IMG/VR virus record: IMGVR_UViG_3300025012_001675 | Span: 1 to 52,966 of that record | DNA from: a virus | Taxonomy: Duplodnaviria > Caudoviricetes | Length of the DNA stretch: 52,966 nucleotides | Direction: 5' to 3' (one strand) | Part shown: positions 1 to 52,966 of the stretch, one piece after another | Position numbering within the stretch: the stretch's first letter is position 1 | How the letters are laid out: each line of letters begins with the position of its first letter | The notes under the pieces: model-generated | The model's input: only the letters and a program-made list of their open reading frames with translations | Database searches by the model: none | What the model was told of the DNA's origin: nothing | Program-made: the position numbers and the translations under genes

Positions 1-607
1 TTTTTACTGCCCGTTCAAATACTTGAGCGACCCAAGAAGGATCTACTTTGATATCTCGAACTTCTTCATTAAAATTTAACTTCTTATCAAATTTGCCAAC
101 GCTTTTATCAACGACAAAGAAAACAAAGTAGGCCTTATCGCTTACTTCGAATCCATTTTTATTCAATAGATAAGTGTAAACATCCATCTGCTTCTGGTAG
201 TCATCGTAGATGTGTGGTTCTTTTGATCCGGTAGATTTATAATCCACTACGGCAAGAGATCCATCGGCAAATTCTAGGATATCATCAACAGCACCATATA
301 GCATTGCATTTAAATCTTCATCAAAGTATTGAACACCCGTAAAATTATGCCGCCACTCCGGCAATTGCGAGCCGTTGAATAGCTTAGCATCAATTTTGTA
401 GTTAGAAAAAACTGGCGGTAATGTTCCTTCCTTGCGATAAATATCAAATTCTTGTTTAACCAAGAAATCCACGGCCGAAGCAAGAGTATACGGAAACGAT
501 GGTGGTCTTTTAACTTTGTGTTTGTTATCCAGCCAAAAACATCTTGGACATTCCAAGAATAGTTTTAATCCACTTCGAGAAACTTTGAATGATGAATTAA
601 TTACCAT
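1..607 (-). CDS. PD-(D/E)XK nuclease family protein (RecB-like), runs off the window edge
   Basis: Not in ORF track. Manual translation MVINSSFKVSRSGLKLFLECPRCFWLD...LYGAVDDIL...LAVVDYKSTG...YQKQMDVY shows the S-x-S...CP, G-x-x-D, DYK and QxxxY motifs. Confidence 0.8.
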   Translation of the reverse strand, partial: MVINSSFKVSRSGLKLFLECPRCFWLDNKHKVKRPPSFPYTLASAVDFLVKQEFDIYRKEGTLPPVFSNYKIDAKLFNGSQLPEWRHNFTGVQYFDEDLNAMLYGAVDDILEFADGSLAVVDYKSTGSKEPHIYDDYQKQMDVYTYLLNKNGFEVSDKAYFVFFVVDKSVGKFDKKLNFNEEVRDIKVDPSWVAQVFERAVK

Positions 608-657
608 AGATAGATAGTATCTTTATTTGTATCTTTCGGCAAATAAAAAAGGCCCGA

Positions 658-1995
658 CTATTCGGGCCCAAAGTAAACTTTAGCATAATTGAAACTCTGT
701 GGAGTAGAAAATAGTTTTCTTGCCATCCGTTTCACCTTATCAATATTTAGACTCTTGATCTTATCGACTCTGGTATGAAATTTCCTCAGATCCCAATCAC
801 CGTTAACTATATGACTAATGACCTCTTCAGCCAAGATATCAGTATAGCCCTTAAACATGGACGTCCAACTAGCATACTTCCTGTATTTTAAAGCCTCGAA
901 TAGAATAGGATCAATAAAGCCATCGAATATCCTGCGACATTGCCTAAGTATTTCAGCTTCGGCAATTTCGATGCCTCTCTTCGAGGAAGTGGCTGTCCAA
1001 AAATACATTAGACCATTGATAAACGAGATATTAACCACCGGGATAACTCGATAGGCACCTGTATAGAAATTGAAGTTGCCAGTTCTTAGGCTTTCAAACG
1101 ATTCAAAGGCAATAATATCGGCTACCATTTCGATCAGCTCGTCTCTTTGGACTAATTTTTCTGGGATCGGGAATCCCATGACTAAATAGTATCCGCTGAT
1201 TCTGGAATCAATTTTTTCCCTTTCCCTTGGTTCGGTTAAAATCGGAAAATTGTCAGAACCATCATAGCCAGCCACGGCCCTTTTCTCTCTAGTCCGGCCA
1301 CTCGTGCTATTATCGCCACTATTATCACTGGTAACCGTCCAGTCACCAATTAGACGACGCGCAAGCTCCATGGATTTACCATGACTGGGACCAAATATAT
1401 TAACGAAAGTTCTGTGGGGTACGAGCTTCTGCTTGAACAGCCTTCTTATGGCTGAAGTGTGATTAATTTTCATCAATTCATCTATCTCGGAATCAATTCT
1501 TCGATGCATGGGATTAGTTGTATACACTAGACGCATTAAAGCTAGTTCTAATTCCGAAACAATATCGTCAAGACCAAATATTCTTGTTTCAGTGTGAATT
1601 GCGGCCTTCTCACTTTGTAGACCGCTTTCTCTCATAAAAGGATTAATATAGGCCCCTGCCAATAGCGTAAGTATGGAAACCATGTCGCGAGCATCACACA
1701 ATAAACCATGGCCGAGTAAAAAGCTCAGCCAATCAATCCTGACATTTAGGTCGCTATCGGCTGCTTCGCCCCAGCCAGTTAATTTTCTAAGTTCAATATG
1801 CATTGCCCGAGCATTCATTTGAGGAGTCTCTCTGGCAATCATGTGTTCGCTAAGATGGACTAAGCCTGTTTTAAGTAATGGGTCATCAATAGCGCCTAGA
1901 TCTGTTCCTATGCCAGATACGAATGAAACCTTATCGCTCATACAATTGACCTGAACACCATTTGGTAGGTGCCCTATGGTCACTCGTCTATGCAT
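658..1995 (-). CDS. M16 (insulinase-like) zinc peptidase
   Basis: N-terminal LPNG and inverted zinc motif HLSEH (HxxEH); 445 aa. Confidence 0.75.
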   Translation of the reverse strand: MHRRVTIGHLPNGVQVNCMSDKVSFVSGIGTDLGAIDDPLLKTGLVHLSEHMIARETPQMNARAMHIELRKLTGWGEAADSDLNVRIDWLSFLLGHGLLCDARDMVSILTLLAGAYINPFMRESGLQSEKAAIHTETRIFGLDDIVSELELALMRLVYTTNPMHRRIDSEIDELMKINHTSAIRRLFKQKLVPHRTFVNIFGPSHGKSMELARRLIGDWTVTSDNSGDNSTSGRTREKRAVAGYDGSDNFPILTEPREREKIDSRISGYYLVMGFPIPEKLVQRDELIEMVADIIAFESFESLRTGNFNFYTGAYRVIPVVNISFINGLMYFWTATSSKRGIEIAEAEILRQCRRIFDGFIDPILFEALKYRKYASWTSMFKGYTDILAEEVISHIVNGDWDLRKFHTRVDKIKSLNIDKVKRMARKLFSTPQSFNYAKVYFGPE

Positions 1996-2054
1996 AGATA
2001 CTCCTTGTCAAACAACTATGGGTAAAAATACAGAAAAATAATCATTCGGTCAAC

Positions 2055-2088
2055 ATAAAACCGTCCCACCTAAGTGGAACGGTTTTAT
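2055..2088 (-). terminator. Intrinsic terminator after the deaminase/VOC units
   Basis: Minus strand ATAAAACCGTTCCAC-TTAG-GTGGGACGGTTTTAT; stem with one G-U pair and a U tail. Confidence 0.7.
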
Positions 2089-2116
2089 TATTTCTCATGA
2101 TATTTTTGGATTTATT
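2088..2116 (-). repeat. Degenerate SEC-C-end site, copy 1
   Basis: Minus strand AATAAATCCAAAAATATCATGAGAAATAA (ends K-Y-H-E-K-stop); similar to copies at 2623, 3029 and 52849. Confidence 0.55.
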
Positions 2117-2118
2117 CT

Positions 2119-2607
2119 TTATCCCGCATAAATATATTCGTATGATAGCCGATTATATTCATCTGTTGAATATTCGCATACTCCCTCTTCGTGCCAAAGC
2201 AGGAACTTATCTATTCCAGCATCTAACGCCATACGGCTACATACAGTACAATATGGCTTACCTGATTTCTTAATTTCTCCATTTTCATCCACTCGTGTGA
2301 AATAAAGTTTTGATCCTTCTATCTTTCTCGGATTTCGCTTCAATGTATCCATAATTGTTCGCCATTCGGCGTGCATGCAACATGTTCGATCGAAGTTTGG
2401 TTTTCCAGGACCAAATTCTTTATCGCACGTTCGGTTTTCTTCTTTGTCTAATGGGGGCGCATTATATCCTTGCCCGATCACTTCGCCATCTTTCACAATA
2501 ACCGTTCCACATTTGTCTTTAAGACATAAAGCATTCTTAGCAACTTCTGCTGCTCTGTTCATCCACGAAATCGCTTCTTTCTCTTTTTGATCTTTCAAAT
2601 ATTCCAT
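2119..2607 (-). CDS. dCMP/cytidine deaminase family protein
   Basis: Zn-deaminase motifs GYN, HAE and PYCxxC. Confidence 0.85.
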   Translation of the reverse strand: MEYLKDQKEKEAISWMNRAAEVAKNALCLKDKCGTVIVKDGEVIGQGYNAPPLDKEENRTCDKEFGPGKPNFDRTCCMHAEWRTIMDTLKRNPRKIEGSKLYFTRVDENGEIKKSGKPYCTVCSRMALDAGIDKFLLWHEEGVCEYSTDEYNRLSYEYIYAG

Positions 2608-2622
2608 AGTATTTACGCATTC

Positions 2623-2651
2623 CTACTTCTCATGACACTTTTCAACTTATT
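2623..2651 (-). repeat. Degenerate SEC-C-end site, copy 2
   Basis: Plus strand 2621-2640 TCCTACTTCTCATGACACTT is 19/20 identical to 52847-52866 TCCTACTTCCCATGACACTT; reads K-C-H-E-K-stop on minus. Confidence 0.75.
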
Positions 2652-2655
2652 ACTA

Positions 2656-3039
2656 TTACCGCAAGATTATTGATTTAGTTGCCACTTCAATAATATATCC
2701 ATCTGGATCTCTGAAATCTACGGTGTACGAGCTTCTATCGTTGTACTTCGATTCTAGGGGCCCTCGAATTATGTCTGCTTGAATTTTTAAGAGAAATCCA
2801 GCGACTTCATCTACGACATTCTGTGAAGCCACCAAAAAACATATGCGCCTTGGGCCTATAGTTTTTTCAGGCTTAACATTTTGTTCAACAAAGTATATTT
2901 TGGTTTCTCCGTTATTAAAAGCATTGGATTCAGTTTTATCCCATCCAATAAGTCCGAAGATTCTTTCATAAAACCCTATCGAACGCTCTAAATTAGAGAC
3001 CCAGAATTCTATATGTTTTATAGTCGCTTTATTTTCCAT
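2656..3039 (-). CDS. VOC/glyoxalase family protein
   Basis: IKHIEFWVSNLERSIGFY...FRDPDGYIIEV motifs; its ATG lies inside site copy 3. Confidence 0.85.
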   Translation of the reverse strand: MENKATIKHIEFWVSNLERSIGFYERIFGLIGWDKTESNAFNNGETKIYFVEQNVKPEKTIGPRRICFLVASQNVVDEVAGFLLKIQADIIRGPLESKYNDRSSYTVDFRDPDGYIIEVATKSIILR

Positions 3040-3076
3040 GACACTTTTTCCATTTCTTCTAGTGTAAAAAGTGCCA
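3029..3076. other. Left prophage junction (att site; SEC-C-end copy 3)
   Basis: Minus strand AAGAAATGGAAAAAGTGTCATGGAAAATAA (KKWKKCHGK*) is 24/30 identical to the right junction. Imperfect inverted arms 3039-3054 and 3061-3076 (13/16) surround a 6-bp spacer. Confidence 0.8.
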
Positions 3077-3217
3077 CAGGGGGTTCGGTGCTGGGGAAGC
3101 CACCCGTGCTTTGATTCTCGACTGCTCGTCTGCGAGGAGTCGCAACCGGCCCTTTTGCCTGTTGTGCTTTCCCCCTCGTAGACGAGTAGGCGTATTCGCT
3201 TTTCAATGATCCTATTG

Positions 3218-3454
3218 TCATTTTACTCGTCTGTCAGTTTTTGTCAACTTCTTGGAAGTGGATAAACTGTCGTGGTCTTTTACGGCCTCCCATACCCAAG
3301 TATGGCTTCGTTTGAAGCCATGTAATTCCTTGAGCATCTTCGCAACGGTGCGCGTGTCCAGCCCCTGCTGGTACAGGCGCACCGCTTTGTCTTTCATTTC
3401 CTGAACTTGTTTTTGTTTGAATGTTGATAGAGGCATAGTTGTGAATCCTTTCAC
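3218..3454 (-). CDS. Small HTH DNA-binding protein (possible excisionase/RDF)
   Basis: AVRLYQQGLDTRTVAKML...RSHTWVWEAV helix-turn-helix pattern; next to integrase and att. Start may be the ATG at 3436. Confidence 0.55.
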   Translation of the reverse strand: MKGFTTMPLSTFKQKQVQEMKDKAVRLYQQGLDTRTVAKMLKELHGFKRSHTWVWEAVKDHDSLSTSKKLTKTDRRVK

Positions 3455-3482
3455 TACTATTATATTCCCCTGTCAACTCCTG

Positions 3483-4601
3483 TCAAGTTACGTACTGTGG
3501 ATAAGGCACTTTAGTCTTGGATCGAGTTCGTTGCATGTAGAGCCCGTGCTTTGAGAAGTGCTCGGCCTGTCGCTGAAATTCATCGACGGTAATAGCTTCT
3601 TTGCCCTGGTTTTCGTTCCGGAGGAATGTGACCAGTCCTTGCAATGCATCATCGAATCCTGGGTCGCGTTCCCTTTCTCCGGCGAAGTCGTTTTTACTTT
3701 CCGTAAGGAAGAGGCGTGCGCGCTGTTCCAGCTCTTTACCGTGCATCATCGTGTAGATGGTCGTGCTTTGCACCGAAGCGTGGCCCAGAATATTCATGAC
3801 GTCTGCCGTCGATCCACCGCTCTTAATAATGTGATGTCCGCGGTGGTGCCGGAAGCTGTGGGCATTCATGTACGGCATTTTTGCTCTGTTGCAGTATCGT
3901 CGCAACATTTCGCCCACACCCTTAATCGAGAACCTGTCGCCACATTTCACGCTAGTCACCGATACGAAGAGTGCTCCCGGCTCTTCGAACTTCATGACTT
4001 TCGTAAGGTGATCTCGCTTCTTAAGCCAACGCACCAGATAGTCATTGGTATCGTCTGTCCAGAAGATCTCTCGGAATGGTCGGCGAGACTTTGCTTTCTC
4101 TGTTCGAATTATCGCTCTCTTTTCGTTCAGGTCTAGGTCATCCACGTTAAGGGAGCATACTTCTCCGTTTCGTGCTCCTGTGTCCCAAAGGAGGCCGAGA
4201 ATCGCTAGATTTCTAATGTGTCGTGGGTCGTTGGTGTCTTGCGGAATTGCCGCGACAAGCTGCTTATACTGTTCATCGCTCGCTACGCGAGGTAGTTTTG
4301 GTTCTTTGTCCGGGATCGGAATGAGTTCTTCGTCGATTACTTTGTAGCCTTGCAGCCGGTAGAATTCGAAGAATTTTCGGAGTGCCATGCACTTGCCGAC
4401 GAAGCTATTTCTGTCCCATCCGAGCTCTGCCATGCCATTCAGGTATTCCATCACGTTGCTCAGGGTGATGTGCTCAATGTCGGGGTTGCGGAGAAACAGG
4501 CAGAAGTTTCTCAGCTCGCGGTCGTAGCCGCGCACTGTTGTTTTTTTAACCTTGAACTGTCTCCAGTTCGAGAATTGATTTATTGCGTCTTTAGTTAGCA
4601 T
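3483..4601 (-). CDS. int: Tyrosine recombinase/integrase
   Basis: Catalytic R (TGARNGE), HSFRH, LGH and Y (STTIY), with an N-terminal SAM-like domain. Start set at MLTKD (4601); the longer track ORF runs through a structured leader. Confidence 0.92.
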   Translation of the reverse strand: MLTKDAINQFSNWRQFKVKKTTVRGYDRELRNFCLFLRNPDIEHITLSNVMEYLNGMAELGWDRNSFVGKCMALRKFFEFYRLQGYKVIDEELIPIPDKEPKLPRVASDEQYKQLVAAIPQDTNDPRHIRNLAILGLLWDTGARNGEVCSLNVDDLDLNEKRAIIRTEKAKSRRPFREIFWTDDTNDYLVRWLKKRDHLTKVMKFEEPGALFVSVTSVKCGDRFSIKGVGEMLRRYCNRAKMPYMNAHSFRHHRGHHIIKSGGSTADVMNILGHASVQSTTIYTMMHGKELEQRARLFLTESKNDFAGERERDPGFDDALQGLVTFLRNENQGKEAITVDEFQRQAEHFSKHGLYMQRTRSKTKVPYPQYVT

Positions 4602-4604
4602 ATA

Positions 4605-4810
4605 CACGAAACCCACCAGGATGCGACTCGTGGTGGGTTCGTGCCGTTTCCGTCCGCAGACCGAAGTCAGCGATCGGGACGCGAAGCGCCTTGCAAGGCG
4701 CGCATGCTTCAGTGTTATCCGGGTATCCCCGGCACATAAACCATGCAGAGCCATTTTAGCTCTTATGCGGCTTTCTGTCGAACCCCATTGTGTCGCATCC
4801 TCGACCTTGC
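4605..4810 (-). ncRNA. Highly structured 5' leader of integrase (candidate cis-regulatory RNA)
   Basis: Consecutive minus-strand hairpins with GCAA, UUCG and GAAA loops, and a stem CACGAACCCACCA...TGGTGGGTTTCGTG ending just before the ATG. Confidence 0.4.
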
Positions 4811-5053
4811 GGTCGATTGATCCCTATCGGGAACAATGAGATAGGTATTTTTAGTTAATGTGTTTGACGACAGACCAGTCGACACCAGTCTCCCGCTATG
4901 CCAAACGGAAAGATATTCCTTCGCGCCAAGGAAGTCAAACACGAAAGCCATAGTAATTGAATTTTATAAGTCATTGTCAGACAAGTCCAGATTTTGATCG
5001 CTTCAACCTTTATATTTTCATTATATTTTTATTTGTCAGACCAATTAAAACAC

Positions 5054-5080
5054 AAAAGCCCGGTGCGACGCCGGGCTTTT
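5054..5080 (-). terminator. Terminator after the lysis module
   Basis: AAAAGCCCGGTG-CGA-CGCCGGGCTTTT. Confidence 0.75.
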
Positions 5081-5095
5081 GATAAACTTTCGACT

Positions 5096-5272
5096 TTATT
5101 TTCCTGCAAACGGCTGTGTCGTATCTCCTTTATTGGAAAAGTAGAACGAGAAAGCCATTCCAGCAAGAAGCAAGAATTGATCGCCTGAAATTTTGCCCAA
5201 GAAGAGCGCGCCGATCGTTGCAAGGGCCATCAGGACGAATACAACTTTGCTCGCGGATTTAAGAATTTCCAT
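5096..5272 (-). CDS. Putative holin (58 aa, 2 TM)
   Basis: Not in ORF track. MEILKSASKVVFVLMALATIGALFLGKISGDQFLLLAGMAFSFYFSNKGDTTQPFAGK, directly after the endolysin. Confidence 0.7.
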   Translation of the reverse strand: MEILKSASKVVFVLMALATIGALFLGKISGDQFLLLAGMAFSFYFSNKGDTTQPFAGK

Positions 5273-5274
5273 AT

Positions 5275-5850
5275 TTATTTTAAGGAATTTTTTATTTGTG
5301 CGAGTCCTTCTTCAATTTTTCTCACTCCTTCTTCGACCTGCGAAGGATGTGGTGTTTGCTGACCACCGGCCAACGCGACGATCTCGTCAATTATTTTTTT
5401 GTCGCGTGCCGGGCAATTCGGCTTCTTCGAAAATATTTCGAAGTGGCCGACGATGTGATTGCGGTCAATTGGTATCTGCCATCGTTGGCAAATCTCGCGA
5501 ATCAATGCTGCACTCGACTGCTTCATCGCATCTGTCCAAACATCATCCGGCTTTCCTTCGTGCTCGATGCCAACCGTGTAAAGATTAGGATTAATGTTCG
5601 ACTTTATCAGTTTCCAGACCGGCGCATCTACCCGGCCCGCATGCCAGGCAGTATCTTCTTCTTTCACATACTGATGGACTTCACCGGTTCGTCCGATGCC
5701 GTAGTGCGAGCTCACTAACGAAGCTGGATTTGCGAACCACGAATCGGTGCCGACGAGCGTGCCATCCATAATGTGAATGACCACTCCTTCCGGTCGATAA
5801 CCTTTTCGTCCGGCCCAGAAGTTAGGAGACTTTTTTTGAATGATATTCAT
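5275..5850 (-). CDS. Endolysin, N-acetylmuramoyl-L-alanine amidase (Amidase_2)
   Basis: VVIH, SSHY, AWHAG, GIEHEG, GH...CP motifs. Confidence 0.9.
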   Translation of the reverse strand: MNIIQKKSPNFWAGRKGYRPEGVVIHIMDGTLVGTDSWFANPASLVSSHYGIGRTGEVHQYVKEEDTAWHAGRVDAPVWKLIKSNINPNLYTVGIEHEGKPDDVWTDAMKQSSAALIREICQRWQIPIDRNHIVGHFEIFSKKPNCPARDKKIIDEIVALAGGQQTPHPSQVEEGVRKIEEGLAQIKNSLK

Positions 5851-5854
5851 GGCG

Positions 5855-6082
5855 TTATTTATTAAGGGTAATTAGCAAGTTAAGCAAGGCCGCGATAAGC
5901 CCGCCGACCGAGGCTGTAGTGACAATCCAGAAAAACCGCTTGAGCCAATCGACATCGGTGCCTACCCGCGTCAGTTTCCCATCGATGTGGGGCAGATGGT
6001 TGTTCTTGATCTCGTCGACGCTTTTTTCGAGGTTGTCGAGCCTCTTGTCCTGTATTTGGTTTTGGTAATTTGGGTGTTCCAT
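5855..6082 (-). CDS. Coiled-coil protein with C-terminal TM (XhlA-like lysis accessory)
   Basis: 75 aa, C-terminal hydrophobic helix, located in the lysis module. Confidence 0.55.
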   Translation of the reverse strand: MEHPNYQNQIQDKRLDNLEKSVDEIKNNHLPHIDGKLTRVGTDVDWLKRFFWIVTTASVGGLIAALLNLLITLNK

Positions 6083-6129
6083 AACGGATTTGCTTTTTGA
6101 ACCAAGTGTAAGCTACAACACAAGGGTCT

Positions 6130-6303
6130 ATGTCTACAGCTCAAAAAAGATTATTTGCGCTAATCGCGGTGCTTGCGGTGGTGAGTCTCGGCATCGGGCT
6201 TTATCTATTGTTGAATTTCGACCCGATGGTGCGAGATGCTGTTCAGTCAGACAAGCTCCGGGAAATGCGCCAGCAAATTGAACCGAAGCCTTCATTACCG
6301 TAA
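6130..6303 (+). CDS. Small single-TM membrane protein (57 aa), opposite strand
   Basis: Not in ORF track. MSTAQKRLFALIAVLAVVSLGIGLYLLLNFDPMVRDAVQSDKLREMRQQIEPKPSLP fills the gap between minus-strand genes. Confidence 0.55.
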   Translation: MSTAQKRLFALIAVLAVVSLGIGLYLLLNFDPMVRDAVQSDKLREMRQQIEPKPSLP

Positions 6304-9300
6304 TCCCTGCCTCATATGCTTCAGGTCTGTCTGCTGAAGTTCCTCAGTCGGGAACATTTGTCCGATCGTTGCGAGCGGGTCTTCTTTGCCTGTGCGAATT
6401 GAGCGGAGACTGTCTTTCGTCAGCTTCAGATTAAGCTGGGGTGTTGTTCCTTTCCGCTCCGCTTCCCCGACTTGTTCGTCGTAAACCGACCTTTGCAGCC
6501 TGGCAATGTCTTGCGGCTGGAATGTCACCGACGAACTTATTTTTTGCGCTTCCTGCGGATCATCTTGGGCGAGGTATGGCAGGATGTCCGGCAATATCTT
6601 TTCCGCTGATGCGTTCCAGTTTTCAATGATTGCCGTCGCAGTTTTTATATCGTTCTCCTCAATCGCCCGCTTAGCCTGCTCGCGCGCGGTGCTGTATCCG
6701 ACCACCGCTTCGTCTTTCAGATTCCATGCTTGATTTCGCTTCTCGCCTCCGGCGGATCGGTAGAATCGGCTGGCGGTGCTTTGCAGAATTTTTGCCGGGT
6801 CTATTGCTTCACGGCCGAAACCTCCAAGGAGGCCGCCAAGCCCATAGGCCATCTTCATTGGCGAAACACCGAGCGCTCGACCTACGACCACCGCCGCCTG
6901 CGGTGTTTTTTCGTCGTACTGCTCGGTTGGCGAAACTTGTTCGAGGCGTCTAGGAACAATCGGGCCTCCGGTGAAGAATGATTGATTCGTAGCAAGTTCT
7001 ATTGGAGTACGCAGAATCGGAGGCATCGCTCCGGAAAGGAATTGGGTCACGGATAGCTCTCCATCACGCGTGAATGGGATCGGAGCCAGTTGACTCATCC
7101 ATTCCAATGCGAGCTTGCTGAAGTTGCTCGGCTCGCCTTTGCGGACATAGTCGAGGGCGTACTCGATCGGGTTATAGAAGATCTGCCCGACGTCGCCTTT
7201 GGGAATCAGCACCATCTTAGGCACGCGATTGCCTTGCTCGTCCTTTTCTTCACCGACAATGATTGGGAAATAGGTATCTTTGATCCAGCGAGGCACATCT
7301 TCATAGAGGTCTGGAAAATTCAGGGAGTTCCAGAAGTATGTCGTCACGCCTGGCGCAACGATCAATGCGCCCGCTTTTGCTGAGGCTTTGACGGGACTTT
7401 CTTTAAACACGCGGGCTGTGTTGAGCAGTGCCTGCCATCGCGCATTCACAAATGGCACCCACATATTTATGATTCGCATCTCTTGACCGGCTTTGGCAAA
7501 ATCAATCGTAGCGTTGCGGGCTTCAAATGCTGCCTCGAAGCCAGTTGCTCCCCCCTTCAGCGCGCGCTTGTACACTCCAAGGCGAGGCGCGAGTTCTATG
7601 GCTTCAGCGAAATTGCTTATAAGATTGAAGGGGTTGACGACCGCTTTGGTTCGTTTCCACCATGTTGGCTCAAACAATTGTTTCTTCACGCCGCTGATCT
7701 CGCGTGCCCCCTGAATGAATCCACCAAAACCTCCGCCATCGCGACTGAATTCTTCCAGCAGTTTTGAGTCCCAGCCAAATGCCCCTTTGAGACCTTGAGC
7801 AAAACCAGTGATCCAATCGGCCGGGTTGAAGCCGTACTTCGAAGTCATGACTGCCATCTGTGCATCACGCACGGCGTTGGAAAGCGAGAACGGTATATAT
7901 AGTGTGGTCGCTCCTTTCCTGAACGCACCGGAGGTAAACTTTACAAAGTTTCCCAGCATGCCAGCTTCGACCTCATTCATCTGATGCATTGCCCAAGAAA
8001 GCTCTTCGGGTACAACCCACTTCGTGTTCTTTCCATCCACGAATACGCTGATGGAACCCCAGCCTTTTGGTACACGCGCATCTTTGGCCAGAGGCTGTAT
8101 AAGCTCTTTGGCTTCCGGCAACACTTCACGGATGTTGATGAGTTTGCGGGCTACGTCGTTGCGCTTGGCAAGGTTTACCGCGTTCGATAGTTTGTCGATG
8201 ATTGCTTCAAATGGGTCGCGGATTATTTTTTCCGTACCTTCAAGGCCTTTAACGATACCTTGCTTGCTTACCGAGAAGATCTCGCCGCCTTTCGGCAGAC
8301 TGTCTACGAATGCGGAGTCCGGCAAATAATCGAGGACTTGGAACGGAATCCAGTGTTTATTTTTTACTACGATCGAATTGTATGCCTGCTTCGATATAAG
8401 TCCCGATTCTGCAGCTGGCCGGAGTATCGCTTCGTCTGCCCATTTCTGTATCGCTTGTTCTGCCGCTTCAAATTGTTTGAATATGCCAGGGCCAACTTTT
8501 GTTTTCAGTTCGTCCATAGCTTGCTTTGCTGTATCGGCCGTAACTCCGGCAGGATTGGCAAATCCACGCTCGGCTCGTTCAAGAGCTCGGCGCGACAAAA
8601 CAAAGCGCGTGAAGTCGGCGCGTTCTTTTCTCAATGGTGAGATGACTTTTTGTAGATCGTTTAAGAAAGACTCCACCGTCCCCATGCGTCCCGCGTACAT
8701 TCGCGCCGCGGTGTATGCACTTGAGTTAATATCGATGGGCTTTCCGGCCATGTCGCTCACCATTTCCTCGAACCGTTTGATTGGTGCAAAGCGATCGCTG
8801 AATGCTTCGGTGAATTTTTTCGGTGCGCCCTTTATCCACTCAAGTAAATTTTTTGGCGTGCTTGTTTTTCCAACCATGCCGTCAATGGCTTCCAACGCAC
8901 TCCCTTTCGGGGAATCCGGAACTCCTGATAACGGCACCTCGGTGGATATGCGAGGAGGGGTTGAGGGTGGAGGTGTTAGCTCGTCAGCCCTTGGTTTTGG
9001 CGGCGCTACTTTCTTTCCTGCCTTTATAACAGGGTGTCCTTTTGAATTGACACTATCCAATGCGCCTTCCGCCGCTGAAGTGCGATTGGTGGGTGTGCCT
9101 GCTTCAATCTCTTTGATCGCCTGTTCGCGGGCTTTTATAAATTCTTCGCCTTGATCCGATACCCCTTTGTCTTTTTTTGCCAGATCAATAAGCTCTGATT
9201 CTCTTTTTTCAATATCCTTTTTCATTAGACCCAATAATTCGTCGCCCTCTTTACCTTCAACTGCTATTTCTAATTTTCGCTTAAGCTCAGGCAAGGACAG

Positions 9301-10008
9301 ATCGGCGTTTTCAAATTCCATCAGGTTACGCCCTTCTTTCTCAAAATAATTAACTGGCTTCACTGATTTGATAACTTCTTCCGCGGTCTTCACCGCTTCC
9401 GTGATCGGCTTCGCTTCTTTAGCAATGGCGATGCCTGCTTTTTCCACGAGCTTTTCCCCGCCTTCTTTAATAGCTTGTTCGGCAAGTTTCTTCCCGCCTT
9501 TTTCTACAATGAGCTTAGCGACGTCATCGCCGTATCTTTTGATGAGTTGTTCACCGAGTTCTTCCGCTACTTTCTTCTTCGGAATGCCGGGGACGATATC
9601 AAGTGCGGTCAAGGCAAAACCGAGTGGCAGCCCATACTTCTTTGATGCTTTCTCGCTGCCGCCGAATGTTTTAATTGTTTCTTCTCCGGTTCCGCGTATG
9701 TCCTTAATAGGCTTATCGCCCATAAGGAACTTTTCCAGCTTCGGAGCCACTCCTGTGCCAGGTATAAATTCTTTTTGATCCTGAAGCGAGAGCATCGCCG
9801 AAGCCGCTGCGCGATTGGGGGCACGAAGAACATCTTTGCCAAAATTCAAGACCGCCATTCCGACTGTCTTCGTTGCCCCCGGCAATTCGCGCACAAAGTC
9901 CCGCACGCGTACTTGGTCAGGTACGGGTGCGAAAAAGTCGCCGATAGTCTTCTTTGTTTTCTCGGCCGCTTTCTTGAAAGGTGATGTTATTTTGTTCCAG
10001 AAATTCAT
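6295..10008 (-). CDS. Large internal-virion/ejection protein with LPD38-like C-terminal region
   Basis: ~1237 aa; C-terminal TNQSFFTGGPIVP...PTEQYDEKT...LGVSPMK pattern recalls large polyvalent phage proteins; sits at the end of the virion module. Confidence 0.6.
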   Translation of the reverse strand: MNFWNKITSPFKKAAEKTKKTIGDFFAPVPDQVRVRDFVRELPGATKTVGMAVLNFGKDVLRAPNRAAASAMLSLQDQKEFIPGTGVAPKLEKFLMGDKPIKDIRGTGEETIKTFGGSEKASKKYGLPLGFALTALDIVPGIPKKKVAEELGEQLIKRYGDDVAKLIVEKGGKKLAEQAIKEGGEKLVEKAGIAIAKEAKPITEAVKTAEEVIKSVKPVNYFEKEGRNLMEFENADLSLPELKRKLEIAVEGKEGDELLGLMKKDIEKRESELIDLAKKDKGVSDQGEEFIKAREQAIKEIEAGTPTNRTSAAEGALDSVNSKGHPVIKAGKKVAPPKPRADELTPPPSTPPRISTEVPLSGVPDSPKGSALEAIDGMVGKTSTPKNLLEWIKGAPKKFTEAFSDRFAPIKRFEEMVSDMAGKPIDINSSAYTAARMYAGRMGTVESFLNDLQKVISPLRKERADFTRFVLSRRALERAERGFANPAGVTADTAKQAMDELKTKVGPGIFKQFEAAEQAIQKWADEAILRPAAESGLISKQAYNSIVVKNKHWIPFQVLDYLPDSAFVDSLPKGGEIFSVSKQGIVKGLEGTEKIIRDPFEAIIDKLSNAVNLAKRNDVARKLINIREVLPEAKELIQPLAKDARVPKGWGSISVFVDGKNTKWVVPEELSWAMHQMNEVEAGMLGNFVKFTSGAFRKGATTLYIPFSLSNAVRDAQMAVMTSKYGFNPADWITGFAQGLKGAFGWDSKLLEEFSRDGGGFGGFIQGAREISGVKKQLFEPTWWKRTKAVVNPFNLISNFAEAIELAPRLGVYKRALKGGATGFEAAFEARNATIDFAKAGQEMRIINMWVPFVNARWQALLNTARVFKESPVKASAKAGALIVAPGVTTYFWNSLNFPDLYEDVPRWIKDTYFPIIVGEEKDEQGNRVPKMVLIPKGDVGQIFYNPIEYALDYVRKGEPSNFSKLALEWMSQLAPIPFTRDGELSVTQFLSGAMPPILRTPIELATNQSFFTGGPIVPRRLEQVSPTEQYDEKTPQAAVVVGRALGVSPMKMAYGLGGLLGGFGREAIDPAKILQSTASRFYRSAGGEKRNQAWNLKDEAVVGYSTAREQAKRAIEENDIKTATAIIENWNASAEKILPDILPYLAQDDPQEAQKISSSVTFQPQDIARLQRSVYDEQVGEAERKGTTPQLNLKLTKDSLRSIRTGKEDPLATIGQMFPTEELQQTDLKHMRQGLR

Positions 10009-10015
10009 AGTAGTT

Positions 10016-11110
10016 TTAGACTCCAATACGGAAGAGCCGTCCGAGGAATCCGCCAACGCCTCCTGCGGTTTTAATTCGCCATTCGTCGTCAATTATTTCT
10101 GAGGCCGACTTCTTTGAATCAGTAAACTGGACGCTTCCATATACCTGCTTCAGCTGTTCAGCGTTGTATCCTTCTTTCCAGGCGTCGCGGACTTCTCGTC
10201 TGAAAGTGCTCTCGGCAGTCGTGCCGGATGCCTGGGCCGGAGCTGACGCTTTTTCAGGGGACTGTTTTCTGAGGTATGCGATTTCAGATTCAAGCTGAAC
10301 GGCCAAGTCGCCGCTATAGCCCAATCGAGTCGGATCATTGATGCCTTGACTCATCAAGCGTTCAGCCGTGGCTCTTAGAGATGGGTCGGGCTCCAAGCCT
10401 TGATCTATTCGGGCAGAGAACCTTTCACCAGCCGTGCTGTTGCCGTTCCCGCTGGATGCCTCTTTTGCCCTTTGATCGGCTTCCTGGAGCTTGAGCATAA
10501 ATTCCGCCTCCCAATGCTGATCGTCGCTCTCGCGGTCCAGTTCGCTTCGAAGAGTGTCATTGTAATCGCTCATCTGCTTTGTCAGACTGGCTAGGTTGTA
10601 TTTAAGCTCGTCGACTTCGCGCTCTTTTTCACCCGTCTCAGCCGCCACCTTTTTGGTTACTTCGTCGAGCGTGCTGTTGTATTCCCCCGCAAGACTGTTT
10701 CGCTCGTCCACATAGTTATTGATCGTGGAATTTGCCAGCCGTTCAATCTCCGAAGACTCGCCGGTAATTGTTGCCGCCGAATAGTACGGATTGCGTCGAG
10801 TCTTGCTGATTGACTCGTCGCGAGTTCCTTTTTCACCCGCAATTTTTGAATCGAGATTTGCGATTTTTGTTTTAATGTCCCCAAGGCCGCGCGTGTTGTA
10901 CTCTTGATCGTAGCGGGTCGTGTAATAATTCTTGAGCGCGCTCTGCGCTGAATCCAATTTTTGCTGAGCCGTGCCGATCTGAGTCTGAAGAGACGACAAA
11001 TCGTAGCCGGCCGAGTCTGTTCCATCCGGTGCGTTTGCCGATGTCGGCCTGGCGAAACTTTTGCGAAGATCTGCAAACTGCTTTTCAAATTGTGTCCAGT
11101 CAATAGCCAT
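10016..11110 (-). CDS. Coiled-coil virion (probable ejection) protein
   Basis: 364 aa, helical/coiled-coil, in the structural module. Confidence 0.45.
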   Translation of the reverse strand: MAIDWTQFEKQFADLRKSFARPTSANAPDGTDSAGYDLSSLQTQIGTAQQKLDSAQSALKNYYTTRYDQEYNTRGLGDIKTKIANLDSKIAGEKGTRDESISKTRRNPYYSAATITGESSEIERLANSTINNYVDERNSLAGEYNSTLDEVTKKVAAETGEKEREVDELKYNLASLTKQMSDYNDTLRSELDRESDDQHWEAEFMLKLQEADQRAKEASSGNGNSTAGERFSARIDQGLEPDPSLRATAERLMSQGINDPTRLGYSGDLAVQLESEIAYLRKQSPEKASAPAQASGTTAESTFRREVRDAWKEGYNAEQLKQVYGSVQFTDSKKSASEIIDDEWRIKTAGGVGGFLGRLFRIGV

Positions 11111-11114
11111 AGAT

Positions 11115-11327
11115 TTATATATTTGGTTTGGCTTCCGTGATCCGGCCAGTTTTCAAGTCAATGTCATGCTTTCTGTTCGGATCGAGTCTGTACTTGGGAA
11201 AGCGACTCATGATGTATTGCTGTTTTTGCACTTCTAAAGCCTGCGTGATGAGCTGGTGTTGATGAATAAGCTCCTGCCGTTTGCGGAGTTCTTCAAGGTC
11301 TGTTTTGTCTAATTTTTTTGTAAACAT
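11115..11327 (-). CDS. Hypothetical phage protein
   Basis: 70-aa ORF in operon context. Confidence 0.55.
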   Translation of the reverse strand: MFTKKLDKTDLEELRKRQELIHQHQLITQALEVQKQQYIMSRFPKYRLDPNRKHDIDLKTGRITEAKPNI

Positions 11328-11370
11328 GGTATGGATGCCAATTGTTTTTTAATTGATCGACCTTTTATTG

Positions 11371-12480
11371 TTAGATGTCATCGAACCAAGCGACTGCATG
11401 CCAGCTGAACCCGTTGTAAATCATGAGGCGTCCGCCCGATCCCATTCCGCTCGGACTGGGATCGTAGTACATCTCGCCGTTTGCAGGGCTGGCTGGTTCA
11501 TTTGTTCCGATTCGAAACGATGTTTGGACATCGACGAAGCCACCCGAAATTGCGTTGTTCCCGTAGAGGCGCAGAATGTCGTTTCCGCTCGATGCTTTGA
11601 AGAAGATGCGGTCGTTGATGGTCGTGTCTATGACGAGTGGCCGGTTACCCGAAGTATCGACCCACATTCGGGCGTATCCGTTTGCGCCGTCGTCGAGCAT
11701 CAATCCGTGGCCTGGCCCTGCCTGGATGCCGTAAATCGGTGTCCCTCCTATGTCGCGGAGATAACCGATCCTTATGCCGCCATATGGGGTGGAGAGATAT
11801 CCGGTCGAAGTCAGATTGATTTGCCCTGCTGTGATCTTGGTCGCACTGACGCTGCCGATCTTGGCATCGTCGACCGCGAGGTTGCCTATCTTCGCGTTGG
11901 TGACTGCCAAGTCTTGAATCTTTGCCGCGCTTACGGCCAAGTTTTCGATATTGGCATTTTTTACTTCCGCCGATCCGATCTTTACCGAGGTGATTTGCGC
12001 GTCTCCGATTTTGGCCGTCTGGATTGTTCCATCCACTATTTTCGCGTTGGTGACGATGGCATTGCCGAGATGCGCGTTTTGAATTACACCCGTGCCGACA
12101 TGAGCCGATATGATCACAGCGTCTTCTATCTGCGCGGACAGGGTCACCACCGCTTCGGTTTGGATTAATTTTGATGCGGTAACCGAGCCATTTTTTATTT
12201 TAGCCGTGGCCACCGCAGCATTTGCGAGTTTCTGTTCAGTGACTGCGAGTGCATCAAGATGCTCGGTAAGGATGGCTTGATCGATTATTTTTGCCGAGCT
12301 GACCGAATCGTCAGCCAGGGCAAGAGTTCCGATCGCTCCGGACTTGATCTGTACGGAGTCAATCGATGCGGGTGCGAGCAATGGCGAACTCTGTCCGTCG
12401 TGGGTGTGCGGCGGAACTTCCGGAAATGGCTGATCGTCCACTTCTTGGTTGCCGAATATTTTTTGCAAGAATTCGCTCAT
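11371..12480 (-). CDS. Tail fibre/spike-like protein with 10-residue xAKI repeats
   Basis: Repeats such as VTNAKIVDGT, IQTAKIGDAQ, VSAAKIQDLA; C-terminal NGEMYYD...IYNG..W motif. Confidence 0.65.
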   Translation of the reverse strand: MSEFLQKIFGNQEVDDQPFPEVPPHTHDGQSSPLLAPASIDSVQIKSGAIGTLALADDSVSSAKIIDQAILTEHLDALAVTEQKLANAAVATAKIKNGSVTASKLIQTEAVVTLSAQIEDAVIISAHVGTGVIQNAHLGNAIVTNAKIVDGTIQTAKIGDAQITSVKIGSAEVKNANIENLAVSAAKIQDLAVTNAKIGNLAVDDAKIGSVSATKITAGQINLTSTGYLSTPYGGIRIGYLRDIGGTPIYGIQAGPGHGLMLDDGANGYARMWVDTSGNRPLVIDTTINDRIFFKASSGNDILRLYGNNAISGGFVDVQTSFRIGTNEPASPANGEMYYDPSPSGMGSGGRLMIYNGFSWHAVAWFDDI

Positions 12481-12484
12481 AGCT

Positions 12485-13927
12485 TTATAAGATTCCTATT
12501 GGTTCGAAGTAGGTGCTTGCGGCGACAATCTCTGGCGTGTTATTCCCTGAGGGGTGTAAATCAAACGCCAGTTCGAATGTTTCGCCTTTGCCTTTTTCTT
12601 CTTCCTCCTCATCTCCGGTTTCGACCGTGAACACCACTTTGGTATTGCCTTCTTTGTCAAAGCTGTCTGCTCCGTCTTCGAGGTATGCCTGCTTCCATTC
12701 ACCCTGCTCATTAATGCGGTAATAAGTTTTTAGCCAGCACTGAGAAGGCAGGGGTTTGGTCAGAAGTTTGATGTGACGGAAGCCTTTCTGTAATTCCGGT
12801 TCGCCAGCATCGAAGACCAGTCCTTCATATCGTGCATCGGCTTTATTGTCAGGATCGACTGTATCCACGCCGTATGTTGATCCGTCTTTCCACGATGCGA
12901 AGGGCTGATCTCCGTATACCGTCACCGCGCCAATTTCAACGTCGGTGAGTTTGCCGTGTGAAGGAACATATTCGAGGTTCATCGAATAAGGTTCGTTTTT
13001 GCTTAACCGTCCGTAGGAATACAGTCCGCATTTATCTGAGCCTGTTACTCCCATTAGAGCTACGCCTTTAAGGTTGGCTGCCGCTCCGGGGTTTACCCAT
13101 CCGCCGCCGGGGAATGCTTTGAAACGCAAAATGTTTACCGTGTCCCAGTAGTAGAGTCCCCCGCTGATGCCTGCCTGCACCATGATGAAGTCGGTTTGGA
13201 TCATCGCGTTCACTCCCTTTTCTGCAATCATTCGGCGGAGAATCCATGAGGGTTGCTGCTTATCCCATGTCCACAGCCAGCCTTCTTCGATCTTGTCGCC
13301 TTTGGTCGAACCGATAATCGCGATCTGGTCCTGAGGTAGTAAAGTTTTGGTGCGGTTGCCCGCGATAAGATCGAGTGCTTGATTGTTGAAGTTGCCTTCA
13401 TAATCCACCAGTGCGATGTATCGGCCGTCGCAAATCTGGAGAACGCCAACCGCTATCGTCATGGTGTGCCATGCGGGATCGCCGTTTAATGTGCCGAATG
13501 TTTCCACGCCTCCGGGGAACGAGCCGGAGAACGGAATACGTTTGAGCTTTGTCTCGGTTGCCCAATAGAGATACGGCACGTAGCTTCCGGACCCGTTGTT
13601 ATTGGTGTACTCAGATGCGCCCATGATCTTGCCGTCGGGGTCGGTGTATCTCAGCACCCATGCTGATGCGGGTGTATCTTTGCTGTAGATATTTCCGGTG
13701 TTGCCGAAGCCGTATAATTTTCCATTTGAAGCTGGCACAAAAAACAGAATAAGGTCAGTGACGACACTCCCCGAATCTTTTTCAAGCGCTTGATTGCACT
13801 TCAGAGTGTCCGCGCCATTTCGAATGTCGAGGCTATAGCCAAACCTGAACGCACCAGCCACGCCCTTATAGGCATCGTCTGCGATACCTCCGCGGAAACC
13901 TTTTATTCTGTATGCATTAAGTGCCAT
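12485..13927 (-). CDS. Tail tubular/head-stabilisation protein (podovirus gp10-like)
   Basis: 480 aa, beta-rich, N-terminal GFRGG, follows the adaptor gene. Confidence 0.55.
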   Translation of the reverse strand: MALNAYRIKGFRGGIADDAYKGVAGAFRFGYSLDIRNGADTLKCNQALEKDSGSVVTDLILFFVPASNGKLYGFGNTGNIYSKDTPASAWVLRYTDPDGKIMGASEYTNNNGSGSYVPYLYWATETKLKRIPFSGSFPGGVETFGTLNGDPAWHTMTIAVGVLQICDGRYIALVDYEGNFNNQALDLIAGNRTKTLLPQDQIAIIGSTKGDKIEEGWLWTWDKQQPSWILRRMIAEKGVNAMIQTDFIMVQAGISGGLYYWDTVNILRFKAFPGGGWVNPGAAANLKGVALMGVTGSDKCGLYSYGRLSKNEPYSMNLEYVPSHGKLTDVEIGAVTVYGDQPFASWKDGSTYGVDTVDPDNKADARYEGLVFDAGEPELQKGFRHIKLLTKPLPSQCWLKTYYRINEQGEWKQAYLEDGADSFDKEGNTKVVFTVETGDEEEEEKGKGETFELAFDLHPSGNNTPEIVAASTYFEPIGIL

Positions 13928-13932
13928 AGTTT

Positions 13933-14580
13933 TTAATCCTGCGGATTACAGTTCTTGTAGAGAAAACGCGAGCTTGTTGCCTGCCCGGTGAATCCGGCCT
14001 CTCCGCCTTCCTCGTCCTGGCGGTCTTTTATTTGCTGAAGAATTGCGGTCGCTTCCAGAATCTGCTTGTCCGCATCTGAGCTTCTGTTCGGTTCTTTCTT
14101 TAGACAGATGCCGAGAGCCAGCTTGATGATCGCTTCTTCCATTTCCTCAGGGGTGATCGGTTCGTCTGTGTCATTCACCAGCGGAATCGGACGCCTGCGG
14201 TAGTAGATATCGATGAGTTTGCCGTCTTCAAGCGGTGTGGGCTTGATCAGGTACTGGTCGCCAAGAATGCAGAACACCCGCTCCCACACATGATTTCCGC
14301 TTTGATAATTTTCAACGCTCGTTTTTGCATGCTCTTGGCCGTCGACTTTGATGAACATCATTCCACCCGGTTTGTAGTCGAAGGGGTTGAAGTAAGCCTC
14401 GACATCTTTCTCGGTCAGCTGAGTTGAGTGGTGGTTGAGAAAGTTCCATTTGGCAAAGTTGCATGCCCGAATAATGGATTTATTAATCCATCTTTTTTTA
14501 TCGACTTCACTCCAAAACCCGGTGGTCTTGGCCGCCGACATTCGTGCGTTGAGGTCTTGTAGGAATTCTTGTAATTGCAT
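13933..14580 (-). CDS. Head-tail adaptor protein
   Basis: WIN...YLIKPTP...IYYRRRPIPLVNDTDEP pattern typical of phage adaptors; start MQLQEF. Confidence 0.6.
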   Translation of the reverse strand: MQLQEFLQDLNARMSAAKTTGFWSEVDKKRWINKSIIRACNFAKWNFLNHHSTQLTEKDVEAYFNPFDYKPGGMMFIKVDGQEHAKTSVENYQSGNHVWERVFCILGDQYLIKPTPLEDGKLIDIYYRRRPIPLVNDTDEPITPEEMEEAIIKLALGICLKKEPNRSSDADKQILEATAILQQIKDRQDEEGGEAGFTGQATSSRFLYKNCNPQD

Positions 14581-14585
14581 GGTAT

Positions 14586-16232
14586 TTAGGGAAGAAGCTT
14601 TCCGGTTGTTCGATATCGTTTTACGTACTCGAGTAAATTGTCGCCGGGACAATCAGTGGAATCTGGAGTTTCCCGATGTCCAAGTACCCGCTCTTTTGGG
14701 ATGCCCCGTTCTTTTCTAATCGTGTCGAGGAGTGTTTGGAGGGTGGCTAGCTGTTCTGCGGTTGGCTGTTCGTTTCCGCTTGATGGATGGAAATCTCCGC
14801 ACATTGCTATGCCGACAGAACGGTAGTTCATTTTTTGCGTATCGGCGTGAGCTCCGATCTTGTTTTCCGGACGACCCGCAATGTGTACGCCGATGCCGTC
14901 TAACGCTCCTGCGATCCAATGGTGGTAAGCGATATCCCCCCAGCCGATTCCTATGTGGTTATTTTTTATCGTGCTGAAGTGTGTCGAGTCACGCGGTGTC
15001 GCCGAGTGATGCACGATAATAAATTCCGGGTAATTTGATTTATCGAATTTCGCAATATCTTTTTTCGTTGATCGGAATGTGCGGAGCGTGTCCCACACGA
15101 CCACGAGCTTTGCGGCGAATTCACCGGAGTTTTTCACATAGTCCCAGGGCAGTTTGTATTGGCCGTCCCAGGATGATTGGCTTTCCAGGACAAGACCCAG
15201 CTTGCTTGATGTCGTCCAGCCTTCGCGGTCGACGATCTCTTGCACGATTTCGCGCAAATCAGGCGATTCATACACGCTGTTGGCTGACCAATGAATGCCG
15301 ACAAAGACTCCAGCTACTGTTTCTCCGATAGTCCATTCGGCCAATGCATTTGTTTTTTGCCGAGTCGATGGTCGGTTTGATCCGTTGCTGGCGAACACCG
15401 GAGCATCATCTTCCGCAAATCCTTTAATGATGAGATGCGGAAATCGGTTGTTCTGATCTGCCTGCGTAAGCAGAAGGTAGGCACCGATGATGTTTGCGTA
15501 TCGAGGAACGGCGAGCGAGCTGAATATAAAGCTACCGTCATTTACCGATGGCCCATCATCACCGACAGTTATCACGTTGCCGGTCGGACTCGACTGCCAT
15601 GTGGTCTTATCCGTTTCCATTCCATCGCGGTCAGTGCCAGCGATAGTGCCGATACTTACATTCTTTGTCGTGTACCAGACTTCAAGTTCGGCCTGATAGC
15701 CGTCGCCCTTGCTCCGGTCATAGCAAGTTTCAGCCTGGTTTGAGGAAGATCCGTTGTCTTCTATTGTTAAGGCCAGGGCATTGCCCGGCTTCCATCCGTT
15801 TTGGGCAACAATTTCTTCAATGATCAGTTTGAGGTTTGGTGTCTGCGTCCATTCGTGGACTTCCCATTTCTTGATGATGTGCCACGCGACAGTGTTTACT
15901 GTTTTCGTTCTCTGGCTGGGACGCGAGGTTTGAGTGAATAGTTTTGTATCCGGCTCTTTTATTCCTTTTACAACGAGCTTCACATCCGGGTCTGCGCCGT
16001 CCGTAACCGACGGCCGAATCTTCAACCTGGCCAGGACAATCTTCGAATTTCGCGGAATACTCAGATTGCGAAAACGAAACGCGCCGGAATACACGGAACC
16101 GCTCACGTTACCGAGAGTAATTACGTTGCTGGCATTGCCGTTGCCGTTCCAGGTTGTTGCATCCTGTTCACGGCCGTCATCGACGTTTTCAGCAACTTTG
16201 CTTTGAAACTTGGCAACATAATTCATCGGCAT
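14586..16232 (-). CDS. Virion-module protein: two tandem beta-sandwich repeats plus C-terminal Amidase_2 domain
   Basis: Two ~190-aa internal repeats (DDGRE..NVITLG..FRFRNLSIP / RDGME..NVITVG..FIFSSLAVP); C-terminal IIVHHSAT, YH, GAHA, GH...CPG. Confidence 0.75.
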   Translation of the reverse strand: MPMNYVAKFQSKVAENVDDGREQDATTWNGNGNASNVITLGNVSGSVYSGAFRFRNLSIPRNSKIVLARLKIRPSVTDGADPDVKLVVKGIKEPDTKLFTQTSRPSQRTKTVNTVAWHIIKKWEVHEWTQTPNLKLIIEEIVAQNGWKPGNALALTIEDNGSSSNQAETCYDRSKGDGYQAELEVWYTTKNVSIGTIAGTDRDGMETDKTTWQSSPTGNVITVGDDGPSVNDGSFIFSSLAVPRYANIIGAYLLLTQADQNNRFPHLIIKGFAEDDAPVFASNGSNRPSTRQKTNALAEWTIGETVAGVFVGIHWSANSVYESPDLREIVQEIVDREGWTTSSKLGLVLESQSSWDGQYKLPWDYVKNSGEFAAKLVVVWDTLRTFRSTKKDIAKFDKSNYPEFIIVHHSATPRDSTHFSTIKNNHIGIGWGDIAYHHWIAGALDGIGVHIAGRPENKIGAHADTQKMNYRSVGIAMCGDFHPSSGNEQPTAEQLATLQTLLDTIRKERGIPKERVLGHRETPDSTDCPGDNLLEYVKRYRTTGKLLP

Positions 16233-16234
16233 AA

Positions 16235-16822
16235 CTACGCTTTGCGTAAGGCAATGAGCGGCACGTTCAGACTCCAATCCGTCGGGCTTGCTGTCGGATA
16301 TGTTGCTGGCAGCGCACCGTAGCTTTGTGTTACCGCATAGCCCAGATACGGCGTGCCAGTCAGTCCGTTGTCAAAACCGAGGAATGTCGCCATCGCATCT
16401 GCGGCAGGAATTGCTGCAAGCACGAGTGCAGTGGTGTCTTGGCCTACAAAAGCAAGCCAGTAGAGTTTCCCGCCCTTGAGCGTGAGATTGATCGTGATCT
16501 CTTTAAGCCCCGTGGTATTAACATCCACCTCGCCCGCATCGAGCACGAGCTTTGCCGGATAGACACTTCCGTCGCCTTTGTCTTCGTACACGCCGAGACG
16601 AGCCTTCGGAGTTGTGCCGCTGGCCAAAGTCGTGACACGAATTGCTATCCGATCAAACTTTTGCGTCTTCGGTACAAAGAATGGAAAGGCGCGCAGTGAG
16701 TTTGCAGACGCTGCCGACTGCGTGGTCACTGTTCCGCCTGTCATGAATGGCCCGAAGTATCTGCCGGTTTTTCTGAACCGCAGGAAGCTGAAGTCTCCCT
16801 GTTGAGGAATAAAATCTGACAT
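16235..16822 (-). CDS. Hypothetical virion protein
   Basis: 195 aa, beta-rich (ARLGVY...LYWLAF), structural module. Confidence 0.5.
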   Translation of the reverse strand: MSDFIPQQGDFSFLRFRKTGRYFGPFMTGGTVTTQSAASANSLRAFPFFVPKTQKFDRIAIRVTTLASGTTPKARLGVYEDKGDGSVYPAKLVLDAGEVDVNTTGLKEITINLTLKGGKLYWLAFVGQDTTALVLAAIPAADAMATFLGFDNGLTGTPYLGYAVTQSYGALPATYPTASPTDWSLNVPLIALRKA

Positions 16823-16828
16823 AGGAGC

Positions 16829-17122
16829 TTATTGCTCAACGATCAGCTCGACTTTGTCGCCAGTGACTTCCGCGTCAATGTAGCCCTTGTTCGCATTGCT
16901 GATGCGGAGCTTCACCGCTTCGCCCGGCTCTAGGGTGAATTTCCCCGCCTGAGCCTGGGGTGCAGATTCTCCGACTTTAATCGCGCCGAGATTTGTGCGC
17001 TTTGCCTTTACGACGAGATCGCACCCCTCTCCGACAGGAATGTCGGGAAGCTGAACGGCAGTGCCTGCGCTGGCTACGGTCGCTTCGTTCACCACGAATT
17101 TTGATTTACTTTCTATCGCCAT
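16829..17122 (-). CDS. Hypothetical virion protein
   Basis: 97 aa, VKA...N...VG...LEPGE pattern, structural module. Confidence 0.5.
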   Translation of the reverse strand: MAIESKSKFVVNEATVASAGTAVQLPDIPVGEGCDLVVKAKRTNLGAIKVGESAPQAQAGKFTLEPGEAVKLRISNANKGYIDAEVTGDKVELIVEQ

Positions 17123-17177
17123 ATCGTTGTGCCTTATGTTTGGTTGATAATGGTTCGACCTTTAACGAGCCGAGAGT

Positions 17178-17612
17178 TTAGAACTTTGGCTCTTTCTTTT
17201 TTGTCTTCCCCTCGCTTTTGGTTTCTTTTCCGGATGAGGAGTCTGATCCTTCTTCTTTGCCTTTGAGCGCCATCTCTCTGCGCTTCAGATCTTCTTCTTT
17301 CTCCTTCAATTCAGATTCCTTTTCCGACAACGACTTGGCTTCAAGAGCCGAAGTCACTGCCTTTGTGACTTCCTGATAGTCGATGCCGACAAACGGAGAA
17401 TTATCCAGGAAGTCTTGTTCGGCAGAATCCTTCGTTTCGTAAATGCCATTCTTGAATTCGATCGTTTTTCCTGGACGCGTTATTGCCATTCCGTTGATGA
17501 TCTCGGTTACAGTCGGGATCATTACGATCGCGTAATGCTGTCCGTAACGGGTTGCGTAACGCTTGCTCTTTGTCTTCGGCTTTTCAGCCGTCGATGCTTG
17601 ATTTTTTGCCAT
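17178..17612 (-). CDS. Hypothetical phage protein downstream of capsid
   Basis: Start MAKNQ; IEFKNGIYET motif; charged tail. Confidence 0.55.
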   Translation of the reverse strand: MAKNQASTAEKPKTKSKRYATRYGQHYAIVMIPTVTEIINGMAITRPGKTIEFKNGIYETKDSAEQDFLDNSPFVGIDYQEVTKAVTSALEAKSLSEKESELKEKEEDLKRREMALKGKEEGSDSSSGKETKSEGKTKKKEPKF

Positions 17613-17749
17613 ACAAATTAATGTGAAATTATTTTTGTAATAACCGCGGAATCGACCTTTCATTTTCCGCGGAAAACCCCTCAAGGGCTTTCCACTCGGT
17701 CAGGCGGGTTCGGAAAGCATGCCCGTCCGACCGAGACTTGAAGGATTAC

Positions 17750-18928
17750 TTAAGCGAACTTAACGATTGCGTGACGCTCAGGCTGTTCCATCTGGAGGCC
17801 ACATTCGGTCAGGTACTCGTCTACTCGTGAATCTTCGCCAGGTGCTTGTCGATTCGTGAGAAGCTTGCTGTCACGGTTGGCGAGATATCGGTAGGTCAAA
17901 GCTTCCATGTCTACACCGACACCGCTCTTGCCGTACAGATCCCCCGCAAGCAGATCGTGCTTGATGATGTTGAGCGTGCCGTGCGGAGAAAGATACTTAA
18001 GGATGGTTAATCCAAAAGTTTTTTCTCCTTGCAGTACCTGCAACTTGTCGTGAGCGAATCCGTTGATCTTGTCGATCACGTAACCGGAAGCAAGCAGGTA
18101 TTTCTCGGTGTTGCCGTGAGCGAACAAGATTCTCAGGTAGCTGTTGAAGTCGTCGCGGGTTGCTACGTTGCTGGTGACCTGGCTGATGCGAGGGAGAACT
18201 CCGCCGGTAAATCGTTTCGGATGAGTACCGGAAGTGATGATCTCCTTTTTCCCGAATAGGAAAGCTCGCTCGATGTCCACCAAGTGTTCGATGCCTTTCT
18301 TGCGAATCTGATAGTCAAAGTCGTTCTCCTTTGTCAGGCCCTTGGTGTTGCGTGAAGTTTCAGTGACTCCAATCGTAGTTCGGAAAATCTGGCAGTAGTT
18401 GAGCACTTCAGCGATCGTCGTTCCTTTCATTGTGCGGAGATCCGCACCTTCCTCGTTGGCATTGCCAATGATCCAGACGATATCGTTCTGCTGAAGCAGA
18501 CCGCCGCCTGAACCACCGTCACCGATCTGACGCACAAGAGTGAGCGTGTTGGTTGCCACGTTCGTTACAAGCATGACTTCGCCGGTCGGGTTGTTTGTAC
18601 CCTGGGCCGACTTCACCACGAGTAAGACGTCGCCAATACTGAAGTACGCACCGTTGGTCACAACCAGCGTGACTGCTGCTCCCTGGTTGGCCGCAACGAT
18701 GTCTTCGCGTGCACCGAACTTATCTTCGAACCACTTGAAGTCCGGATCGCTCGTTTCTTTTTTCTTGAGTGCCTTGCCTTGCTTGGTTGCTGGGTCTTTT
18801 CCAGCGTTCGTGAGAATGCCGAGCAGCGGATAACGCGCTACGTCAAGAAGCGAGATTACATCCGCTACGTCGTACTTGCGCGTAACACCCAAGTTCGCGG
18901 TTCCTCTAATTCCATTTGCTGATGACAT
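17750..18928 (-). CDS. Major capsid protein (SU10/DUF5309-like)
   Basis: 392 aa; KWFED, NYCQIFRTTIGVTET, DIERAFLFG, SPHGTLNII, EYLTECGL; follows the scaffold gene. Confidence 0.85.
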   Translation of the reverse strand: MSSANGIRGTANLGVTRKYDVADVISLLDVARYPLLGILTNAGKDPATKQGKALKKKETSDPDFKWFEDKFGAREDIVAANQGAAVTLVVTNGAYFSIGDVLLVVKSAQGTNNPTGEVMLVTNVATNTLTLVRQIGDGGSGGGLLQQNDIVWIIGNANEEGADLRTMKGTTIAEVLNYCQIFRTTIGVTETSRNTKGLTKENDFDYQIRKKGIEHLVDIERAFLFGKKEIITSGTHPKRFTGGVLPRISQVTSNVATRDDFNSYLRILFAHGNTEKYLLASGYVIDKINGFAHDKLQVLQGEKTFGLTILKYLSPHGTLNIIKHDLLAGDLYGKSGVGVDMEALTYRYLANRDSKLLTNRQAPGEDSRVDEYLTECGLQMEQPERHAIVKFA

Positions 18929-18986
18929 ATCTTGTTGTTAGTTGATTAATTAACTGATAGGAGGTTCGACCTTGCTATTTGAGGGT

Positions 18987-19856
18987 TTAAACCCCAAGGC
19001 CTCCTAAGGGGCCATTTGACCCGCTTGTTCCGAAGATGTTTTCGAGGCGGCGTTCTTCCGCACCCTTTTCTTCGCCCGGCGAGGTCGGAGCGCCCACTCC
19101 TCTCTCGACTTGCGCTTTGGCTTTCTTGAGGCGAATCTTCTCAGTGTCAGAAACCTTTGTGTCTCCCTTTACTTTTCCAGCGAATCCATCGACCTTCGCA
19201 CACGCTTCTTTGAGCGGCATAACCGTTCCTTTTTGGGAAGCGGCGTCGATCAAAGACAGCACGAGTTCGCGGTACTCTGGACTGGTCTTCAGGAGAGGGT
19301 GATCTTTCTGAGCCTCTCGAATTTCTTGCGCGGCGGAATCTCGCATCCGGCTTCGCGCATCGTAGGTTTTGCCAACGATGCTTTGAACTGTCGTAACCAT
19401 CCATTCTGCGAACTGCTTGGGAGTCATCTTGGCCAGTTCTTCGTCATTAGGCACATCTACTCCCTCGCCCTTACCTTCATCGTTTTCCTTCTTGGAATCA
19501 GGCTTGGTTTTTGTTCGCTTGGGCGGTTGGTTTTTTGTTTCGAGCTCCTCATACATTCGGATCACTTCCTCACGGCTTTTGCCGTGCCACTTGTTTTTCT
19601 GCTTGGATGCCTCGCCCCCTGCATCTTCCTCGGTTTCTTCTTCATCATCGGAATCATCCGATTCGCCATCATCCGATTCTTCCTCATCAGTTTCTTCGTC
19701 TTCGTCGGTTTCTTCTTCAGAATCTTTGGTGTCGGTTTCCTCGTCTTCTTCCTCACCCTTATCTTCCTGGATGTCTTCTTCTTCGGTATCCGTTTCCTCA
19801 TCTTCCGAGTTTGCGTTGAGGAGAGCGTCGAGCTCCTTTTTACGATCTTGATTCAT
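18987..19856 (-). CDS. Capsid scaffolding protein
   Basis: Very acidic N-terminus; directly upstream of the capsid gene. Confidence 0.65.
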   Translation of the reverse strand: MNQDRKKELDALLNANSEDEETDTEEEDIQEDKGEEEDEETDTKDSEEETDEDEETDEEESDDGESDDSDDEEETEEDAGGEASKQKNKWHGKSREEVIRMYEELETKNQPPKRTKTKPDSKKENDEGKGEGVDVPNDEELAKMTPKQFAEWMVTTVQSIVGKTYDARSRMRDSAAQEIREAQKDHPLLKTSPEYRELVLSLIDAASQKGTVMPLKEACAKVDGFAGKVKGDTKVSDTEKIRLKKAKAQVERGVGAPTSPGEEKGAEERRLENIFGTSGSNGPLGGLGV

Positions 19857-19945
19857 AAAAGCGCTTGTTAAATTGAATTTTTATTTACTAGTTTGGGGTT
19901 CGACCTTGCCCCAATGTTTTTGCCATGTACTCCATAGGCATCGTG

Positions 19946-20224
19946 CTACTCTTGGCTCATTGCACCCGCCGCTTCGTCTTTTTCACGAATAGCATCGTCG
20001 ACCAATGCGAGAATTTTCTCGTAAGCGTTAGCATTGGCTCGGTGCTGAAGATAGTCGGAAGCAATTTGCTCGGCTGTCTTTCCCGAAATGTCAAAATCCC
20101 GAAGCTCCGCATATTCAATTGCGATCTCTGCACGAATTTTTGCTTCGAGCCATTTCCAGCCAGCCGTTCTGACCATCCCCAGCACCGCCAACCCCATATC
20201 GAATTTTTCTTCATTGGTCTGCAT
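19946..20224 (-). CDS. Hypothetical phage protein
   Basis: Start MQTNEE; helical with a GWK motif; lies between portal and scaffold. Confidence 0.55.
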   Translation of the reverse strand: MQTNEEKFDMGLAVLGMVRTAGWKWLEAKIRAEIAIEYAELRDFDISGKTAEQIASDYLQHRANANAYEKILALVDDAIREKDEAAGAMSQE

Positions 20225-20228
20225 AGAT

Positions 20229-20561
20229 TTATTGCTGTTCTTCTTCCGGTGCGGGCTCCGGCGGAAGATCCATCTCCGGACCATTCGTCATGAGTCCGCC
20301 GAGATCTCTGCCTCCAACATCGGTATCAAGCATGTCTTGAAGGGTGGCAATCAGGCTTTCCAACACTTCGCTGAAGTCAGACTTACCTGATTGATAGGCT
20401 TCCTTTGCCGCGCCTATCACGCTTTCGACCTTTTTCCAGCGAGCTTCCATTTGCCCACTCTCCTCTCGCATGGTTTTCTGATTCTTAAACTCGATCTTGT
20501 CGCCTTCTGGAAACCTTTCGTCGGCTAGATCGTTCTTCTTTTTCATTTTTTTGTCTTGCAT
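20229..20561 (-). CDS. Hypothetical phage protein
   Basis: 110-aa ORF in operon. Confidence 0.55.
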   Translation of the reverse strand: MQDKKMKKKNDLADERFPEGDKIEFKNQKTMREESGQMEARWKKVESVIGAAKEAYQSGKSDFSEVLESLIATLQDMLDTDVGGRDLGGLMTNGPEMDLPPEPAPEEEQQ

Positions 20562-20580
20562 ATGAATGTGATTAAATTGA

Positions 20581-20775
20581 TTAATCCTCGACCTTTTCGA
20601 TGGTTAACTTGAGTTTGTGACCCAAGTCGATTTTGGAAGATTCCTCTTTGGAGAGGTAAACCGTATGCACTCGGCCTTGGTCTTCCTGCAAGGACACGAT
20701 GCAATCGCCGCCACTCAAGGTCTTGCTCAATACAATTGCGGTGATCACCTTGGTTGTCTGATTATTTTTTGCCAT
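20581..20775 (-). CDS. Hypothetical phage protein
   Basis: 64-aa ORF in operon. Confidence 0.5.
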   Translation of the reverse strand: MAKNNQTTKVITAIVLSKTLSGGDCIVSLQEDQGRVHTVYLSKEESSKIDLGHKLKLTIEKVED

Positions 20776-20779
20776 AGCG

Positions 20780-22663
20780 TTATTGGTTAATTGTTTTTCG
20801 ACCTCGACCGATAATTGGAATTCTCGACAGCACGCTTCTTAAGAAGCCGGGACGCGCTTGCGGAGATGGTGGTGGCAACGCGTCCGGTGGAGCACCTGCT
20901 TCCGATATAGGTGGAGGTTCTCCCGGCTGAATTACTGGTTCTTTACCTTGAGTAGTTTCGTTTTTTTCTTCACCAAGAATTACGACTCGATACGCCTCTT
21001 TGCCCATTTCTTCGAGGATCATTTCCTGAATCGCGCGCTTTCGCTTTTTCCATTGTTTGATTTCATCGGGGCTGTTCGGATCAGGTTTGTCCTGCGCCAC
21101 AAACTTGTCGTAAAGGAGCAAAGACTGATTAAGTCGAGCCTGCTGGTCGGGAGGCACGACCGGATCAACAGTCACCACGGCATCGACCTTTACTTCTTTG
21201 TCCGCCATTGTGAATTCCTTAAAGCTGACTTCGTCCCCGATTACGCGATATAATTTGTCTTCTTCAATAAATTCCTGGTTCATCTCTATCAGCATGTTGG
21301 CCAAGCTGCTCAGCGTCTCGGATAAGTTTTGAGCGAAAGAACTTAAGCGTAAGTTGCTCTGACCGATGAGCATAGCCACTTTGCCCAGCGGTTCATCGGG
21401 AGACTTTGGCATGCCTTGGGCATATTCGGAGATAGCCAGCGTCCGCTCAATCTCATCACGCAAGGCTCTTTCTTCGTTCACTCCCATGAGGCTAATATCG
21501 GGCAATCGTTCGACTACCACGTCATCCATCTTACGAAGCTCCCATTTTGCACCCGGCGCGAAAATAATATCGTTTTTGGAAATGCCGGAGTCTTTGCGAA
21601 TCTTAATTACCGGATCAAGCATGAGAATGACATCGTCCATGCGCTGGTTGCGAAGATCGGCGATTTCAACAATAGTCGTTTCAACCGGCTCAATATGGCC
21701 AATGCCCCAAAGTTCCCAGTTGACTTCGTGATCTGCCAAGTTCAGGAAGATTCGGCCGTGATTCACTTTTTTATATGGATTCTCATCATCGCGCATTATC
21801 ACTTCACGGTTGCCGAACGTGATCAGTTTTCCTTCTTCAAAGTCGTAGCACTCCCACAGCTCGATCTGCTTTTCCGGTTCGTACTTTTCTCCGGTGACTT
21901 TAATTACTGAGTTGGAAGTTTCTACCGATTCTGAACTTTGAATCTGTCCCATCTTTTTGGTGTTCACCTCATATCGTTCCTTTTTCCAATCCTCGACTTG
22001 TTTTGCTTCGAGGAAATTCACATTTTTATAAAGTGCGTTTTCGCCGCGGGCTTTTTCTTCGCGCTCGATCTTGTCTTTTGATTTCAAAATGCGGCGGATA
22101 AGCCACGGGCAATCTTCTTCTAAGTCTTCAGTTTCGGGAGCGGGCAAAATGTCCCACAGGTCGCAGATGGTGAGGAACGGATCATCGTGATCAATACTTT
22201 CATCGGTAAGCCAGGTCAGCATGCCGATTCCGTTCCCATATGTAGAAGCGGATTTTACCCACTTGGGAAGTTTTTTCGACAGTTTAATAATGTCGAAATC
22301 GTAGCCAACCAGATCATTCCAGGCACCAATAGATTTTGATTCAGTGTCTTTTTTGTCTCGTGGAAGAATGCGCGTTTTTCGTTTAGCGGTCGCAAGACGC
22401 GAGGCTACTGTTTCCACGATCTGAAATGCAATCGGAGGCATGAGCCTGGTCTGGTACGCGTAGTTTGTTTTTTCCTGATAGGCCCGGTAGTGCTTGTACA
22501 TGCGAAGCCACTTTGCACGATAAGGGCGCAGGTATTCTTCTGCGCGTGTGAATCGCTTTTTCCATTTTTCAATGAGCACCTGCTCGTCGGCCGATGGCGA
22601 ATAAACCTCCTTTTTGGAAGTTTCTTCTTCTTTAATTTTTTGAGGTGATGCTGATTCCGCCAT
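20780..22663 (-). CDS. Portal protein (P22-like)
   Basis: ~627 aa; YGNGI, IELWECY, DENPY, WGIGHIEP, NQRMDDV motifs; first gene of the head operon. Confidence 0.85.
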   Translation of the reverse strand: MAESASPQKIKEEETSKKEVYSPSADEQVLIEKWKKRFTRAEEYLRPYRAKWLRMYKHYRAYQEKTNYAYQTRLMPPIAFQIVETVASRLATAKRKTRILPRDKKDTESKSIGAWNDLVGYDFDIIKLSKKLPKWVKSASTYGNGIGMLTWLTDESIDHDDPFLTICDLWDILPAPETEDLEEDCPWLIRRILKSKDKIEREEKARGENALYKNVNFLEAKQVEDWKKERYEVNTKKMGQIQSSESVETSNSVIKVTGEKYEPEKQIELWECYDFEEGKLITFGNREVIMRDDENPYKKVNHGRIFLNLADHEVNWELWGIGHIEPVETTIVEIADLRNQRMDDVILMLDPVIKIRKDSGISKNDIIFAPGAKWELRKMDDVVVERLPDISLMGVNEERALRDEIERTLAISEYAQGMPKSPDEPLGKVAMLIGQSNLRLSSFAQNLSETLSSLANMLIEMNQEFIEEDKLYRVIGDEVSFKEFTMADKEVKVDAVVTVDPVVPPDQQARLNQSLLLYDKFVAQDKPDPNSPDEIKQWKKRKRAIQEMILEEMGKEAYRVVILGEEKNETTQGKEPVIQPGEPPPISEAGAPPDALPPPSPQARPGFLRSVLSRIPIIGRGRKTINQ

Positions 22664-23024
22664 AGGAAATAAAATAAGCCGAGACCCTTTTAAGGCTCGG
22701 CTCAATTATTTCCAATCTGGTTCCTGTCGGTTCAATGCGAGGCCGAAGCCTCAAGAGGATAAACAAAAAGCGGGACTACCACTTCTCGTCATCACGACAG
22801 CCATAATAAAATAGCTGTTGATGACAGAAGTCGTAGCCCCGTCTCGTTTAGCCCGGTAAACCCGGACGCCGTCAGGCAATCGCTTTCTGTTGAGTAAATT
22901 ATAGCACAATACAAAAACACCTTGCAATAGGTGCTCTGTGTACAACGATTCTACTCTTTGCGGGATCGTTTTGCATAAAGCCCGCCGCCAAGAGTAGAAA
23001 CCTTTCGGTCTCAACGTATGAGTT

Positions 23025-23131
23025 TCCCCACACGACCATCCAAGGATCCCTGACGACGGGTTCTATACCTTGGATGGATTAATGCCATGCCTGTCGAAAA
23101 TTACTACGACAGGTTTAGGCAATTCAATTGT
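23025..23131 (-). repeat. Structured ~108-nt element, copy A
   Basis: Shares ordered plus-strand blocks TCCCC.CA..ACCATC / CTTGGATGG / CCATGCC / GGTTTAGGC / ATTCA.TTGT with 26250-26358. Confidence 0.6.
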
Positions 23132-23182
23132 ACCTTCATTATATCAATAAAATTAAATTTTGAACATATGTAAAAAGAGAAA

Positions 23183-23214
23183 GGGGCTATCCACGATGTG
23201 TTGTGGATAGCCCC
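23183..23214 (-). terminator. Hairpin downstream of the DGR variable region (terminator and/or target-recognition stem-loop)
   Basis: GGGGCTATCCAC-8nt-GTGGATAGCCCC perfect 12-bp stem with U-rich tail on minus. Confidence 0.65.
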
Positions 23215-23286
23215 AATTTTTTCGACCGCCTGCGGCGGAATTCAAGGGATCAAAAGCCCCAAGAATTCAAGACCTCAAGGATCGAT

Positions 23287-24180
23287 TTACTGCGAGAGGA
23301 AGCCGGACACCGACCCGAAGAGGTCGAGCGGGCTGCCAACGAAGTACGCGTCGAACCCGACCCCGCCGCCGTGGAAGCGGAAGTAGGGAGACCCGGAGAA
23401 GCCGCCAAAGGCCACCGGAGAGAACTCGTCGCCAGAACAATCCATGTCCAGTTCCTCCCAACGGACGAGCCGTTCGGGATGAGTCAGAACGATGGAACCG
23501 ACTGCGAGACTTCCGAGACCGAACTCGTTGGCCACGAAGACCTCACGAGCCCGACGGACGGACTTGCCGCGATGGCGCATGCCGAGCTGGGCAGCGACGA
23601 TCAGGATGTCGCCCTTCTGCGTTTCGGCGATGAGATCCAGCGCGTGCGCCGTGCGAGCGTGAACCCGCAGTTGCGCCGGCGTGATCTGACCCTCACGGTA
23701 GTTGTAGAACGACCGGGAGTCGGCGATCTTGGTGTGAACGATCTGGACTGCCTGGCAGTACTTCTGGATCGGATCGGTCACTTCGGGGAAGTGCTTTGCC
23801 GCCAGTGCGTCCACCGAGGGAATCGCGAACCATCCTTCGGCACCGTTCGGGAGTTCCGGCAAGGTCTTGGCGAATTCGAGCGCGTGGCTCGGATCGAGAC
23901 CGAAGATCTTGGCGATCGCCTTGATCTGGTCGTTGATCGGCTTCGGCCCTTTGTACTCCTTCGGGTACGTGTAGTTGGAACGAACTTCCTCGTTGGCGTA
24001 CTGGTTGGACTGGGACAGATCAGCGATGAGCTTCGCGATCCCGTCCTGCAGTTCGCCACCGCGCTCGTTGAGCCGCTGTGCACGTGCCTCGTCGAGCTTG
24101 GACTTGTTGTAGACGGCCTCGAAGAGACCGGTTGCGTGGAGACCTTTCGGGTCTCGGCTGGTGATCAATGTCTGTGACAT
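23287..24180 (-). CDS. DGR target protein with C-terminal variable region
   Basis: Last 44 codons match TR except at adenines; AGGAGG precedes the ATG at 24180. Confidence 0.9.
   Translation of the reverse strand: MSQTLITSRDPKGLHATGLFEAVYNKSKLDEARAQRLNERGGELQDGIAKLIADLSQSNQYANEEVRSNYTYPKEYKGPKPINDQIKAIAKIFGLDPSHALEFAKTLPELPNGAEGWFAIPSVDALAAKHFPEVTDPIQKYCQAVQIVHTKIADSRSFYNYREGQITPAQLRVHARTAHALDLIAETQKGDILIVAAQLGMRHRGKSVRRAREVFVANEFGLGSLAVGSIVLTHPERLVRWEELDMDCSGDEFSPVAFGGFSGSPYFRFHGGGVGFDAYFVGSPLDLFGSVSGFLSQ
23289..23421 (-). repeat. DGR variable repeat (VR)
   Basis: 132-nt alignment to TR: 25 mismatches, 23 opposite TR adenines. Confidence 0.95.
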
Positions 24181-24332
24181 CGTCATCCTCCTTCTATGTT
24201 TGGATTTGCCAGAGTCGCTCCGGCTAACGGCTTCCTCTGCATGAGGTAGCGCAATAGGCATAAAATAGCCCTTACGCCCAATGCGCTACCTCATAAATAA
24301 GCCTGTTTTTAAAGAACTGATTCTGACGCTTA

Positions 24333-24361
24333 AGTATAGCAAATATAGGCCGTTATGTCAA
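24333..24361 (-). promoter_or_regulatory. Sigma70-type promoter for the DGR target gene
   Basis: TTGACA-17nt-TATACT on minus. Confidence 0.7.
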
Positions 24362-24365
24362 GTAT

Positions 24366-24395
24366 TTGGCCATATCCCCTTCTTTAGGATATAAT
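24366..24395 (+). promoter_or_regulatory. Candidate divergent promoter for the TR RNA
   Basis: TTGGCC-18nt-TATAAT on plus. Confidence 0.45.
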
Positions 24396-24656
24396 ACGCT
24401 TGAGTATAGGCTAATGTACAGTCGTCCATGGATTACTGTCGCCGAACTCTATCATTTCAACGATAACAACCAGAGTCATGGAGACTACGGTTTCCAAGAG
24501 AGTGTTGTGTTGAGGAGATACTGCTTGTCCTCGTCTGGTGCAGGTTTCGCCGCAAGGCGGATGCTGTTAAATTAAGTTCAAGGCTAAGAGCGTATAGTTC
24601 CGTTTCCAACGGGAAGTAAAGTTCAAGGCCTGGTGACACAGATGGATGAGGGCAAT

Positions 24657-24789
24657 TATCCGGAGGCCGATGGCGACTTCTCCAAGTCTCCCTACTTCAA
24701 CTTCAACGACGGCAAGGTCAAGTTCGACACGAACTTCGTTGACAACCCGAACGACAACTTCGGTTCGGTGTCCGGCTTCCTCTCGAAGT
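24657..24789 (+). ncRNA. DGR template repeat (TR)
   Basis: AAC/AAG/GAC-rich copy of VR with 30 adenines; inverted relative to VR on the chromosome. Confidence 0.95.
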
Positions 24790-24801
24790 CTCTCCGCAGC
24801 A

Positions 24802-24834
24802 AGAAAGGGTATCCGCAAAACGGATACCCTTTCT
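24802..24834. terminator. Perfect 14-bp hairpin between TR and the avd stop
   Basis: AGAAAGGGTATCCG-CAAAA-CGGATACCCTTTCT. Confidence 0.65.
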
Positions 24835-24839
24835 CTTAA

Positions 24840-25187
24840 TCAAGACTTGGTGGATCGAATCCAACCGCCAAGCATGCGGCCGATCTCATCCACTATACTT
24901 TCCAATGCTACGTACTTTTTCGAATCGATGGCCCTAACGTCTTTCATAAGGCGAATAAAGACCCTGAGAAGGTTGAGCTTGAGGCTGCATCGTTCCAATG
25001 TCGGCCCTTTCGCTTGCTTCTGTTCGCCGCTCGCTTGAAGTATGCTTTCAATCACGTCAAGAATCAGTTGCTCGCATCGTTCGAAGATCGTGAATCGATC
25101 TTGTTTGGGCACGACCTTTCTGTACTCATGAAAGAGTTTGAACAGGTCGTACGCTTTCTTGAAGATCGGGATATCGAAGTCATTCAT
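24840..25187 (-). CDS. avd: DGR accessory variability determinant (four-helix bundle)
   Basis: IPIFKKAYDL...PKQDRF...EIGRMLGGW motifs of bAvd; between TR and RT. Confidence 0.9.
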   Translation of the reverse strand: MNDFDIPIFKKAYDLFKLFHEYRKVVPKQDRFTIFERCEQLILDVIESILQASGEQKQAKGPTLERCSLKLNLLRVFIRLMKDVRAIDSKKYVALESIVDEIGRMLGGWIRSTKS

Positions 25188-26241
25188 GGTTATGAAGATT
25201 TATAAGGAATTATTCAATCGAATCGCATCGCTAGAAAACATCGTTGCGGCGTGGGAGGAATTTCGAAGCGATAAAGGCAAAAAGGCCGATGTTCAGGCTT
25301 TTGAGTTTTCGCTTGAGCAAAATCTCTTTTCCCTACATCGCGATTTGATTGCCAAACGCTACTCACACGGGCCGTATAAGGGTTTCTATATCCGCGATCC
25401 GAAAGTGCGCCACATTCACAAGGCCACGGTGCGCGACAGGGTTTTGCACCATGCGGTTTTCCGAATTCTGAATCCCATTTTTGAGAAGACCTTTATCGCC
25501 AATTCGTTTTCGTGTCGCATCGGCAAAGGAACACACAAAGGCGTGCTGGCCGCCGAGAGCATGATCCGAAGAGAGAGCCGAAACTACACAAGACCTTGCT
25601 TCGCACTCAAGTGCGATGTGCGGAAGTTTTTTGATTCGATTGATCACGAAATTCTGTTGGCAATTCTCAAGAAGCGAATAGTCGATCCGGACACCATGTG
25701 GCTTATGGAGCAGATTGTTCGAAGTTTTTCGGCCGGACAGACGACACTTTTTGAGCGTCATGGTGTGCCGATCGGCAACCTCACTTCGCAATTGTTCGCC
25801 AACGTCTACATGAACGAATTCGACCAATTCGTTAAGCACGATTTGAAGGTCAAACATTACGCGCGCTACACCGACGACTTTGTGATAATTTCCACCGACG
25901 AAAAATATCTGGAAGGGCTTCTTGACCCGTTCCGGAAAGTTATCGGGGACAAATTGAAGCTCTCTTTGCATCCCAAGAAGTGCGCCATCCTTGATGCAGG
26001 TCAAGGCGTGGACTTTTTGGGATACGTGATTCTGCCGCACTATCGCCTACTTCGAAGCAAAACGAAACACCGGATATTTCGCAAGCTCAAAGACCGAGTG
26101 GCGCAGTTTCGCCGGGGCGAGATCGACGAGCATTCTTTGTCCCAATCGCTTCAGTCGTACTTGGGTGCGCTGTCTCATGCTCACACTTATCAACTGAGTC
26201 AAGACCTTAGAAACCAGTGCTGGTATTGGATTCACGAGTAA
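25186..26241 (+). CDS. DGR reverse transcriptase
   Basis: PKVRHI, RDRVLHHA, SCRIGKGTH, KCDVRKFFDSI, GVPIGNLTSQ, RYTDDF, DFLGY; no maturase or endonuclease domain. Confidence 0.95.
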   Translation: MVMKIYKELFNRIASLENIVAAWEEFRSDKGKKADVQAFEFSLEQNLFSLHRDLIAKRYSHGPYKGFYIRDPKVRHIHKATVRDRVLHHAVFRILNPIFEKTFIANSFSCRIGKGTHKGVLAAESMIRRESRNYTRPCFALKCDVRKFFDSIDHEILLAILKKRIVDPDTMWLMEQIVRSFSAGQTTLFERHGVPIGNLTSQLFANVYMNEFDQFVKHDLKVKHYARYTDDFVIISTDEKYLEGLLDPFRKVIGDKLKLSLHPKKCAILDAGQGVDFLGYVILPHYRLLRSKTKHRIFRKLKDRVAQFRRGEIDEHSLSQSLQSYLGALSHAHTYQLSQDLRNQCWYWIHE

Positions 26242-26249
26242 AAATAAAA

Positions 26250-26358
26250 TCCCCGCAAAACCATCTTCTGCGCGAAAGCACAGAAAAATCCTTGCGAGGA
26301 CAGCTTGGATGGTTTTGCGACCATGCCCGGTAACGGGTTTAGGCCTTTATTCAGTTGT
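26250..26358 (-). repeat. Structured ~108-nt element, copy B
   Basis: See copy A; 12-bp stem CGCAAAACCATC/GATGGTTTTGCG encloses two small hairpins. Confidence 0.6.
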
Positions 26359-26421
26359 TGAGCTAGTTTAGCAGGTCTATTAAGTTATGAACAGTTTTAC
26401 TTAACAAATTAAATGGTCGCA

Positions 26422-27447
26422 TTATTTCCCTGCAGCCACCAGGTGATTCATGATATTTGAAGATTGAATATAGCTGAATTTTGGCGGCAGAGCGTTTCCT
26501 ATTAAAAGAGAAATCGAGGTTTTGGAAATGTCAGTCGGAAACTTGTATGTTTTAGGAAATGTTTGCAGAAGTGCGGCTTCGCGAGCGGTGATGGCGCGAT
26601 CTTCCTGCGGATGCAAGAACCTGCCTTTTGAAGGGTTGAGGCAACCGCCGGTTATGGTGGATGAATAATCATCCCAACGCAACCGACCGTATACATCGTT
26701 AAATCCCACGCCATCTCCCTTGTGGCACTTCAGCTCAAATCTTTTCGGCAAATCGGTGCGGCTCCCGCCGTTTTTTGGCGTCGCCTTTATGCGCTTCATT
26801 ATCTTGGGTGTATGAGACGCCACTATTTTATGCACGGGGTCTGCAGTCTTTGAAACAGATTCTATGTGTCCAATCATGTCCCGTACTGTGACCTTTTCTC
26901 CCGTAGCCGGTGCGATGTCTATATCGCCCAACAATGATCCCACAACTACCAAGCGTTTGCGGCGTTGAGGAATGCCATACTGTTGAATGCTGACCGGTTT
27001 AAATTTTGGATTATACCCCAATTTTTGCAATTCCCGAACCACATATTTGAATAAATTGTAGTTAACCAGTCCGGGAACATTTTCCATCATGATCGTTAAA
27101 GGCTTCAAAGCTTTTACAAAACGCAGGTACTCCAGAACAAGGTTGTTTCTGTTGTCGCGTTTGCTGCGTTTCTTGTTCAGCCTACGCATTGAAGAAAACC
27201 CTTGACAGGGCGGACAACCGGCCAAGAGATGCAAAGGACTGCCGTTGAGAATTTTCTTTATATCGGCGGTGTTCACATTGCGTATATCACCCTCGAACAC
27301 TTTCGTGTCGGGGTGATTCAGACGATAAGTGGCGACCGAATCCGCGTCATTATCAAAAGCGGCGGACACATCGAATCCTGCATTCCTGAGTCCTTCGGAA
27401 AGTCCGCCGCATCCGGAAAATAAATCTATTGCAAAATATTTTTTCAT
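26422..27447 (-). CDS. dcm: C5 cytosine DNA methyltransferase
   Basis: DLFSGCGG, GCPPCQGFS, ENV, PQRRKR and IGNA motifs. Confidence 0.92.
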   Translation of the reverse strand: MKKYFAIDLFSGCGGLSEGLRNAGFDVSAAFDNDADSVATYRLNHPDTKVFEGDIRNVNTADIKKILNGSPLHLLAGCPPCQGFSSMRRLNKKRSKRDNRNNLVLEYLRFVKALKPLTIMMENVPGLVNYNLFKYVVRELQKLGYNPKFKPVSIQQYGIPQRRKRLVVVGSLLGDIDIAPATGEKVTVRDMIGHIESVSKTADPVHKIVASHTPKIMKRIKATPKNGGSRTDLPKRFELKCHKGDGVGFNDVYGRLRWDDYSSTITGGCLNPSKGRFLHPQEDRAITAREAALLQTFPKTYKFPTDISKTSISLLIGNALPPKFSYIQSSNIMNHLVAAGK

Positions 27448-28895
27448 ACGATTGTTTGTGTTGACGACGTTGGCTCTTGCGCAGTTGCAACCGGGCCGAC
27501 TGCGGCAAAGTCGTCAAGAATTTTTTTCAAAATCTCCGTCATGTGCTCCGGATAATCCGGAACACCGTTGCCGCCCATGACATTTAAAATATGCTGTATG
27601 ACGGGAGTCAAAAAGGGTTCCGATATGGTGCACACCCTTTCGGCGTTTGGCCAATACGAATATTTCATCGGATCTTCTTTTTTCTGTCTGTCGGTAAATA
27701 CGTTCCAATCTGAAGGCAGGGTGACTCGCGTTGAAATAAAATCCTTGGGAATGGCTATAAAATTTTTAGTTTCGCCATTAATCGGGACAAAGGGAAGCAC
27801 GAAAGGCCCCTCCGATAATTCGCCGATCCTTCCCAGCAAACTCGAAACCTTCCCAGAAATTTTTTCCGGCCTTACACAGAGAGTCAACCAATCTTTGAGG
27901 TCGGAGTTGGTCTGACATAATTCATGCAACGCCACAGTGTTTATTATACCAAGATTTTTCTTCCAAAAATAGCCCAGGTCGCAATCTGCCGATAAAACGA
28001 GATGGAATTTATCGTCGACTTTTACTACATCGCCGCGTCTGACCAAATCATCGCCGGTTTCCCGATAAAAATACAATCGGCAGGACCAAACCTTAGCCGC
28101 GACACTCTCGTCCTGCGCGGGTGATCCCGTGGCGGGTTCGGGTATTTGATCCACCAAATCGTAAATATCTTTTCCGGCAATGGCCGTACGAAATCTTTCG
28201 GCAAGAAAATCAATAAAGTCTTTTTTTCCTCCGTCGCCGACAACCACGTGATTCTTTATGTCATTCAAAGAAGCCCTTCCCATGTCTGAAAGAATTTTAT
28301 CCATCGTTTGCACGGCTTTTTTTCTGAGAACGCTCGCAAATCTGAATGAAAAATTGTTGTTGTACATCTCCTCTGCTTTTTGCAGGAGAACATTGGTTTG
28401 ATCGACCCCCGCGACTGTTTTATCAAGATACGCCAAACGCTCTTTGTACTCTTGAAATTCAGGCTTGGCGAGAATCACATCGATCTCGGTTTTTTTGTCC
28501 GCTTTTGAAAATATAAAAACAAGCGAAAACGTGCGATCCAAAATTTCCTTCAGAATGCTTTCTGAGTCAGTTCCCGATCCGGCCGCCGCTCCGGGGTATT
28601 CCCAATCAAAAACCACCAGATCGGAACGAAAAAAACCATTGTCGATGGAATTGATGTAAAAAGAAGGGTTTGTAAAACCGTACACCTCCCATTTCGGACT
28701 GATGCCATCGGCGTCTTTTTGATCCAACAACGTCTGAGTCAGATTCTTTATAACTTCATCTGTCCACGTTTCTTGGGACAGCAAAAGCTGTAGGTTGGAT
28801 GCATTCAAAAGATCGGAATCCTTTATCCCTAAAGATTGGGCTTGTGATCCAGCTGCCGGAATATCATTATCGATGATACAAACGGAGTATCGCAT
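27444..28895 (-). CDS. Atypical response-receiver-domain protein (RM-associated)
   Basis: VCIIDND...DLVVFDW...VFIFS receiver-like N-terminus; GD...LSADCDL C-terminal motif; follows the kinase. Confidence 0.6.
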   Translation of the reverse strand: MRYSVCIIDNDIPAAGSQAQSLGIKDSDLLNASNLQLLLSQETWTDEVIKNLTQTLLDQKDADGISPKWEVYGFTNPSFYINSIDNGFFRSDLVVFDWEYPGAAAGSGTDSESILKEILDRTFSLVFIFSKADKKTEIDVILAKPEFQEYKERLAYLDKTVAGVDQTNVLLQKAEEMYNNNFSFRFASVLRKKAVQTMDKILSDMGRASLNDIKNHVVVGDGGKKDFIDFLAERFRTAIAGKDIYDLVDQIPEPATGSPAQDESVAAKVWSCRLYFYRETGDDLVRRGDVVKVDDKFHLVLSADCDLGYFWKKNLGIINTVALHELCQTNSDLKDWLTLCVRPEKISGKVSSLLGRIGELSEGPFVLPFVPINGETKNFIAIPKDFISTRVTLPSDWNVFTDRQKKEDPMKYSYWPNAERVCTISEPFLTPVIQHILNVMGGNGVPDYPEHMTEILKKILDDFAAVGPVATAQEPTSSTQTIV

Positions 28896-28899
28896 ATAT

Positions 28900-31620
28900 T
28901 TATTTCTTTTCGCCAATAGGTCGTTCGGACGCGACCTTGCCGAAGTCAAGCGTAAACTGAGCACCGCCAAAACCTGATACCTTCTCACGATCCGTGGTGA
29001 GATAAATATCACCCTTCATGCTCTGCATGTAGTGTCTGCAAATATAAAGACCGAGACCGCTCGGCGGAATTCTGAGACTGTAACCAGGTTGAAATAAATA
29101 AGGCATTATCACTTCATCAATACCTGGCCCCGAATCGGCGACGGTCACGGTTCTGTGTTTCGAGTCGATGTGAATGTTGATTTTACGATTTTTCTTCGAA
29201 GCCATTCCCAGCCAATATGAACTGTTATCGAAAAGATTTGAAAATATTTGGATCAGAGCTCCGTATCTGCCGTACACCGGAAAGCTTTCTTTGGCATTCA
29301 CTTCGACTTCAATGCCTATCTTTTCGAGACGCGAACGGAACACGTCGACCACATATCCGATCGGCTTTGTTATTTCAAATTCAGCCTGAGTTTCGTTTTT
29401 TATCGCGCGGAGCGGACTCAGTCTCTTTAGTTCCGATTGTAGAGAAGCCGAAGCTTCTTTAAGATTTTTCAATTTATCCACGTCCGGTTTTTCGGACTTC
29501 AGCATATGCGAAACACCCGCGTAAAAATTGGCGGCTATTTTGGCAATTTCATGCACGGAAACGGCGACTGCCATGCCGTATCCGGCCTGCTCGGTCAACA
29601 AATCCTGTGCTTCTTGAATCAAGTCGATGCTTTTCTGCAAATTTTTTAAAGAGTTTGAGAGATTGACCAACTTCTCTCCGCGTTCGCTTTTCTTACCCAT
29701 CGGGTCAAGAATTTTATACGGGTCTTCTTCGAAAGGATATTTTTCTTTTATTTGCCCAACCAGAGCCGACCCTTGTTTTGCATAGTCTTTTAAGACCTTG
29801 GGGTCTCGAATCACGTCTCCCACAAGGTCATTATACTCATCGCGCTTGCCGATAAATTTAGTTTCAATTACGGTGGCGACAACGGCATGCACAAGTTGGG
29901 TCAGGTCTTTGAAGGCCTTGTTCTCTATCAATCCCTCTCTGTTTGTTTTGTCTATCAAGTCGATATTTTTTGCCTGATCGACCTCAAGATTTCCGAGGAT
30001 GTTGTAATAAGAAATTCTGAACCCTTGTTTGATGTGTCGTTTGCTTAAATCCAGCCAATCGGTTTCAGCACCCCATTCCGCCGGAAAAATATTGATGCCA
30101 TCCCGAAATATGGAAATGCCTCCGAATTTTGTGAGGTAGTCTATAAACTCTTTGCCTTCCGGACCGGTGCTGCTGATCCACGGGTCTTTGCGATACCAGA
30201 CATCGACGTGCATATAAAAAGGTCCGCATTCCGGCTTTCGCAGGCCGTTTCCATCGGGCAATGACCAGTGATCGAGTTTGGCTTTGCGCAAATCAAAATT
30301 TTCCTCTTCGATTTTTTCTTCGGACATCGGCACTGTTTTGGGAGGTTGAAATTTCAGCGAATATTCCATGACGCCGTTTTCATCCACAAGACCGTCGAAA
30401 GAAAAAGTCGAAGTAAAAGCGTCCGCCGGGTTATCGGTCGATAACATGCCAACTTGAGGACATTCCAGATAAGCATTGAAGCCCTGTCCGGCTTTTGCGC
30501 TTTTCGGCGATGGATTGGGAGAATTGAGACTGATAATCGAGCGATGCAATTCTTCCACGGTTTCCCGGTCCCAAGAAAATCCGTTGCGACTGCCATAAAT
30601 CACCAGTCTGGTGCCGGACCCCTTTTTGCCATAATCTCGCGATGGGCTTTGACGTGTCAGGCTGACGCCGACCGTCTCCAAATCTTTTGATCCTTCTTCT
30701 CCCGCTTCGAATTTATCCCAATCCACCTCAAGGAGATACTCGTAGTTCAGATCGCTGACTTTTGTTTTAAGCAACAGTTGGCGTCCGAGCCGATGAGATG
30801 CGAATCTTCCGACACCTTTTTCTCCCAACGGAATACGACCGCCGCGTTCCTTTTTTATTTCCGAAATCAGCTTATCGTACGAACCCAGTTTGCCGGCGGC
30901 TGCGGCCTTTTCTCTTTCCTGTCTTATATTTTCTTTAACCGCAGTTTTGATTGTGGAAGCCGGACGAAGCCAACCGTTTTCAATCACTTCACGCGTCATC
31001 CCTGAGCCATCATCTTCGATTATTATTACGGGTCCGGGCAATTCCGGAAAAAGATTGTCGGACTTGTCCACTTCTGACAAAGATGGAATGTTCTCAATTC
31101 GCACACGGCAATACGATGCGCCTGCGTCATAGGCATTTTTTATAAGTTCCAGGATGCCAACCTTTTCGGATGCGATAAGCTGCTCTCCCAGGACTTTGAT
31201 CAAGTGCGCATCCGCTCTGAAATTGAGTCTGATTTTTCCGTCAAGACATATCTCGTCGAGAAGCAGAGATGGAATTTTTCGTACTGCGTTTTGAGGATTA
31301 TAATGGGGGGATTCCGCCTCCCGTATTTTGCCTGCGCCGTCCTTGAACGAAACTGGTTCGACAAACGGTTTGTAGTCGATAACCTCGACAAAATAATGGC
31401 CACCATCTTTTTTGTCTTTTGTGGGTTGAGCCTTTATTTTTCCGTAACCGAAATAAACACCTTCGCCGCCGCTTTTGATCGGATCGTAATAAATGAATTC
31501 AATTGGTTCGTTTTTAAACTGGCCGATGTATTTATCTGGAAAATGATAAAACCGCCCGACAAAGTCGTTGTATTCGCTGTTTTCTCTGGATTGTGTAAGC
31601 ACCAGGCAGTTTCTTGACAT
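28900..31620 (-). CDS. GHKL/MORC-type ATPase fused to histidine kinase, with N-terminal EVE/PUA-like domain
   Basis: ELIKNAYDA, EDDGSGM, GEKGVGRF; later HEI, NLFDNS, DSGPGI, GLGLY. Confidence 0.8.
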   Translation of the reverse strand: MSRNCLVLTQSRENSEYNDFVGRFYHFPDKYIGQFKNEPIEFIYYDPIKSGGEGVYFGYGKIKAQPTKDKKDGGHYFVEVIDYKPFVEPVSFKDGAGKIREAESPHYNPQNAVRKIPSLLLDEICLDGKIRLNFRADAHLIKVLGEQLIASEKVGILELIKNAYDAGASYCRVRIENIPSLSEVDKSDNLFPELPGPVIIIEDDGSGMTREVIENGWLRPASTIKTAVKENIRQEREKAAAAGKLGSYDKLISEIKKERGGRIPLGEKGVGRFASHRLGRQLLLKTKVSDLNYEYLLEVDWDKFEAGEEGSKDLETVGVSLTRQSPSRDYGKKGSGTRLVIYGSRNGFSWDRETVEELHRSIISLNSPNPSPKSAKAGQGFNAYLECPQVGMLSTDNPADAFTSTFSFDGLVDENGVMEYSLKFQPPKTVPMSEEKIEEENFDLRKAKLDHWSLPDGNGLRKPECGPFYMHVDVWYRKDPWISSTGPEGKEFIDYLTKFGGISIFRDGINIFPAEWGAETDWLDLSKRHIKQGFRISYYNILGNLEVDQAKNIDLIDKTNREGLIENKAFKDLTQLVHAVVATVIETKFIGKRDEYNDLVGDVIRDPKVLKDYAKQGSALVGQIKEKYPFEEDPYKILDPMGKKSERGEKLVNLSNSLKNLQKSIDLIQEAQDLLTEQAGYGMAVAVSVHEIAKIAANFYAGVSHMLKSEKPDVDKLKNLKEASASLQSELKRLSPLRAIKNETQAEFEITKPIGYVVDVFRSRLEKIGIEVEVNAKESFPVYGRYGALIQIFSNLFDNSSYWLGMASKKNRKINIHIDSKHRTVTVADSGPGIDEVIMPYLFQPGYSLRIPPSGLGLYICRHYMQSMKGDIYLTTDREKVSGFGGAQFTLDFGKVASERPIGEKK

Positions 31621-31625
31621 AATTT

Positions 31626-32030
31626 TTACTTGTTAAGCAAAGCCATTATTTTGTTTATCGGCTCATCGCCTTTGTTTTTTAAAGCATGCTCCCAAAACCT
31701 TATCGCCTTCCAACCCATTTTTTTATATTCAAGATTCGTTTTTTTGTCCCTCTCTTTGTTGGCCAATATTTTTTTCATCCAGAACTTCTTGTTTGATGTC
31801 GGCATGGTTCCATGCCATCGACATCCGTGCCAAAAGCACGAATCAACAAATACAACCACTTTTTTATCGACAAAGGCTATGTCGGGCTTGCCGGGTAAAT
31901 AGGACACGTGTTTTTTGTAACGAAGCTTCGCTTTGCCGAGGTCGCGCATCAAAGACTTTTCTATTTTTGAATCCTTGCTTTTGATGCGAGACATTATTTC
32001 GCTTCGTTTTTGTTTGGTTACCGTATCCAT
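31626..32030 (-). CDS. vsr: Very short patch repair endonuclease
   Basis: MD...RSEIMSRIKSKD, LPGKPD, FVDSCFWHGC, FWEH. Confidence 0.92.
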   Translation of the reverse strand: MDTVTKQKRSEIMSRIKSKDSKIEKSLMRDLGKAKLRYKKHVSYLPGKPDIAFVDKKVVVFVDSCFWHGCRWHGTMPTSNKKFWMKKILANKERDKKTNLEYKKMGWKAIRFWEHALKNKGDEPINKIMALLNK

Positions 32031-32035
32031 ACTTT

Positions 32036-33103
32036 TTACATTTGAATTTGCCAATCGGAAGGCAAGACGATCTTGTCGTAACCCCTGCTCTCCACGAACG
32101 GTTTAATGCCCTTGCTTGAGGGAAATTCGCAATCAAATTCTCTTTGAACGTCCTTCAACAAATTTTTTCCGAGATTGTCTCGATATTTTTTGCTCAAGCA
32201 AAGTTTGTACCAGTCGTCCAAATCGTTGATTGTAATGATTCCCTGTATCTTGTCGCCCCAGCCAACCTGCAACAAGAGAGACTCGATTGATTCTCTTTCA
32301 GTGTCAAGACACACGATAACGATGCGATCGGCCGTCACGCTGTCGACTATGTCTTCCATGAGCTCCGGGGTCAAGGTGAGGTGTTTGACCTGTATTGCCG
32401 GTCCAAAATTCGCCCAGATATCCAAGCCTCGATCGGCCGCGTTGGTCACACCGACGCGATACAATGCGGCCGGCAAGATAAGCCTTGTTTGTTTCGAGTC
32501 GATGCCAAGAACCATCTTGATGAATCTCTCAAAGTCTTTGAGGATTTCCGCGTCCTTGTTCCCGATTTCCAATGTGACCTCGGCTTTTAGAGCTCGAACG
32601 ATGGTTGCGAAAAGAGCGTAGACCAAAATCTCGTACATTTTGTCGATGCTTCTCCTGAGACCCGGGGTTGTTTGAAAAAACGAAACTAGTTCTTTCAAAG
32701 AAAAGGCGTCGGATGTGGAAGACTTGATGTAAGTGTCGATCTCTCGAACGGACGACAAACGCGCTTCCAATGCTTTGTAGATATACGCTTCCACAAATCC
32801 CTTGCCCTTGCTGTTGATTTTTCCCAGTTCCACAAGCAATGTCGGCGGCATGGCGTTGGCTTCAAAAATGTTGTCTTGGAATTTTTGGCTTGAAGTGCTG
32901 TGTCGTCCGACCAAAAGATTGGACACCTCATCCCTCCATCTTTTCGATATGTTGCGATACGATTGGAGTTCGCTCAGATCCAAGTCTTTATCGATTCTGT
33001 GATGATAAAGAATTTCCGCGATCTGAATCGGTTTGTACAGGTGGACGCGGGACTTGCGTATCACCGTATCGAGAGCTTGTTTTGGCAGGTTATTTGTTGG
33101 CAT
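32036..33103 (-). CDS. Type II restriction endonuclease, HaeII family
   Basis: LDTVIRKSRVHLYKPIQIAEIL, TNAADRGLD, AIQVKHL recalled as HaeII-like; paired with a C5 MTase. Confidence 0.75.
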   Translation of the reverse strand: MPTNNLPKQALDTVIRKSRVHLYKPIQIAEILYHHRIDKDLDLSELQSYRNISKRWRDEVSNLLVGRHSTSSQKFQDNIFEANAMPPTLLVELGKINSKGKGFVEAYIYKALEARLSSVREIDTYIKSSTSDAFSLKELVSFFQTTPGLRRSIDKMYEILVYALFATIVRALKAEVTLEIGNKDAEILKDFERFIKMVLGIDSKQTRLILPAALYRVGVTNAADRGLDIWANFGPAIQVKHLTLTPELMEDIVDSVTADRIVIVCLDTERESIESLLLQVGWGDKIQGIITINDLDDWYKLCLSKKYRDNLGKNLLKDVQREFDCEFPSSKGIKPFVESRGYDKIVLPSDWQIQM

Positions 33104-34106
33104 AAATTTTTTGTACTTTTTCTTTATTGAATAAATCGACTTGGGACGGTCCGCTTCGAGGATTCTGACTCATCGCTTTGACCATCGCTTGCGCCACGGC
33201 TTGGATTTGCGGAACCACCACGCTATTCCCGGCTTGTTTTCTGGCTTGATTATCACGCACTACAATTTTATATGTGTCCGGAAATCCTTGCAGGCGAAAC
33301 ATTTCCCGGGGGGTAAGTCGCCGCTCCCCGTTAACCGTCAAATAATTATAGGAACCATTGGCTCTTAGGGCGCAAGAGTGGGGGTGAATTCCAAGATTGC
33401 TTCCCTTGTTTTCGTGCAAGACCGCAGGCCGATAAGTCAAAGTTTTGTTTTGCTCTTTAAGTCTCCGTTGTATTTTGTCTCGCATGTGCTGACTGAGAAA
33501 ATGTTTCCGATCTATCCGGTCATCCGACTCCAAAACATCAGCCAAGGTTTTTGCTTCGGTTCCCTTGATCGGGAACTCAAAAGGATAGTTCTCCTTGAAC
33601 CCAACGATCATTATTCGTTCTCTCTTTTGCGGCACTCCGAAATCAAGACCGTTAAGAACTTTATAATGCACATAGTACCCTAAGCCTTCTAAAATATCTA
33701 AAATGACTTTGAATGTTCTTCCACCATCATGGGATGTGAGCTGTTTTACGTTTTCGAGCAGGAACGCTTTTGGTTGTTTCGCTTTGAGTATCCGCTCGAC
33801 GTCGAAAAATAGAGTGCCGCGCGTGTCTCCAAATCCTTTGCCGTGGCCAATAATACTGAAAGCCTGACACGGAAAACCGCCCGTCAAAATATCATGATCT
33901 GGAATTTCATCGGTATGAATTTTTGTTATATCGCCTTGTGGCTTTTCACCGAAGTTCGCCTCGTAGCTTACCTGACAAGGCTCATCGAATTCAGAGGTAA
34001 AAACGCATTTGCCGCCGTTGCGTTCAAATGCAATTCTAATGCCACCGATTCCGGCGAATAAATCGATGAAAGTGAATTTTTTTACCTTTTGAATCTTTTT
34101 AGCCAT
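33090..34106 (-). CDS. dcm: C5 cytosine DNA methyltransferase (cognate of the REase)
   Basis: DLFAGIGG, GFPCQAFS, ENV, PQKRER and QAGNSV motifs. Confidence 0.93.
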   Translation of the reverse strand: MAKKIQKVKKFTFIDLFAGIGGIRIAFERNGGKCVFTSEFDEPCQVSYEANFGEKPQGDITKIHTDEIPDHDILTGGFPCQAFSIIGHGKGFGDTRGTLFFDVERILKAKQPKAFLLENVKQLTSHDGGRTFKVILDILEGLGYYVHYKVLNGLDFGVPQKRERIMIVGFKENYPFEFPIKGTEAKTLADVLESDDRIDRKHFLSQHMRDKIQRRLKEQNKTLTYRPAVLHENKGSNLGIHPHSCALRANGSYNYLTVNGERRLTPREMFRLQGFPDTYKIVVRDNQARKQAGNSVVVPQIQAVAQAMVKAMSQNPRSGPSQVDLFNKEKVQKIYANK

Positions 34107-34120
34107 GTTCTTGGATGGTT

Positions 34121-35191
34121 TTAATTTGACAATTTAATGTAGCGAGTCCCGCGGCCGCGGCCGACTCGTTTAATCTTGCCCAGCTCGACCAAACTCCTAA
34201 GTGCTTGGCGAACGGTGCCGAGCGCGATGCCGGTTTCTTTTACAATATCGCCGGGACCCGACTCTCCAACATTTGAAATATATTTCCACACTTCATACTG
34301 CTTAGGTGAGAGAGTATCCTCAATCTTTTCTTCTTGTAAATACGATAGTGCTTTCGTTGCTTGCTCTCGCACGACAGACAAAAAGAAATTTAGCCACGGC
34401 GAGATAGTGTCGTGATCGGTTTTGAACGTCTCCTGGGATTTGCGGAGCGCAATATAATATTCATCTTTGCGGCGTTCAACGATTTGTTCATGCGAGACAT
34501 ACTGCACAAAGGTATAGCCGGAGCGTAGAAGTAAAAGATTTGTGAGGACGCGCGAAAGACGTCCATTGCCATCTTCAAATGGGTGAATTTTCAAAAATTC
34601 GACAATAAAATTGGCGATGATTAAAAGTTGGTGGAAACGATTCTTTTCCATCGCATCTTCCGTCCACTCGACAAGCTCTTGCATTTCTTTTGCAGTGAGG
34701 AATGCCGGTGTCGTCTCAAACATAATCTTTGCGACTTTTCCATCTGGCCCAAGTACCCCGACTGTGTTTTCTGTTTTTTTGTAACCGCCGCGATGCGTGT
34801 CATCCTTATGAGAATATTTCAGAAGCTGATTATGAAGAGAAGTGATCACACCCTCTCGAAGTGGCAGGGTCTGAAAGCTATCGAAAACATTTTGAAGTGT
34901 CTCTAGGTACCCTTGCACTTCCTGCGAATCACGATCGGCAAACTTTGAGACCGCGAGGCCACGCATAACGTCCTCGACTTTTTCATCGGTTAGTTTTGCC
35001 CCTTCTATACGAGTGGATGCGCCGGCAGAAGTGATCAGCGTTGATCTTTTGAGATTAGTAATTGCCTGAGGCGTCATTCTTAAGCCTCCTTTGAACTCGC
35101 CACGAATACCATCAATCTCAGCCAAAAGAGCCACGATATGCGGTTCTGGATTTTTAATACGATGATCAAATTTTCGTGTAATGTCGTTCAT
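34121..35191 (-). CDS. Fic family protein with C-terminal winged HTH
   Basis: HPFEDGNGRLSR Fic motif; STRIEG inhibitory-type motif. Confidence 0.9.
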   Translation of the reverse strand: MNDITRKFDHRIKNPEPHIVALLAEIDGIRGEFKGGLRMTPQAITNLKRSTLITSAGASTRIEGAKLTDEKVEDVMRGLAVSKFADRDSQEVQGYLETLQNVFDSFQTLPLREGVITSLHNQLLKYSHKDDTHRGGYKKTENTVGVLGPDGKVAKIMFETTPAFLTAKEMQELVEWTEDAMEKNRFHQLLIIANFIVEFLKIHPFEDGNGRLSRVLTNLLLLRSGYTFVQYVSHEQIVERRKDEYYIALRKSQETFKTDHDTISPWLNFFLSVVREQATKALSYLQEEKIEDTLSPKQYEVWKYISNVGESGPGDIVKETGIALGTVRQALRSLVELGKIKRVGRGRGTRYIKLSN

Positions 35192-35222
35192 AAAATAGCT
35201 TAACTTTTAACGTTATAGTCTA

Positions 35223-35250
35223 TATGACGGATTATAACGGATTATGACGG
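35223..35250. promoter_or_regulatory. Three tandem 10-bp repeats upstream of fic (candidate operator)
   Basis: TATGACGGAT TATAACGGAT TATGACGG. Confidence 0.5.
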
Positions 35251-35388
35251 CAAGTGCAAGTTTCCCCCCTGTGGAGATCCTCTCCTCCCCCAATACTCGC
35301 AGAAGCATCAAAAGCTCGTCACAGGGCCAAATAATGGCAAACACGGGCTAATAAAAAGGACTTTAGAGCCCTTTTTAGGTCATTGCGG

Positions 35389-36756
35389 CTATCCTTGGAT
35401 ATCGGCGTATTCCTTGAGTAGAGCATCGGAATCGACACCCTCTCTTTCTGCTTGCCGGGCTATGTTCTCGGTCGTCGTAATAATGTTCTCAAGGGGGGCT
35501 GGGTTCTCAATTATCGAGATCGCATGAAGTGCCTTCCTTGATGTTTCTGTTTGGGATAGCACTGTTTTGACGTATTGGGGCATGGTGACGAACCAGAATG
35601 TTTTTCTGATTTCCGGGAGATCCGCACTCAGATCAATCGTTGGTTTTTCCCATCCGCTCTTTTTGAGGTCGTTGAGAAGAAGTGTGACCACGGTACTCAA
35701 GTGACCGCGCTGCAGATCTTCTCCCCAGTCGTGAGCGTCATCATTCAATTGCATTGCGACCAGATAGTGTTTGAAGTATGAGATGATATTTCCCCAGTCT
35801 TCAGTTTTTAATTCTTTGCCGAATTGGGTGAGTATAGCCACCGAAGAAAGGATGTGTCCGGAAGCAGGACGATATTTATTTTCGTAGTCTCCAAAGTCGG
35901 GTAGGGTTGTTGGAATATGGAAAATGTTTCCATCAACTTTGGCACGACAGTTTTCAACTTCCCAGGCATTTGAACCATCCAGCTTATCCATCAGGTCATG
36001 GAAGAACGGACGGAATTCTTTGTCATCAGGTAGGGCAATAAAAAAGTCTATGTAGTGACGAGCAAAAATGTTGGCGATGGGAAGCAAGCGCGGATCGGCC
36101 GCTTCGTCTCGATCCCAAAAGTCGTCATAGATTATAAATGCCGTCCAGAAGAAAATGTTGGCAAGCCCAATGTCGGCGACCAATTCATCGGGAATACTCT
36201 CCCCGCTCTTTCCGAGGGATATCTTTGTGTAATAAGCCATGAGTGACATTTGCTTGTCTCGGTTGCCGCGGATGGTCTTTTCGATCGCTGACTTCGCTCG
36301 TTCCCGTAGTGTCGGAGAAAAAGCTTGGAATCGTTCGTCAAACTTTTTTCGTATCATATTCATGATACGCTGCTCATTCTCGTCATAAGCAATCGGCTGT
36401 TTAATCGGCTCTTCCTTGTCGACACTGCCGACAAGCGTTTGGTATTTATCAATGAGACTGCGAACTGTTTTGTCGTCGACGACACTGCCAAACGGTTCTG
36501 CGATATTTGAGAGACGCTTTTCCAGAAAATCATCAAGCTTAGGTAGGCGAATATCCTGCAGCACAAGAAAACAAGCAATCGCCAAGTTAAGACCGACATC
36601 GGTTGCCCCCTGTTTTGGTTCCAAGGAGTAGGGACCCCCTTCGTCGACCTCCATCTCGGTGAGACGTTTTACAATCTGCGCGAGCTTTATGCCTCCGATA
36701 CTCTCGCCGGATTTTAAGCTTAAAATTAAATTGTCGATAAATTGATTATGCTGCAT
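35389..36756 (-). CDS. Class 1 isoprenoid-synthase-fold protein (ComQ-like peptide prenyltransferase candidate)
   Basis: First Asp-rich motif YDDFWD and second QLNDDAHDWGEDL; start MQHNQ overlaps the kinase end. Confidence 0.65.
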   Translation of the reverse strand: MQHNQFIDNLILSLKSGESIGGIKLAQIVKRLTEMEVDEGGPYSLEPKQGATDVGLNLAIACFLVLQDIRLPKLDDFLEKRLSNIAEPFGSVVDDKTVRSLIDKYQTLVGSVDKEEPIKQPIAYDENEQRIMNMIRKKFDERFQAFSPTLRERAKSAIEKTIRGNRDKQMSLMAYYTKISLGKSGESIPDELVADIGLANIFFWTAFIIYDDFWDRDEAADPRLLPIANIFARHYIDFFIALPDDKEFRPFFHDLMDKLDGSNAWEVENCRAKVDGNIFHIPTTLPDFGDYENKYRPASGHILSSVAILTQFGKELKTEDWGNIISYFKHYLVAMQLNDDAHDWGEDLQRGHLSTVVTLLLNDLKKSGWEKPTIDLSADLPEIRKTFWFVTMPQYVKTVLSQTETSRKALHAISIIENPAPLENIITTTENIARQAEREGVDSDALLKEYADIQG

Positions 36757-38161
36757 ATTCGGTAACTTGTTTACGCATGGGCAGAGATACTTTAAAGGAT
36801 GATCCTCTACCGGCTTCGCTCTTGGCAATAATTGCACCTCCGAAGTCTTTTTCCACGATTCGCTTAGCCATTGAAAGACCGATGCCAATTCCTTGCCCGT
36901 TTATTTTCGTAGTAAAAAATGGTTCGAATATTTTACTCATGTGGTGTTCGGGTATTCCAACACCGTTATCCTCCACGATCATGATTATAATCTCCGGTTC
37001 TTCCACCAGAGATATCTGCACCCATCGATCGGCCAAGCTTACTGGCACCAGTTCCGCTGTGGGTGGCATGCACGCATCAATGCCGTTGGCAACGAGATTC
37101 AGCACGATCTGATTAAATTTTATCGCATCGCCAAACATTCGGATATCACTTCTCGGCGCGAAGCGCAATTCGACATTGGCTTTTTGTGCCTTGTGAGCAA
37201 GCACCTCAATGACATGTTGGATTTCCTGCTCAAGTAAAAATAGGGCTTTTGTTTCTTCACGCGCCAATTGCTTGCGTACCGCAGCAACCAAGTCTTCTAA
37301 TTTCTTCGCGGCTCGTACCGCATTGCCTACACACTGCTTAGTTTCCTCGGCTGTGCCATCCGTCTTTCCCAAATTGAGCGATACCGCATTTAAAGGATTT
37401 ATCAGATCGTGAAATAAGCCTGAAGAAATTCGGCCAAACTCAGCAAATCTATATAACTGTGTCATCTTTTCTGCTTGAGTCTCCTTCAGCTCTTTAGTGC
37501 GTTGATCGACTTTAATTTCTAAAGAGTCACGCTCCTCTTTCAATTCCGCCTCTGATTTTCGTAGTTTAAAAATTGATTTTTCTATCTCCCGATTAGAAAG
37601 CCATGTGATTGTTGCTATAACAAAGAAAATAATTATAGCAGCGGATGTTTCTGCTATGCCCCATGTTTCTAAGGTCCAATATCTTTCTGCTGTAATCCTA
37701 CTAGTTGCTTGCAGGTACGCGGTAATTACCAGCATACTTCCAACCGCAAGAGAATTAATAAAAATATATCTTTTATTCAGAAGTATTCCTGTCAGGACTA
37801 TGGTTAAAGCATAAAAGAGAAGAGAAGCGACTAGGTCAACGCCCCACGTATAACTCATAAACGCTGCTAGGGTGAAGAATATCGCTATTAATAGGTAGGA
37901 CGATAAATTAAAGTAGCCTCTACGCGAGAGATAAAAGAACGATAAAAAAGCAAATAAAATAACCAGGGTTATTAGCGGAGATAACCCTCTGTATGATGAT
38001 CCAAGCAGTATTGATTCCGCAAGGGTAGCTACATTTGCGAATATTAAAAGAACGATCAGCGCTGAAAGAATTATATTGAAAATAAACTCGCGCCGTCGCA
38101 GATCGTCCGTTTTGGATCGTGGTTCGATTAAACGGTATAAAAAAGAAGTAATCCTTTTCAT
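36746..38161 (-). CDS. Multi-TM sensor histidine kinase
   Basis: About 6 hydrophobic helices; H box FHDLINPL, N box NLVANGIDA, DNGVG, FEPFFTTK, GIGL. Confidence 0.92.
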   Translation of the reverse strand: MKRITSFLYRLIEPRSKTDDLRRREFIFNIILSALIVLLIFANVATLAESILLGSSYRGLSPLITLVILFAFLSFFYLSRRGYFNLSSYLLIAIFFTLAAFMSYTWGVDLVASLLFYALTIVLTGILLNKRYIFINSLAVGSMLVITAYLQATSRITAERYWTLETWGIAETSAAIIIFFVIATITWLSNREIEKSIFKLRKSEAELKEERDSLEIKVDQRTKELKETQAEKMTQLYRFAEFGRISSGLFHDLINPLNAVSLNLGKTDGTAEETKQCVGNAVRAAKKLEDLVAAVRKQLAREETKALFLLEQEIQHVIEVLAHKAQKANVELRFAPRSDIRMFGDAIKFNQIVLNLVANGIDACMPPTAELVPVSLADRWVQISLVEEPEIIIMIVEDNGVGIPEHHMSKIFEPFFTTKINGQGIGIGLSMAKRIVEKDFGGAIIAKSEAGRGSSFKVSLPMRKQVTEYAA

Positions 38162-38214
38162 GGGACTTCCACTGTTAAACAAAAGCGCAGGGGTACCGAA
38201 TCGATTTGGCAGAA

Positions 38215-38328
38215 TTATTTATCGACCCAAGGTACACCAACGCCCATGACAGTCACAATTAGTGCCATCAAAGCCGAGCTATTGCGAACCGCTTTGTTTG
38301 TTAGAATTTCTTTGATGATTTTTTTCAT
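38215..38328 (-). CDS. 37-aa peptide with Trp four residues from the C-terminus (ComX-like precursor candidate)
   Basis: Not in ORF track. MKKIIKEILTNKAVRNSSALMALIVTVMGVGVPWVDK; TATAAT on minus at 38386-38391 and GGTCGA motif upstream. Confidence 0.6.
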   Translation of the reverse strand: MKKIIKEILTNKAVRNSSALMALIVTVMGVGVPWVDK

Positions 38329-38422
38329 AAAACTTATGCTATTTCTTTAAGGTTCGGATTCCTCGACCACAGAATCCATGGATTAATTATAGCAGATATT
38401 TTTAAATATTTTAAGCCATAAT

Positions 38423-39088
38423 TCAGTCAATTACATATCCGGTACCGGAAACAGTTCTTATAAAATCACCTTTATTCCTGCCTTGCAGTTTTCGCCGAAG
38501 GATCGTGACGTGCGTCTCAACCGTATTGGTAAACAAGTCGGCATTCATGTCCCAAACATGTTCCAGGATTGTCTGCCGTGTGAGCACCCGCCCTCGATTG
38601 CGTAGCAAAAATTCTAAAAGGAAAAATTCTTTTGGGGCCAGATGCACTTCCCTGCCTGCCCGATGAACAGATCGCTTCGGCAAGTTGAGTTCTATATCGT
38701 CCACGCGAAAAATTTCATCCTCCACTTTCTGCGGTCGACGTATCAATGCCTTCACTCTTGCCGCCAGTTCAGCGTATGAAAACGGCTTCGTAATATAGTC
38801 ATCCGCTCCAATGCTTAGAAGATCTACTTTCGTCTCAATCTCACCCTTTACCGAGAGTATGAGAATTGGCATGCCCTTACCCTCTGATCGGATTTCCGTG
38901 CAAACCTGCCGTCCGTCTTTTTTCGGCAATCCAATATCTAAAATTATTAAGTCGTAGTCATTGATTTTTGCTTTGTATGCGCCCTTTTCTCCGTCTTCCG
39001 CCACGTCAACAACAAAACCCTCTGCCTTCAGCGAAGGCCTTAGAAAGTCTACTGTTTCTTTATCATCTTCGACGATAAGAAGGTTCAT
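38423..39088 (-). CDS. OmpR/PhoB-family response regulator
   Basis: LIVEDD, LDIGLP, GADDYITKPF and winged-helix C-terminus (TVSGTGY). Confidence 0.93.
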   Translation of the reverse strand: MNLLIVEDDKETVDFLRPSLKAEGFVVDVAEDGEKGAYKAKINDYDLIILDIGLPKKDGRQVCTEIRSEGKGMPILILSVKGEIETKVDLLSIGADDYITKPFSYAELAARVKALIRRPQKVEDEIFRVDDIELNLPKRSVHRAGREVHLAPKEFFLLEFLLRNRGRVLTRQTILEHVWDMNADLFTNTVETHVTILRRKLQGRNKGDFIRTVSGTGYVID

Positions 39089-39090
39089 AG

Positions 39091-40209
39091 TTAGTCGCTT
39101 AGATAAGTTGCAATGTTTGCCTTATGTTCCTCGAAGGTTTCGGCACAATGGATGGTCTTTGATTTATCGTGGAGGTAAAACATGCATTCCGTTTCCTCTG
39201 GATAAAGCACTGCCTTGATCGCGTCGATGCCAGGGTTGGCAATCGGATGAGGAGGGAGACCTTCGTTTCGGTAGGTGTTATAAGGCGAGGGAATATCTAT
39301 GTCTTCCGGTTTGATTGGCATCCACCAGGTGCCTTCGCTGGTATATGTGCCTGGTTGCTTATCGTATCGGGCTTCGCCGTAGTGAATCTGATCATCTCGA
39401 ACATACTGTACGGTGGCATCGACTTCTAGCTTCATGTCTTTAAGCAGACGATTCCACAAGATTCCGGCGATGAGGGGCATGTCATCTTTGCCAGCAGCTT
39501 CTCTTTGCACGATCGAAGCGAGCTTGAGTGCCGTTGTCCATTTGATGTTCTGTTTGAGGGCTTCCTGAGTATAGGGCTGGAATTTTTCGTTAAACTTTGC
39601 GCGCAATCTATCTGCCACTTTAAGCGGTTCTTCGTCGACAGGAATCAGGTAGGTGTCGGGAAAATACAGACCTTCAATCTCATCGTAATTCATTGACGTA
39701 TAGGTAGTGACCCATTTCTTTTCTACATCTTCATTCCACCCAAGTTGATTGGCGAGAATATCTGCAATTTGTTCTTTGCGAAGCCCTTCAGGAATCACGA
39801 CCCATTTCATATAAGGTCCTTCCTTGAAAGTTTCGGCCACCTGCCAAGCCGTCATACTCTTGGAGATTCTGTAAGCACCGGGCGTGAAGCAGTCCACGCA
39901 AGTCGTCGCTGTTATGCCGATTCCGTTTGTTTTGAAATAAGCGATCTTGAATCCTGCTTCACTTTTGATGAATCCTTTTTCTTTGAGCAACGCTGAGAGA
40001 TCCTTAAAGTCTCCAGAGCCCAGTGGCATGGTGAATTGTTCCAGTTCTGCATTCGTCTGCGGAGCAGCAAACTGGCTGCTGTATGAGATGTACCATACCA
40101 GAGATCCCACAGCTATGATTGCTATGCCGATTCCAACAGCAATGGCACGCTTTGTCTTCAGAAAACTGAATCGTGAGGGTGGTGTATTGGATAAAAGTTG
40201 ATCTGTCAT
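39091..40209 (-). CDS. mltG: Endolytic transglycosylase MltG (YceG family)
   Basis: N-terminal TM, IPEG, EGLYFPDTY, LASIVQRE, SPYNTY...GLPPHPIANPG. Confidence 0.9.
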   Translation of the reverse strand: MTDQLLSNTPPSRFSFLKTKRAIAVGIGIAIIAVGSLVWYISYSSQFAAPQTNAELEQFTMPLGSGDFKDLSALLKEKGFIKSEAGFKIAYFKTNGIGITATTCVDCFTPGAYRISKSMTAWQVAETFKEGPYMKWVVIPEGLRKEQIADILANQLGWNEDVEKKWVTTYTSMNYDEIEGLYFPDTYLIPVDEEPLKVADRLRAKFNEKFQPYTQEALKQNIKWTTALKLASIVQREAAGKDDMPLIAGILWNRLLKDMKLEVDATVQYVRDDQIHYGEARYDKQPGTYTSEGTWWMPIKPEDIDIPSPYNTYRNEGLPPHPIANPGIDAIKAVLYPEETECMFYLHDKSKTIHCAETFEEHKANIATYLSD

Positions 40210-40213
40210 AAAA

Positions 40214-40396
40214 TTATTTATTACTGCTTGCCTTCACAAGCCGGTCAATGTCCGCTTTTTTAATTCGCCATTGGCCAATCTTGGTAGCAAGTAATCGTTT
40301 AGTTTTAATGTACCGCATGATTGTCCGTTCACTCACATGAAGGATGTCCGCGGCTTCTTTGGCTGTGAAATAATCTTTGGGAGTTTTCTTGGTCAT
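40214..40396 (-). CDS. Excisionase-type HTH (HTH_17) protein
   Basis: FTAKEAADILHVSERTIMRYI...IGQWRI. Confidence 0.8.
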   Translation of the reverse strand: MTKKTPKDYFTAKEAADILHVSERTIMRYIKTKRLLATKIGQWRIKKADIDRLVKASSNK

Positions 40397-40397
40397 A

Positions 40398-41309
40398 TTA
40401 ATTCTCGAATAATGGGATCGTGTTGTTATACTGAAGTAATTTCCCAGAGCTTGAAATAAATATTCTTATGGTTGGCTTGGAATCGACGGCCGACCTGCCG
40501 ACGAGTCCATCCGAAAGCTTATAATTCGCATCTTGCCACTTCCATTGCCATCGACTCATATCATCAACGGGAGTGACGGTAAACGATTGCTTAAGCCTAA
40601 GATTTTTAAGATACGTTTGACCAACCTCTTTTATTTTCGCTTCAGAAGTCTTAGGGGAGAACAGATCGCCTTTCGTGCATTTGCCTTGATAGTTGTCCGG
40701 GTAGACTACGCGTACCTCTATCAGCTCATGGGTTTTGGGGTAGACCTCGTACTCGTAAACCTGGCAGGTATTTTCTATTTCTTCTGTGGCCCGGTAAATA
40801 TTAACCGTGCGCTTCCAAGCTTCAGGCTTTTCTATTTTCTCATCGCCATAATCTGAAAGCTTGGTGAGTACTCCGACATCAAAGTTTGCAGGAGATTGGC
40901 TGCGAGAATATTCCACCTCGAAGATAGCGTCACCCATAAATTTCTTGATCGCTTCAGCATCAGCCTGTATGGTTGCACTGTCTGGCATTGTCGATGCTTT
41001 TACCGCTGCGTTATATCGAGCCTCAGCAGCATCTACCTTTTGTTTTGATTCGCCGCAGAAAACATCCTGACCTCGGTCGTTCTTTTCAACGCACCCGTGT
41101 TCAAATTCGTACTGGGCAATCCGGGACATCTCTTGTTGGAGTTCTTCGACACTCGGACTTTTGTCAGACATGACGGTTTGAGTGTCGCTTGCTGTTTTCG
41201 TATTAATAAAAATGGCAATGCCAGCTACTGCTGCAATGCCAAAGATTCCTAAAAGGATTTTCGTATGTTGTGGTTTGGGGGTAAATATCATATCAATTTG
41301 GCCTTTCAT
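40398..41309 (-). CDS. Membrane-anchored/secreted protein, paralog of 41998-42819
   Basis: N-terminal TM; QYE..GC.........FCG.SK motif shared with the paralog. Confidence 0.6.
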   Translation of the reverse strand: MKGQIDMIFTPKPQHTKILLGIFGIAAVAGIAIFINTKTASDTQTVMSDKSPSVEELQQEMSRIAQYEFEHGCVEKNDRGQDVFCGESKQKVDAAEARYNAAVKASTMPDSATIQADAEAIKKFMGDAIFEVEYSRSQSPANFDVGVLTKLSDYGDEKIEKPEAWKRTVNIYRATEEIENTCQVYEYEVYPKTHELIEVRVVYPDNYQGKCTKGDLFSPKTSEAKIKEVGQTYLKNLRLKQSFTVTPVDDMSRWQWKWQDANYKLSDGLVGRSAVDSKPTIRIFISSSGKLLQYNNTIPLFEN

Positions 41310-41451
41310 TTTGGCTTATTTCCAGTATACCCTATCTGTCCTGTTTTGTCATGTTTTGACTAGTGGATAACTAAAGAGGCTCCCGGATTGGCAGGAGCCC
41401 CTTTTAGCTATGCTTCCAAATACCGATCTGACTATCGGTCAGGTTGCCTAG

Positions 41452-41991
41452 TTATACTTCCAATTTGACCTCGTCGAATTCAACTTGAAGTCCGCTCACG
41501 CCGTTACAGATGTAAGCGTTTCCCCAGCCGTCGGATTCCCATACGATGGAAGTCCTGTACTTATCGAGTGCGATGGTTGCCCACGCTTCGTAGTAAGCAC
41601 TTTGATCAACTGTCGAGCCATACGTGCTCGCATAGTTGTAGACTACATCGTAATCTGCTCCGTACATGTTGCCTGTCGAGCTGTCGATCCAAGCGTAGGT
41701 GTCGCCGTTGTAGGCAACCACCGACGCCATGTCATAGCGCGCATCGGCATCATAGCCGCATCCGCTGTGGTTGTAGTTGTACTGGAGGTACCAGAGGTCT
41801 GAGCCGCAGGGACCACGTCCACTGACGCAATACCCATCACTGCTGATTGAATTCCAGCCACTGCCCGACTGAGTCCAATACCCACCACCATTGGCATGAA
41901 TGTAAGTCTGAGCCGACGCGATGCCTGCGAACGATCCCAACATGACAACAGCCATGAGGAAAGGCGCGACTCGTGAGAGTGTTTTCTTCAT
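41452..41991 (-). CDS. Secreted Tyr/Trp/Gly-rich protein with 4 Cys
   Basis: Signal peptide ending ASA-Q; followed by a hairpin at ~41373-41405. Confidence 0.6.
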   Translation of the reverse strand: MKKTLSRVAPFLMAVVMLGSFAGIASAQTYIHANGGGYWTQSGSGWNSISSDGYCVSGRGPCGSDLWYLQYNYNHSGCGYDADARYDMASVVAYNGDTYAWIDSSTGNMYGADYDVVYNYASTYGSTVDQSAYYEAWATIALDKYRTSIVWESDGWGNAYICNGVSGLQVEFDEVKLEV

Positions 41992-41997
41992 AGTGTG

Positions 41998-42819
41998 TTA
42001 GTTAGAATATAGGCTACGCACGTCGTTGAAGCTCATGACCTCACCCGCCGGAGACAGGACGATTTGAACGAACGGAGTCACGTCTTCACCCTGAGGTTTG
42101 GACTTGGCCTCCCAACGGAAAGCGTAGCTGACGCTGCCAGGCTTTGACATCGTTCTAAAGCTAAAGTTAGCTTTGACCGAATCAAAGTCGGCGACGTGCT
42201 TCGCAAGATATTCCTCAGCCTTTGCTTGAAGCTCAGCTTTCGGAAGACTCTTACTCCCGTCGCGTTCGAAAGGAATCTTGCTACCAGGGCCAGGCCCAAA
42301 TTGAACAACATTGTTGTTAACCGGGTCGACGATGTACAAGAACCCTTTGTCATCCTGCCACTGCTCAATACGTTTGACGGCATTGGTGTAAGGATTCGCA
42401 GAGGTGCCCTCGAAGGTAACATTGGCTTTCCTCTCAGCGAGAGATTCAATGTTGCTCTTTACTTGGGCGAGCGATTCGGATGAACGACCAGAAAGTTCAA
42501 GCTTGTGAACTTCTTCAGTAAGCTTGTTCTCCAGCGTTTCTACGCGCTCTTTTGATGCTCCGCAGAATTCAGACAGGCCGTCTCGACCGAAGGTCAAGCA
42601 GCCATATGCCGATTCGTATTGAGTAACGCTATCCAGCTCTGCTCTAATGGACTCGATCGCGGCGTTAGTGTGAGGGCCTGGTACAGCAGAATTATCCGGT
42701 TGGACTTGCGCCGACACCGGGGAACCTTGACTGAACGTAAAGCCACTCGTTACGCCGAGAGCGAGGCCGAAGACAATTGCTAGTGCGCCTGCTCCGATGA
42801 CGAATTGTTTTTTAGCCAT
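41998..42819 (-). CDS. Secreted protein, paralog of 40398-41309
   Basis: Signal/TM N-terminus; shared Cys motif and C-terminal strand pattern. Confidence 0.6.
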   Translation of the reverse strand: MAKKQFVIGAGALAIVFGLALGVTSGFTFSQGSPVSAQVQPDNSAVPGPHTNAAIESIRAELDSVTQYESAYGCLTFGRDGLSEFCGASKERVETLENKLTEEVHKLELSGRSSESLAQVKSNIESLAERKANVTFEGTSANPYTNAVKRIEQWQDDKGFLYIVDPVNNNVVQFGPGPGSKIPFERDGSKSLPKAELQAKAEEYLAKHVADFDSVKANFSFRTMSKPGSVSYAFRWEAKSKPQGEDVTPFVQIVLSPAGEVMSFNDVRSLYSN

Positions 42820-43027
42820 AAATTTCTTTATGCGTTTCTAATTTACCGCGGCTCCAGTCGACCTCCCTTACCGTCTTGCATTCCAATCATGCAAGACCGG
42901 GCAAGAACCGTTTCCTTGGATGGTTTACGCTCTGCCAAAGTTCTCCGCTAATCTGCGTATTTAGAAAGGTAGTCAGATTACGGGCAGCTTGGCATTGCAT
43001 AATAATTTTCGCTGATGGGGTAATAGG

Positions 43028-43060
43028 ATTTCCTAAACATTTTCTAAGGATTTTCTAAAG
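43028..43060 (-). promoter_or_regulatory. Three 11-bp direct repeats (candidate OmpR-family binding site)
   Basis: ATTTCCTAAAC ATTTTCTAAGG ATTTTCTAAAG upstream of the secreted-protein operon. Confidence 0.5.
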
Positions 43061-43099
43061 ACCATTCATCCATCCACGACACAACATTGACCAAGGTTT

Positions 43100-43327
43100 T
43101 TACGAAGTCAAATGATCCACGTTTCCTCGCGCTTTACGCCAAAAACCTCGTGCGGTTCGGGAGGAGACCTTCCACCAGTTAACGATCCGGTGGTTCTTAA
43201 CTTCAATCACGATACGACCGAAGCCCTCCTCCTCGACGGCCGCCAAGTCTTTGGCGATTTCCACAAGCAGAAGAGCTTGTTCTTCCATGGTGGGATTCGA
43301 TATTTTTTTGTTAGCTGTTTGGTTCAT
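43100..43327 (-). CDS. Small hypothetical protein (DUF2292-like)
   Basis: GFGRIVIEVKNHRIV motif; follows terL. Confidence 0.45.
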   Translation of the reverse strand: MNQTANKKISNPTMEEQALLLVEIAKDLAAVEEEGFGRIVIEVKNHRIVNWWKVSSRTARGFWRKARGNVDHLTS

Positions 43328-44852
43328 ACTTGAGTCTCTTTTTGAAAGCGACATGCCAGTATAGAAGTGCATGCCATGCGTGATCGACGCCGGTCGTCGA
43401 CTCCCATTCACGTTTTTCTTGGCCGTATTGATTTGTGACTGTCCGTGCATACATTGTTTGTGCGTGTTCGATGAGCATTTTGAATGTCGGGTCATCTGGC
43501 TTCATCGCAAACTTTATTTCTCCCCGGCGCAGGGACGATATTGTGTCGTCGATAATTCGATTGCGGGAGGTGAGCACCTTTACTTCTTCTTCAAACGGCT
43601 TTTCGTCTTCTTCTTTCTCATCGTTCCAGCGGACAACCTCTAACATTTTCGGATCGTCTTTGTAGAAGTTAACGTAGATGCGATACGGGAATTTGCGGGC
43701 CAGGCGCAATGCTTCTTCCGTCCAGGGCATTGCGTCAATAACGCAAACCCGCACGTCGTAGAATTGAATCAGCTCGGCCATGTATTCCCAGCGTGTCTTG
43801 TTCGGCCGGTCTTTTATTTTTCCGATCCAGAATATTCCTTTAGCGTTGCCGATGACTATGTGGTTTTCGTCTCCGGTATCCGCTCCCATTACATTCCAAC
43901 CTGATGTTTCCACTTCCTCATTCGTTGTGTTGCGAAGGAATAGGCTCTGCGGAATTTTCTGATCCGACGCTATATAAGGCAGGCCCAGCACGAAGTTGTA
44001 GAAGTATTGCTGGTCTTCAGCATTGGCTTCTTCGGTGAGCAGGTCGGATGCGGTGCGCCACGGACACATCATTTGGCTTATCCAGTAGCCGCTTATTGGC
44101 TCTCCCGGATACCTGGCCTCCCACCAGCCCGTGTCGTTTACATGCCGCGATGTAATTTCACCGTGGCATTTTTGGCAGACGTATATTCTGCGTTCACGGT
44201 CAACGTTCTTTTCCCAATCCATGTGCTGCTCGTAGCTGCAACGAGGGCAATTGAATCGCCAATGTTTCTGATCCGATTGTCCAAACAGTTTGTCGACGCC
44301 CATGTCCGGAATGGTTGGGGTCGAGAAATAATGTTGGCTTCGTATTTTTGAGAAGCCCATGCGAGAAGTGAAGTCTCGGATAACTTCCGGCTTGGACTTG
44401 TCGAGTTCATCGTGGATGTTGCGATCGGAGGTAAGCATAATTGCTTCCTTTTCCGTGTAGGTTCCTTTGAAGAACAGGAAGGACTTGCCTATCTGTTTTT
44501 GTTCCACCGAATCTACGTCTTTTCCACTTACGCCTTCGAGCATGCAGGGATTCACTTTCACGATGCGGTTCACTTTGCTTTTTACGAACTCGGCCACGTC
44601 ATCCACGGTTGGGAGCGTATAAATTTGGTTGATGCCCCAAAAGCGCGCAGCATGAACAGATCGCAGGATTTCCATCGTGCTCGCTCCGATCTGTGATCCT
44701 TTACGTATCACCTGGATCGGCGCGCGGTCGGAATAAATATCCAGCATGAAGCGGTGGTCGGCGAACTCGATCGGGTCACCGCTTTCGCTTTTTATTCCGT
44801 TCTGCTTGATCCAATACAGGATGCTACTTTTTTGCTTTTCCTTTTCGTCCAT
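43311..44852 (-). CDS. terL: Terminase large subunit (GpA-like)
   Basis: KGSQIGAS Walker A-like, HDELD, STPT, two CxxC pairs, FYNFVLGLPY, GADTG, DH nuclease motifs. Confidence 0.88.
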   Translation of the reverse strand: MDEKEKQKSSILYWIKQNGIKSESGDPIEFADHRFMLDIYSDRAPIQVIRKGSQIGASTMEILRSVHAARFWGINQIYTLPTVDDVAEFVKSKVNRIVKVNPCMLEGVSGKDVDSVEQKQIGKSFLFFKGTYTEKEAIMLTSDRNIHDELDKSKPEVIRDFTSRMGFSKIRSQHYFSTPTIPDMGVDKLFGQSDQKHWRFNCPRCSYEQHMDWEKNVDRERRIYVCQKCHGEITSRHVNDTGWWEARYPGEPISGYWISQMMCPWRTASDLLTEEANAEDQQYFYNFVLGLPYIASDQKIPQSLFLRNTTNEEVETSGWNVMGADTGDENHIVIGNAKGIFWIGKIKDRPNKTRWEYMAELIQFYDVRVCVIDAMPWTEEALRLARKFPYRIYVNFYKDDPKMLEVVRWNDEKEEDEKPFEEEVKVLTSRNRIIDDTISSLRRGEIKFAMKPDDPTFKMLIEHAQTMYARTVTNQYGQEKREWESTTGVDHAWHALLYWHVAFKKRLKYEPNS

Positions 44853-45387
44853 AAAAAGCCTTGATGGTTTCGTCTATCGCTTGACCTAGTTCCTCTTGCT
44901 CCGGAGTCGGAGGCTTTTGCTCGTCTTCATTGATGCTAAGTTCGTGCTTGCCAAGGGACTCTCCCATTTCAGTCCTGAACATTTCCCACAGCTTCTTGAT
45001 CTCATCTACTGTTGCGCCTTCTCCTTTTTTGATCTGCTTCTTCAGGGTCTGCAACTTTTCCCAGAAGACTTCACCGATGGCGAATACTTTTTTCTGTTTA
45101 ATCTCTTGTGCCTTTTTGCGGAGACCTTCTAAATCCTCGGTGAGCTTGAGGTCTTTCCGTTCGACCCAACGGTACTTCTTTGACCACGTTTCTAGGGTGG
45201 TATCGCTAGGTTTTTTGCCAAGTCGATCGACAAATTCCACCCCAGCTTCACCCAAGCTTTGCCCAACCCTGTTCCATAGCCCCTCGGTCTTCCGTAGGCT
45301 TCCGGCTTCGCAATACAAAAGCCACGCAGTGTACTGCTGTTCGGTTTCTCCCGGCATCTTTGAGGTGGTGAGTGCGGGCTTTGTCAT
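44824..45387 (-). CDS. Probable terminase small subunit
   Basis: GET...AW..Y and WSKKYRWVER motifs; overlaps the terL start. Confidence 0.6.
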   Translation of the reverse strand: MTKPALTTSKMPGETEQQYTAWLLYCEAGSLRKTEGLWNRVGQSLGEAGVEFVDRLGKKPSDTTLETWSKKYRWVERKDLKLTEDLEGLRKKAQEIKQKKVFAIGEVFWEKLQTLKKQIKKGEGATVDEIKKLWEMFRTEMGESLGKHELSINEDEQKPPTPEQEELGQAIDETIKAFYGRKGKAKK

Positions 45388-45426
45388 ATTGCTTTACTTT
45401 TTCTTTATTATTTATTCATCTTTTCT

Positions 45427-46698
45427 TTAACCTTTTACCTTGACCTTCTCCCAGCGATTGCGAATCACATCGCACCAACGTGGATCAAGCTCAAGCAGAT
45501 AGCAGGTGCGTTCTAGTTTGTTCGCGGCGAACAGGGTGCTTCCTGATCCGCCGAAGAAGTCGACCACGACGTGACCGACTCGGCTTGAGTTCTTTATGGC
45601 GCGCATAATAAGCCACTCCGGTTTCTCAGTCGGGTGAGCCATCTTGGTAATTGCTTTGCGTGGCATATCCCATACGTCGCTCTCGTTGTTATCGCCGTAG
45701 AAGAAGTGTCTCTCCCCCTTCTTCCAGCCATACATAAGTGGTTGCGCTTTGGTCTTGCCTTTGCTCCGCTTCGCTTTCATGACCTGTTCGTATTGTTTTT
45801 TGTAGTCTCCCCAGCCAATAGCAAAGGACGGTTTAACCCATACGATTGTCGAGGAAAATTCAAACCCGGCGTTCAGCATTTCGTAGTACCACAGTGGATA
45901 GCTGGTATAGCCCGTGCAGACGTACATCGTTGCACCTGGCTTCAGAATTTCATGGTAGTTGGCGAATACTTTTTCGCTGAAGGCTTCGAAGTCTTCTTGG
46001 CTCTGCTGATCGCCGAGAATCTTTCCCTGCTCGGTTGGAAACTTCCCGCGCTTTTCGTGACTGACGTGAGCCACGTTGTAAGGAGGATCGGTAAAAACCA
46101 TATCCACCTTGGTTGTGCCGAGCAATTTCTTGATGTCTTCAATCTTGGTTGCGTCTCCGCACATAAGCCGGTGTCGGCCGAGCTTATAAACTTCACCGTA
46201 TTTCGACACAGGTTTTTTTATTTCCTCGTATTCTTCTTCGGCGGTTTTATCTTCCTCATCCGGCTCTTCGAGCATTTGGCTGTCGAGGAGATTGCTTATC
46301 TCCACTTCATTGAAGCCAGTGAGGGTCAGGTCAAAGTCGGAGTGATTGAGCTCGACCATGAGTTCGGCCAGCCTCTCGTCATTCCAATCGCGCCGTTGAG
46401 CAATCTTGTTTAAGGCAAGACTCAGTGCTTTTTCTTCCTTCTCCGGCATGTCTACCAAGTCTACATTCTCTTTCGGTATTGTTTCCCACCCCAACTCTTT
46501 GAGGGCCATGACAGTCATGTTGCCGCCGATAATGAAGCCGTCGCGTCCCTTGCTGGTGTTGACCGTGATGAGTCCGCGCAATCCAAACCTTTCAATCGAT
46601 CGTTTTAATGCATCGATGTCTTCGCGCTTTATCTCGCGCGGGTTGTAGGCCGGATGCTTGAGGTCTGTAATTTTTATTGTCTTCGTATTTTTTTCCAT
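45427..46698 (-). CDS. ParB-N domain plus N4/N6 DNA methyltransferase
   Basis: YNPR ParB-like N-terminus; GDAT, TDPPYN, HPTEKP, DFFGGSGST. Confidence 0.9.
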   Translation of the reverse strand: MEKNTKTIKITDLKHPAYNPREIKREDIDALKRSIERFGLRGLITVNTSKGRDGFIIGGNMTVMALKELGWETIPKENVDLVDMPEKEEKALSLALNKIAQRRDWNDERLAELMVELNHSDFDLTLTGFNEVEISNLLDSQMLEEPDEEDKTAEEEYEEIKKPVSKYGEVYKLGRHRLMCGDATKIEDIKKLLGTTKVDMVFTDPPYNVAHVSHEKRGKFPTEQGKILGDQQSQEDFEAFSEKVFANYHEILKPGATMYVCTGYTSYPLWYYEMLNAGFEFSSTIVWVKPSFAIGWGDYKKQYEQVMKAKRSKGKTKAQPLMYGWKKGERHFFYGDNNESDVWDMPRKAITKMAHPTEKPEWLIMRAIKNSSRVGHVVVDFFGGSGSTLFAANKLERTCYLLELDPRWCDVIRNRWEKVKVKG

Positions 46699-46913
46699 AG
46701 GTTTATGAAGAATAGTTTGATGCGAATCCGGACCCTTCTTCGAAGCGGGAGCGCAAGGTATGCCTGCGTTGCTATCTCGCGCTCGACCATTTCAATGCGC
46801 CGCTTTTGAGCTTCAGCCAGCAGGTCGGCCGGAATGTATGCACCGCCTATAAGCCGCGGCCTATTCTTTCTTCGTGCCAGCGGGTTCTTTTTTGGGTTGT
46901 CGAGTCTGGTCAT
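46674..46913 (-). CDS. Hypothetical basic protein
   Basis: Overlapping ORF in operon. Confidence 0.4.
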   Translation of the reverse strand: MTRLDNPKKNPLARRKNRPRLIGGAYIPADLLAEAQKRRIEMVEREIATQAYLALPLRRRVRIRIKLFFINLWKKIRRQ

Positions 46914-47157
46914 GTTCTTCTTCAATTAATTTTTTAGTTGTTAAGATGGCGTGTTCGACTTTTTCGATCCGTTCCTGATATTCCACCACCAATTCTTTCT
47001 TGGTCTTTTGGCCCTCCATGTTGAATGGGGTCAGGCGTTGGATCACCACGTCATCGTCGCCGCGGTCTTCGAGGTTGCGTACCGCAATCTCCAGCCGCAC
47101 TTTTTCTTCTAGCAATGAGTCATGAATTGACTCAAGAGTTTCTAGTCTTGTTTTCAT
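46861..47157 (-). CDS. Hypothetical coiled-coil protein
   Basis: 98 aa, ATGA-coupled to the upstream gene. Confidence 0.55.
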   Translation of the reverse strand: MKTRLETLESIHDSLLEEKVRLEIAVRNLEDRGDDDVVIQRLTPFNMEGQKTKKELVVEYQERIEKVEHAILTTKKLIEEEHDQTRQPKKEPAGTKKE

Positions 47158-47459
47158 ATCGTTATAATTTCGAACTTGTCCGTCTTTTCATTCCATCGCC
47201 AATATTCCTTTGTAGCGTTTACTGGCTTCGGGAATGCAAGCATTCGCTCTTGGTCTGCCCTCGACCTGGAACTGAAACGCTCCGAGCTAACCTGAATAAA
47301 GCGAATTTCTTTTTTGCCGACAGCCATCAAGTCCCAGCACCCGAATAGGTCTTGCTGTTGGAACTTTGCGCGCCGAGCCTTTTCGATCCAGTAGCCTTCC
47401 TGAGCGAGAAGGGCCTGGGCTTTTTGTTCAATGATTTTTCCTTTTTGGGTACGGTTCAT
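47154..47459 (-). CDS. Holliday-junction-resolvase-like PD-(D/E)XK nuclease
   Basis: KG...E...L..EGY...DLMA...FIQV pattern of Hjc-like proteins. Confidence 0.65.
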   Translation of the reverse strand: MNRTQKGKIIEQKAQALLAQEGYWIEKARRAKFQQQDLFGCWDLMAVGKKEIRFIQVSSERFSSRSRADQERMLAFPKPVNATKEYWRWNEKTDKFEIITI

Positions 47460-47525
47460 AGCTGTTTGAGTTAACGGGTTTTGTGTCTTTGTCCCGTTCG
47501 TAGCGGCGGGGTCGCCGATGTGTTG

Positions 47526-47807
47526 TTAGGCCGAGGCCGACTCCGATCCCGCATTGCGGGGCAGATCCGGGACATTGAGCCGAACACTGACACGAGCTTT
47601 GCTTCTGCGGCCGACGAGGTTCATGACCGAGCGGATCGCTTTAATTGCGCGTCCCTCTTTGCCGATCACGATTCCCGCATCGCCCTCGTCAAGCTTCGCC
47701 GAGAGGAGCACGCCCATCTCGTCTACGTGCCTTGTCACTTCCACCTGTTCAGGGTGGTTGACTATTGCCCGTAGAATCGTTTCAAGTAGATTCTGATCTT
47801 GTTCCAT
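47526..47807 (-). CDS. khpA: KH-domain RNA-binding protein (KhpA family)
   Basis: AIVNHPEQV...DAGIVIGKEGRAIKAIRSV with GxxG loop. Confidence 0.85.
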   Translation of the reverse strand: MEQDQNLLETILRAIVNHPEQVEVTRHVDEMGVLLSAKLDEGDAGIVIGKEGRAIKAIRSVMNLVGRRSKARVSVRLNVPDLPRNAGSESASA

Positions 47808-47811
47808 AGCT

Positions 47812-48840
47812 TTAATTTTTCTTTATAATTTCTTTATCTTTTCTTGACCGCCTGTCGACCTCAGACGGAATCTTTGCAGCCAGAACGCCGTTGGGGTTTC
47901 CCCCTAACGCACGCCCCAGCCGCTTATTTGCGATAGCCACATATGCCGGGTTGAGATCTATGCCAACGAAACTCCGGCCCAGCGAACACGCAACCACCGC
48001 AGTCGTGCCACTCCCGATAAAGGGATCGAGCACGATTCCTCCTTCCGGACAACCAGCCCTTATTGGAATTTCCACAAGTGATGGCGGAAAGGTGGCGAAG
48101 TGAGAATCTTTCTGCGGCCTAGTGTTGATTGACCAGACGCACCGTTTATTGCGTCCGGAAATATTCGGCCTCATGTTTCTGTTTCGGTAATTTTTTTGAC
48201 CAGTGCCCTCATCCCACTTGCTCTTTCCAGTGGCATCCAGCCGTGTTCCGCTCCAGCGATTAAGTGGTTTGGTATAGGGGTCGTATTGTTTTTCGAAGCT
48301 GTAGGTGCGCGATTTCACGAAGAAAAAAAGCTTTTCAAAATCAACGGTAAATCTGTCTTTGACCGATTGCGGCATGGCGTTCGGTTTGTGCCATATGATT
48401 TCGTTCCGGAGAATCCAGCCTCGATCACACATTGCTATTGCAAAGCGAGCCGGTATCTGCAGGAGACACTTCTCCATTCCTTTCACCCCGGCTTTGCCTT
48501 TTTCCTGCCAGCCGCAGTTGTAATGCGTGCCGCGGTTTGTGGCTTGCTTGCCGGTTCGCACACCGGACCCGCTCCCCGTACCGTAGGTATCGCCCATGTT
48601 TATCCAGCACGTTCCGGCAGGCTTGAGCACTCGCTTCGCCTCATCGAAGATTTCACAAAGTTTTTCGATGTATTGTTGAAATGTAGTCTCCAGTCCGATC
48701 TGCCGGTCGACGCGATAATCACGCAACGCCCAATATGGCGGCGAGGTCATCACGCAATCGATGCTTTCGCTCGGCAGTCTGCGAAGAGTTTCTTTTGCAT
48801 CGCCGAGCAGTATTTGATTTTTGTATTGCTCGACTTTCAT
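47812..48840 (-). CDS. N4/N6 site-specific DNA methyltransferase
   Basis: TSPPYW, IIWHKPN, HFATFP, LDPFIGSGTT; start MKVEQ. Confidence 0.9.
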   Translation of the reverse strand: MKVEQYKNQILLGDAKETLRRLPSESIDCVMTSPPYWALRDYRVDRQIGLETTFQQYIEKLCEIFDEAKRVLKPAGTCWINMGDTYGTGSGSGVRTGKQATNRGTHYNCGWQEKGKAGVKGMEKCLLQIPARFAIAMCDRGWILRNEIIWHKPNAMPQSVKDRFTVDFEKLFFFVKSRTYSFEKQYDPYTKPLNRWSGTRLDATGKSKWDEGTGQKNYRNRNMRPNISGRNKRCVWSINTRPQKDSHFATFPPSLVEIPIRAGCPEGGIVLDPFIGSGTTAVVACSLGRSFVGIDLNPAYVAIANKRLGRALGGNPNGVLAAKIPSEVDRRSRKDKEIIKKN

Positions 48841-49802
48841 AAGCTGTGTGTTGGTGATCGGAAATCCTGTGTCATTGCGAATGATTCTTTGAGTTTCTTC
48901 AGCGCCTCGACCATTGCCTGCGCTTCTCCACGGACTTCCTCCGGTTCGCGTCGGCTGTACTGCAGCGCGATTCGCTCTAGCGTGTTGTAGAATCCGTACT
49001 CTTTGAGGCTCGCCTGAATAAAATCGTCGATGACCTCTTTGCATAAAGCCGCACCGATTGTCGGTTTCATCTCTCGCTTGTTTTGCAAAAACCACACGAT
49101 CTCCAGCTCAAGTTGAAATTCAGTGAGATGGCGGAGGGCGTGTTTGAGCAGATTGCCGTCTTTGAACTTCACGAAGATCGGCCTGGTATGCCGAATACCC
49201 CAGGTGAGCTGAGAGAATTTCCCGAAGAAGTAGCGTGTTGGCAGGATTGGTTTATCCACAGGCTTATCCACATCCTTTTTAAATTCTTGAATCAAGCTCG
49301 CTTGTCCGAAGGACTTATCTTTTGTAAAACCGGTTTCTTTTGTAGCCCGAAAATTCTTCGCACGAAGATTTTTCGGGGGAGGTGAAAAGTTTGAGGTTTT
49401 TCCCGCCCCCGAACTTACTTCGGGGGTAGGTTGCTGGGGCCGTTTAAGACTCAGGCGGTAGAAGATTTTTCCTCCGCACTTCATGCGCTTCTGCGGCGAG
49501 TCTAGGAGTACGCCCGCTTCGTCGTGGGCCTGGATAATTCTCAGCTCGTCTACCAATCGCTTGAGTGAGTTTTGAATAGCGCGATCACTGCGGTTTATTT
49601 TCTTCATCAGCTGACCCTGACTGATCCAATCTTTCTCTTTGCGGCGTTTTGTCTCCGGGTCTTCAATCCAGCCCAACGTCTGGTCCGCAACGACAAGAAG
49701 AATCCTCAGCTCTACATCGCTCAGAAGTGGCATCCACTCCCGAATAATGAGGTGCGGGATTTGAGTCGAGTTTGGAATTATTGAGGTTATTTCGTTTTCC
49801 AT
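48837..49802 (-). CDS. Phage replication initiator (N-terminal wHTH, O-like)
   Basis: PNSTQIP...LSDVELRILL...TLGW...DWISQGQL pattern. Confidence 0.7.
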   Translation of the reverse strand: MENEITSIIPNSTQIPHLIIREWMPLLSDVELRILLVVADQTLGWIEDPETKRRKEKDWISQGQLMKKINRSDRAIQNSLKRLVDELRIIQAHDEAGVLLDSPQKRMKCGGKIFYRLSLKRPQQPTPEVSSGAGKTSNFSPPPKNLRAKNFRATKETGFTKDKSFGQASLIQEFKKDVDKPVDKPILPTRYFFGKFSQLTWGIRHTRPIFVKFKDGNLLKHALRHLTEFQLELEIVWFLQNKREMKPTIGAALCKEVIDDFIQASLKEYGFYNTLERIALQYSRREPEEVRGEAQAMVEALKKLKESFAMTQDFRSPTHSL

Positions 49803-49880
49803 GTTTTTGTTTGACGAAAGGGAAACAGCTCCCCGATTTCTGGCCTGACGCTCTCGCGGTCAGGACAGAATCGAGAGCCG

Positions 49881-50156
49881 TTAGAAGTAAATCGGGAAGT
49901 GAATTCGGATATCTTCCTCTGCTTCCTCTTGCTGGTGTAGGTCGTCCGGGTCAGGGTTGACTCGGCCGGTTCCACTGCAATGACTGCATGGCTTGCTGGC
50001 TTTTATGTCGCCTCGTTCCATTGCTGTAGGAATTTCTCCTACGCCGTCGCATTCTTCGCAGTCACGCTTGTCTCCGGCGAGGATATACTCCCGGATTTTT
50101 GCTTCCCTTAGTTCTTCCGGAAGCTCATTCCATTCGAGATTGAATGCGTATTTCAT
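49881..50156 (-). CDS. DnaJ-type zinc-finger protein
   Basis: CEECDGVG and CSHCSGTG (CxxCxGxG) repeats. Confidence 0.65.
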   Translation of the reverse strand: MKYAFNLEWNELPEELREAKIREYILAGDKRDCEECDGVGEIPTAMERGDIKASKPCSHCSGTGRVNPDPDDLHQQEEAEEDIRIHFPIYF

Positions 50157-50158
50157 GG

Positions 50159-50533
50159 TTAGTAGTTGGCGACGATTGTGCATGGCTCTCCGGTTTCTTT
50201 CTCTTTCCGTTCGCAGAGATCCACGAAGTCCACAAAGCTTTGCTTCACTTTGTCGATTTTCTTTTGATCCGTTTGCTTATAAATCGTGCGCTCTCGTTGT
50301 TCGACCACTTCGAGAGTTCTCGGCAATCGTTCGCGTAGAAGCTTTGCCGGAATTTTTGCTTCGTTATTTTTCCCAAAGGCTTCGCGGCACAGGTATCGCG
50401 TTGCGAAGTGCTCTCCCCGGTACGCTTCACGCAAGTACCCGACATTGCCGTGCTCCACTGAGAAGCCAGTGATCTGCTTTTTCTTTTGCTTTGGCGTCTG
50501 GTTTTTCCAGCGCGCGTAGATGTCTATTCCCAT
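50159..50533 (-). CDS. Hypothetical protein
   Basis: MGIDIY...GYLREAY; in early operon. Confidence 0.55.
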   Translation of the reverse strand: MGIDIYARWKNQTPKQKKKQITGFSVEHGNVGYLREAYRGEHFATRYLCREAFGKNNEAKIPAKLLRERLPRTLEVVEQRERTIYKQTDQKKIDKVKQSFVDFVDLCERKEKETGEPCTIVANY

Positions 50534-50616
50534 AAGATGTTTGATCCTTTGTCGGCTTCCGATCTCTGACCTCACGCTTCCGCGATGAGGGCAGAGTCGG
50601 AAGCTAACGCCGGTGG

Positions 50617-51867
50617 TTACTTTTTCTTAGTTCCTTTCTTTGCTGGGACCGGAGCGGGTTTCGACTTTTCTTCGGTGTGAGAGTGCCCATTCCCATTTCC
50701 GTTTCCATTTCCGTTGCCATTAGGAGGTAGCTTTGAGACTAGGCGTTTGCGCCCATCCGGGAGTTCTACAATTTCCGCGATGCCCATCGACACGGCTTCG
50801 AGGCCCAGCTTCTTGTAGCCTTCGGCGAGGCGTTCGGGCCGGAGCTCTCCGATCGCTGTCATTGAGGTCGTTCCGAATACTCGATCCAGTAGGTCGAGTT
50901 TCATCTGCTTGTCTCGACCGACCGCGCCGGGTGCGATGCGGATAAGGAGACCGTCCAGTTCCTCTATCCATTTGTCGCGCTCTCTGCGCCATTCGGCTTT
51001 TTCCTCCTCGGTTCGGAAGAGCAGTCCGGTGTCTGATTCAGGCATGACTACCGTGTCTCTCGGAATTGGATCGGTGAGCAGGGCTTCTACTATCGGCGCA
51101 AAGTTCTCATAGGTCGGGTTTTTATAAGTCCGGCCGTCGAGCAGGGTGCTTCGGTCTTTGATGATCGTGGCTTCGCGCCAGACCTTCTTGTCGTCTCCGA
51201 GCACTTCTTCGAAGCGTTCCATGAGGACGAGCATGTCCGGCTCGTAAGCGGTTTCGCCTTCGACCTTCATCTTGATTCCGGACTTGAAGATTTCGCGTTT
51301 GCCGGTGTCGGCGTTCTTTTCGTTGTCGTACTCGTACCCAGCGCGGCCGGTGAAGATCGCGTGGTACCCGTCACTCACGAATGGGTCGGAGAATTCTCGC
51401 TTCCATGTCGGCTTGATGATTCCCCAGTCCTGGAATTCCAGGCGTGTCCGGTGAACTTTTTCTGCGTAGGATTGGAGGAACCCCTCCCATACGTGCGAGA
51501 TTGAATCGATGAGAAGGATGTCCGATATTCCGGATCGCATCTTTTCCATCGTCTGCCGTAGGTCGGCCAGTGACTTCGATTCGCGGACGAGCACTTCGAT
51601 TCCGGCTTCCGCGAAAAGCGGCTTGAGGAATTTTGATGCTTGTTCGGTGTCGAAGATTACGATCGGTTTTTTCGAACCTATCCGCTTGTGCAGTCCGACC
51701 GCGACCTGCGCTGCGGTGAATGTTTTGCCGCTACCCGCGAAGCCTTGGAAGGCCGCTTTGAAGTAGGGCTTGGTGTTGCCGATCGGCGCGAAGAAGCTAT
51801 CTGTCATTTCCTTCGCCGTTTCTCTCGGCCGCACCCTCGTTGCTGTTGGTTGTGCTTGGTTGTTCAT
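50617..51867 (-). CDS. AAA ATPase (AAA_24/Sak4-like recombination protein)
   Basis: GFAGSGKT Walker A, IFDTE, LIDSISHVW, YEPD. Confidence 0.8.
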   Translation of the reverse strand: MNNQAQPTATRVRPRETAKEMTDSFFAPIGNTKPYFKAAFQGFAGSGKTFTAAQVAVGLHKRIGSKKPIVIFDTEQASKFLKPLFAEAGIEVLVRESKSLADLRQTMEKMRSGISDILLIDSISHVWEGFLQSYAEKVHRTRLEFQDWGIIKPTWKREFSDPFVSDGYHAIFTGRAGYEYDNEKNADTGKREIFKSGIKMKVEGETAYEPDMLVLMERFEEVLGDDKKVWREATIIKDRSTLLDGRTYKNPTYENFAPIVEALLTDPIPRDTVVMPESDTGLLFRTEEEKAEWRRERDKWIEELDGLLIRIAPGAVGRDKQMKLDLLDRVFGTTSMTAIGELRPERLAEGYKKLGLEAVSMGIAEIVELPDGRKRLVSKLPPNGNGNGNGNGNGHSHTEEKSKPAPVPAKKGTKKK

Positions 51868-52120
51868 AATTGTTATTTGACTTGCCCGAAGGTGGATTGA
51901 TATAATTAATTTGCTGATCATCTCCCTTCGGGGAGATTTTCTTTTTCTGAGCGGCCCGGTTCGACTTCCGGAGCCGTATTTCTTTGTCCAGGAACTCCAC
52001 ATCGATGCGGTCACCTATCTTCAATTTGTAGCGATCCGTAAGCCATTTCCCTTCAAGGATCACTGCTGGAGTTCCGTATCTGCGGTAGGTGACTGCGCGG
52101 GTCGGTTTGAGATCTCTCAT
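51797..52120 (-). CDS. SymE/AbrB-fold small protein
   Basis: PAVILEGKWL...LKIGDRIDVEF...IRL resembles the SymE core; start at the ATG at 52120. Confidence 0.5.
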   Translation of the reverse strand: MRDLKPTRAVTYRRYGTPAVILEGKWLTDRYKLKIGDRIDVEFLDKEIRLRKSNRAAQKKKISPKGDDQQINYINPPSGKSNNNYEQPSTTNSNEGAAERNGEGNDR

Positions 52121-52359
52121 GTGAAGAGTCTCAACACCATATCCGCTTGTGCCCGCCAGAAAGGACTCCAGTGTCCGGTCTGGCCCTCCACCATAATTTG
52201 GGCGAGCGATGCGAAGAGGATTAGCATGTCGAGGGTCACCAGGAAGGCGATGGCTTCGGATGCTATGGTGAAAGTTTTCTTCGCTTGCTCGTAAGTGATT
52301 GCGTTCATACGTTTTGTCGCTTGTCGGGGTCGTTGATGTAGCTCCGTTTGTTGTCGCAT
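52117..52359 (-). CDS. Small membrane protein
   Basis: One hydrophobic helix; ATGA-coupled to the next gene. Confidence 0.45.
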   Translation of the reverse strand: MRQQTELHQRPRQATKRMNAITYEQAKKTFTIASEAIAFLVTLDMLILFASLAQIMVEGQTGHWSPFWRAQADMVLRLFT

Positions 52360-52405
52360 CCAAGTCTCTGACTAGACTTCGATTAGGCTACCCATCGACC
52401 CGTGG

Positions 52406-52666
52406 TCATTTGAGTTCTTTCTTGATCTCACCGAGCAGGGCGTCGTTGATCTGATCGAAGGCGTAGCCCATGAGCTCCGATTCGATTTCTGATCCTTCAT
52501 CCATGAAGTCCGTCGTCAGCTTTCCAGTCAGGTTGCCGACCTCATCGGCGATATCGTCTTCGAGGTCTTTAGCCAAACTTTCGGCGACGGCCCGGATGCG
52601 CTCCCGCATGACCTTTCCGCGAACTTCTTCGCATATGTTTTTCTTCACTTGTGTGATGTTTTTCAT
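52406..52666 (-). CDS. Hypothetical acidic protein
   Basis: Start MKNITQ; first gene inside the right end. Confidence 0.5.
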   Translation of the reverse strand: MKNITQVKKNICEEVRGKVMRERIRAVAESLAKDLEDDIADEVGNLTGKLTTDFMDEGSEIESELMGYAFDQINDALLGEIKKELK

Positions 52667-52769
52667 ACTCGGTGTTGTGTCAACTTTTGTAAGCTTGCGG
52701 ACTCTGGTGCCGCGTACCTCGACCTTCGACGAGCAGTATTTATTTTTTCGAGATCGGGATTTTGGCATA

Positions 52770-52802
52770 GAAAAACCCCGTGCTCATCGCACGGGGTTTT
52801 TC
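52770..52802 (-). terminator. Terminator just inside the right prophage end
   Basis: GAAAAACCCCGTGC-TCATC-GCACGGGGTTTTTC. Confidence 0.75.
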
Positions 52803-52848
52803 CCTTTATCCGCAGTTTGCGGACGGAAACGGCTCTATTTGTCAGCTC

Positions 52849-52878
52849 CTACTTCCCATGACACTTCTTGTATTTCTT
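52849..52878. other. Right prophage junction (att site; SEC-C-end copy 4)
   Basis: Minus strand AAGAAATACAAGAAGTGTCATGGGAAGTAG (KKYKKCHGK*); shares AAGAAAT and AAGTGTCATGG with the left junction. Confidence 0.8.
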
Positions 52879-52966
52879 GCCACTACCGCAAAGACATGGA
52901 TCGTTGCGACCAACTTCTGAAATAAATCCTATATTTCTTCCTAGCTTTGGAATAACTATTAAATCG
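52849..52966 (-). CDS. 3' end of a SEC-C motif protein (integration target)
   Basis: Manual translation ...[24 protein letters not shown]. Confidence 0.88.

Follow-up and report, generated by a model that had tools for sequence, protein, structure and literature searches.

The 3' end of secA as a probable attachment site for a tailed prophage and small gene units in Patescibacteria

The last codons of the secA gene appear to serve as an attachment (att) site at which both a tailed phage and small promoterless gene units insert, displacing the earlier arrivals, and on comparative sequence evidence we consider this reading fairly probable. It comes from the analysis of one viral DNA record (IMGVR_UViG_3300025012_001675), the whole analysed stretch of 52,966 nucleotides being referred to below as the window. 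All the genes under discussion are located on its minus strand. The features relevant to the argument are the following (PWM, score of the weight matrix described below).

2055-2088, minus: intrinsic-terminator hairpin closing the array (-13.7 kcal/mol, z -5.8, 0 of 200 shuffles as stable), then a T-run
2088-2116, minus: c1, encoding KYHEK-stop, apparently the earliest copy of the gene end and the most decayed (PWM 9.8)
2119..2607, minus: dCMP/cytidine-deaminase-family gene, unit 2 (dCMP_cyt_deam_1, E 2.7e-9)
2623-2651, minus: c2, encoding KCHEK-stop, a presumed displaced older copy of the gene end (PWM 20.2)
2656..3039, minus: VOC (glyoxalase-fold) gene, unit 1 (Pfam Glyoxalase, E 2.5e-10)
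3029-3058, minus: c3, attR, encoding KKWKKCHGK-stop (PWM 29.8)
3059..52848, minus: prophage of 49.8 kb (G+C about 0.5 versus 0.37-0.42 in the flank)
3059..3217, minus: G+C-rich leader of the phage arm, from promoter to attR (from similarity in related loci)
3247-3220, minus: outward sigma-70-like promoter in the phage arm, facing c3 and the units (TTGACA-16-TAAAAT, 11 of 12 consensus positions)
3218..3454, minus: 78-aa protein beside the integrase (from the ORF list)
3483..4754, minus: tyrosine integrase (Phage_integrase, E 5.9e-27, and Phage_int_SAM_1)
52770..52802, minus: inverted repeat and T-run just inside the prophage, a probable terminator for the restored gene (read by eye and from an inverted self-match)
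52849-52878, minus: c4, attL, the true end of the ORF that is open to the window edge (PWM 33.9)
52849..52965, minus: 3' end of a SEC-C-motif gene, probably secA, cut by the window edge (Pfam SEC-C, E 2.4e-11)

The four co-oriented copies of a SEC-C-encoding gene end that the initial annotation had placed at these coordinates were borne out both by reading of the sequence and by statistics. As it had also claimed, c2 matches c4 at 19 of 20 nt; the identity takes in 5 nt past the stop codon. The copy c2 is the only other place matched by the 20-mer of c4, and 100 shuffles gave 0 matches. A degenerate 18-mer made from c2-c4 only, with up to two mismatches allowed, matched the four copies and nothing else, each time on the minus strand, and 0.06 matches were expected by chance; c1 carries two mismatches to the c2-c4 consensus. 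A 21-nt weight matrix trained on 31 distinct sites of other loci, with this window left out, ranks c1 fourth in the whole window, the best non-copy position on either strand scoring 8.6. The copies c4, c3 and c2 are thus far beyond chance; c1 exceeds the background only marginally in score and owes its credibility chiefly to its position. The copies c4 and c3 have an 11-nt identical block in common, and c2 is identical at 21 of 22 positions to the attP core obtained by joining the left part of c3 to the right part of c4. The left flank of c2 is homologous to the flank behind the VOC gene in locus L101, and on the right its flank (TAGGAAT) is similar both to the native end of secA in L108 and to the site before the deaminase gene in L030. 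The left halves of c2 and c1 retain only about 8 nt of the site, which we counted against units moved by the integrase.

The arrangement of genes between the copies also agrees with the initial description, ORFs and Pfam matches both giving exactly one VOC gene, one deaminase gene and the prophage. The VOC start codon (3037-3039) lies inside c3 and its stop 4 nt before c2; the deaminase ATG follows c2 by 15 nt and its stop precedes c1 by 2 nt. The copy c2 is in frame with the VOC gene, behind four stop codons. A single terminator had been proposed after the last, most decayed copy, and a strong hairpin with a T-run is indeed present beyond c1. The expected lack of attC-like hairpins was likewise confirmed, the 56-nt stretches around c1-c4 folding no better than shuffles (z 0.50, 0.83, -0.36 and -0.27). 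Since no tRNA or tmRNA was found in the window and an Rfam search of positions 1-6000 gave no family near threshold, the target is not an RNA gene.

A tailed prophage of 49.8 kb lies between c4 and c3, which are its ordinary attL and attR. The element carries virion and lysis genes of a temperate phage (PHROG matches to the terminase large subunit, 7e-101, the major head protein, 7.8e-39, a head-tail adaptor/portal and an endolysin) and, about 430 nt from attR at one of its ends, the gene for a tyrosine recombinase. Direct repeats bound it at both ends, and the same element is found at the same target elsewhere; in genome G406 the same phage extends over about 49.7 kb from attL to attR. In c4 the host left half, ending in ..CATGG, is joined to the phage-supplied end GAAGTAGGAGC.., while c3 combines the phage left half with the displaced older end. 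An attL with the same phage-side sequence after the gene end occurs in four other hosts, the gene being SecA in the two where it was read. Similarity of the phage arm in 15 related loci ends at c3 (positions 3027-3054), with host-specific sequence beyond. Two relatives (L010 and L011) contain the intact attP form, in which the promoter is followed by the ..KKYKKCHG. codons with the stop, a terminator and the phage genes. Since attP carries the replacement codons, the secA-type gene stays whole on integration. Taken as sequence evidence, these data strongly support the view that in CPR/Patescibacteria a family of temperate tailed phages with a tyrosine integrase targets the final codons of secA and that the old gene end is displaced to the far side of the prophage. 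Relatives of the integrase were found at 58 loci in genome contigs, mostly in MAGs of Patescibacteria.

The identity of the cut gene as secA is likely. In more than 30 loci the C-terminus of SecA matches residues 17-38 of the fragment, and two further lysogens of this phage have SecA at attL; the identification remains at this level because the upstream 16 residues are matched in only one relative's gene (loci L091/L095).

The prophage itself is the predicted supplier of the promoter facing the units in this window. Hexamers similar to those of its outward promoter were read by eye at the same place in L010, L011 and L034. The leader between promoter and attR is 92-99% identical in L013-L016, L018 and L026, 85% in L017 and 73-77% in L019-L027, with no Rfam match. 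The adjacent 78-aa ORF is kept beside the integrase in L008, L013 and L018; the search of its product against Pfam and PHROG gave no family above threshold, and our guess is that it is possibly a DNA-binding or directionality factor. The initial annotation had the units expressed from the promoter of the SEC-C gene, a proposal that fails here: since about 50 kb of prophage, with an apparent terminator at its start, lies between, that promoter cannot serve the units in this window, and it is the phage promoter that faces them.

The VOC gene provides the better documented unit. Its subfamily starts in register inside the site in 9 of 14 distinct close loci and in 0 of 14 distant VOCs, and behind the VOC stop there is a site in 4 of the 14 close loci versus 0 of the 14 distant ones. 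Its neighbours vary both upstream (SecA, phage, HAD, NUDIX, tRNA_bind, GNAT) and downstream (deaminase, LMWPc, a gene that is GatB-like by its first residues, NUDIX, M15). The gene is patchily distributed: the protein database holds 195 homologues, and the gene was met in 0 of 401 sampled genomes of Patescibacteria, an empty result that in itself shows little. The same phage, with an integrase 97% identical, adjoins only a 66%-identical VOC in L112 and other genes in L013-L018 and L026. The alternative in which the phage brought the VOC gene as cargo, and c2 would be the real attR, was rejected on account of these differing genes at the phage end. No phage relative with a unit between two internal sites was found, since no locus found with the integrase as bait also matched the attL-end genes.

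For the deaminase as a separate unit the case is weaker. Homologues 75% identical to it lie directly after a site in L030 and near an attR-like site in L034, and another homologue is located within the secA array of L109, where it precedes the VOC gene, the reverse of the order in this window; the gene is present in 16 of the 401 sampled genomes. More distant homologues (35-65% identity), inspected by eye, show no site within 150 nt on either side. No close relatives of the deaminase were found in viral contigs, and none of the 445-aa flank protein in either genome or viral contigs. The possibility that the VOC or deaminase gene once had a SEC-C tail was also considered and rejected, there being no space from stop to site.

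Related genomes contain comparable arrays. Two to four co-oriented repeats occur at 21 loci elsewhere (21 of 131 loci have at least two sites), mostly beginning at the true SecA end, and each interval holds zero to two small co-oriented genes from families such as VOC, NUDIX, HAD, deaminase, kinase-like, GNAT, Ham1 and others. Both content and order vary. The initial annotation had called for a scan of relatives for such repeats with variable genes behind SEC-C genes, and since these arrays were found the integron-like reading passes the test set for it beforehand; fixed synteny, repeats at chance frequency and lack of other arrays, any of which it had named as fatal, are contradicted by the changing gene order, by 84 weight-matrix matches on the gene strand versus 5 on the opposite strand in 1.19 Mb, and by the 21 loci. 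Most arrays were found with VOC or integrase as bait, so that their frequency is biased. In a sample chosen without either bait, another copy lies downstream in 6 of 20 secA-end regions, and the matches number 28 on the gene strand and 1 antisense. An even sample gave the exact site in 33 of 401 genomes and two exact copies in only 2.

The first site forms the end of a long SecA-like ORF (607-912 aa; ..GSGKK[YF]K[KQ]CHG.) in L097, L099, L101, L102, L108, L109 and L110, the ORF being cut at its 5' side by the contig end in L099, L108, L109 and L110. Of 105 distinct sites, 22 end long ORFs and 74 are remnants without an upstream ORF, up to 27 nt being kept; co-oriented partial copies of the target are therefore found downstream of the intact gene, as in accretion islands. 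Two loci, G058 (L149) and L107, contain what look like foreign sites: SecA ends differently there (..KYK[RH]CGLINAP..) and is followed by a copy of the usual SecA-end motif. Site-to-site intervals measure 73-1433 nt in 35 of 39 cases, with five below 200 nt and none from 1.5 to 5.5 kb. An ORF of at least 60 aa opens at 32 of 62 in-register ATG sites (52%), compared with 28.7% of all ATGs, a moderate enrichment of true gene starts. The N-termini of these ORFs read M-[GEVA]-[NS]-[KN], as the overlap of site and start predicts.

The scan of 20 unit ORFs assigned 16 to small-enzyme families and gave no phage or integrase family, and neither these ORFs nor the array flanks contain an integrase or a fragment of one; only the full prophage carries such a gene, and no integration module of the units' own, present or past, is seen. 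A tblastn search with the phage query (E <= 1e-3) detected an integrase in 1 of 72 VOC or random-sample loci (L112, the phage's own), a search that a very distant IntI could escape. The claim of exactly one gene per unit gave way to a range of zero to two: some intervals hold two genes or none, which we counted against the unit reading, and in L018 a gene-less interval of 131 nt separates two good sites. Site scores show no steady fall with distance from secA in L097, L102, L108 and L110, and this was also counted against the unit reading. The proposal that the units are promoterless is retained as a judgement from spacing and a promoter scan.

A mechanism consistent with these data would work as follows. 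The last secA codons would be the attachment site in a group of CPR/Patescibacteria, used by the phage and also by units with zero to two promoterless genes. The first part of a unit would be the right half-site (..ATGGNAARTAR), which would close the upstream gene by H-G-K-stop and often, in the neighbouring frame, give the unit its own ATG, and its last part would be the left half-site (..AARAARTG); the unit-site crossover is expected inside AAGTGTCATG. Each insertion at the gene end would shift older units downstream and produce a co-oriented array with one terminator, the presumed order of arrival in the window being deaminase, VOC and then prophage. Since the units have no recombinase, the integrase of phages of this family is taken to act on them in trans. 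Transfer between cells may occur when a prophage excises via a distal copy (attL with c2 or c1) and carries units along. Expression would normally depend on read-through from secA and, after integration, on the outward promoter of the phage arm. One groundwater contig joins a c3-like site to a deaminase start without VOC. In another, the phage arm runs directly into the second site of a host resembling L018, the 131-nt interval of L018 being absent; this joint has only 21 matching letters on one side, at 90% likeness, and is not a simple c3 x c2 product. The assembled contigs of public groundwater runs contained no back-joints, and among the loci and contigs examined there was no circular unit, no empty site in an otherwise identical genome and no site-to-site recombinant.

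The extra copies could alternatively be scars left by serial integration of full-size elements that were later deleted to one or two cargo genes, nothing small ever having moved alone. For tRNA-targeting elements, serial integration with displaced partial targets is established (tycheposon preprint 10.1101/2020.12.28.424599), the phage family is abundant at the secA site, and the gene-less interval of L018 and the five intervals shorter than 200 nt look like remnants. We nevertheless regard this origin as unlikely: the 20 unit ORFs include no phage-like one and no piece of an integrase, the intervals are confined to 1433 nt or less in 35 of 39 cases with the gap from 1.5 to 5.5 kb empty, the VOC site register is kept in 9 of 14 loci despite differing neighbours, and the unit genes are intact, co-oriented and flush with sites at both ends, a state seldom to be expected after random deletion within a 50-kb element.

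The recombinase of the phage family is the only one shown here to use this sequence, which argues against the movement of units by a host recombinase (e.g. of the Xer type) or by homologous recombination of the 20-30-nt copies, with the phage integrase merely sharing the target. Direct repeats of 21-30 nt can allow deletion or duplication based on homology, but homologous recombination explains the loss of units and not how they came to be inserted initially, in different genomes, with a fixed register; even with the phage-family integrase present in only 1 of 72 loci, as the phage's own, such an explanation seems to us improbable. Already disfavoured, and in our estimate highly improbable, is the view that only c3 and c4 are recombinant while VOC and deaminase are fixed host genes and c2 and c1 chance or convergent junctions arising, for example, from translational coupling. 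The identity of c2 and c4 past the stop, absent from shuffles, the 74 remnants without an upstream ORF, the strand bias of 84 to 5 and the varying gene order and content behind secA all contradict it, and with VOC in 0 and deaminase in 16 of 401 genomes these are not fixed syntenic genes. It could draw on the narrow excess of c1 over the best background (9.8 versus 8.6), on the stop/start overlaps common in compact genomes and on the 'MENK' start, which is a conserved feature of the VOC protein family.

The reading in which phage and units share the secA end can be compared with several known systems. Integrons comprise the integrase IntI, the attI site, the Pc promoter and cassettes bounded by attC sites, imperfect palindromes that are recombined as folded single strands. 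The secA arrays resemble them in having co-oriented, mostly promoterless units of about one gene, varying between genomes, which are bounded by copies of a recombination site and collected at one site behind a promoter-bearing platform, older arrivals being moved away from the promoter. They differ in that no IntI-type integrase was found adjacent, in that the sites are 20-30-nt direct repeats of a coding gene end and not attC-like hairpins, and in that the platform is the essential gene secA, which each insertion would restore, with a phage integrase in trans as the likely recombinase. Integration of temperate phages at a gene's 3' end, with a replacement end supplied by the phage, is well known, and c4, c3 and the 49.8-kb prophage correspond exactly to this; such integration alone, however, leaves c2, c1 and the arrays in prophage-free genomes unexplained. 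Cis-mobilizable elements accreted beside ICEs and the pdif (XerC/D-site) modules of Acinetobacter plasmids are likewise small, site-bounded gene modules without a recombinase that are moved in trans, but their recombinases, sites and hosts differ, and pdif sites, unlike the secA-end sites, occur in alternating orientation and do not belong to a gene. The tycheposon islands of Prochlorococcus arise by serial tyrosine-recombinase integration at tRNA/tmRNA genes (10.1101/2020.12.28.424599). They share with the secA arrays repeated integration at one gene 3' end, co-oriented partial copies of the target and older material pushed inward into a variable island of a streamlined genome; the secA target is in contrast a protein-coding motif whose site supplies stop and start codons, and the units, of 0.1-1.4 kb with zero to two genes, have no integration/replication module. 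Among the titles and abstracts listed by full-text searches of a limited literature collection, none describes attachment at secA or at the SEC-C motif.

The integron-like array proposed in the initial annotation thus stands as regards the arrays at secA, their variable genes, the lack of hairpins and the many starts at the site ATG; since no integrase lies beside the arrays, an integron-type platform integrase does not form part of it. The data point to integron-like gene collecting behind secA. A fuller formulation, which we hold tentatively as a plausible one, is an integron analogue of CPR/Patescibacteria in which secA would provide the platform and promoter, its last nine codons the att site, and a phage both the integrase in trans and the vehicle, with single-gene units, each bearing a fresh gene end and its own start codon, being taken up or left at excision and integration via alternative site copies.

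The genomes of CPR bacteria are tiny, few mobile elements have been recognised in them, and their gene exchange is poorly understood. If the proposed reading is true, a site-specific gene-collecting locus behind secA together with phage integrases would offer a concrete, testable route of gene flow in these organisms, which make up a large portion of the bacterial tree, and an integron-like array would be operating on double-stranded direct repeats of coding sequence instead of attC hairpins. In annotation, orphan 'KKCHGK-stop' fragments and unrelated proteins starting with M-[GE]-N-K flag such arrays. The att site of about 30 nt, which also encodes a zinc-binding motif, and its integrase may possibly be useful for targeted insertion in organisms that are not yet engineerable.

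The window is one entire IMG/VR record and all of its relevant features lie on the minus strand. They are listed here in gene direction, in which the main order is SEC-C end, prophage, VOC, deaminase, hairpin and 445-aa gene:

52965-52849, minus: final 38 codons of a gene with a SEC-C motif (Pfam SEC-C, E 2.4e-11)
3059-52848, minus: prophage stretch of 49.8 kb (G+C near 0.5 versus 0.37-0.42 in the flank)
3483-4754, minus: tyrosine integrase
3247-3220, minus: near-consensus promoter-like site TTGACA-16-TAAAAT in the phage arm, pointing at c3
3039-2656, minus: VOC/glyoxalase-fold gene
2607-2119, minus: dCMP/cytidine-deaminase-family gene
2088-2055, minus: strong hairpin with T-run (-13.7 kcal/mol, z -5.8)
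after the hairpin in gene direction, minus: 445-aa gene with its own promoter-like site

The four repeats of the last SEC-C codons claimed by the initial annotation are present as c4 (52849-52878), c3 (3029-3058), c2 (2623-2651) and c1 (2088-2116), the intervals between the sites on the unit side of the prophage being 406 and 535 nt. The c4 20-mer recurs only in c2 (19/20 identical; none in 100 shuffles), and c1 is the only extra match to the c2-c4 consensus at two or fewer mismatches (chance expectation 0.06). A 21-nt weight matrix trained on sites of other loci only, with the window excluded, ranks the copies first to fourth in the window (c4 33.9, c3 29.8, c2 20.2, c1 9.8), the best non-copy position scoring 8.6. 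The c1 copy is weak by score; it is co-oriented and lies 2 nt past the deaminase stop, and this position and orientation make a chance origin unlikely. Matches to residues 17-38 of the SEC-C gene occur at the SecA ends of over 30 loci, and the 16 residues before them are matched only in one relative's gene (L091/L095); the gene is likely secA.

The copies c4 and c3 mark the two ends, attL and attR, of a prophage whose target is the secA end. Genes for a terminase large subunit, major head protein, adaptor/portal protein and endolysin lie between them. Relatives of its integrase occur in 6 viral contigs and 58 genome contigs, the latter mostly Patescibacteria MAGs. In 15 of these loci the integrase-to-site DNA is 73-99% identical to the window, and the phage-arm similarity ends at window positions 3027-3054, that is, at c3, with host-specific sequence beyond. 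The opposite prophage end was located in four further genomes, in all of which a host gene end leads into the same phage sequence after ..CATGG; the gene was SecA in both of the two that were read, and in one genome (G406) the prophage ends are ~49.7 kb apart, like in the window. Two loci (L010, L011) hold the unintegrated form, with a promoter, a short leader, the ..KKYKKCHG. codons and stop, a terminator and the phage genes. The phage therefore brings its own version of the gene's last codons, and the protein end stays the same after integration. The identical block common to c3 and c4 is AAGTGTCATGG, and the exchange point was placed around TGY-CAY by comparing attL with attR in other hosts. 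The phage family also uses a second, longer SEC-C end type (..KKCG[LM]..EH.. plus ~15 residues; L015/L091 in G005, L017, L023, L025, L034), whose tail is replaced by HGK-stop on integration, shortening the host protein (e.g. L015/G005).

The Trp codon of c3 (KKWKK) resembles that of the host gene of G005, which suggests that the phage site may swap sequence with its hosts. Integrases 90-100% identical to that of the window occur beside differing host flanks (L013-L018, L026, L063) in MAGs labelled Doudnabacteria, Komeilibacteria, Saccharibacteria and 'Gammaproteobacteria', so either the host range is broad or the bin labels cannot be relied on. Phage G+C mostly equals or falls below that of the host; the G+C of this prophage (~0.42-0.56 over 3001-52000), well above that of the host flank (0.37-0.42 over 1-3000), is unusual.

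The units had been supposed to be expressed from the promoter of the SEC-C gene. This fails in the window, where the prophage cuts them off from that gene. An inverted repeat and T-run, as read from the sequence alone, stand at the start of the prophage (52770-52802), and its other end carries the promoter-like site directed at c3, comparable hexamers being read by eye in L010, L011 and L034. We read this as the phage probably restoring transcription of genes normally reliant on secA read-through, which fits the units being promoterless. The phage arm (3059-3247) also contains a roughly 150-nt G+C-rich leader beside attP/attR, 92-99% identical in L013-L016, L018 and L026 and 85% in L017. The free phage form would, by prediction, yield a short transcript ending with the SEC-C codons and a terminator; leader and promoter may represent a small RNA, arm-type binding sites or simply a read-out promoter.

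The scan of relatives that the initial annotation proposed yielded further co-oriented copies by three routes. They lie downstream of integrase relatives in L013 (4 sites), L018 (3-4 sites), L014, L017 and L025. Of 401 Patescibacteria genomes in an even sample, 33 contain the exact 18-nt pattern (36 matches versus 4 for the reversed control), two of them at least twice. At 6 of 20 places examined among these 36 (G001, a second G058 place in the same region, places near contig ends and the last on the list being set aside) at least one further copy follows within 5 kb downstream, and this bait-free sample has 28 matches on the gene strand versus 1 on the other. The loci found via integrase or VOC as bait (1.19 Mb) have 84 matrix matches on the gene strand versus 5. 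At least two sites are present in 21 of 131 loci, a frequency biased by the fact that most arrays were found by bait. Site intervals measure 73-1433 nt in 35 of 39 cases, and the other four, above 5.5 kb, are probably unrelated second matches. Site quality does not fall steadily along the array in every case. All this material is metagenomic and its MAG labels are untrustworthy. In L149 (G058) and L107 a SecA with a different zinc-finger end (..KYK[RH]CGLINAP..) is nevertheless followed by a 13-residue secA-end copy, which duplication of the resident gene end cannot have produced.

Of 105 distinct sites with scores of 11 or more, 22 form the end of an ORF of 300 aa or longer and 74 are ORF-less remnants. 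The ATG of TGY-CAT-GG is in place in 62, and in 32 of these it starts an ORF of 60 aa or more, versus 28.7% of all same-strand ATGs, a generous control that takes in in-frame ATGs within genes. The proteins that start there are unrelated, yet begin with M-[GEVA]-[NS]-[KN] (MENK, MGNK, MVNK, MENN, MESK and others), as the overlap with H-G-K-stop dictates; the conserved 'M[EGKD]NKA' start of the VOC subfamily is the same overlap. The units therefore begin with the right half-site at a fixed register, which is expected from site-specific insertion and unexpected from ordinary rearrangement. Four genes end in frame within a remnant site: an M15 peptidase (L108, 2949-3644, ..KKFTMCHGK), a VOC (L107, 5001-5390, ..KGHGK), a Maf (L018, 2143-2715, ..KKVHGK) and a GNAT (L109, 4523-5011, ..NKIYEK). 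These upstream genes appear to have adopted displaced SEC-C codons as their C-terminus.

In seven loci (L097, L099, L101, L102, L108, L109, L110) a long SecA-like ORF of 607-912 aa, ending ..GSGKK[YF]K[KQ]CHG., has its true end in the first site; its 5' part is cut by the contig end in L099, L108, L109 and L110. Each interval holds zero to two small co-oriented ORFs. Small-enzyme or small-domain families account for 16 of 20 unit ORFs scanned (HAD, LMW phosphatase, five NUDIX, two AAA kinase-like, deaminase, GNAT, Ham1, SUKH, tRNA_bind, M15 peptidase, histidine phosphatase); four have no family and none of the 20 is an integrase or phage protein. An integrase-like gene was found in only 1 of 72 VOC and random-sample loci (L112), where it is the phage itself. 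Variable gene content between the repeats, a further expectation of the initial annotation, is borne out, since both content and order differ between loci. The VOC gene is preceded by SecA, phage, HAD, NUDIX, tRNA_bind or GNAT and followed by deaminase, LMW phosphatase, NUDIX, M15 peptidase or a 474-aa ORF (GatB-like, judged from its first residues only). The order in L109 is secA, kinase-like, NUDIX, deaminase, GNAT, VOC, with the deaminase before the VOC, the reverse of the window.

The VOC has 195 homologues in a large protein collection, mostly in Patescibacteria, and none was found in the 401 sampled genomes; a metagenome scan gave 52 loci. In 9 of 14 distinct loci whose VOC shares 63% or more identity with that of the window (duplicates L098 and L100 dropped), a site scoring 11 or higher contains the VOC start codon in register, and in 4 of the 14 a site follows within 80 nt of the VOC stop. 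Both counts are 0 of 14 at 50-60% identity, in a set without the duplicates L118, L121 and L134 and the untabulated L125-L129, L132, L135-L142 and L144-L148. Upstream of the VOC start, the frame belongs to an intact SecA (an open frame of 834 aa) in L101 only; elsewhere it is a 5-21-codon remnant or another gene's frame (L106, 52 aa; L109, 167 aa), and in L112 what precedes the start is the arm of the window's phage. The window and L101 share a homologous flank between the VOC stop and the following site (c2 in the window). Homologues 58-59% identical in L115 and L116 stand directly behind a tRNA-3'-end-like sequence; tRNA 3' ends are a classical integration target.

The deaminase was found in 16 of the 401 genomes. 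Relatives 75% identical lie directly behind a site in L030 and ~0.9 kb behind an attR-like site in L034, and distant relatives have no site within 150 nt on either side (read by eye, not by matrix). In L074 a 50%-identical deaminase starts right after a tyrosine-recombinase-like gene, judged by its C-terminal residues only. The case is weakest for the deaminase unit and for c1.

The sequence ..TAGGAAT.. directly follows the stop in L030, at the native secA end of L108 and in c2, so c2 is best read as a gene end that would formerly have stood directly in front of the deaminase. Arrival of the deaminase would have displaced the original gene end, now c1 and followed by the terminator, a step that depends on the weakest copy. 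The VOC would have come next, bringing a right and a left half-site that became c3-right and c2-left, and the prophage last, giving c4-right and c3-left. That the units move, by which recombinase and in which vehicle, is inferred throughout. Contigs from public groundwater runs fit this history and are no proof of it. In run X3 a c3-like site is joined to the deaminase start without the VOC (a match of just 21 letters on the short side, at 90% likeness), and in contigs of X1, X3 and X8 a decayed site stands 4 nt before a deaminase start. In an X15 contig the phage arm, with 6 differences over 1440 nt, abuts the second site of a host resembling L018, and the 131-nt interval that L018 has is missing. 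This gene-less interval (L018, 1482-1633) lies between two good sites and is absent in X15 for the same phage/host flank, a presence/absence difference bounded by sites. No circle-type back-joint was reported in the groundwater contigs, and assembled contigs could hardly show one.

The integron-like reading holds for the layout, namely a platform, a single insertion point, co-oriented promoterless units and older units pushed downstream. It does not hold for the machinery: unlike integrons, the SEC-C arrays have no adjacent integrase (1 of 72 loci, the phage's own) and their sites lack hairpin attC character. Serial integration at tRNA/tmRNA genes and tycheposon islands (10.1101/2020.12.28.424599) are similar in process; compared with what is described there, the target here is a coding motif needing restoration, the units have no integration module and the site supplies stop and start codons. 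Among the titles and abstracts listed from the literature library searched, none presents secA or its SEC-C motif as a site of attachment, and none describes such arrays. We file the arrangement as site-specific accretion at the 3' end of a gene.

Follow-up and report, generated by a model that had tools for sequence, protein, structure and literature searches.

A prophage with an Xer-like integrase sits in the SEC-C coding end of a C39-like peptidase gene in a Patescibacteria host

The window, by which we mean the whole 52,966-nt stretch of DNA analyzed here, is a 49.8-kb prophage with an Xer-like tyrosine integrase in a Patescibacteria host, together with short host flanks. In our reading, to which we give a probability of roughly 85%, the DNA from ~3041 to 52866 is a temperate SU10-like phage whose integrase joins a phage site of ~30 nt to the ten codons that end a SEC-C zinc motif. 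The integrase gene lies beside one junction, a direct repeat is present at both junctions and the recipient gene is still open. The initial annotation had proposed a prophage with a tyrosine integrase, inserted in a SEC-C coding end and bringing a recoded replacement end and a terminator; the position of the integrase gene next to attL bears out the former, and the reading frames, the target gene and the fold of the terminator bear out the latter.

The two junctions, attL (3029–3058) and attR (52849–52878), are 30 nt each and read on the minus strand. attL reads KKWKKCHGK* after a phage TAG stop, while attR reads KKYKKCHGK*. As the initial annotation stated and our alignment confirmed, they agree at 24 of 30 positions, differ mostly at synonymous positions and change a single residue: the W/Y codon accounts for two of the six mismatches (block positions 8, 9, 12, 24, 27 and 30), and the other four are synonymous (AAA/AAG, GGA/GGG, AAA/AAG and TAA/TAG). 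The longest exact identity is 11 nt. A repeat search of the window, which reported at least 60 repeat families, recovered the pair as 3030–3058 and 52850–52878 at 83% (family D4), with a weaker third copy at 38319–38347 (76%) that we take as chance. A 24/30 repeat is by itself not beyond chance in 53 kb; we regard this one as real because of its placement, as it coincides with the borders of a GC shift (0.40 versus 0.44–0.53) and with the borders of the phage genes, is in frame with the SEC-C motif and has homologs in the att sites of 11 related elements. Neither an empty site nor an excised circle of this phage turned up in the metagenome contigs or the viral collection: the only metagenome match to the site is the occupied site, the contigs compared carry attL or another flank and lack attB, and the phage arm gave no exact match in the viral collection. 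The phage may nonetheless be able to excise at present.

The recipient was identified on an independent contig (L120) that overlaps the right end of the window and shows attR. Its gene order is the 3′ end of secA with its own tail, a 137-aa gene, a 240-aa C39/SEC-C gene, attR and the phage. The host right flank of the window (52879–52966, minus strand) is the 3′ part of this 240-aa C39-like peptidase gene, whole on L120 and located 1.2 kb downstream of secA. The SEC-C tail (PF02810) scores 39.9 bits against a cut-off of 20.4, compared to 43.3 bits for the neighboring secA end; the DUF3335/C39-like match is weak. SecA was rejected as the identity of the recipient, as the 240-aa product has only SEC-C and the weak C39-like match and no SecA domains. 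Its homologs form a C39 + SEC-C family of ~235 aa, one member of which is named Parcubacteria by source. The host secA keeps its own tail, which by eye resembles the phage site about as closely as the used site does; nothing found explains the choice of the C39/SEC-C gene over secA in this host.

The host is a Patescibacteria (Parcubacteria-type) bacterium. All seven source names of integrase homologs that give an organism are Patescibacteria lineages, and the secA-to-glyoxalase synteny is shared with a Patescibacteria metagenome-assembled genome, whose glyoxalase is 69% identical (next best matches, 26–36%). It is a tiny groundwater bacterium. Its left flank (1–3028, GC 0.40, all on the minus strand) carries a PD-(D/E)XK nuclease fragment (2–607), a gene for a 445-aa protein (658–1995), a deaminase gene (2119–2607) and a glyoxalase/VOC gene (2656–3039), with functions assigned by Pfam. 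The glyoxalase ATG (3039–3037) falls within the SEC-C tail codons.

The integrase gene (3483–4754, minus strand) encodes a two-domain Xer-like tyrosine integrase matching PF00589 (95 bits versus a cut-off of 27.1) and PF02899. Translation probably starts at a conserved ATG (4601–4599), giving 372 aa. Residues R195, H299, R302, H325 and Y334, which we take to be the catalytic residues, are invariant in an alignment of six sequences (A2). The protein is Xer-like only in its architecture, with scores below the equivalog cut-offs for XerA (131–142 versus 220 bits), XerD (128–130 versus 329.6 bits) and XerC (122–125 versus 335 bits); the nearest solved structure is XerA (5hxy). Pfam detects only the SAM-like and catalytic domains, and relatives of 301–314 aa leave no room for a further domain. 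At the sequence level, AGACGAG motifs are repeated in the phage arm. Between the integrase gene and attL lies a small helix-turn-helix-like gene (3218–3454, minus strand), with weak HTH-type matches only, whose product may be an excisionase or a regulator. A 12/12 promoter-like site of its own lies at 3486–3459, and homologs occupy the same position in L001, L003, L004, L006 and L124.

The link between integrase and site extends across the family. Tail-like sites are present in all six genomes with an integrase homolog (four by pattern, two by reading), which come from 401 genomes searched in the class; a first sample of 401 genomes of the phylum contained no homolog at E ≤ 1e-40. The region downstream of the integrase gene is present in five of seven related viral records, and each of these five has a tail-like site 250–650 nt after the gene. 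In three un-integrated relatives attP is arranged as integrase gene, small gene, promoter, tail copy, stop, terminator and early genes, and two of the three records have direct terminal repeats.

When the insertion sites of integrase relatives were mapped, the check proposed with the initial annotation, secA tails were found in the L089 record, G506 and G774. Full-length secA, with SecA domains present and SEC-C scores of 35.5–41.9 bits, is the recipient in these three of the four readable cases, the fourth being this window. The G506 prophage, with both junctions inside an 886-kb contig, is collinear with the window at 84–97% identity over 37,533 of 49,820 bases (75%). A C39/SEC-C gene is absent from the G506 host, and nothing in its DNA matched the 3-kb flank of the window beyond the tail. 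Nearly the same phage therefore occupies secA in one host and a C39/SEC-C gene in another, with no detectable flank similarity between the two; this shows what had earlier been proposed, that a motif target opens several genes and hosts. The motif recognized would be K-K-Y/F-K-K-C-H/C-G-x-stop, with a C39-like gene as the recipient here and secA in relatives.

The crossover was placed by comparing near-identical phages in different hosts. It most likely lies at the Lys-Cys codons AAGTGT (3041–3046 and 52861–52866), positions 13–18 of the block. In attR, the window differs from G506 at positions −14, −7, −1, 3, 6, 9 and 12 and nowhere from 13 to 150, and L086 is distinguished from L087 by positions 6, 8 and 18 and by changes upstream, with identity from 19 to 121. 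In both pairs attR is thus host-variable to position 12 or 18 and phage-constant only from 13–19. With the crossover at AAGTGT, the phage would supply only His-Gly-Lys-stop, and the W codon would therefore be phage DNA. At attL, 3029–3040 would be the original host end (His-Gly-Lys-stop), 3041–3046 the crossover and 3047–3058 the untranslated tail copy of the phage; at attR, 52849–52860 (His-Gly-Lys-stop) would be phage-supplied, 52861–52866 the crossover and 52867–52878 host DNA. As far as the third zinc ligand, the host gene would retain its codons; His-Gly-Lys-stop and a terminator would come from the phage. As the phage-supplied codons would all be synonymous, the host protein sequence would be unchanged, and the displaced original gene end would remain at attL behind the untranslated tail copy. 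No attL/attR block of at least six identical bases is common to all five prophages: within the 13–18 area, attL and attR mismatch at position 15 in G774, 17 in G433 and 18 in G432, and either this region tolerates one mismatch or these are later mutations. Placement at AAGTGT also requires the window phage to differ from the G506 and G712 phages at positions 8–9 (GG versus AT), a density of two changes in 18 bases against ~1% divergence in the flanks.

The initial annotation had instead placed strand exchange inside the 7-mer AAGAAAT (ATTTCTT on the plus strand). The host gene would then once have ended in KKWKKCHGK*, and the phage would now supply Tyr-Lys-Lys-Cys-His-Gly-Lys-stop, including two of the four zinc ligands. 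No identical block in the window lies further left than this 7-mer, similarity in the window, G432 and G433 does not extend to the left of it, and its size fits the 7-bp overlap typical of tyrosine integrases; the phage polymorphisms that it requires, at positions 9 and 12, are as few as those at 8 and 9 required by AAGTGT. We nevertheless consider it unlikely, as the two 7-mers of a single prophage differ, at positions 3 and 6 (two of seven) in G506 and at position 3 in G774, and host variation in attR reaches beyond the 7-mer in both phage pairs, with positions 1–12 variable and the next 138 bases identical between the window and G506. Furthermore, in contigs of runs X15 and X17 this phage end, W codon included, adjoins a different flank, and W is found at this place of the tail in none of six other tail-bearing homologs of the target family (P0003–P0008). 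Because the crossover would not be at the 7-mer, the attB and attP strings predicted in the initial annotation are probably wrong in the five bases after it. Nor does the W/Y difference appear to alter the host protein, since the W codon is most probably part of the untranslated phage arm. The imperfect inverted repeat at 3039–3054 and 3061–3076 (13/16 complementary, 6-nt spacer), which was put forward as the core sites, is not supported in that role, as its distance to the shared block varies among relatives, being 14 nt in the window, G506 and G432 and 5–6 nt in G433–G436.

Two further explanations concern the insertion as a whole. The integrase could be specific for secA, with the window representing either an off-target event or a captured secA tail; in the latter version the C39/SEC-C gene would belong to a cassette island on the secA tail, its own tail being one leftover copy. 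The target indeed lies very close to secA (1.2 kb), which is also the target in most readable cases (three of four), and L007 contains three decayed tail copies at gene borders within the 2.6 kb between secA and glyoxalase (at 3666, 4565 and 5132, with 3–4 mismatches; 0.4 expected per shuffled 53-kb window). However, C39 + SEC-C proteins form a separate family, in which at least six homologs have a SEC-C motif that is complete and diverse. The tail is therefore not a secA leftover, and even a secA-specific integrase would here have used a site defined by motif and not by gene; we judge this explanation to be still less probable than exchange in the 7-mer. An assembly chimera, in which a free phage genome was joined to host contigs through the short shared tail, would fit a single metagenome-derived viral record with shared sequence exactly at both joins, but is hardly credible: the 11-nt longest junction identity is too short to mislead an assembler, attR is present on the independent contig L120, attL is spanned by a contig of run X1, and the collinear G506 prophage has both of its junctions within one long contig. 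Integration by a motif-reading integrase, with crossover at AAGTGT, is the reading that we retain.

The arms of the prophage carry features that could insulate the neighboring host genes; the promoter and terminator described here are consensus or fold predictions only. Just inside the prophage, a predicted intrinsic terminator (52770–52802, minus strand) would end the transcript of the host gene. It consists of a 15-pair hairpin followed by a U-run (z = −5.4; none of 200 shuffles as stable), and an equivalent hairpin and T-run are found in all eight arms of the attR kind; a simple terminator scan did not list 52770–52802. The fold agrees with the earlier claim that this terminator cuts off the downstream genes. 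On the attL side, an outward promoter-like site (3220–3247, minus strand; TTGACA-16-TAAAAT, 11/12) points across attL into the glyoxalase gene, with an equivalent in all six phage arms examined (0–59 of 1,000 shuffles reaching the score). It may replace the promoter lost through the terminator and could drive the downstream host glyoxalase, whose start codon sits in the displaced tail. Between the outward promoter and the att block, the phage arm (3059–3219, minus strand) forms a long hairpin, CTCGTCT.CGAGG ... CCTCG.AGACGAG, common to G432 and G433, with weak folding support (z = −2.3, only three sequences and two compensatory pairs). A strongly structured leader precedes the integrase (4602–4990, minus strand; z = −5.5, 0/100 shuffles). 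Within it, 4658–4643 is perfectly complementary at the RNA level, over 16 nt, to 52818–52833 in the attR arm (0/300 shuffles), and this complementarity is kept in G506 and, as 14 nt, in G432.

The remaining phage genes fall into blocks. Lysis and virion genes (5275–22705, minus strand) encode an amidase, an LPD38 giant protein, a tail fiber, an SU10-type adaptor, the major capsid protein and the portal. The adjacent region (22997–26241) holds a LOOT RNA (22997–23121, minus strand) and a diversity-generating retroelement, with a variable repeat (23289–23419) in the minus-strand gene 23287–24261, a template repeat (24659–24789), bAvd (24840–25187, minus strand) and a reverse transcriptase (25138–26241, plus strand); 22 of 24 repeat mismatches are at template adenines. 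Cargo genes between portal and terminase (26422–43495, minus strand) include C5 methylases, an HaeII-type restriction enzyme, Vsr, Fic (SoFic), two histidine kinases, an OmpR-type regulator, YceG/MltG and genes without known function. The last block (43311–52768, minus strand) comprises genes for the large (43311–44852) and small (44824–45387) terminase subunits, an AAA_24/Sak4-like protein (50617–52014), N6/N4 methylases, a KH protein and a RepO-like protein, as well as early genes. The segment 34133–47867 is shared with the G506 prophage (84–92% identity), in which 23175–34132 is replaced.

Parallels exist in several known systems. In E. coli, the lambdoid phage 21 and the element e14 insert in the 3′ portion of icd and replace the end of the gene with their own. 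As in those elements, the integrase here targets the 3′ end of a protein gene, a diverged copy of that end in the phage site keeps the gene open and the differences between old and new ends are largely synonymous. Unlike them, the shared block is only ~30 nt and is set by a zinc-motif peptide that ends non-homologous genes (secA and a C39-like peptidase), in a Patescibacteria host and with an Xer-like integrase lacking a recognizable arm-binding domain. Xer recombinases (XerA, XerC/D and XerH) and the elements that exploit them use dif-like sites of 28–30 bp. The present enzyme shares their two-domain architecture with a SAM-like N-terminal domain and a simple ~30-nt site with a short central region, but it scores far below their models, is phage-encoded, adjoins its own site and does not act at dif. 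In Streptococcus, CIME/ICE accretion at the 3′ end of fda places integrative elements in tandem at one gene end. Repeated use of a gene end likewise leaves old site copies here, as in the three decayed tails after secA in L007, and runs X15 and X17 have a second tail copy 113–131 nt from attL; in contrast to CIME/ICE accretion, the mobile element is a complete 50-kb phage and the accretion site a SEC-C tail. Integrases acting at tRNA or tmRNA 3′ ends, such as that of mycobacteriophage Ms6, which is reported to act at tRNA-Ala T-loops (PMC1762012), also use a short, highly conserved site in several genes and hosts, and the phage restores the 3′ end. Here the integrase targets the codons of a protein motif rather than an RNA gene. 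What is conserved is the amino-acid sequence, so the sites vary at third codon positions. In the portions of the literature searched, use of secA or SEC-C as an attachment site by phages was described in none of the papers found.

The establishment of lysogeny by phages of the candidate phyla radiation (Patescibacteria) is very poorly known, and here a whole integrase family is tied to one defined site. That this site is the tail of SEC-C genes, the essential secA among them, gives a rule for finding prophages, satellites and cassette islands, and SEC-C docking explains variable gene islands downstream of secA. This is a clear example of a portable landing pad that depends on a conserved short peptide motif rather than on a conserved gene or RNA. 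The same phage was found at secA and at a C39-like gene, which are not homologous, in hosts unrelated to each other. We tentatively propose, as a broader reading that could well prove wrong, that a large Xer-like integrase family of Patescibacteria phages reads a site set by zinc-finger peptide codons, with the secA tail as its main accretion point, an insulating module and reporting between a 3′ UTR and the integrase leader. If so, one phage species could lysogenize unrelated hosts at secA or at any SEC-C-tailed gene, and in these small genomes mobile DNA would accumulate mainly in the secA tail region. A replacement His-Gly-x-stop end, a terminator and a promoter directed outward would together make the site a three-part insulating module. 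In the subgroup of the window, the host gene would also acquire a 3′ UTR arm with 14–16 nt of complementarity to the integrase leader, through which the host transcript could report the integration state, or the activity of the secA locus, to the integrase.

The two prophage junctions, each a 30-nt block read on the minus strand, lie at 3029–3058 (attL) and 52849–52878 (attR). Repeat search and comparison gave matches at 24 of the 30 positions, and the six differences consist of two bases in a W/Y codon and four synonymous changes, confirming the initial annotation on this point. At attR, the minus strand closes an open frame ending in a 20-residue stretch (letters not shown); at attL, KKWKKCHGK-stop stands immediately behind a TAG stop. 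A 24/30 repeat is by itself within chance for 53 kb, and it is taken as real because of its position and the related elements described below rather than on the repeat alone. The inverted arms reported at 3039–3054 and 3061–3076 are present (13/16 complementary) but were rejected as core-type sites, as their spacing varies among relatives.

The site recurs among relatives of the phage. An integrase search of the viral collection returned seven related records, two of which stop at or within the integrase; the remaining five all carry a tail-like site 250–650 nt downstream of int. Un-integrated genomes account for three of the five; in these, int is followed in turn by a small gene, the promoter, the tail copy, a stop, a terminator and the early genes, and direct terminal repeats were found in two of the three. 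An integrase homologue is encoded by six of 401 genomes sampled from the class, each with tail-like sequence downstream (6/6); an earlier 401-genome sample of the phylum contained none at a stricter threshold (E ≤ 1e-40). The integrase is a tyrosine recombinase of Xer-like architecture that scores under the Xer model cut-offs. A search with the AAA_24 protein gave 34 loci, of which 30 were dropped for another or no integration module or a truncated record; a SEC-C tail lies upstream only in the other four (L086–L089). The 120-aa early protein has no relatives in the viral collection.

The recipient gene could be read in four integrated cases. It proved to be full-length secA for the L089 record and for genomes G506 and G774 (both with related prophages), and a C39-like peptidase gene with a SEC-C tail (C39/SEC-C) for the window. 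Host sequence in L086 and L088 amounts to only ~110 bases. In L087, from record G433, positions 1–110 upstream of the right-hand att block have no open frame and resemble the phage-arm side of an L006-type attP (by eye, at 11/18 positions), a hint of a tandem element beside the prophage.

The window record is the single contig of its 'genome', with only 88 host bases beyond attR. An exact 50-nt search retrieved one metagenome contig, L120, which overlaps the right end and extends 1.4 kb beyond it, in the order secA 3′ end with intact SEC-C tail, 137-aa gene, 240-aa gene, attR and phage DNA. As the host's own secA tail is intact and the 240-aa gene stands at attR, the recipient here is not secA. 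The 240-aa product gives a weak C39-peptidase-like match and a clear SEC-C motif, and the recipient's homologues belong to a family of ~235-aa C39 + SEC-C proteins, one of which is labelled Parcubacteria by its source. Two members of the C39 family (P0009 and P0010) lack the SEC-C tail, and P0009 ends in ...VPKCCGK, as though only the final codons of the motif had escaped deletion. No copy of the recipient gene was found in 31 genomes of the order of the Patescibacteria genome G001 or, apart from the tail itself, in five genomes with related prophages. The glyoxalase on the left side of attL shares 69% identity with its counterpart in a Patescibacteria MAG, where secA lies 2.6 kb upstream of the glyoxalase. 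Among ~390 integrase homologues, the organism names given all (7/7) denote Patescibacteria lineages.

The secA tail on L120 (within 1–300) has an unoccupied block that, by eye, matches the phage-arm copy of the window at 16/18 positions. Directly upstream of it G-S-N is encoded in place of G-S-G, and the tail may be a secondary site or may be excluded by this difference. In G001, contig L007 carries the secA tail at 3366, followed by decayed copies of the tail at 3666, 4565 and 5132. These three copies, located between secA and the glyoxalase gene, compare with 0.4 hits expected per shuffled window and sit at small-gene boundaries (cupin, NUDIX, deoxyribosyltransferase-like and MazG-like), and the region 3366–5160 looks like a cassette island stacked on the secA tail.

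The prophage in G506 (~49.6 kb) is collinear with that in the window, at 84–97% identity across 37,533 of 49,820 bases and at ~98–99% within the nearest hundreds of bases to either side of the att block. Its host has no C39/SEC-C gene and, except for the tail itself, none of its DNA matches the 3-kb flank of the window. That nearly the same phage is found at secA in G506 and at a C39/SEC-C gene in the window directly supports the proposal, made in the initial annotation, that targeting a motif makes several genes and hosts accessible. Two metagenome runs containing the phage (X15 and X17) yielded contigs of 6.2 and 25.1 kb that match phage positions 3028–3800 with 3–4 differences before continuing leftwards into unlike sequence, and that carry a second copy of 3028–3046 113–131 nt away; they represent either the same phage in another context or a tandem array of tail remnants.

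To locate the crossover, position 1 of the block was set at the leading A of the 7-mer AAGAAAT (minus strand; 3058 or 52878). The attR sequences of the window and G506 differ at −14, −7, −1, 3, 6, 9 and 12 and nowhere from 13 to 150. Those of the near-identical pair L086 and L087 show differences at 6, 8 and 18 (as well as upstream) and none from 19 to 121, and the attL sequences of G506 and G712, a further related prophage, agree throughout −12 to 18 and diverge from 19 onwards. The host part of attR therefore reaches at least position 12 (18 in L086/L087) and the phage part starts by 19, placing the exchange at ~13–18. Judged from these alignments, we put the probability that strands are exchanged at positions 13–18 (AAGTGT in the window; 3041–3046 and 52861–52866) at roughly two in three. 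The phage would then supply only His-Gly-Lys-stop to the recipient gene, with three synonymous changes, and the W codon would be part of its untranslated arm. This placement fits the absence of W at that codon from all six target homologues with the tail, the occurrence of the same phage end, including the W codon, beside a different flank in the X15 and X17 contigs, and the sloppiness of the phage-arm copies (KKWKKC, KKYKKY and Q-stop-YKKC) against the constancy of the substitute ends, which encode His-Gly-x-stop in 8/8 cases. Points against it are that three prophages show a single mismatch inside 13–18 and that the window phage has to differ from G506 and G712 at positions 8–9. The substitute end alters the protein in G506 (...CCGK-stop to ...CHGK-stop) and in G432, another related prophage (...CCGKQ-stop to ...CHGA-stop).

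Strand exchange within the 7-mer itself, as initially proposed, is unlikely, since attL and attR of G506 differ inside the 7-mer and attR is host-variable up to position 12 or 18. With the exchange at ~13–18, the attB and attP strings predicted from the 7-mer are probably wrong as well, so that the earlier interpretation, correct in outline, probably fails on the crossover and on these strings. A metagenome scan for the empty site gave the occupied site only, the run contigs contained no attB (their uncovered parts being uninformative), and a search of the viral collection for exact copies of the phage arm, aimed at a free genome of this phage, gave no match.

Integration would also affect transcription around the site. 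By fold analysis, the hairpin at 52770–52802, missed by a simple terminator scan, is a strong predicted terminator on the minus strand. In the integrated state, it would end the host gene's transcript and, as had been suggested, separate the glyoxalase, whose ATG lies inside the displaced tail, from its upstream gene. All phage arms examined (6/6) carry a sigma-70-like promoter (10–11/12; 3247–3220 in the window), located 47–161 nt upstream of the block and directed across it, with scores reached by shuffles 0–59 times in 1000; this outward promoter could take over glyoxalase transcription. The opposite-side arms (8/8) have a GC-rich hairpin and T-run within ~75 nt of the stop.

Further structured elements were found near the integrase. 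A phage-arm hairpin at 3059–3219 (minus strand) with AGACGAG-type repeats is common to G432 and G433; considered as an RNA gene, it gave z = −2.3 and two compensatory pairs from three sequences only, and its sequence could represent integrase/excisionase binding sites or part of the outward-promoter transcript. The integrase leader (4602–4990, minus strand, ~390 nt), which precedes the conserved integrase start, is strongly structured (z = −5.5). Within it, 4658–4643 is perfectly complementary, as same-strand RNA, to 52818–52833, a 16-nt stretch between the attR-arm stop and the terminator. The match extends over 16 nt in G506 and 14 nt in G432, was reached by 0/300 shuffles and is not clearly present in five more distant relatives; such complementarity could reflect antisense regulation of the integrase or a common protein-binding site. 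Neither the att arms nor the leader matches an Rfam family.

GC content is 0.40 in the flank and climbs to 0.44–0.53 inside the junctions, and nearly all genes between them are on the minus strand. A small HTH-like gene (3218–3454) and the tyrosine integrase (3483–4601 from its conserved start) adjoin attL, followed by an amidase, tail genes, SU10-type capsid genes and the portal. A short way downstream of portal lies a LOOT RNA (22997–23121, minus strand), the only Rfam match (RF03000; 79.4 bits versus a gathering score of 46.4), and then a diversity-generating retroelement (23287–26241), whose reverse transcriptase is encoded on the plus strand and whose bAvd is on the minus strand. Its template repeat (24659–24789) and variable repeat (23289–23419, at the 3′ end of a 324-aa gene) differ at template adenines in 22 of 24 mismatches, and the whole region is swapped for other DNA in the G506 prophage. 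The portal–terminase interval (26422–43495) holds cargo comprising two C5 methylases, a HaeII-type restriction enzyme, Vsr, a SoFic-like Fic protein, two histidine kinases, an OmpR-type regulator and YceG/MltG. The segment with the kinases, the regulator and YceG recurs in the G506 prophage and is therefore stable phage cargo. That the 26–43 kb cargo is host DNA separating two prophage pieces was ruled out, as 34133–47867 is collinear with the G506 prophage; in G432, 8.5 kb likewise separates portal and terminase. Terminase, methylases, replication genes and the AAA_24 protein complete the order on the attR side.

The mechanism is of a known kind, integration at a gene 3′ end with provision of a substitute end. 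Phage 21 and e14 reportedly integrate in this way into the 3′ end of icd, and the window phage resembles them, and elements that target tRNA or tmRNA genes, in its use of a gene 3′ end. At the level of literature listings, we found no description of a site in the zinc-motif codons of secA or other SEC-C genes. What is new is the site itself, zinc-motif codons common to non-homologous genes including the essential secA, together with the host group and the presence of one phage species at two different genes.
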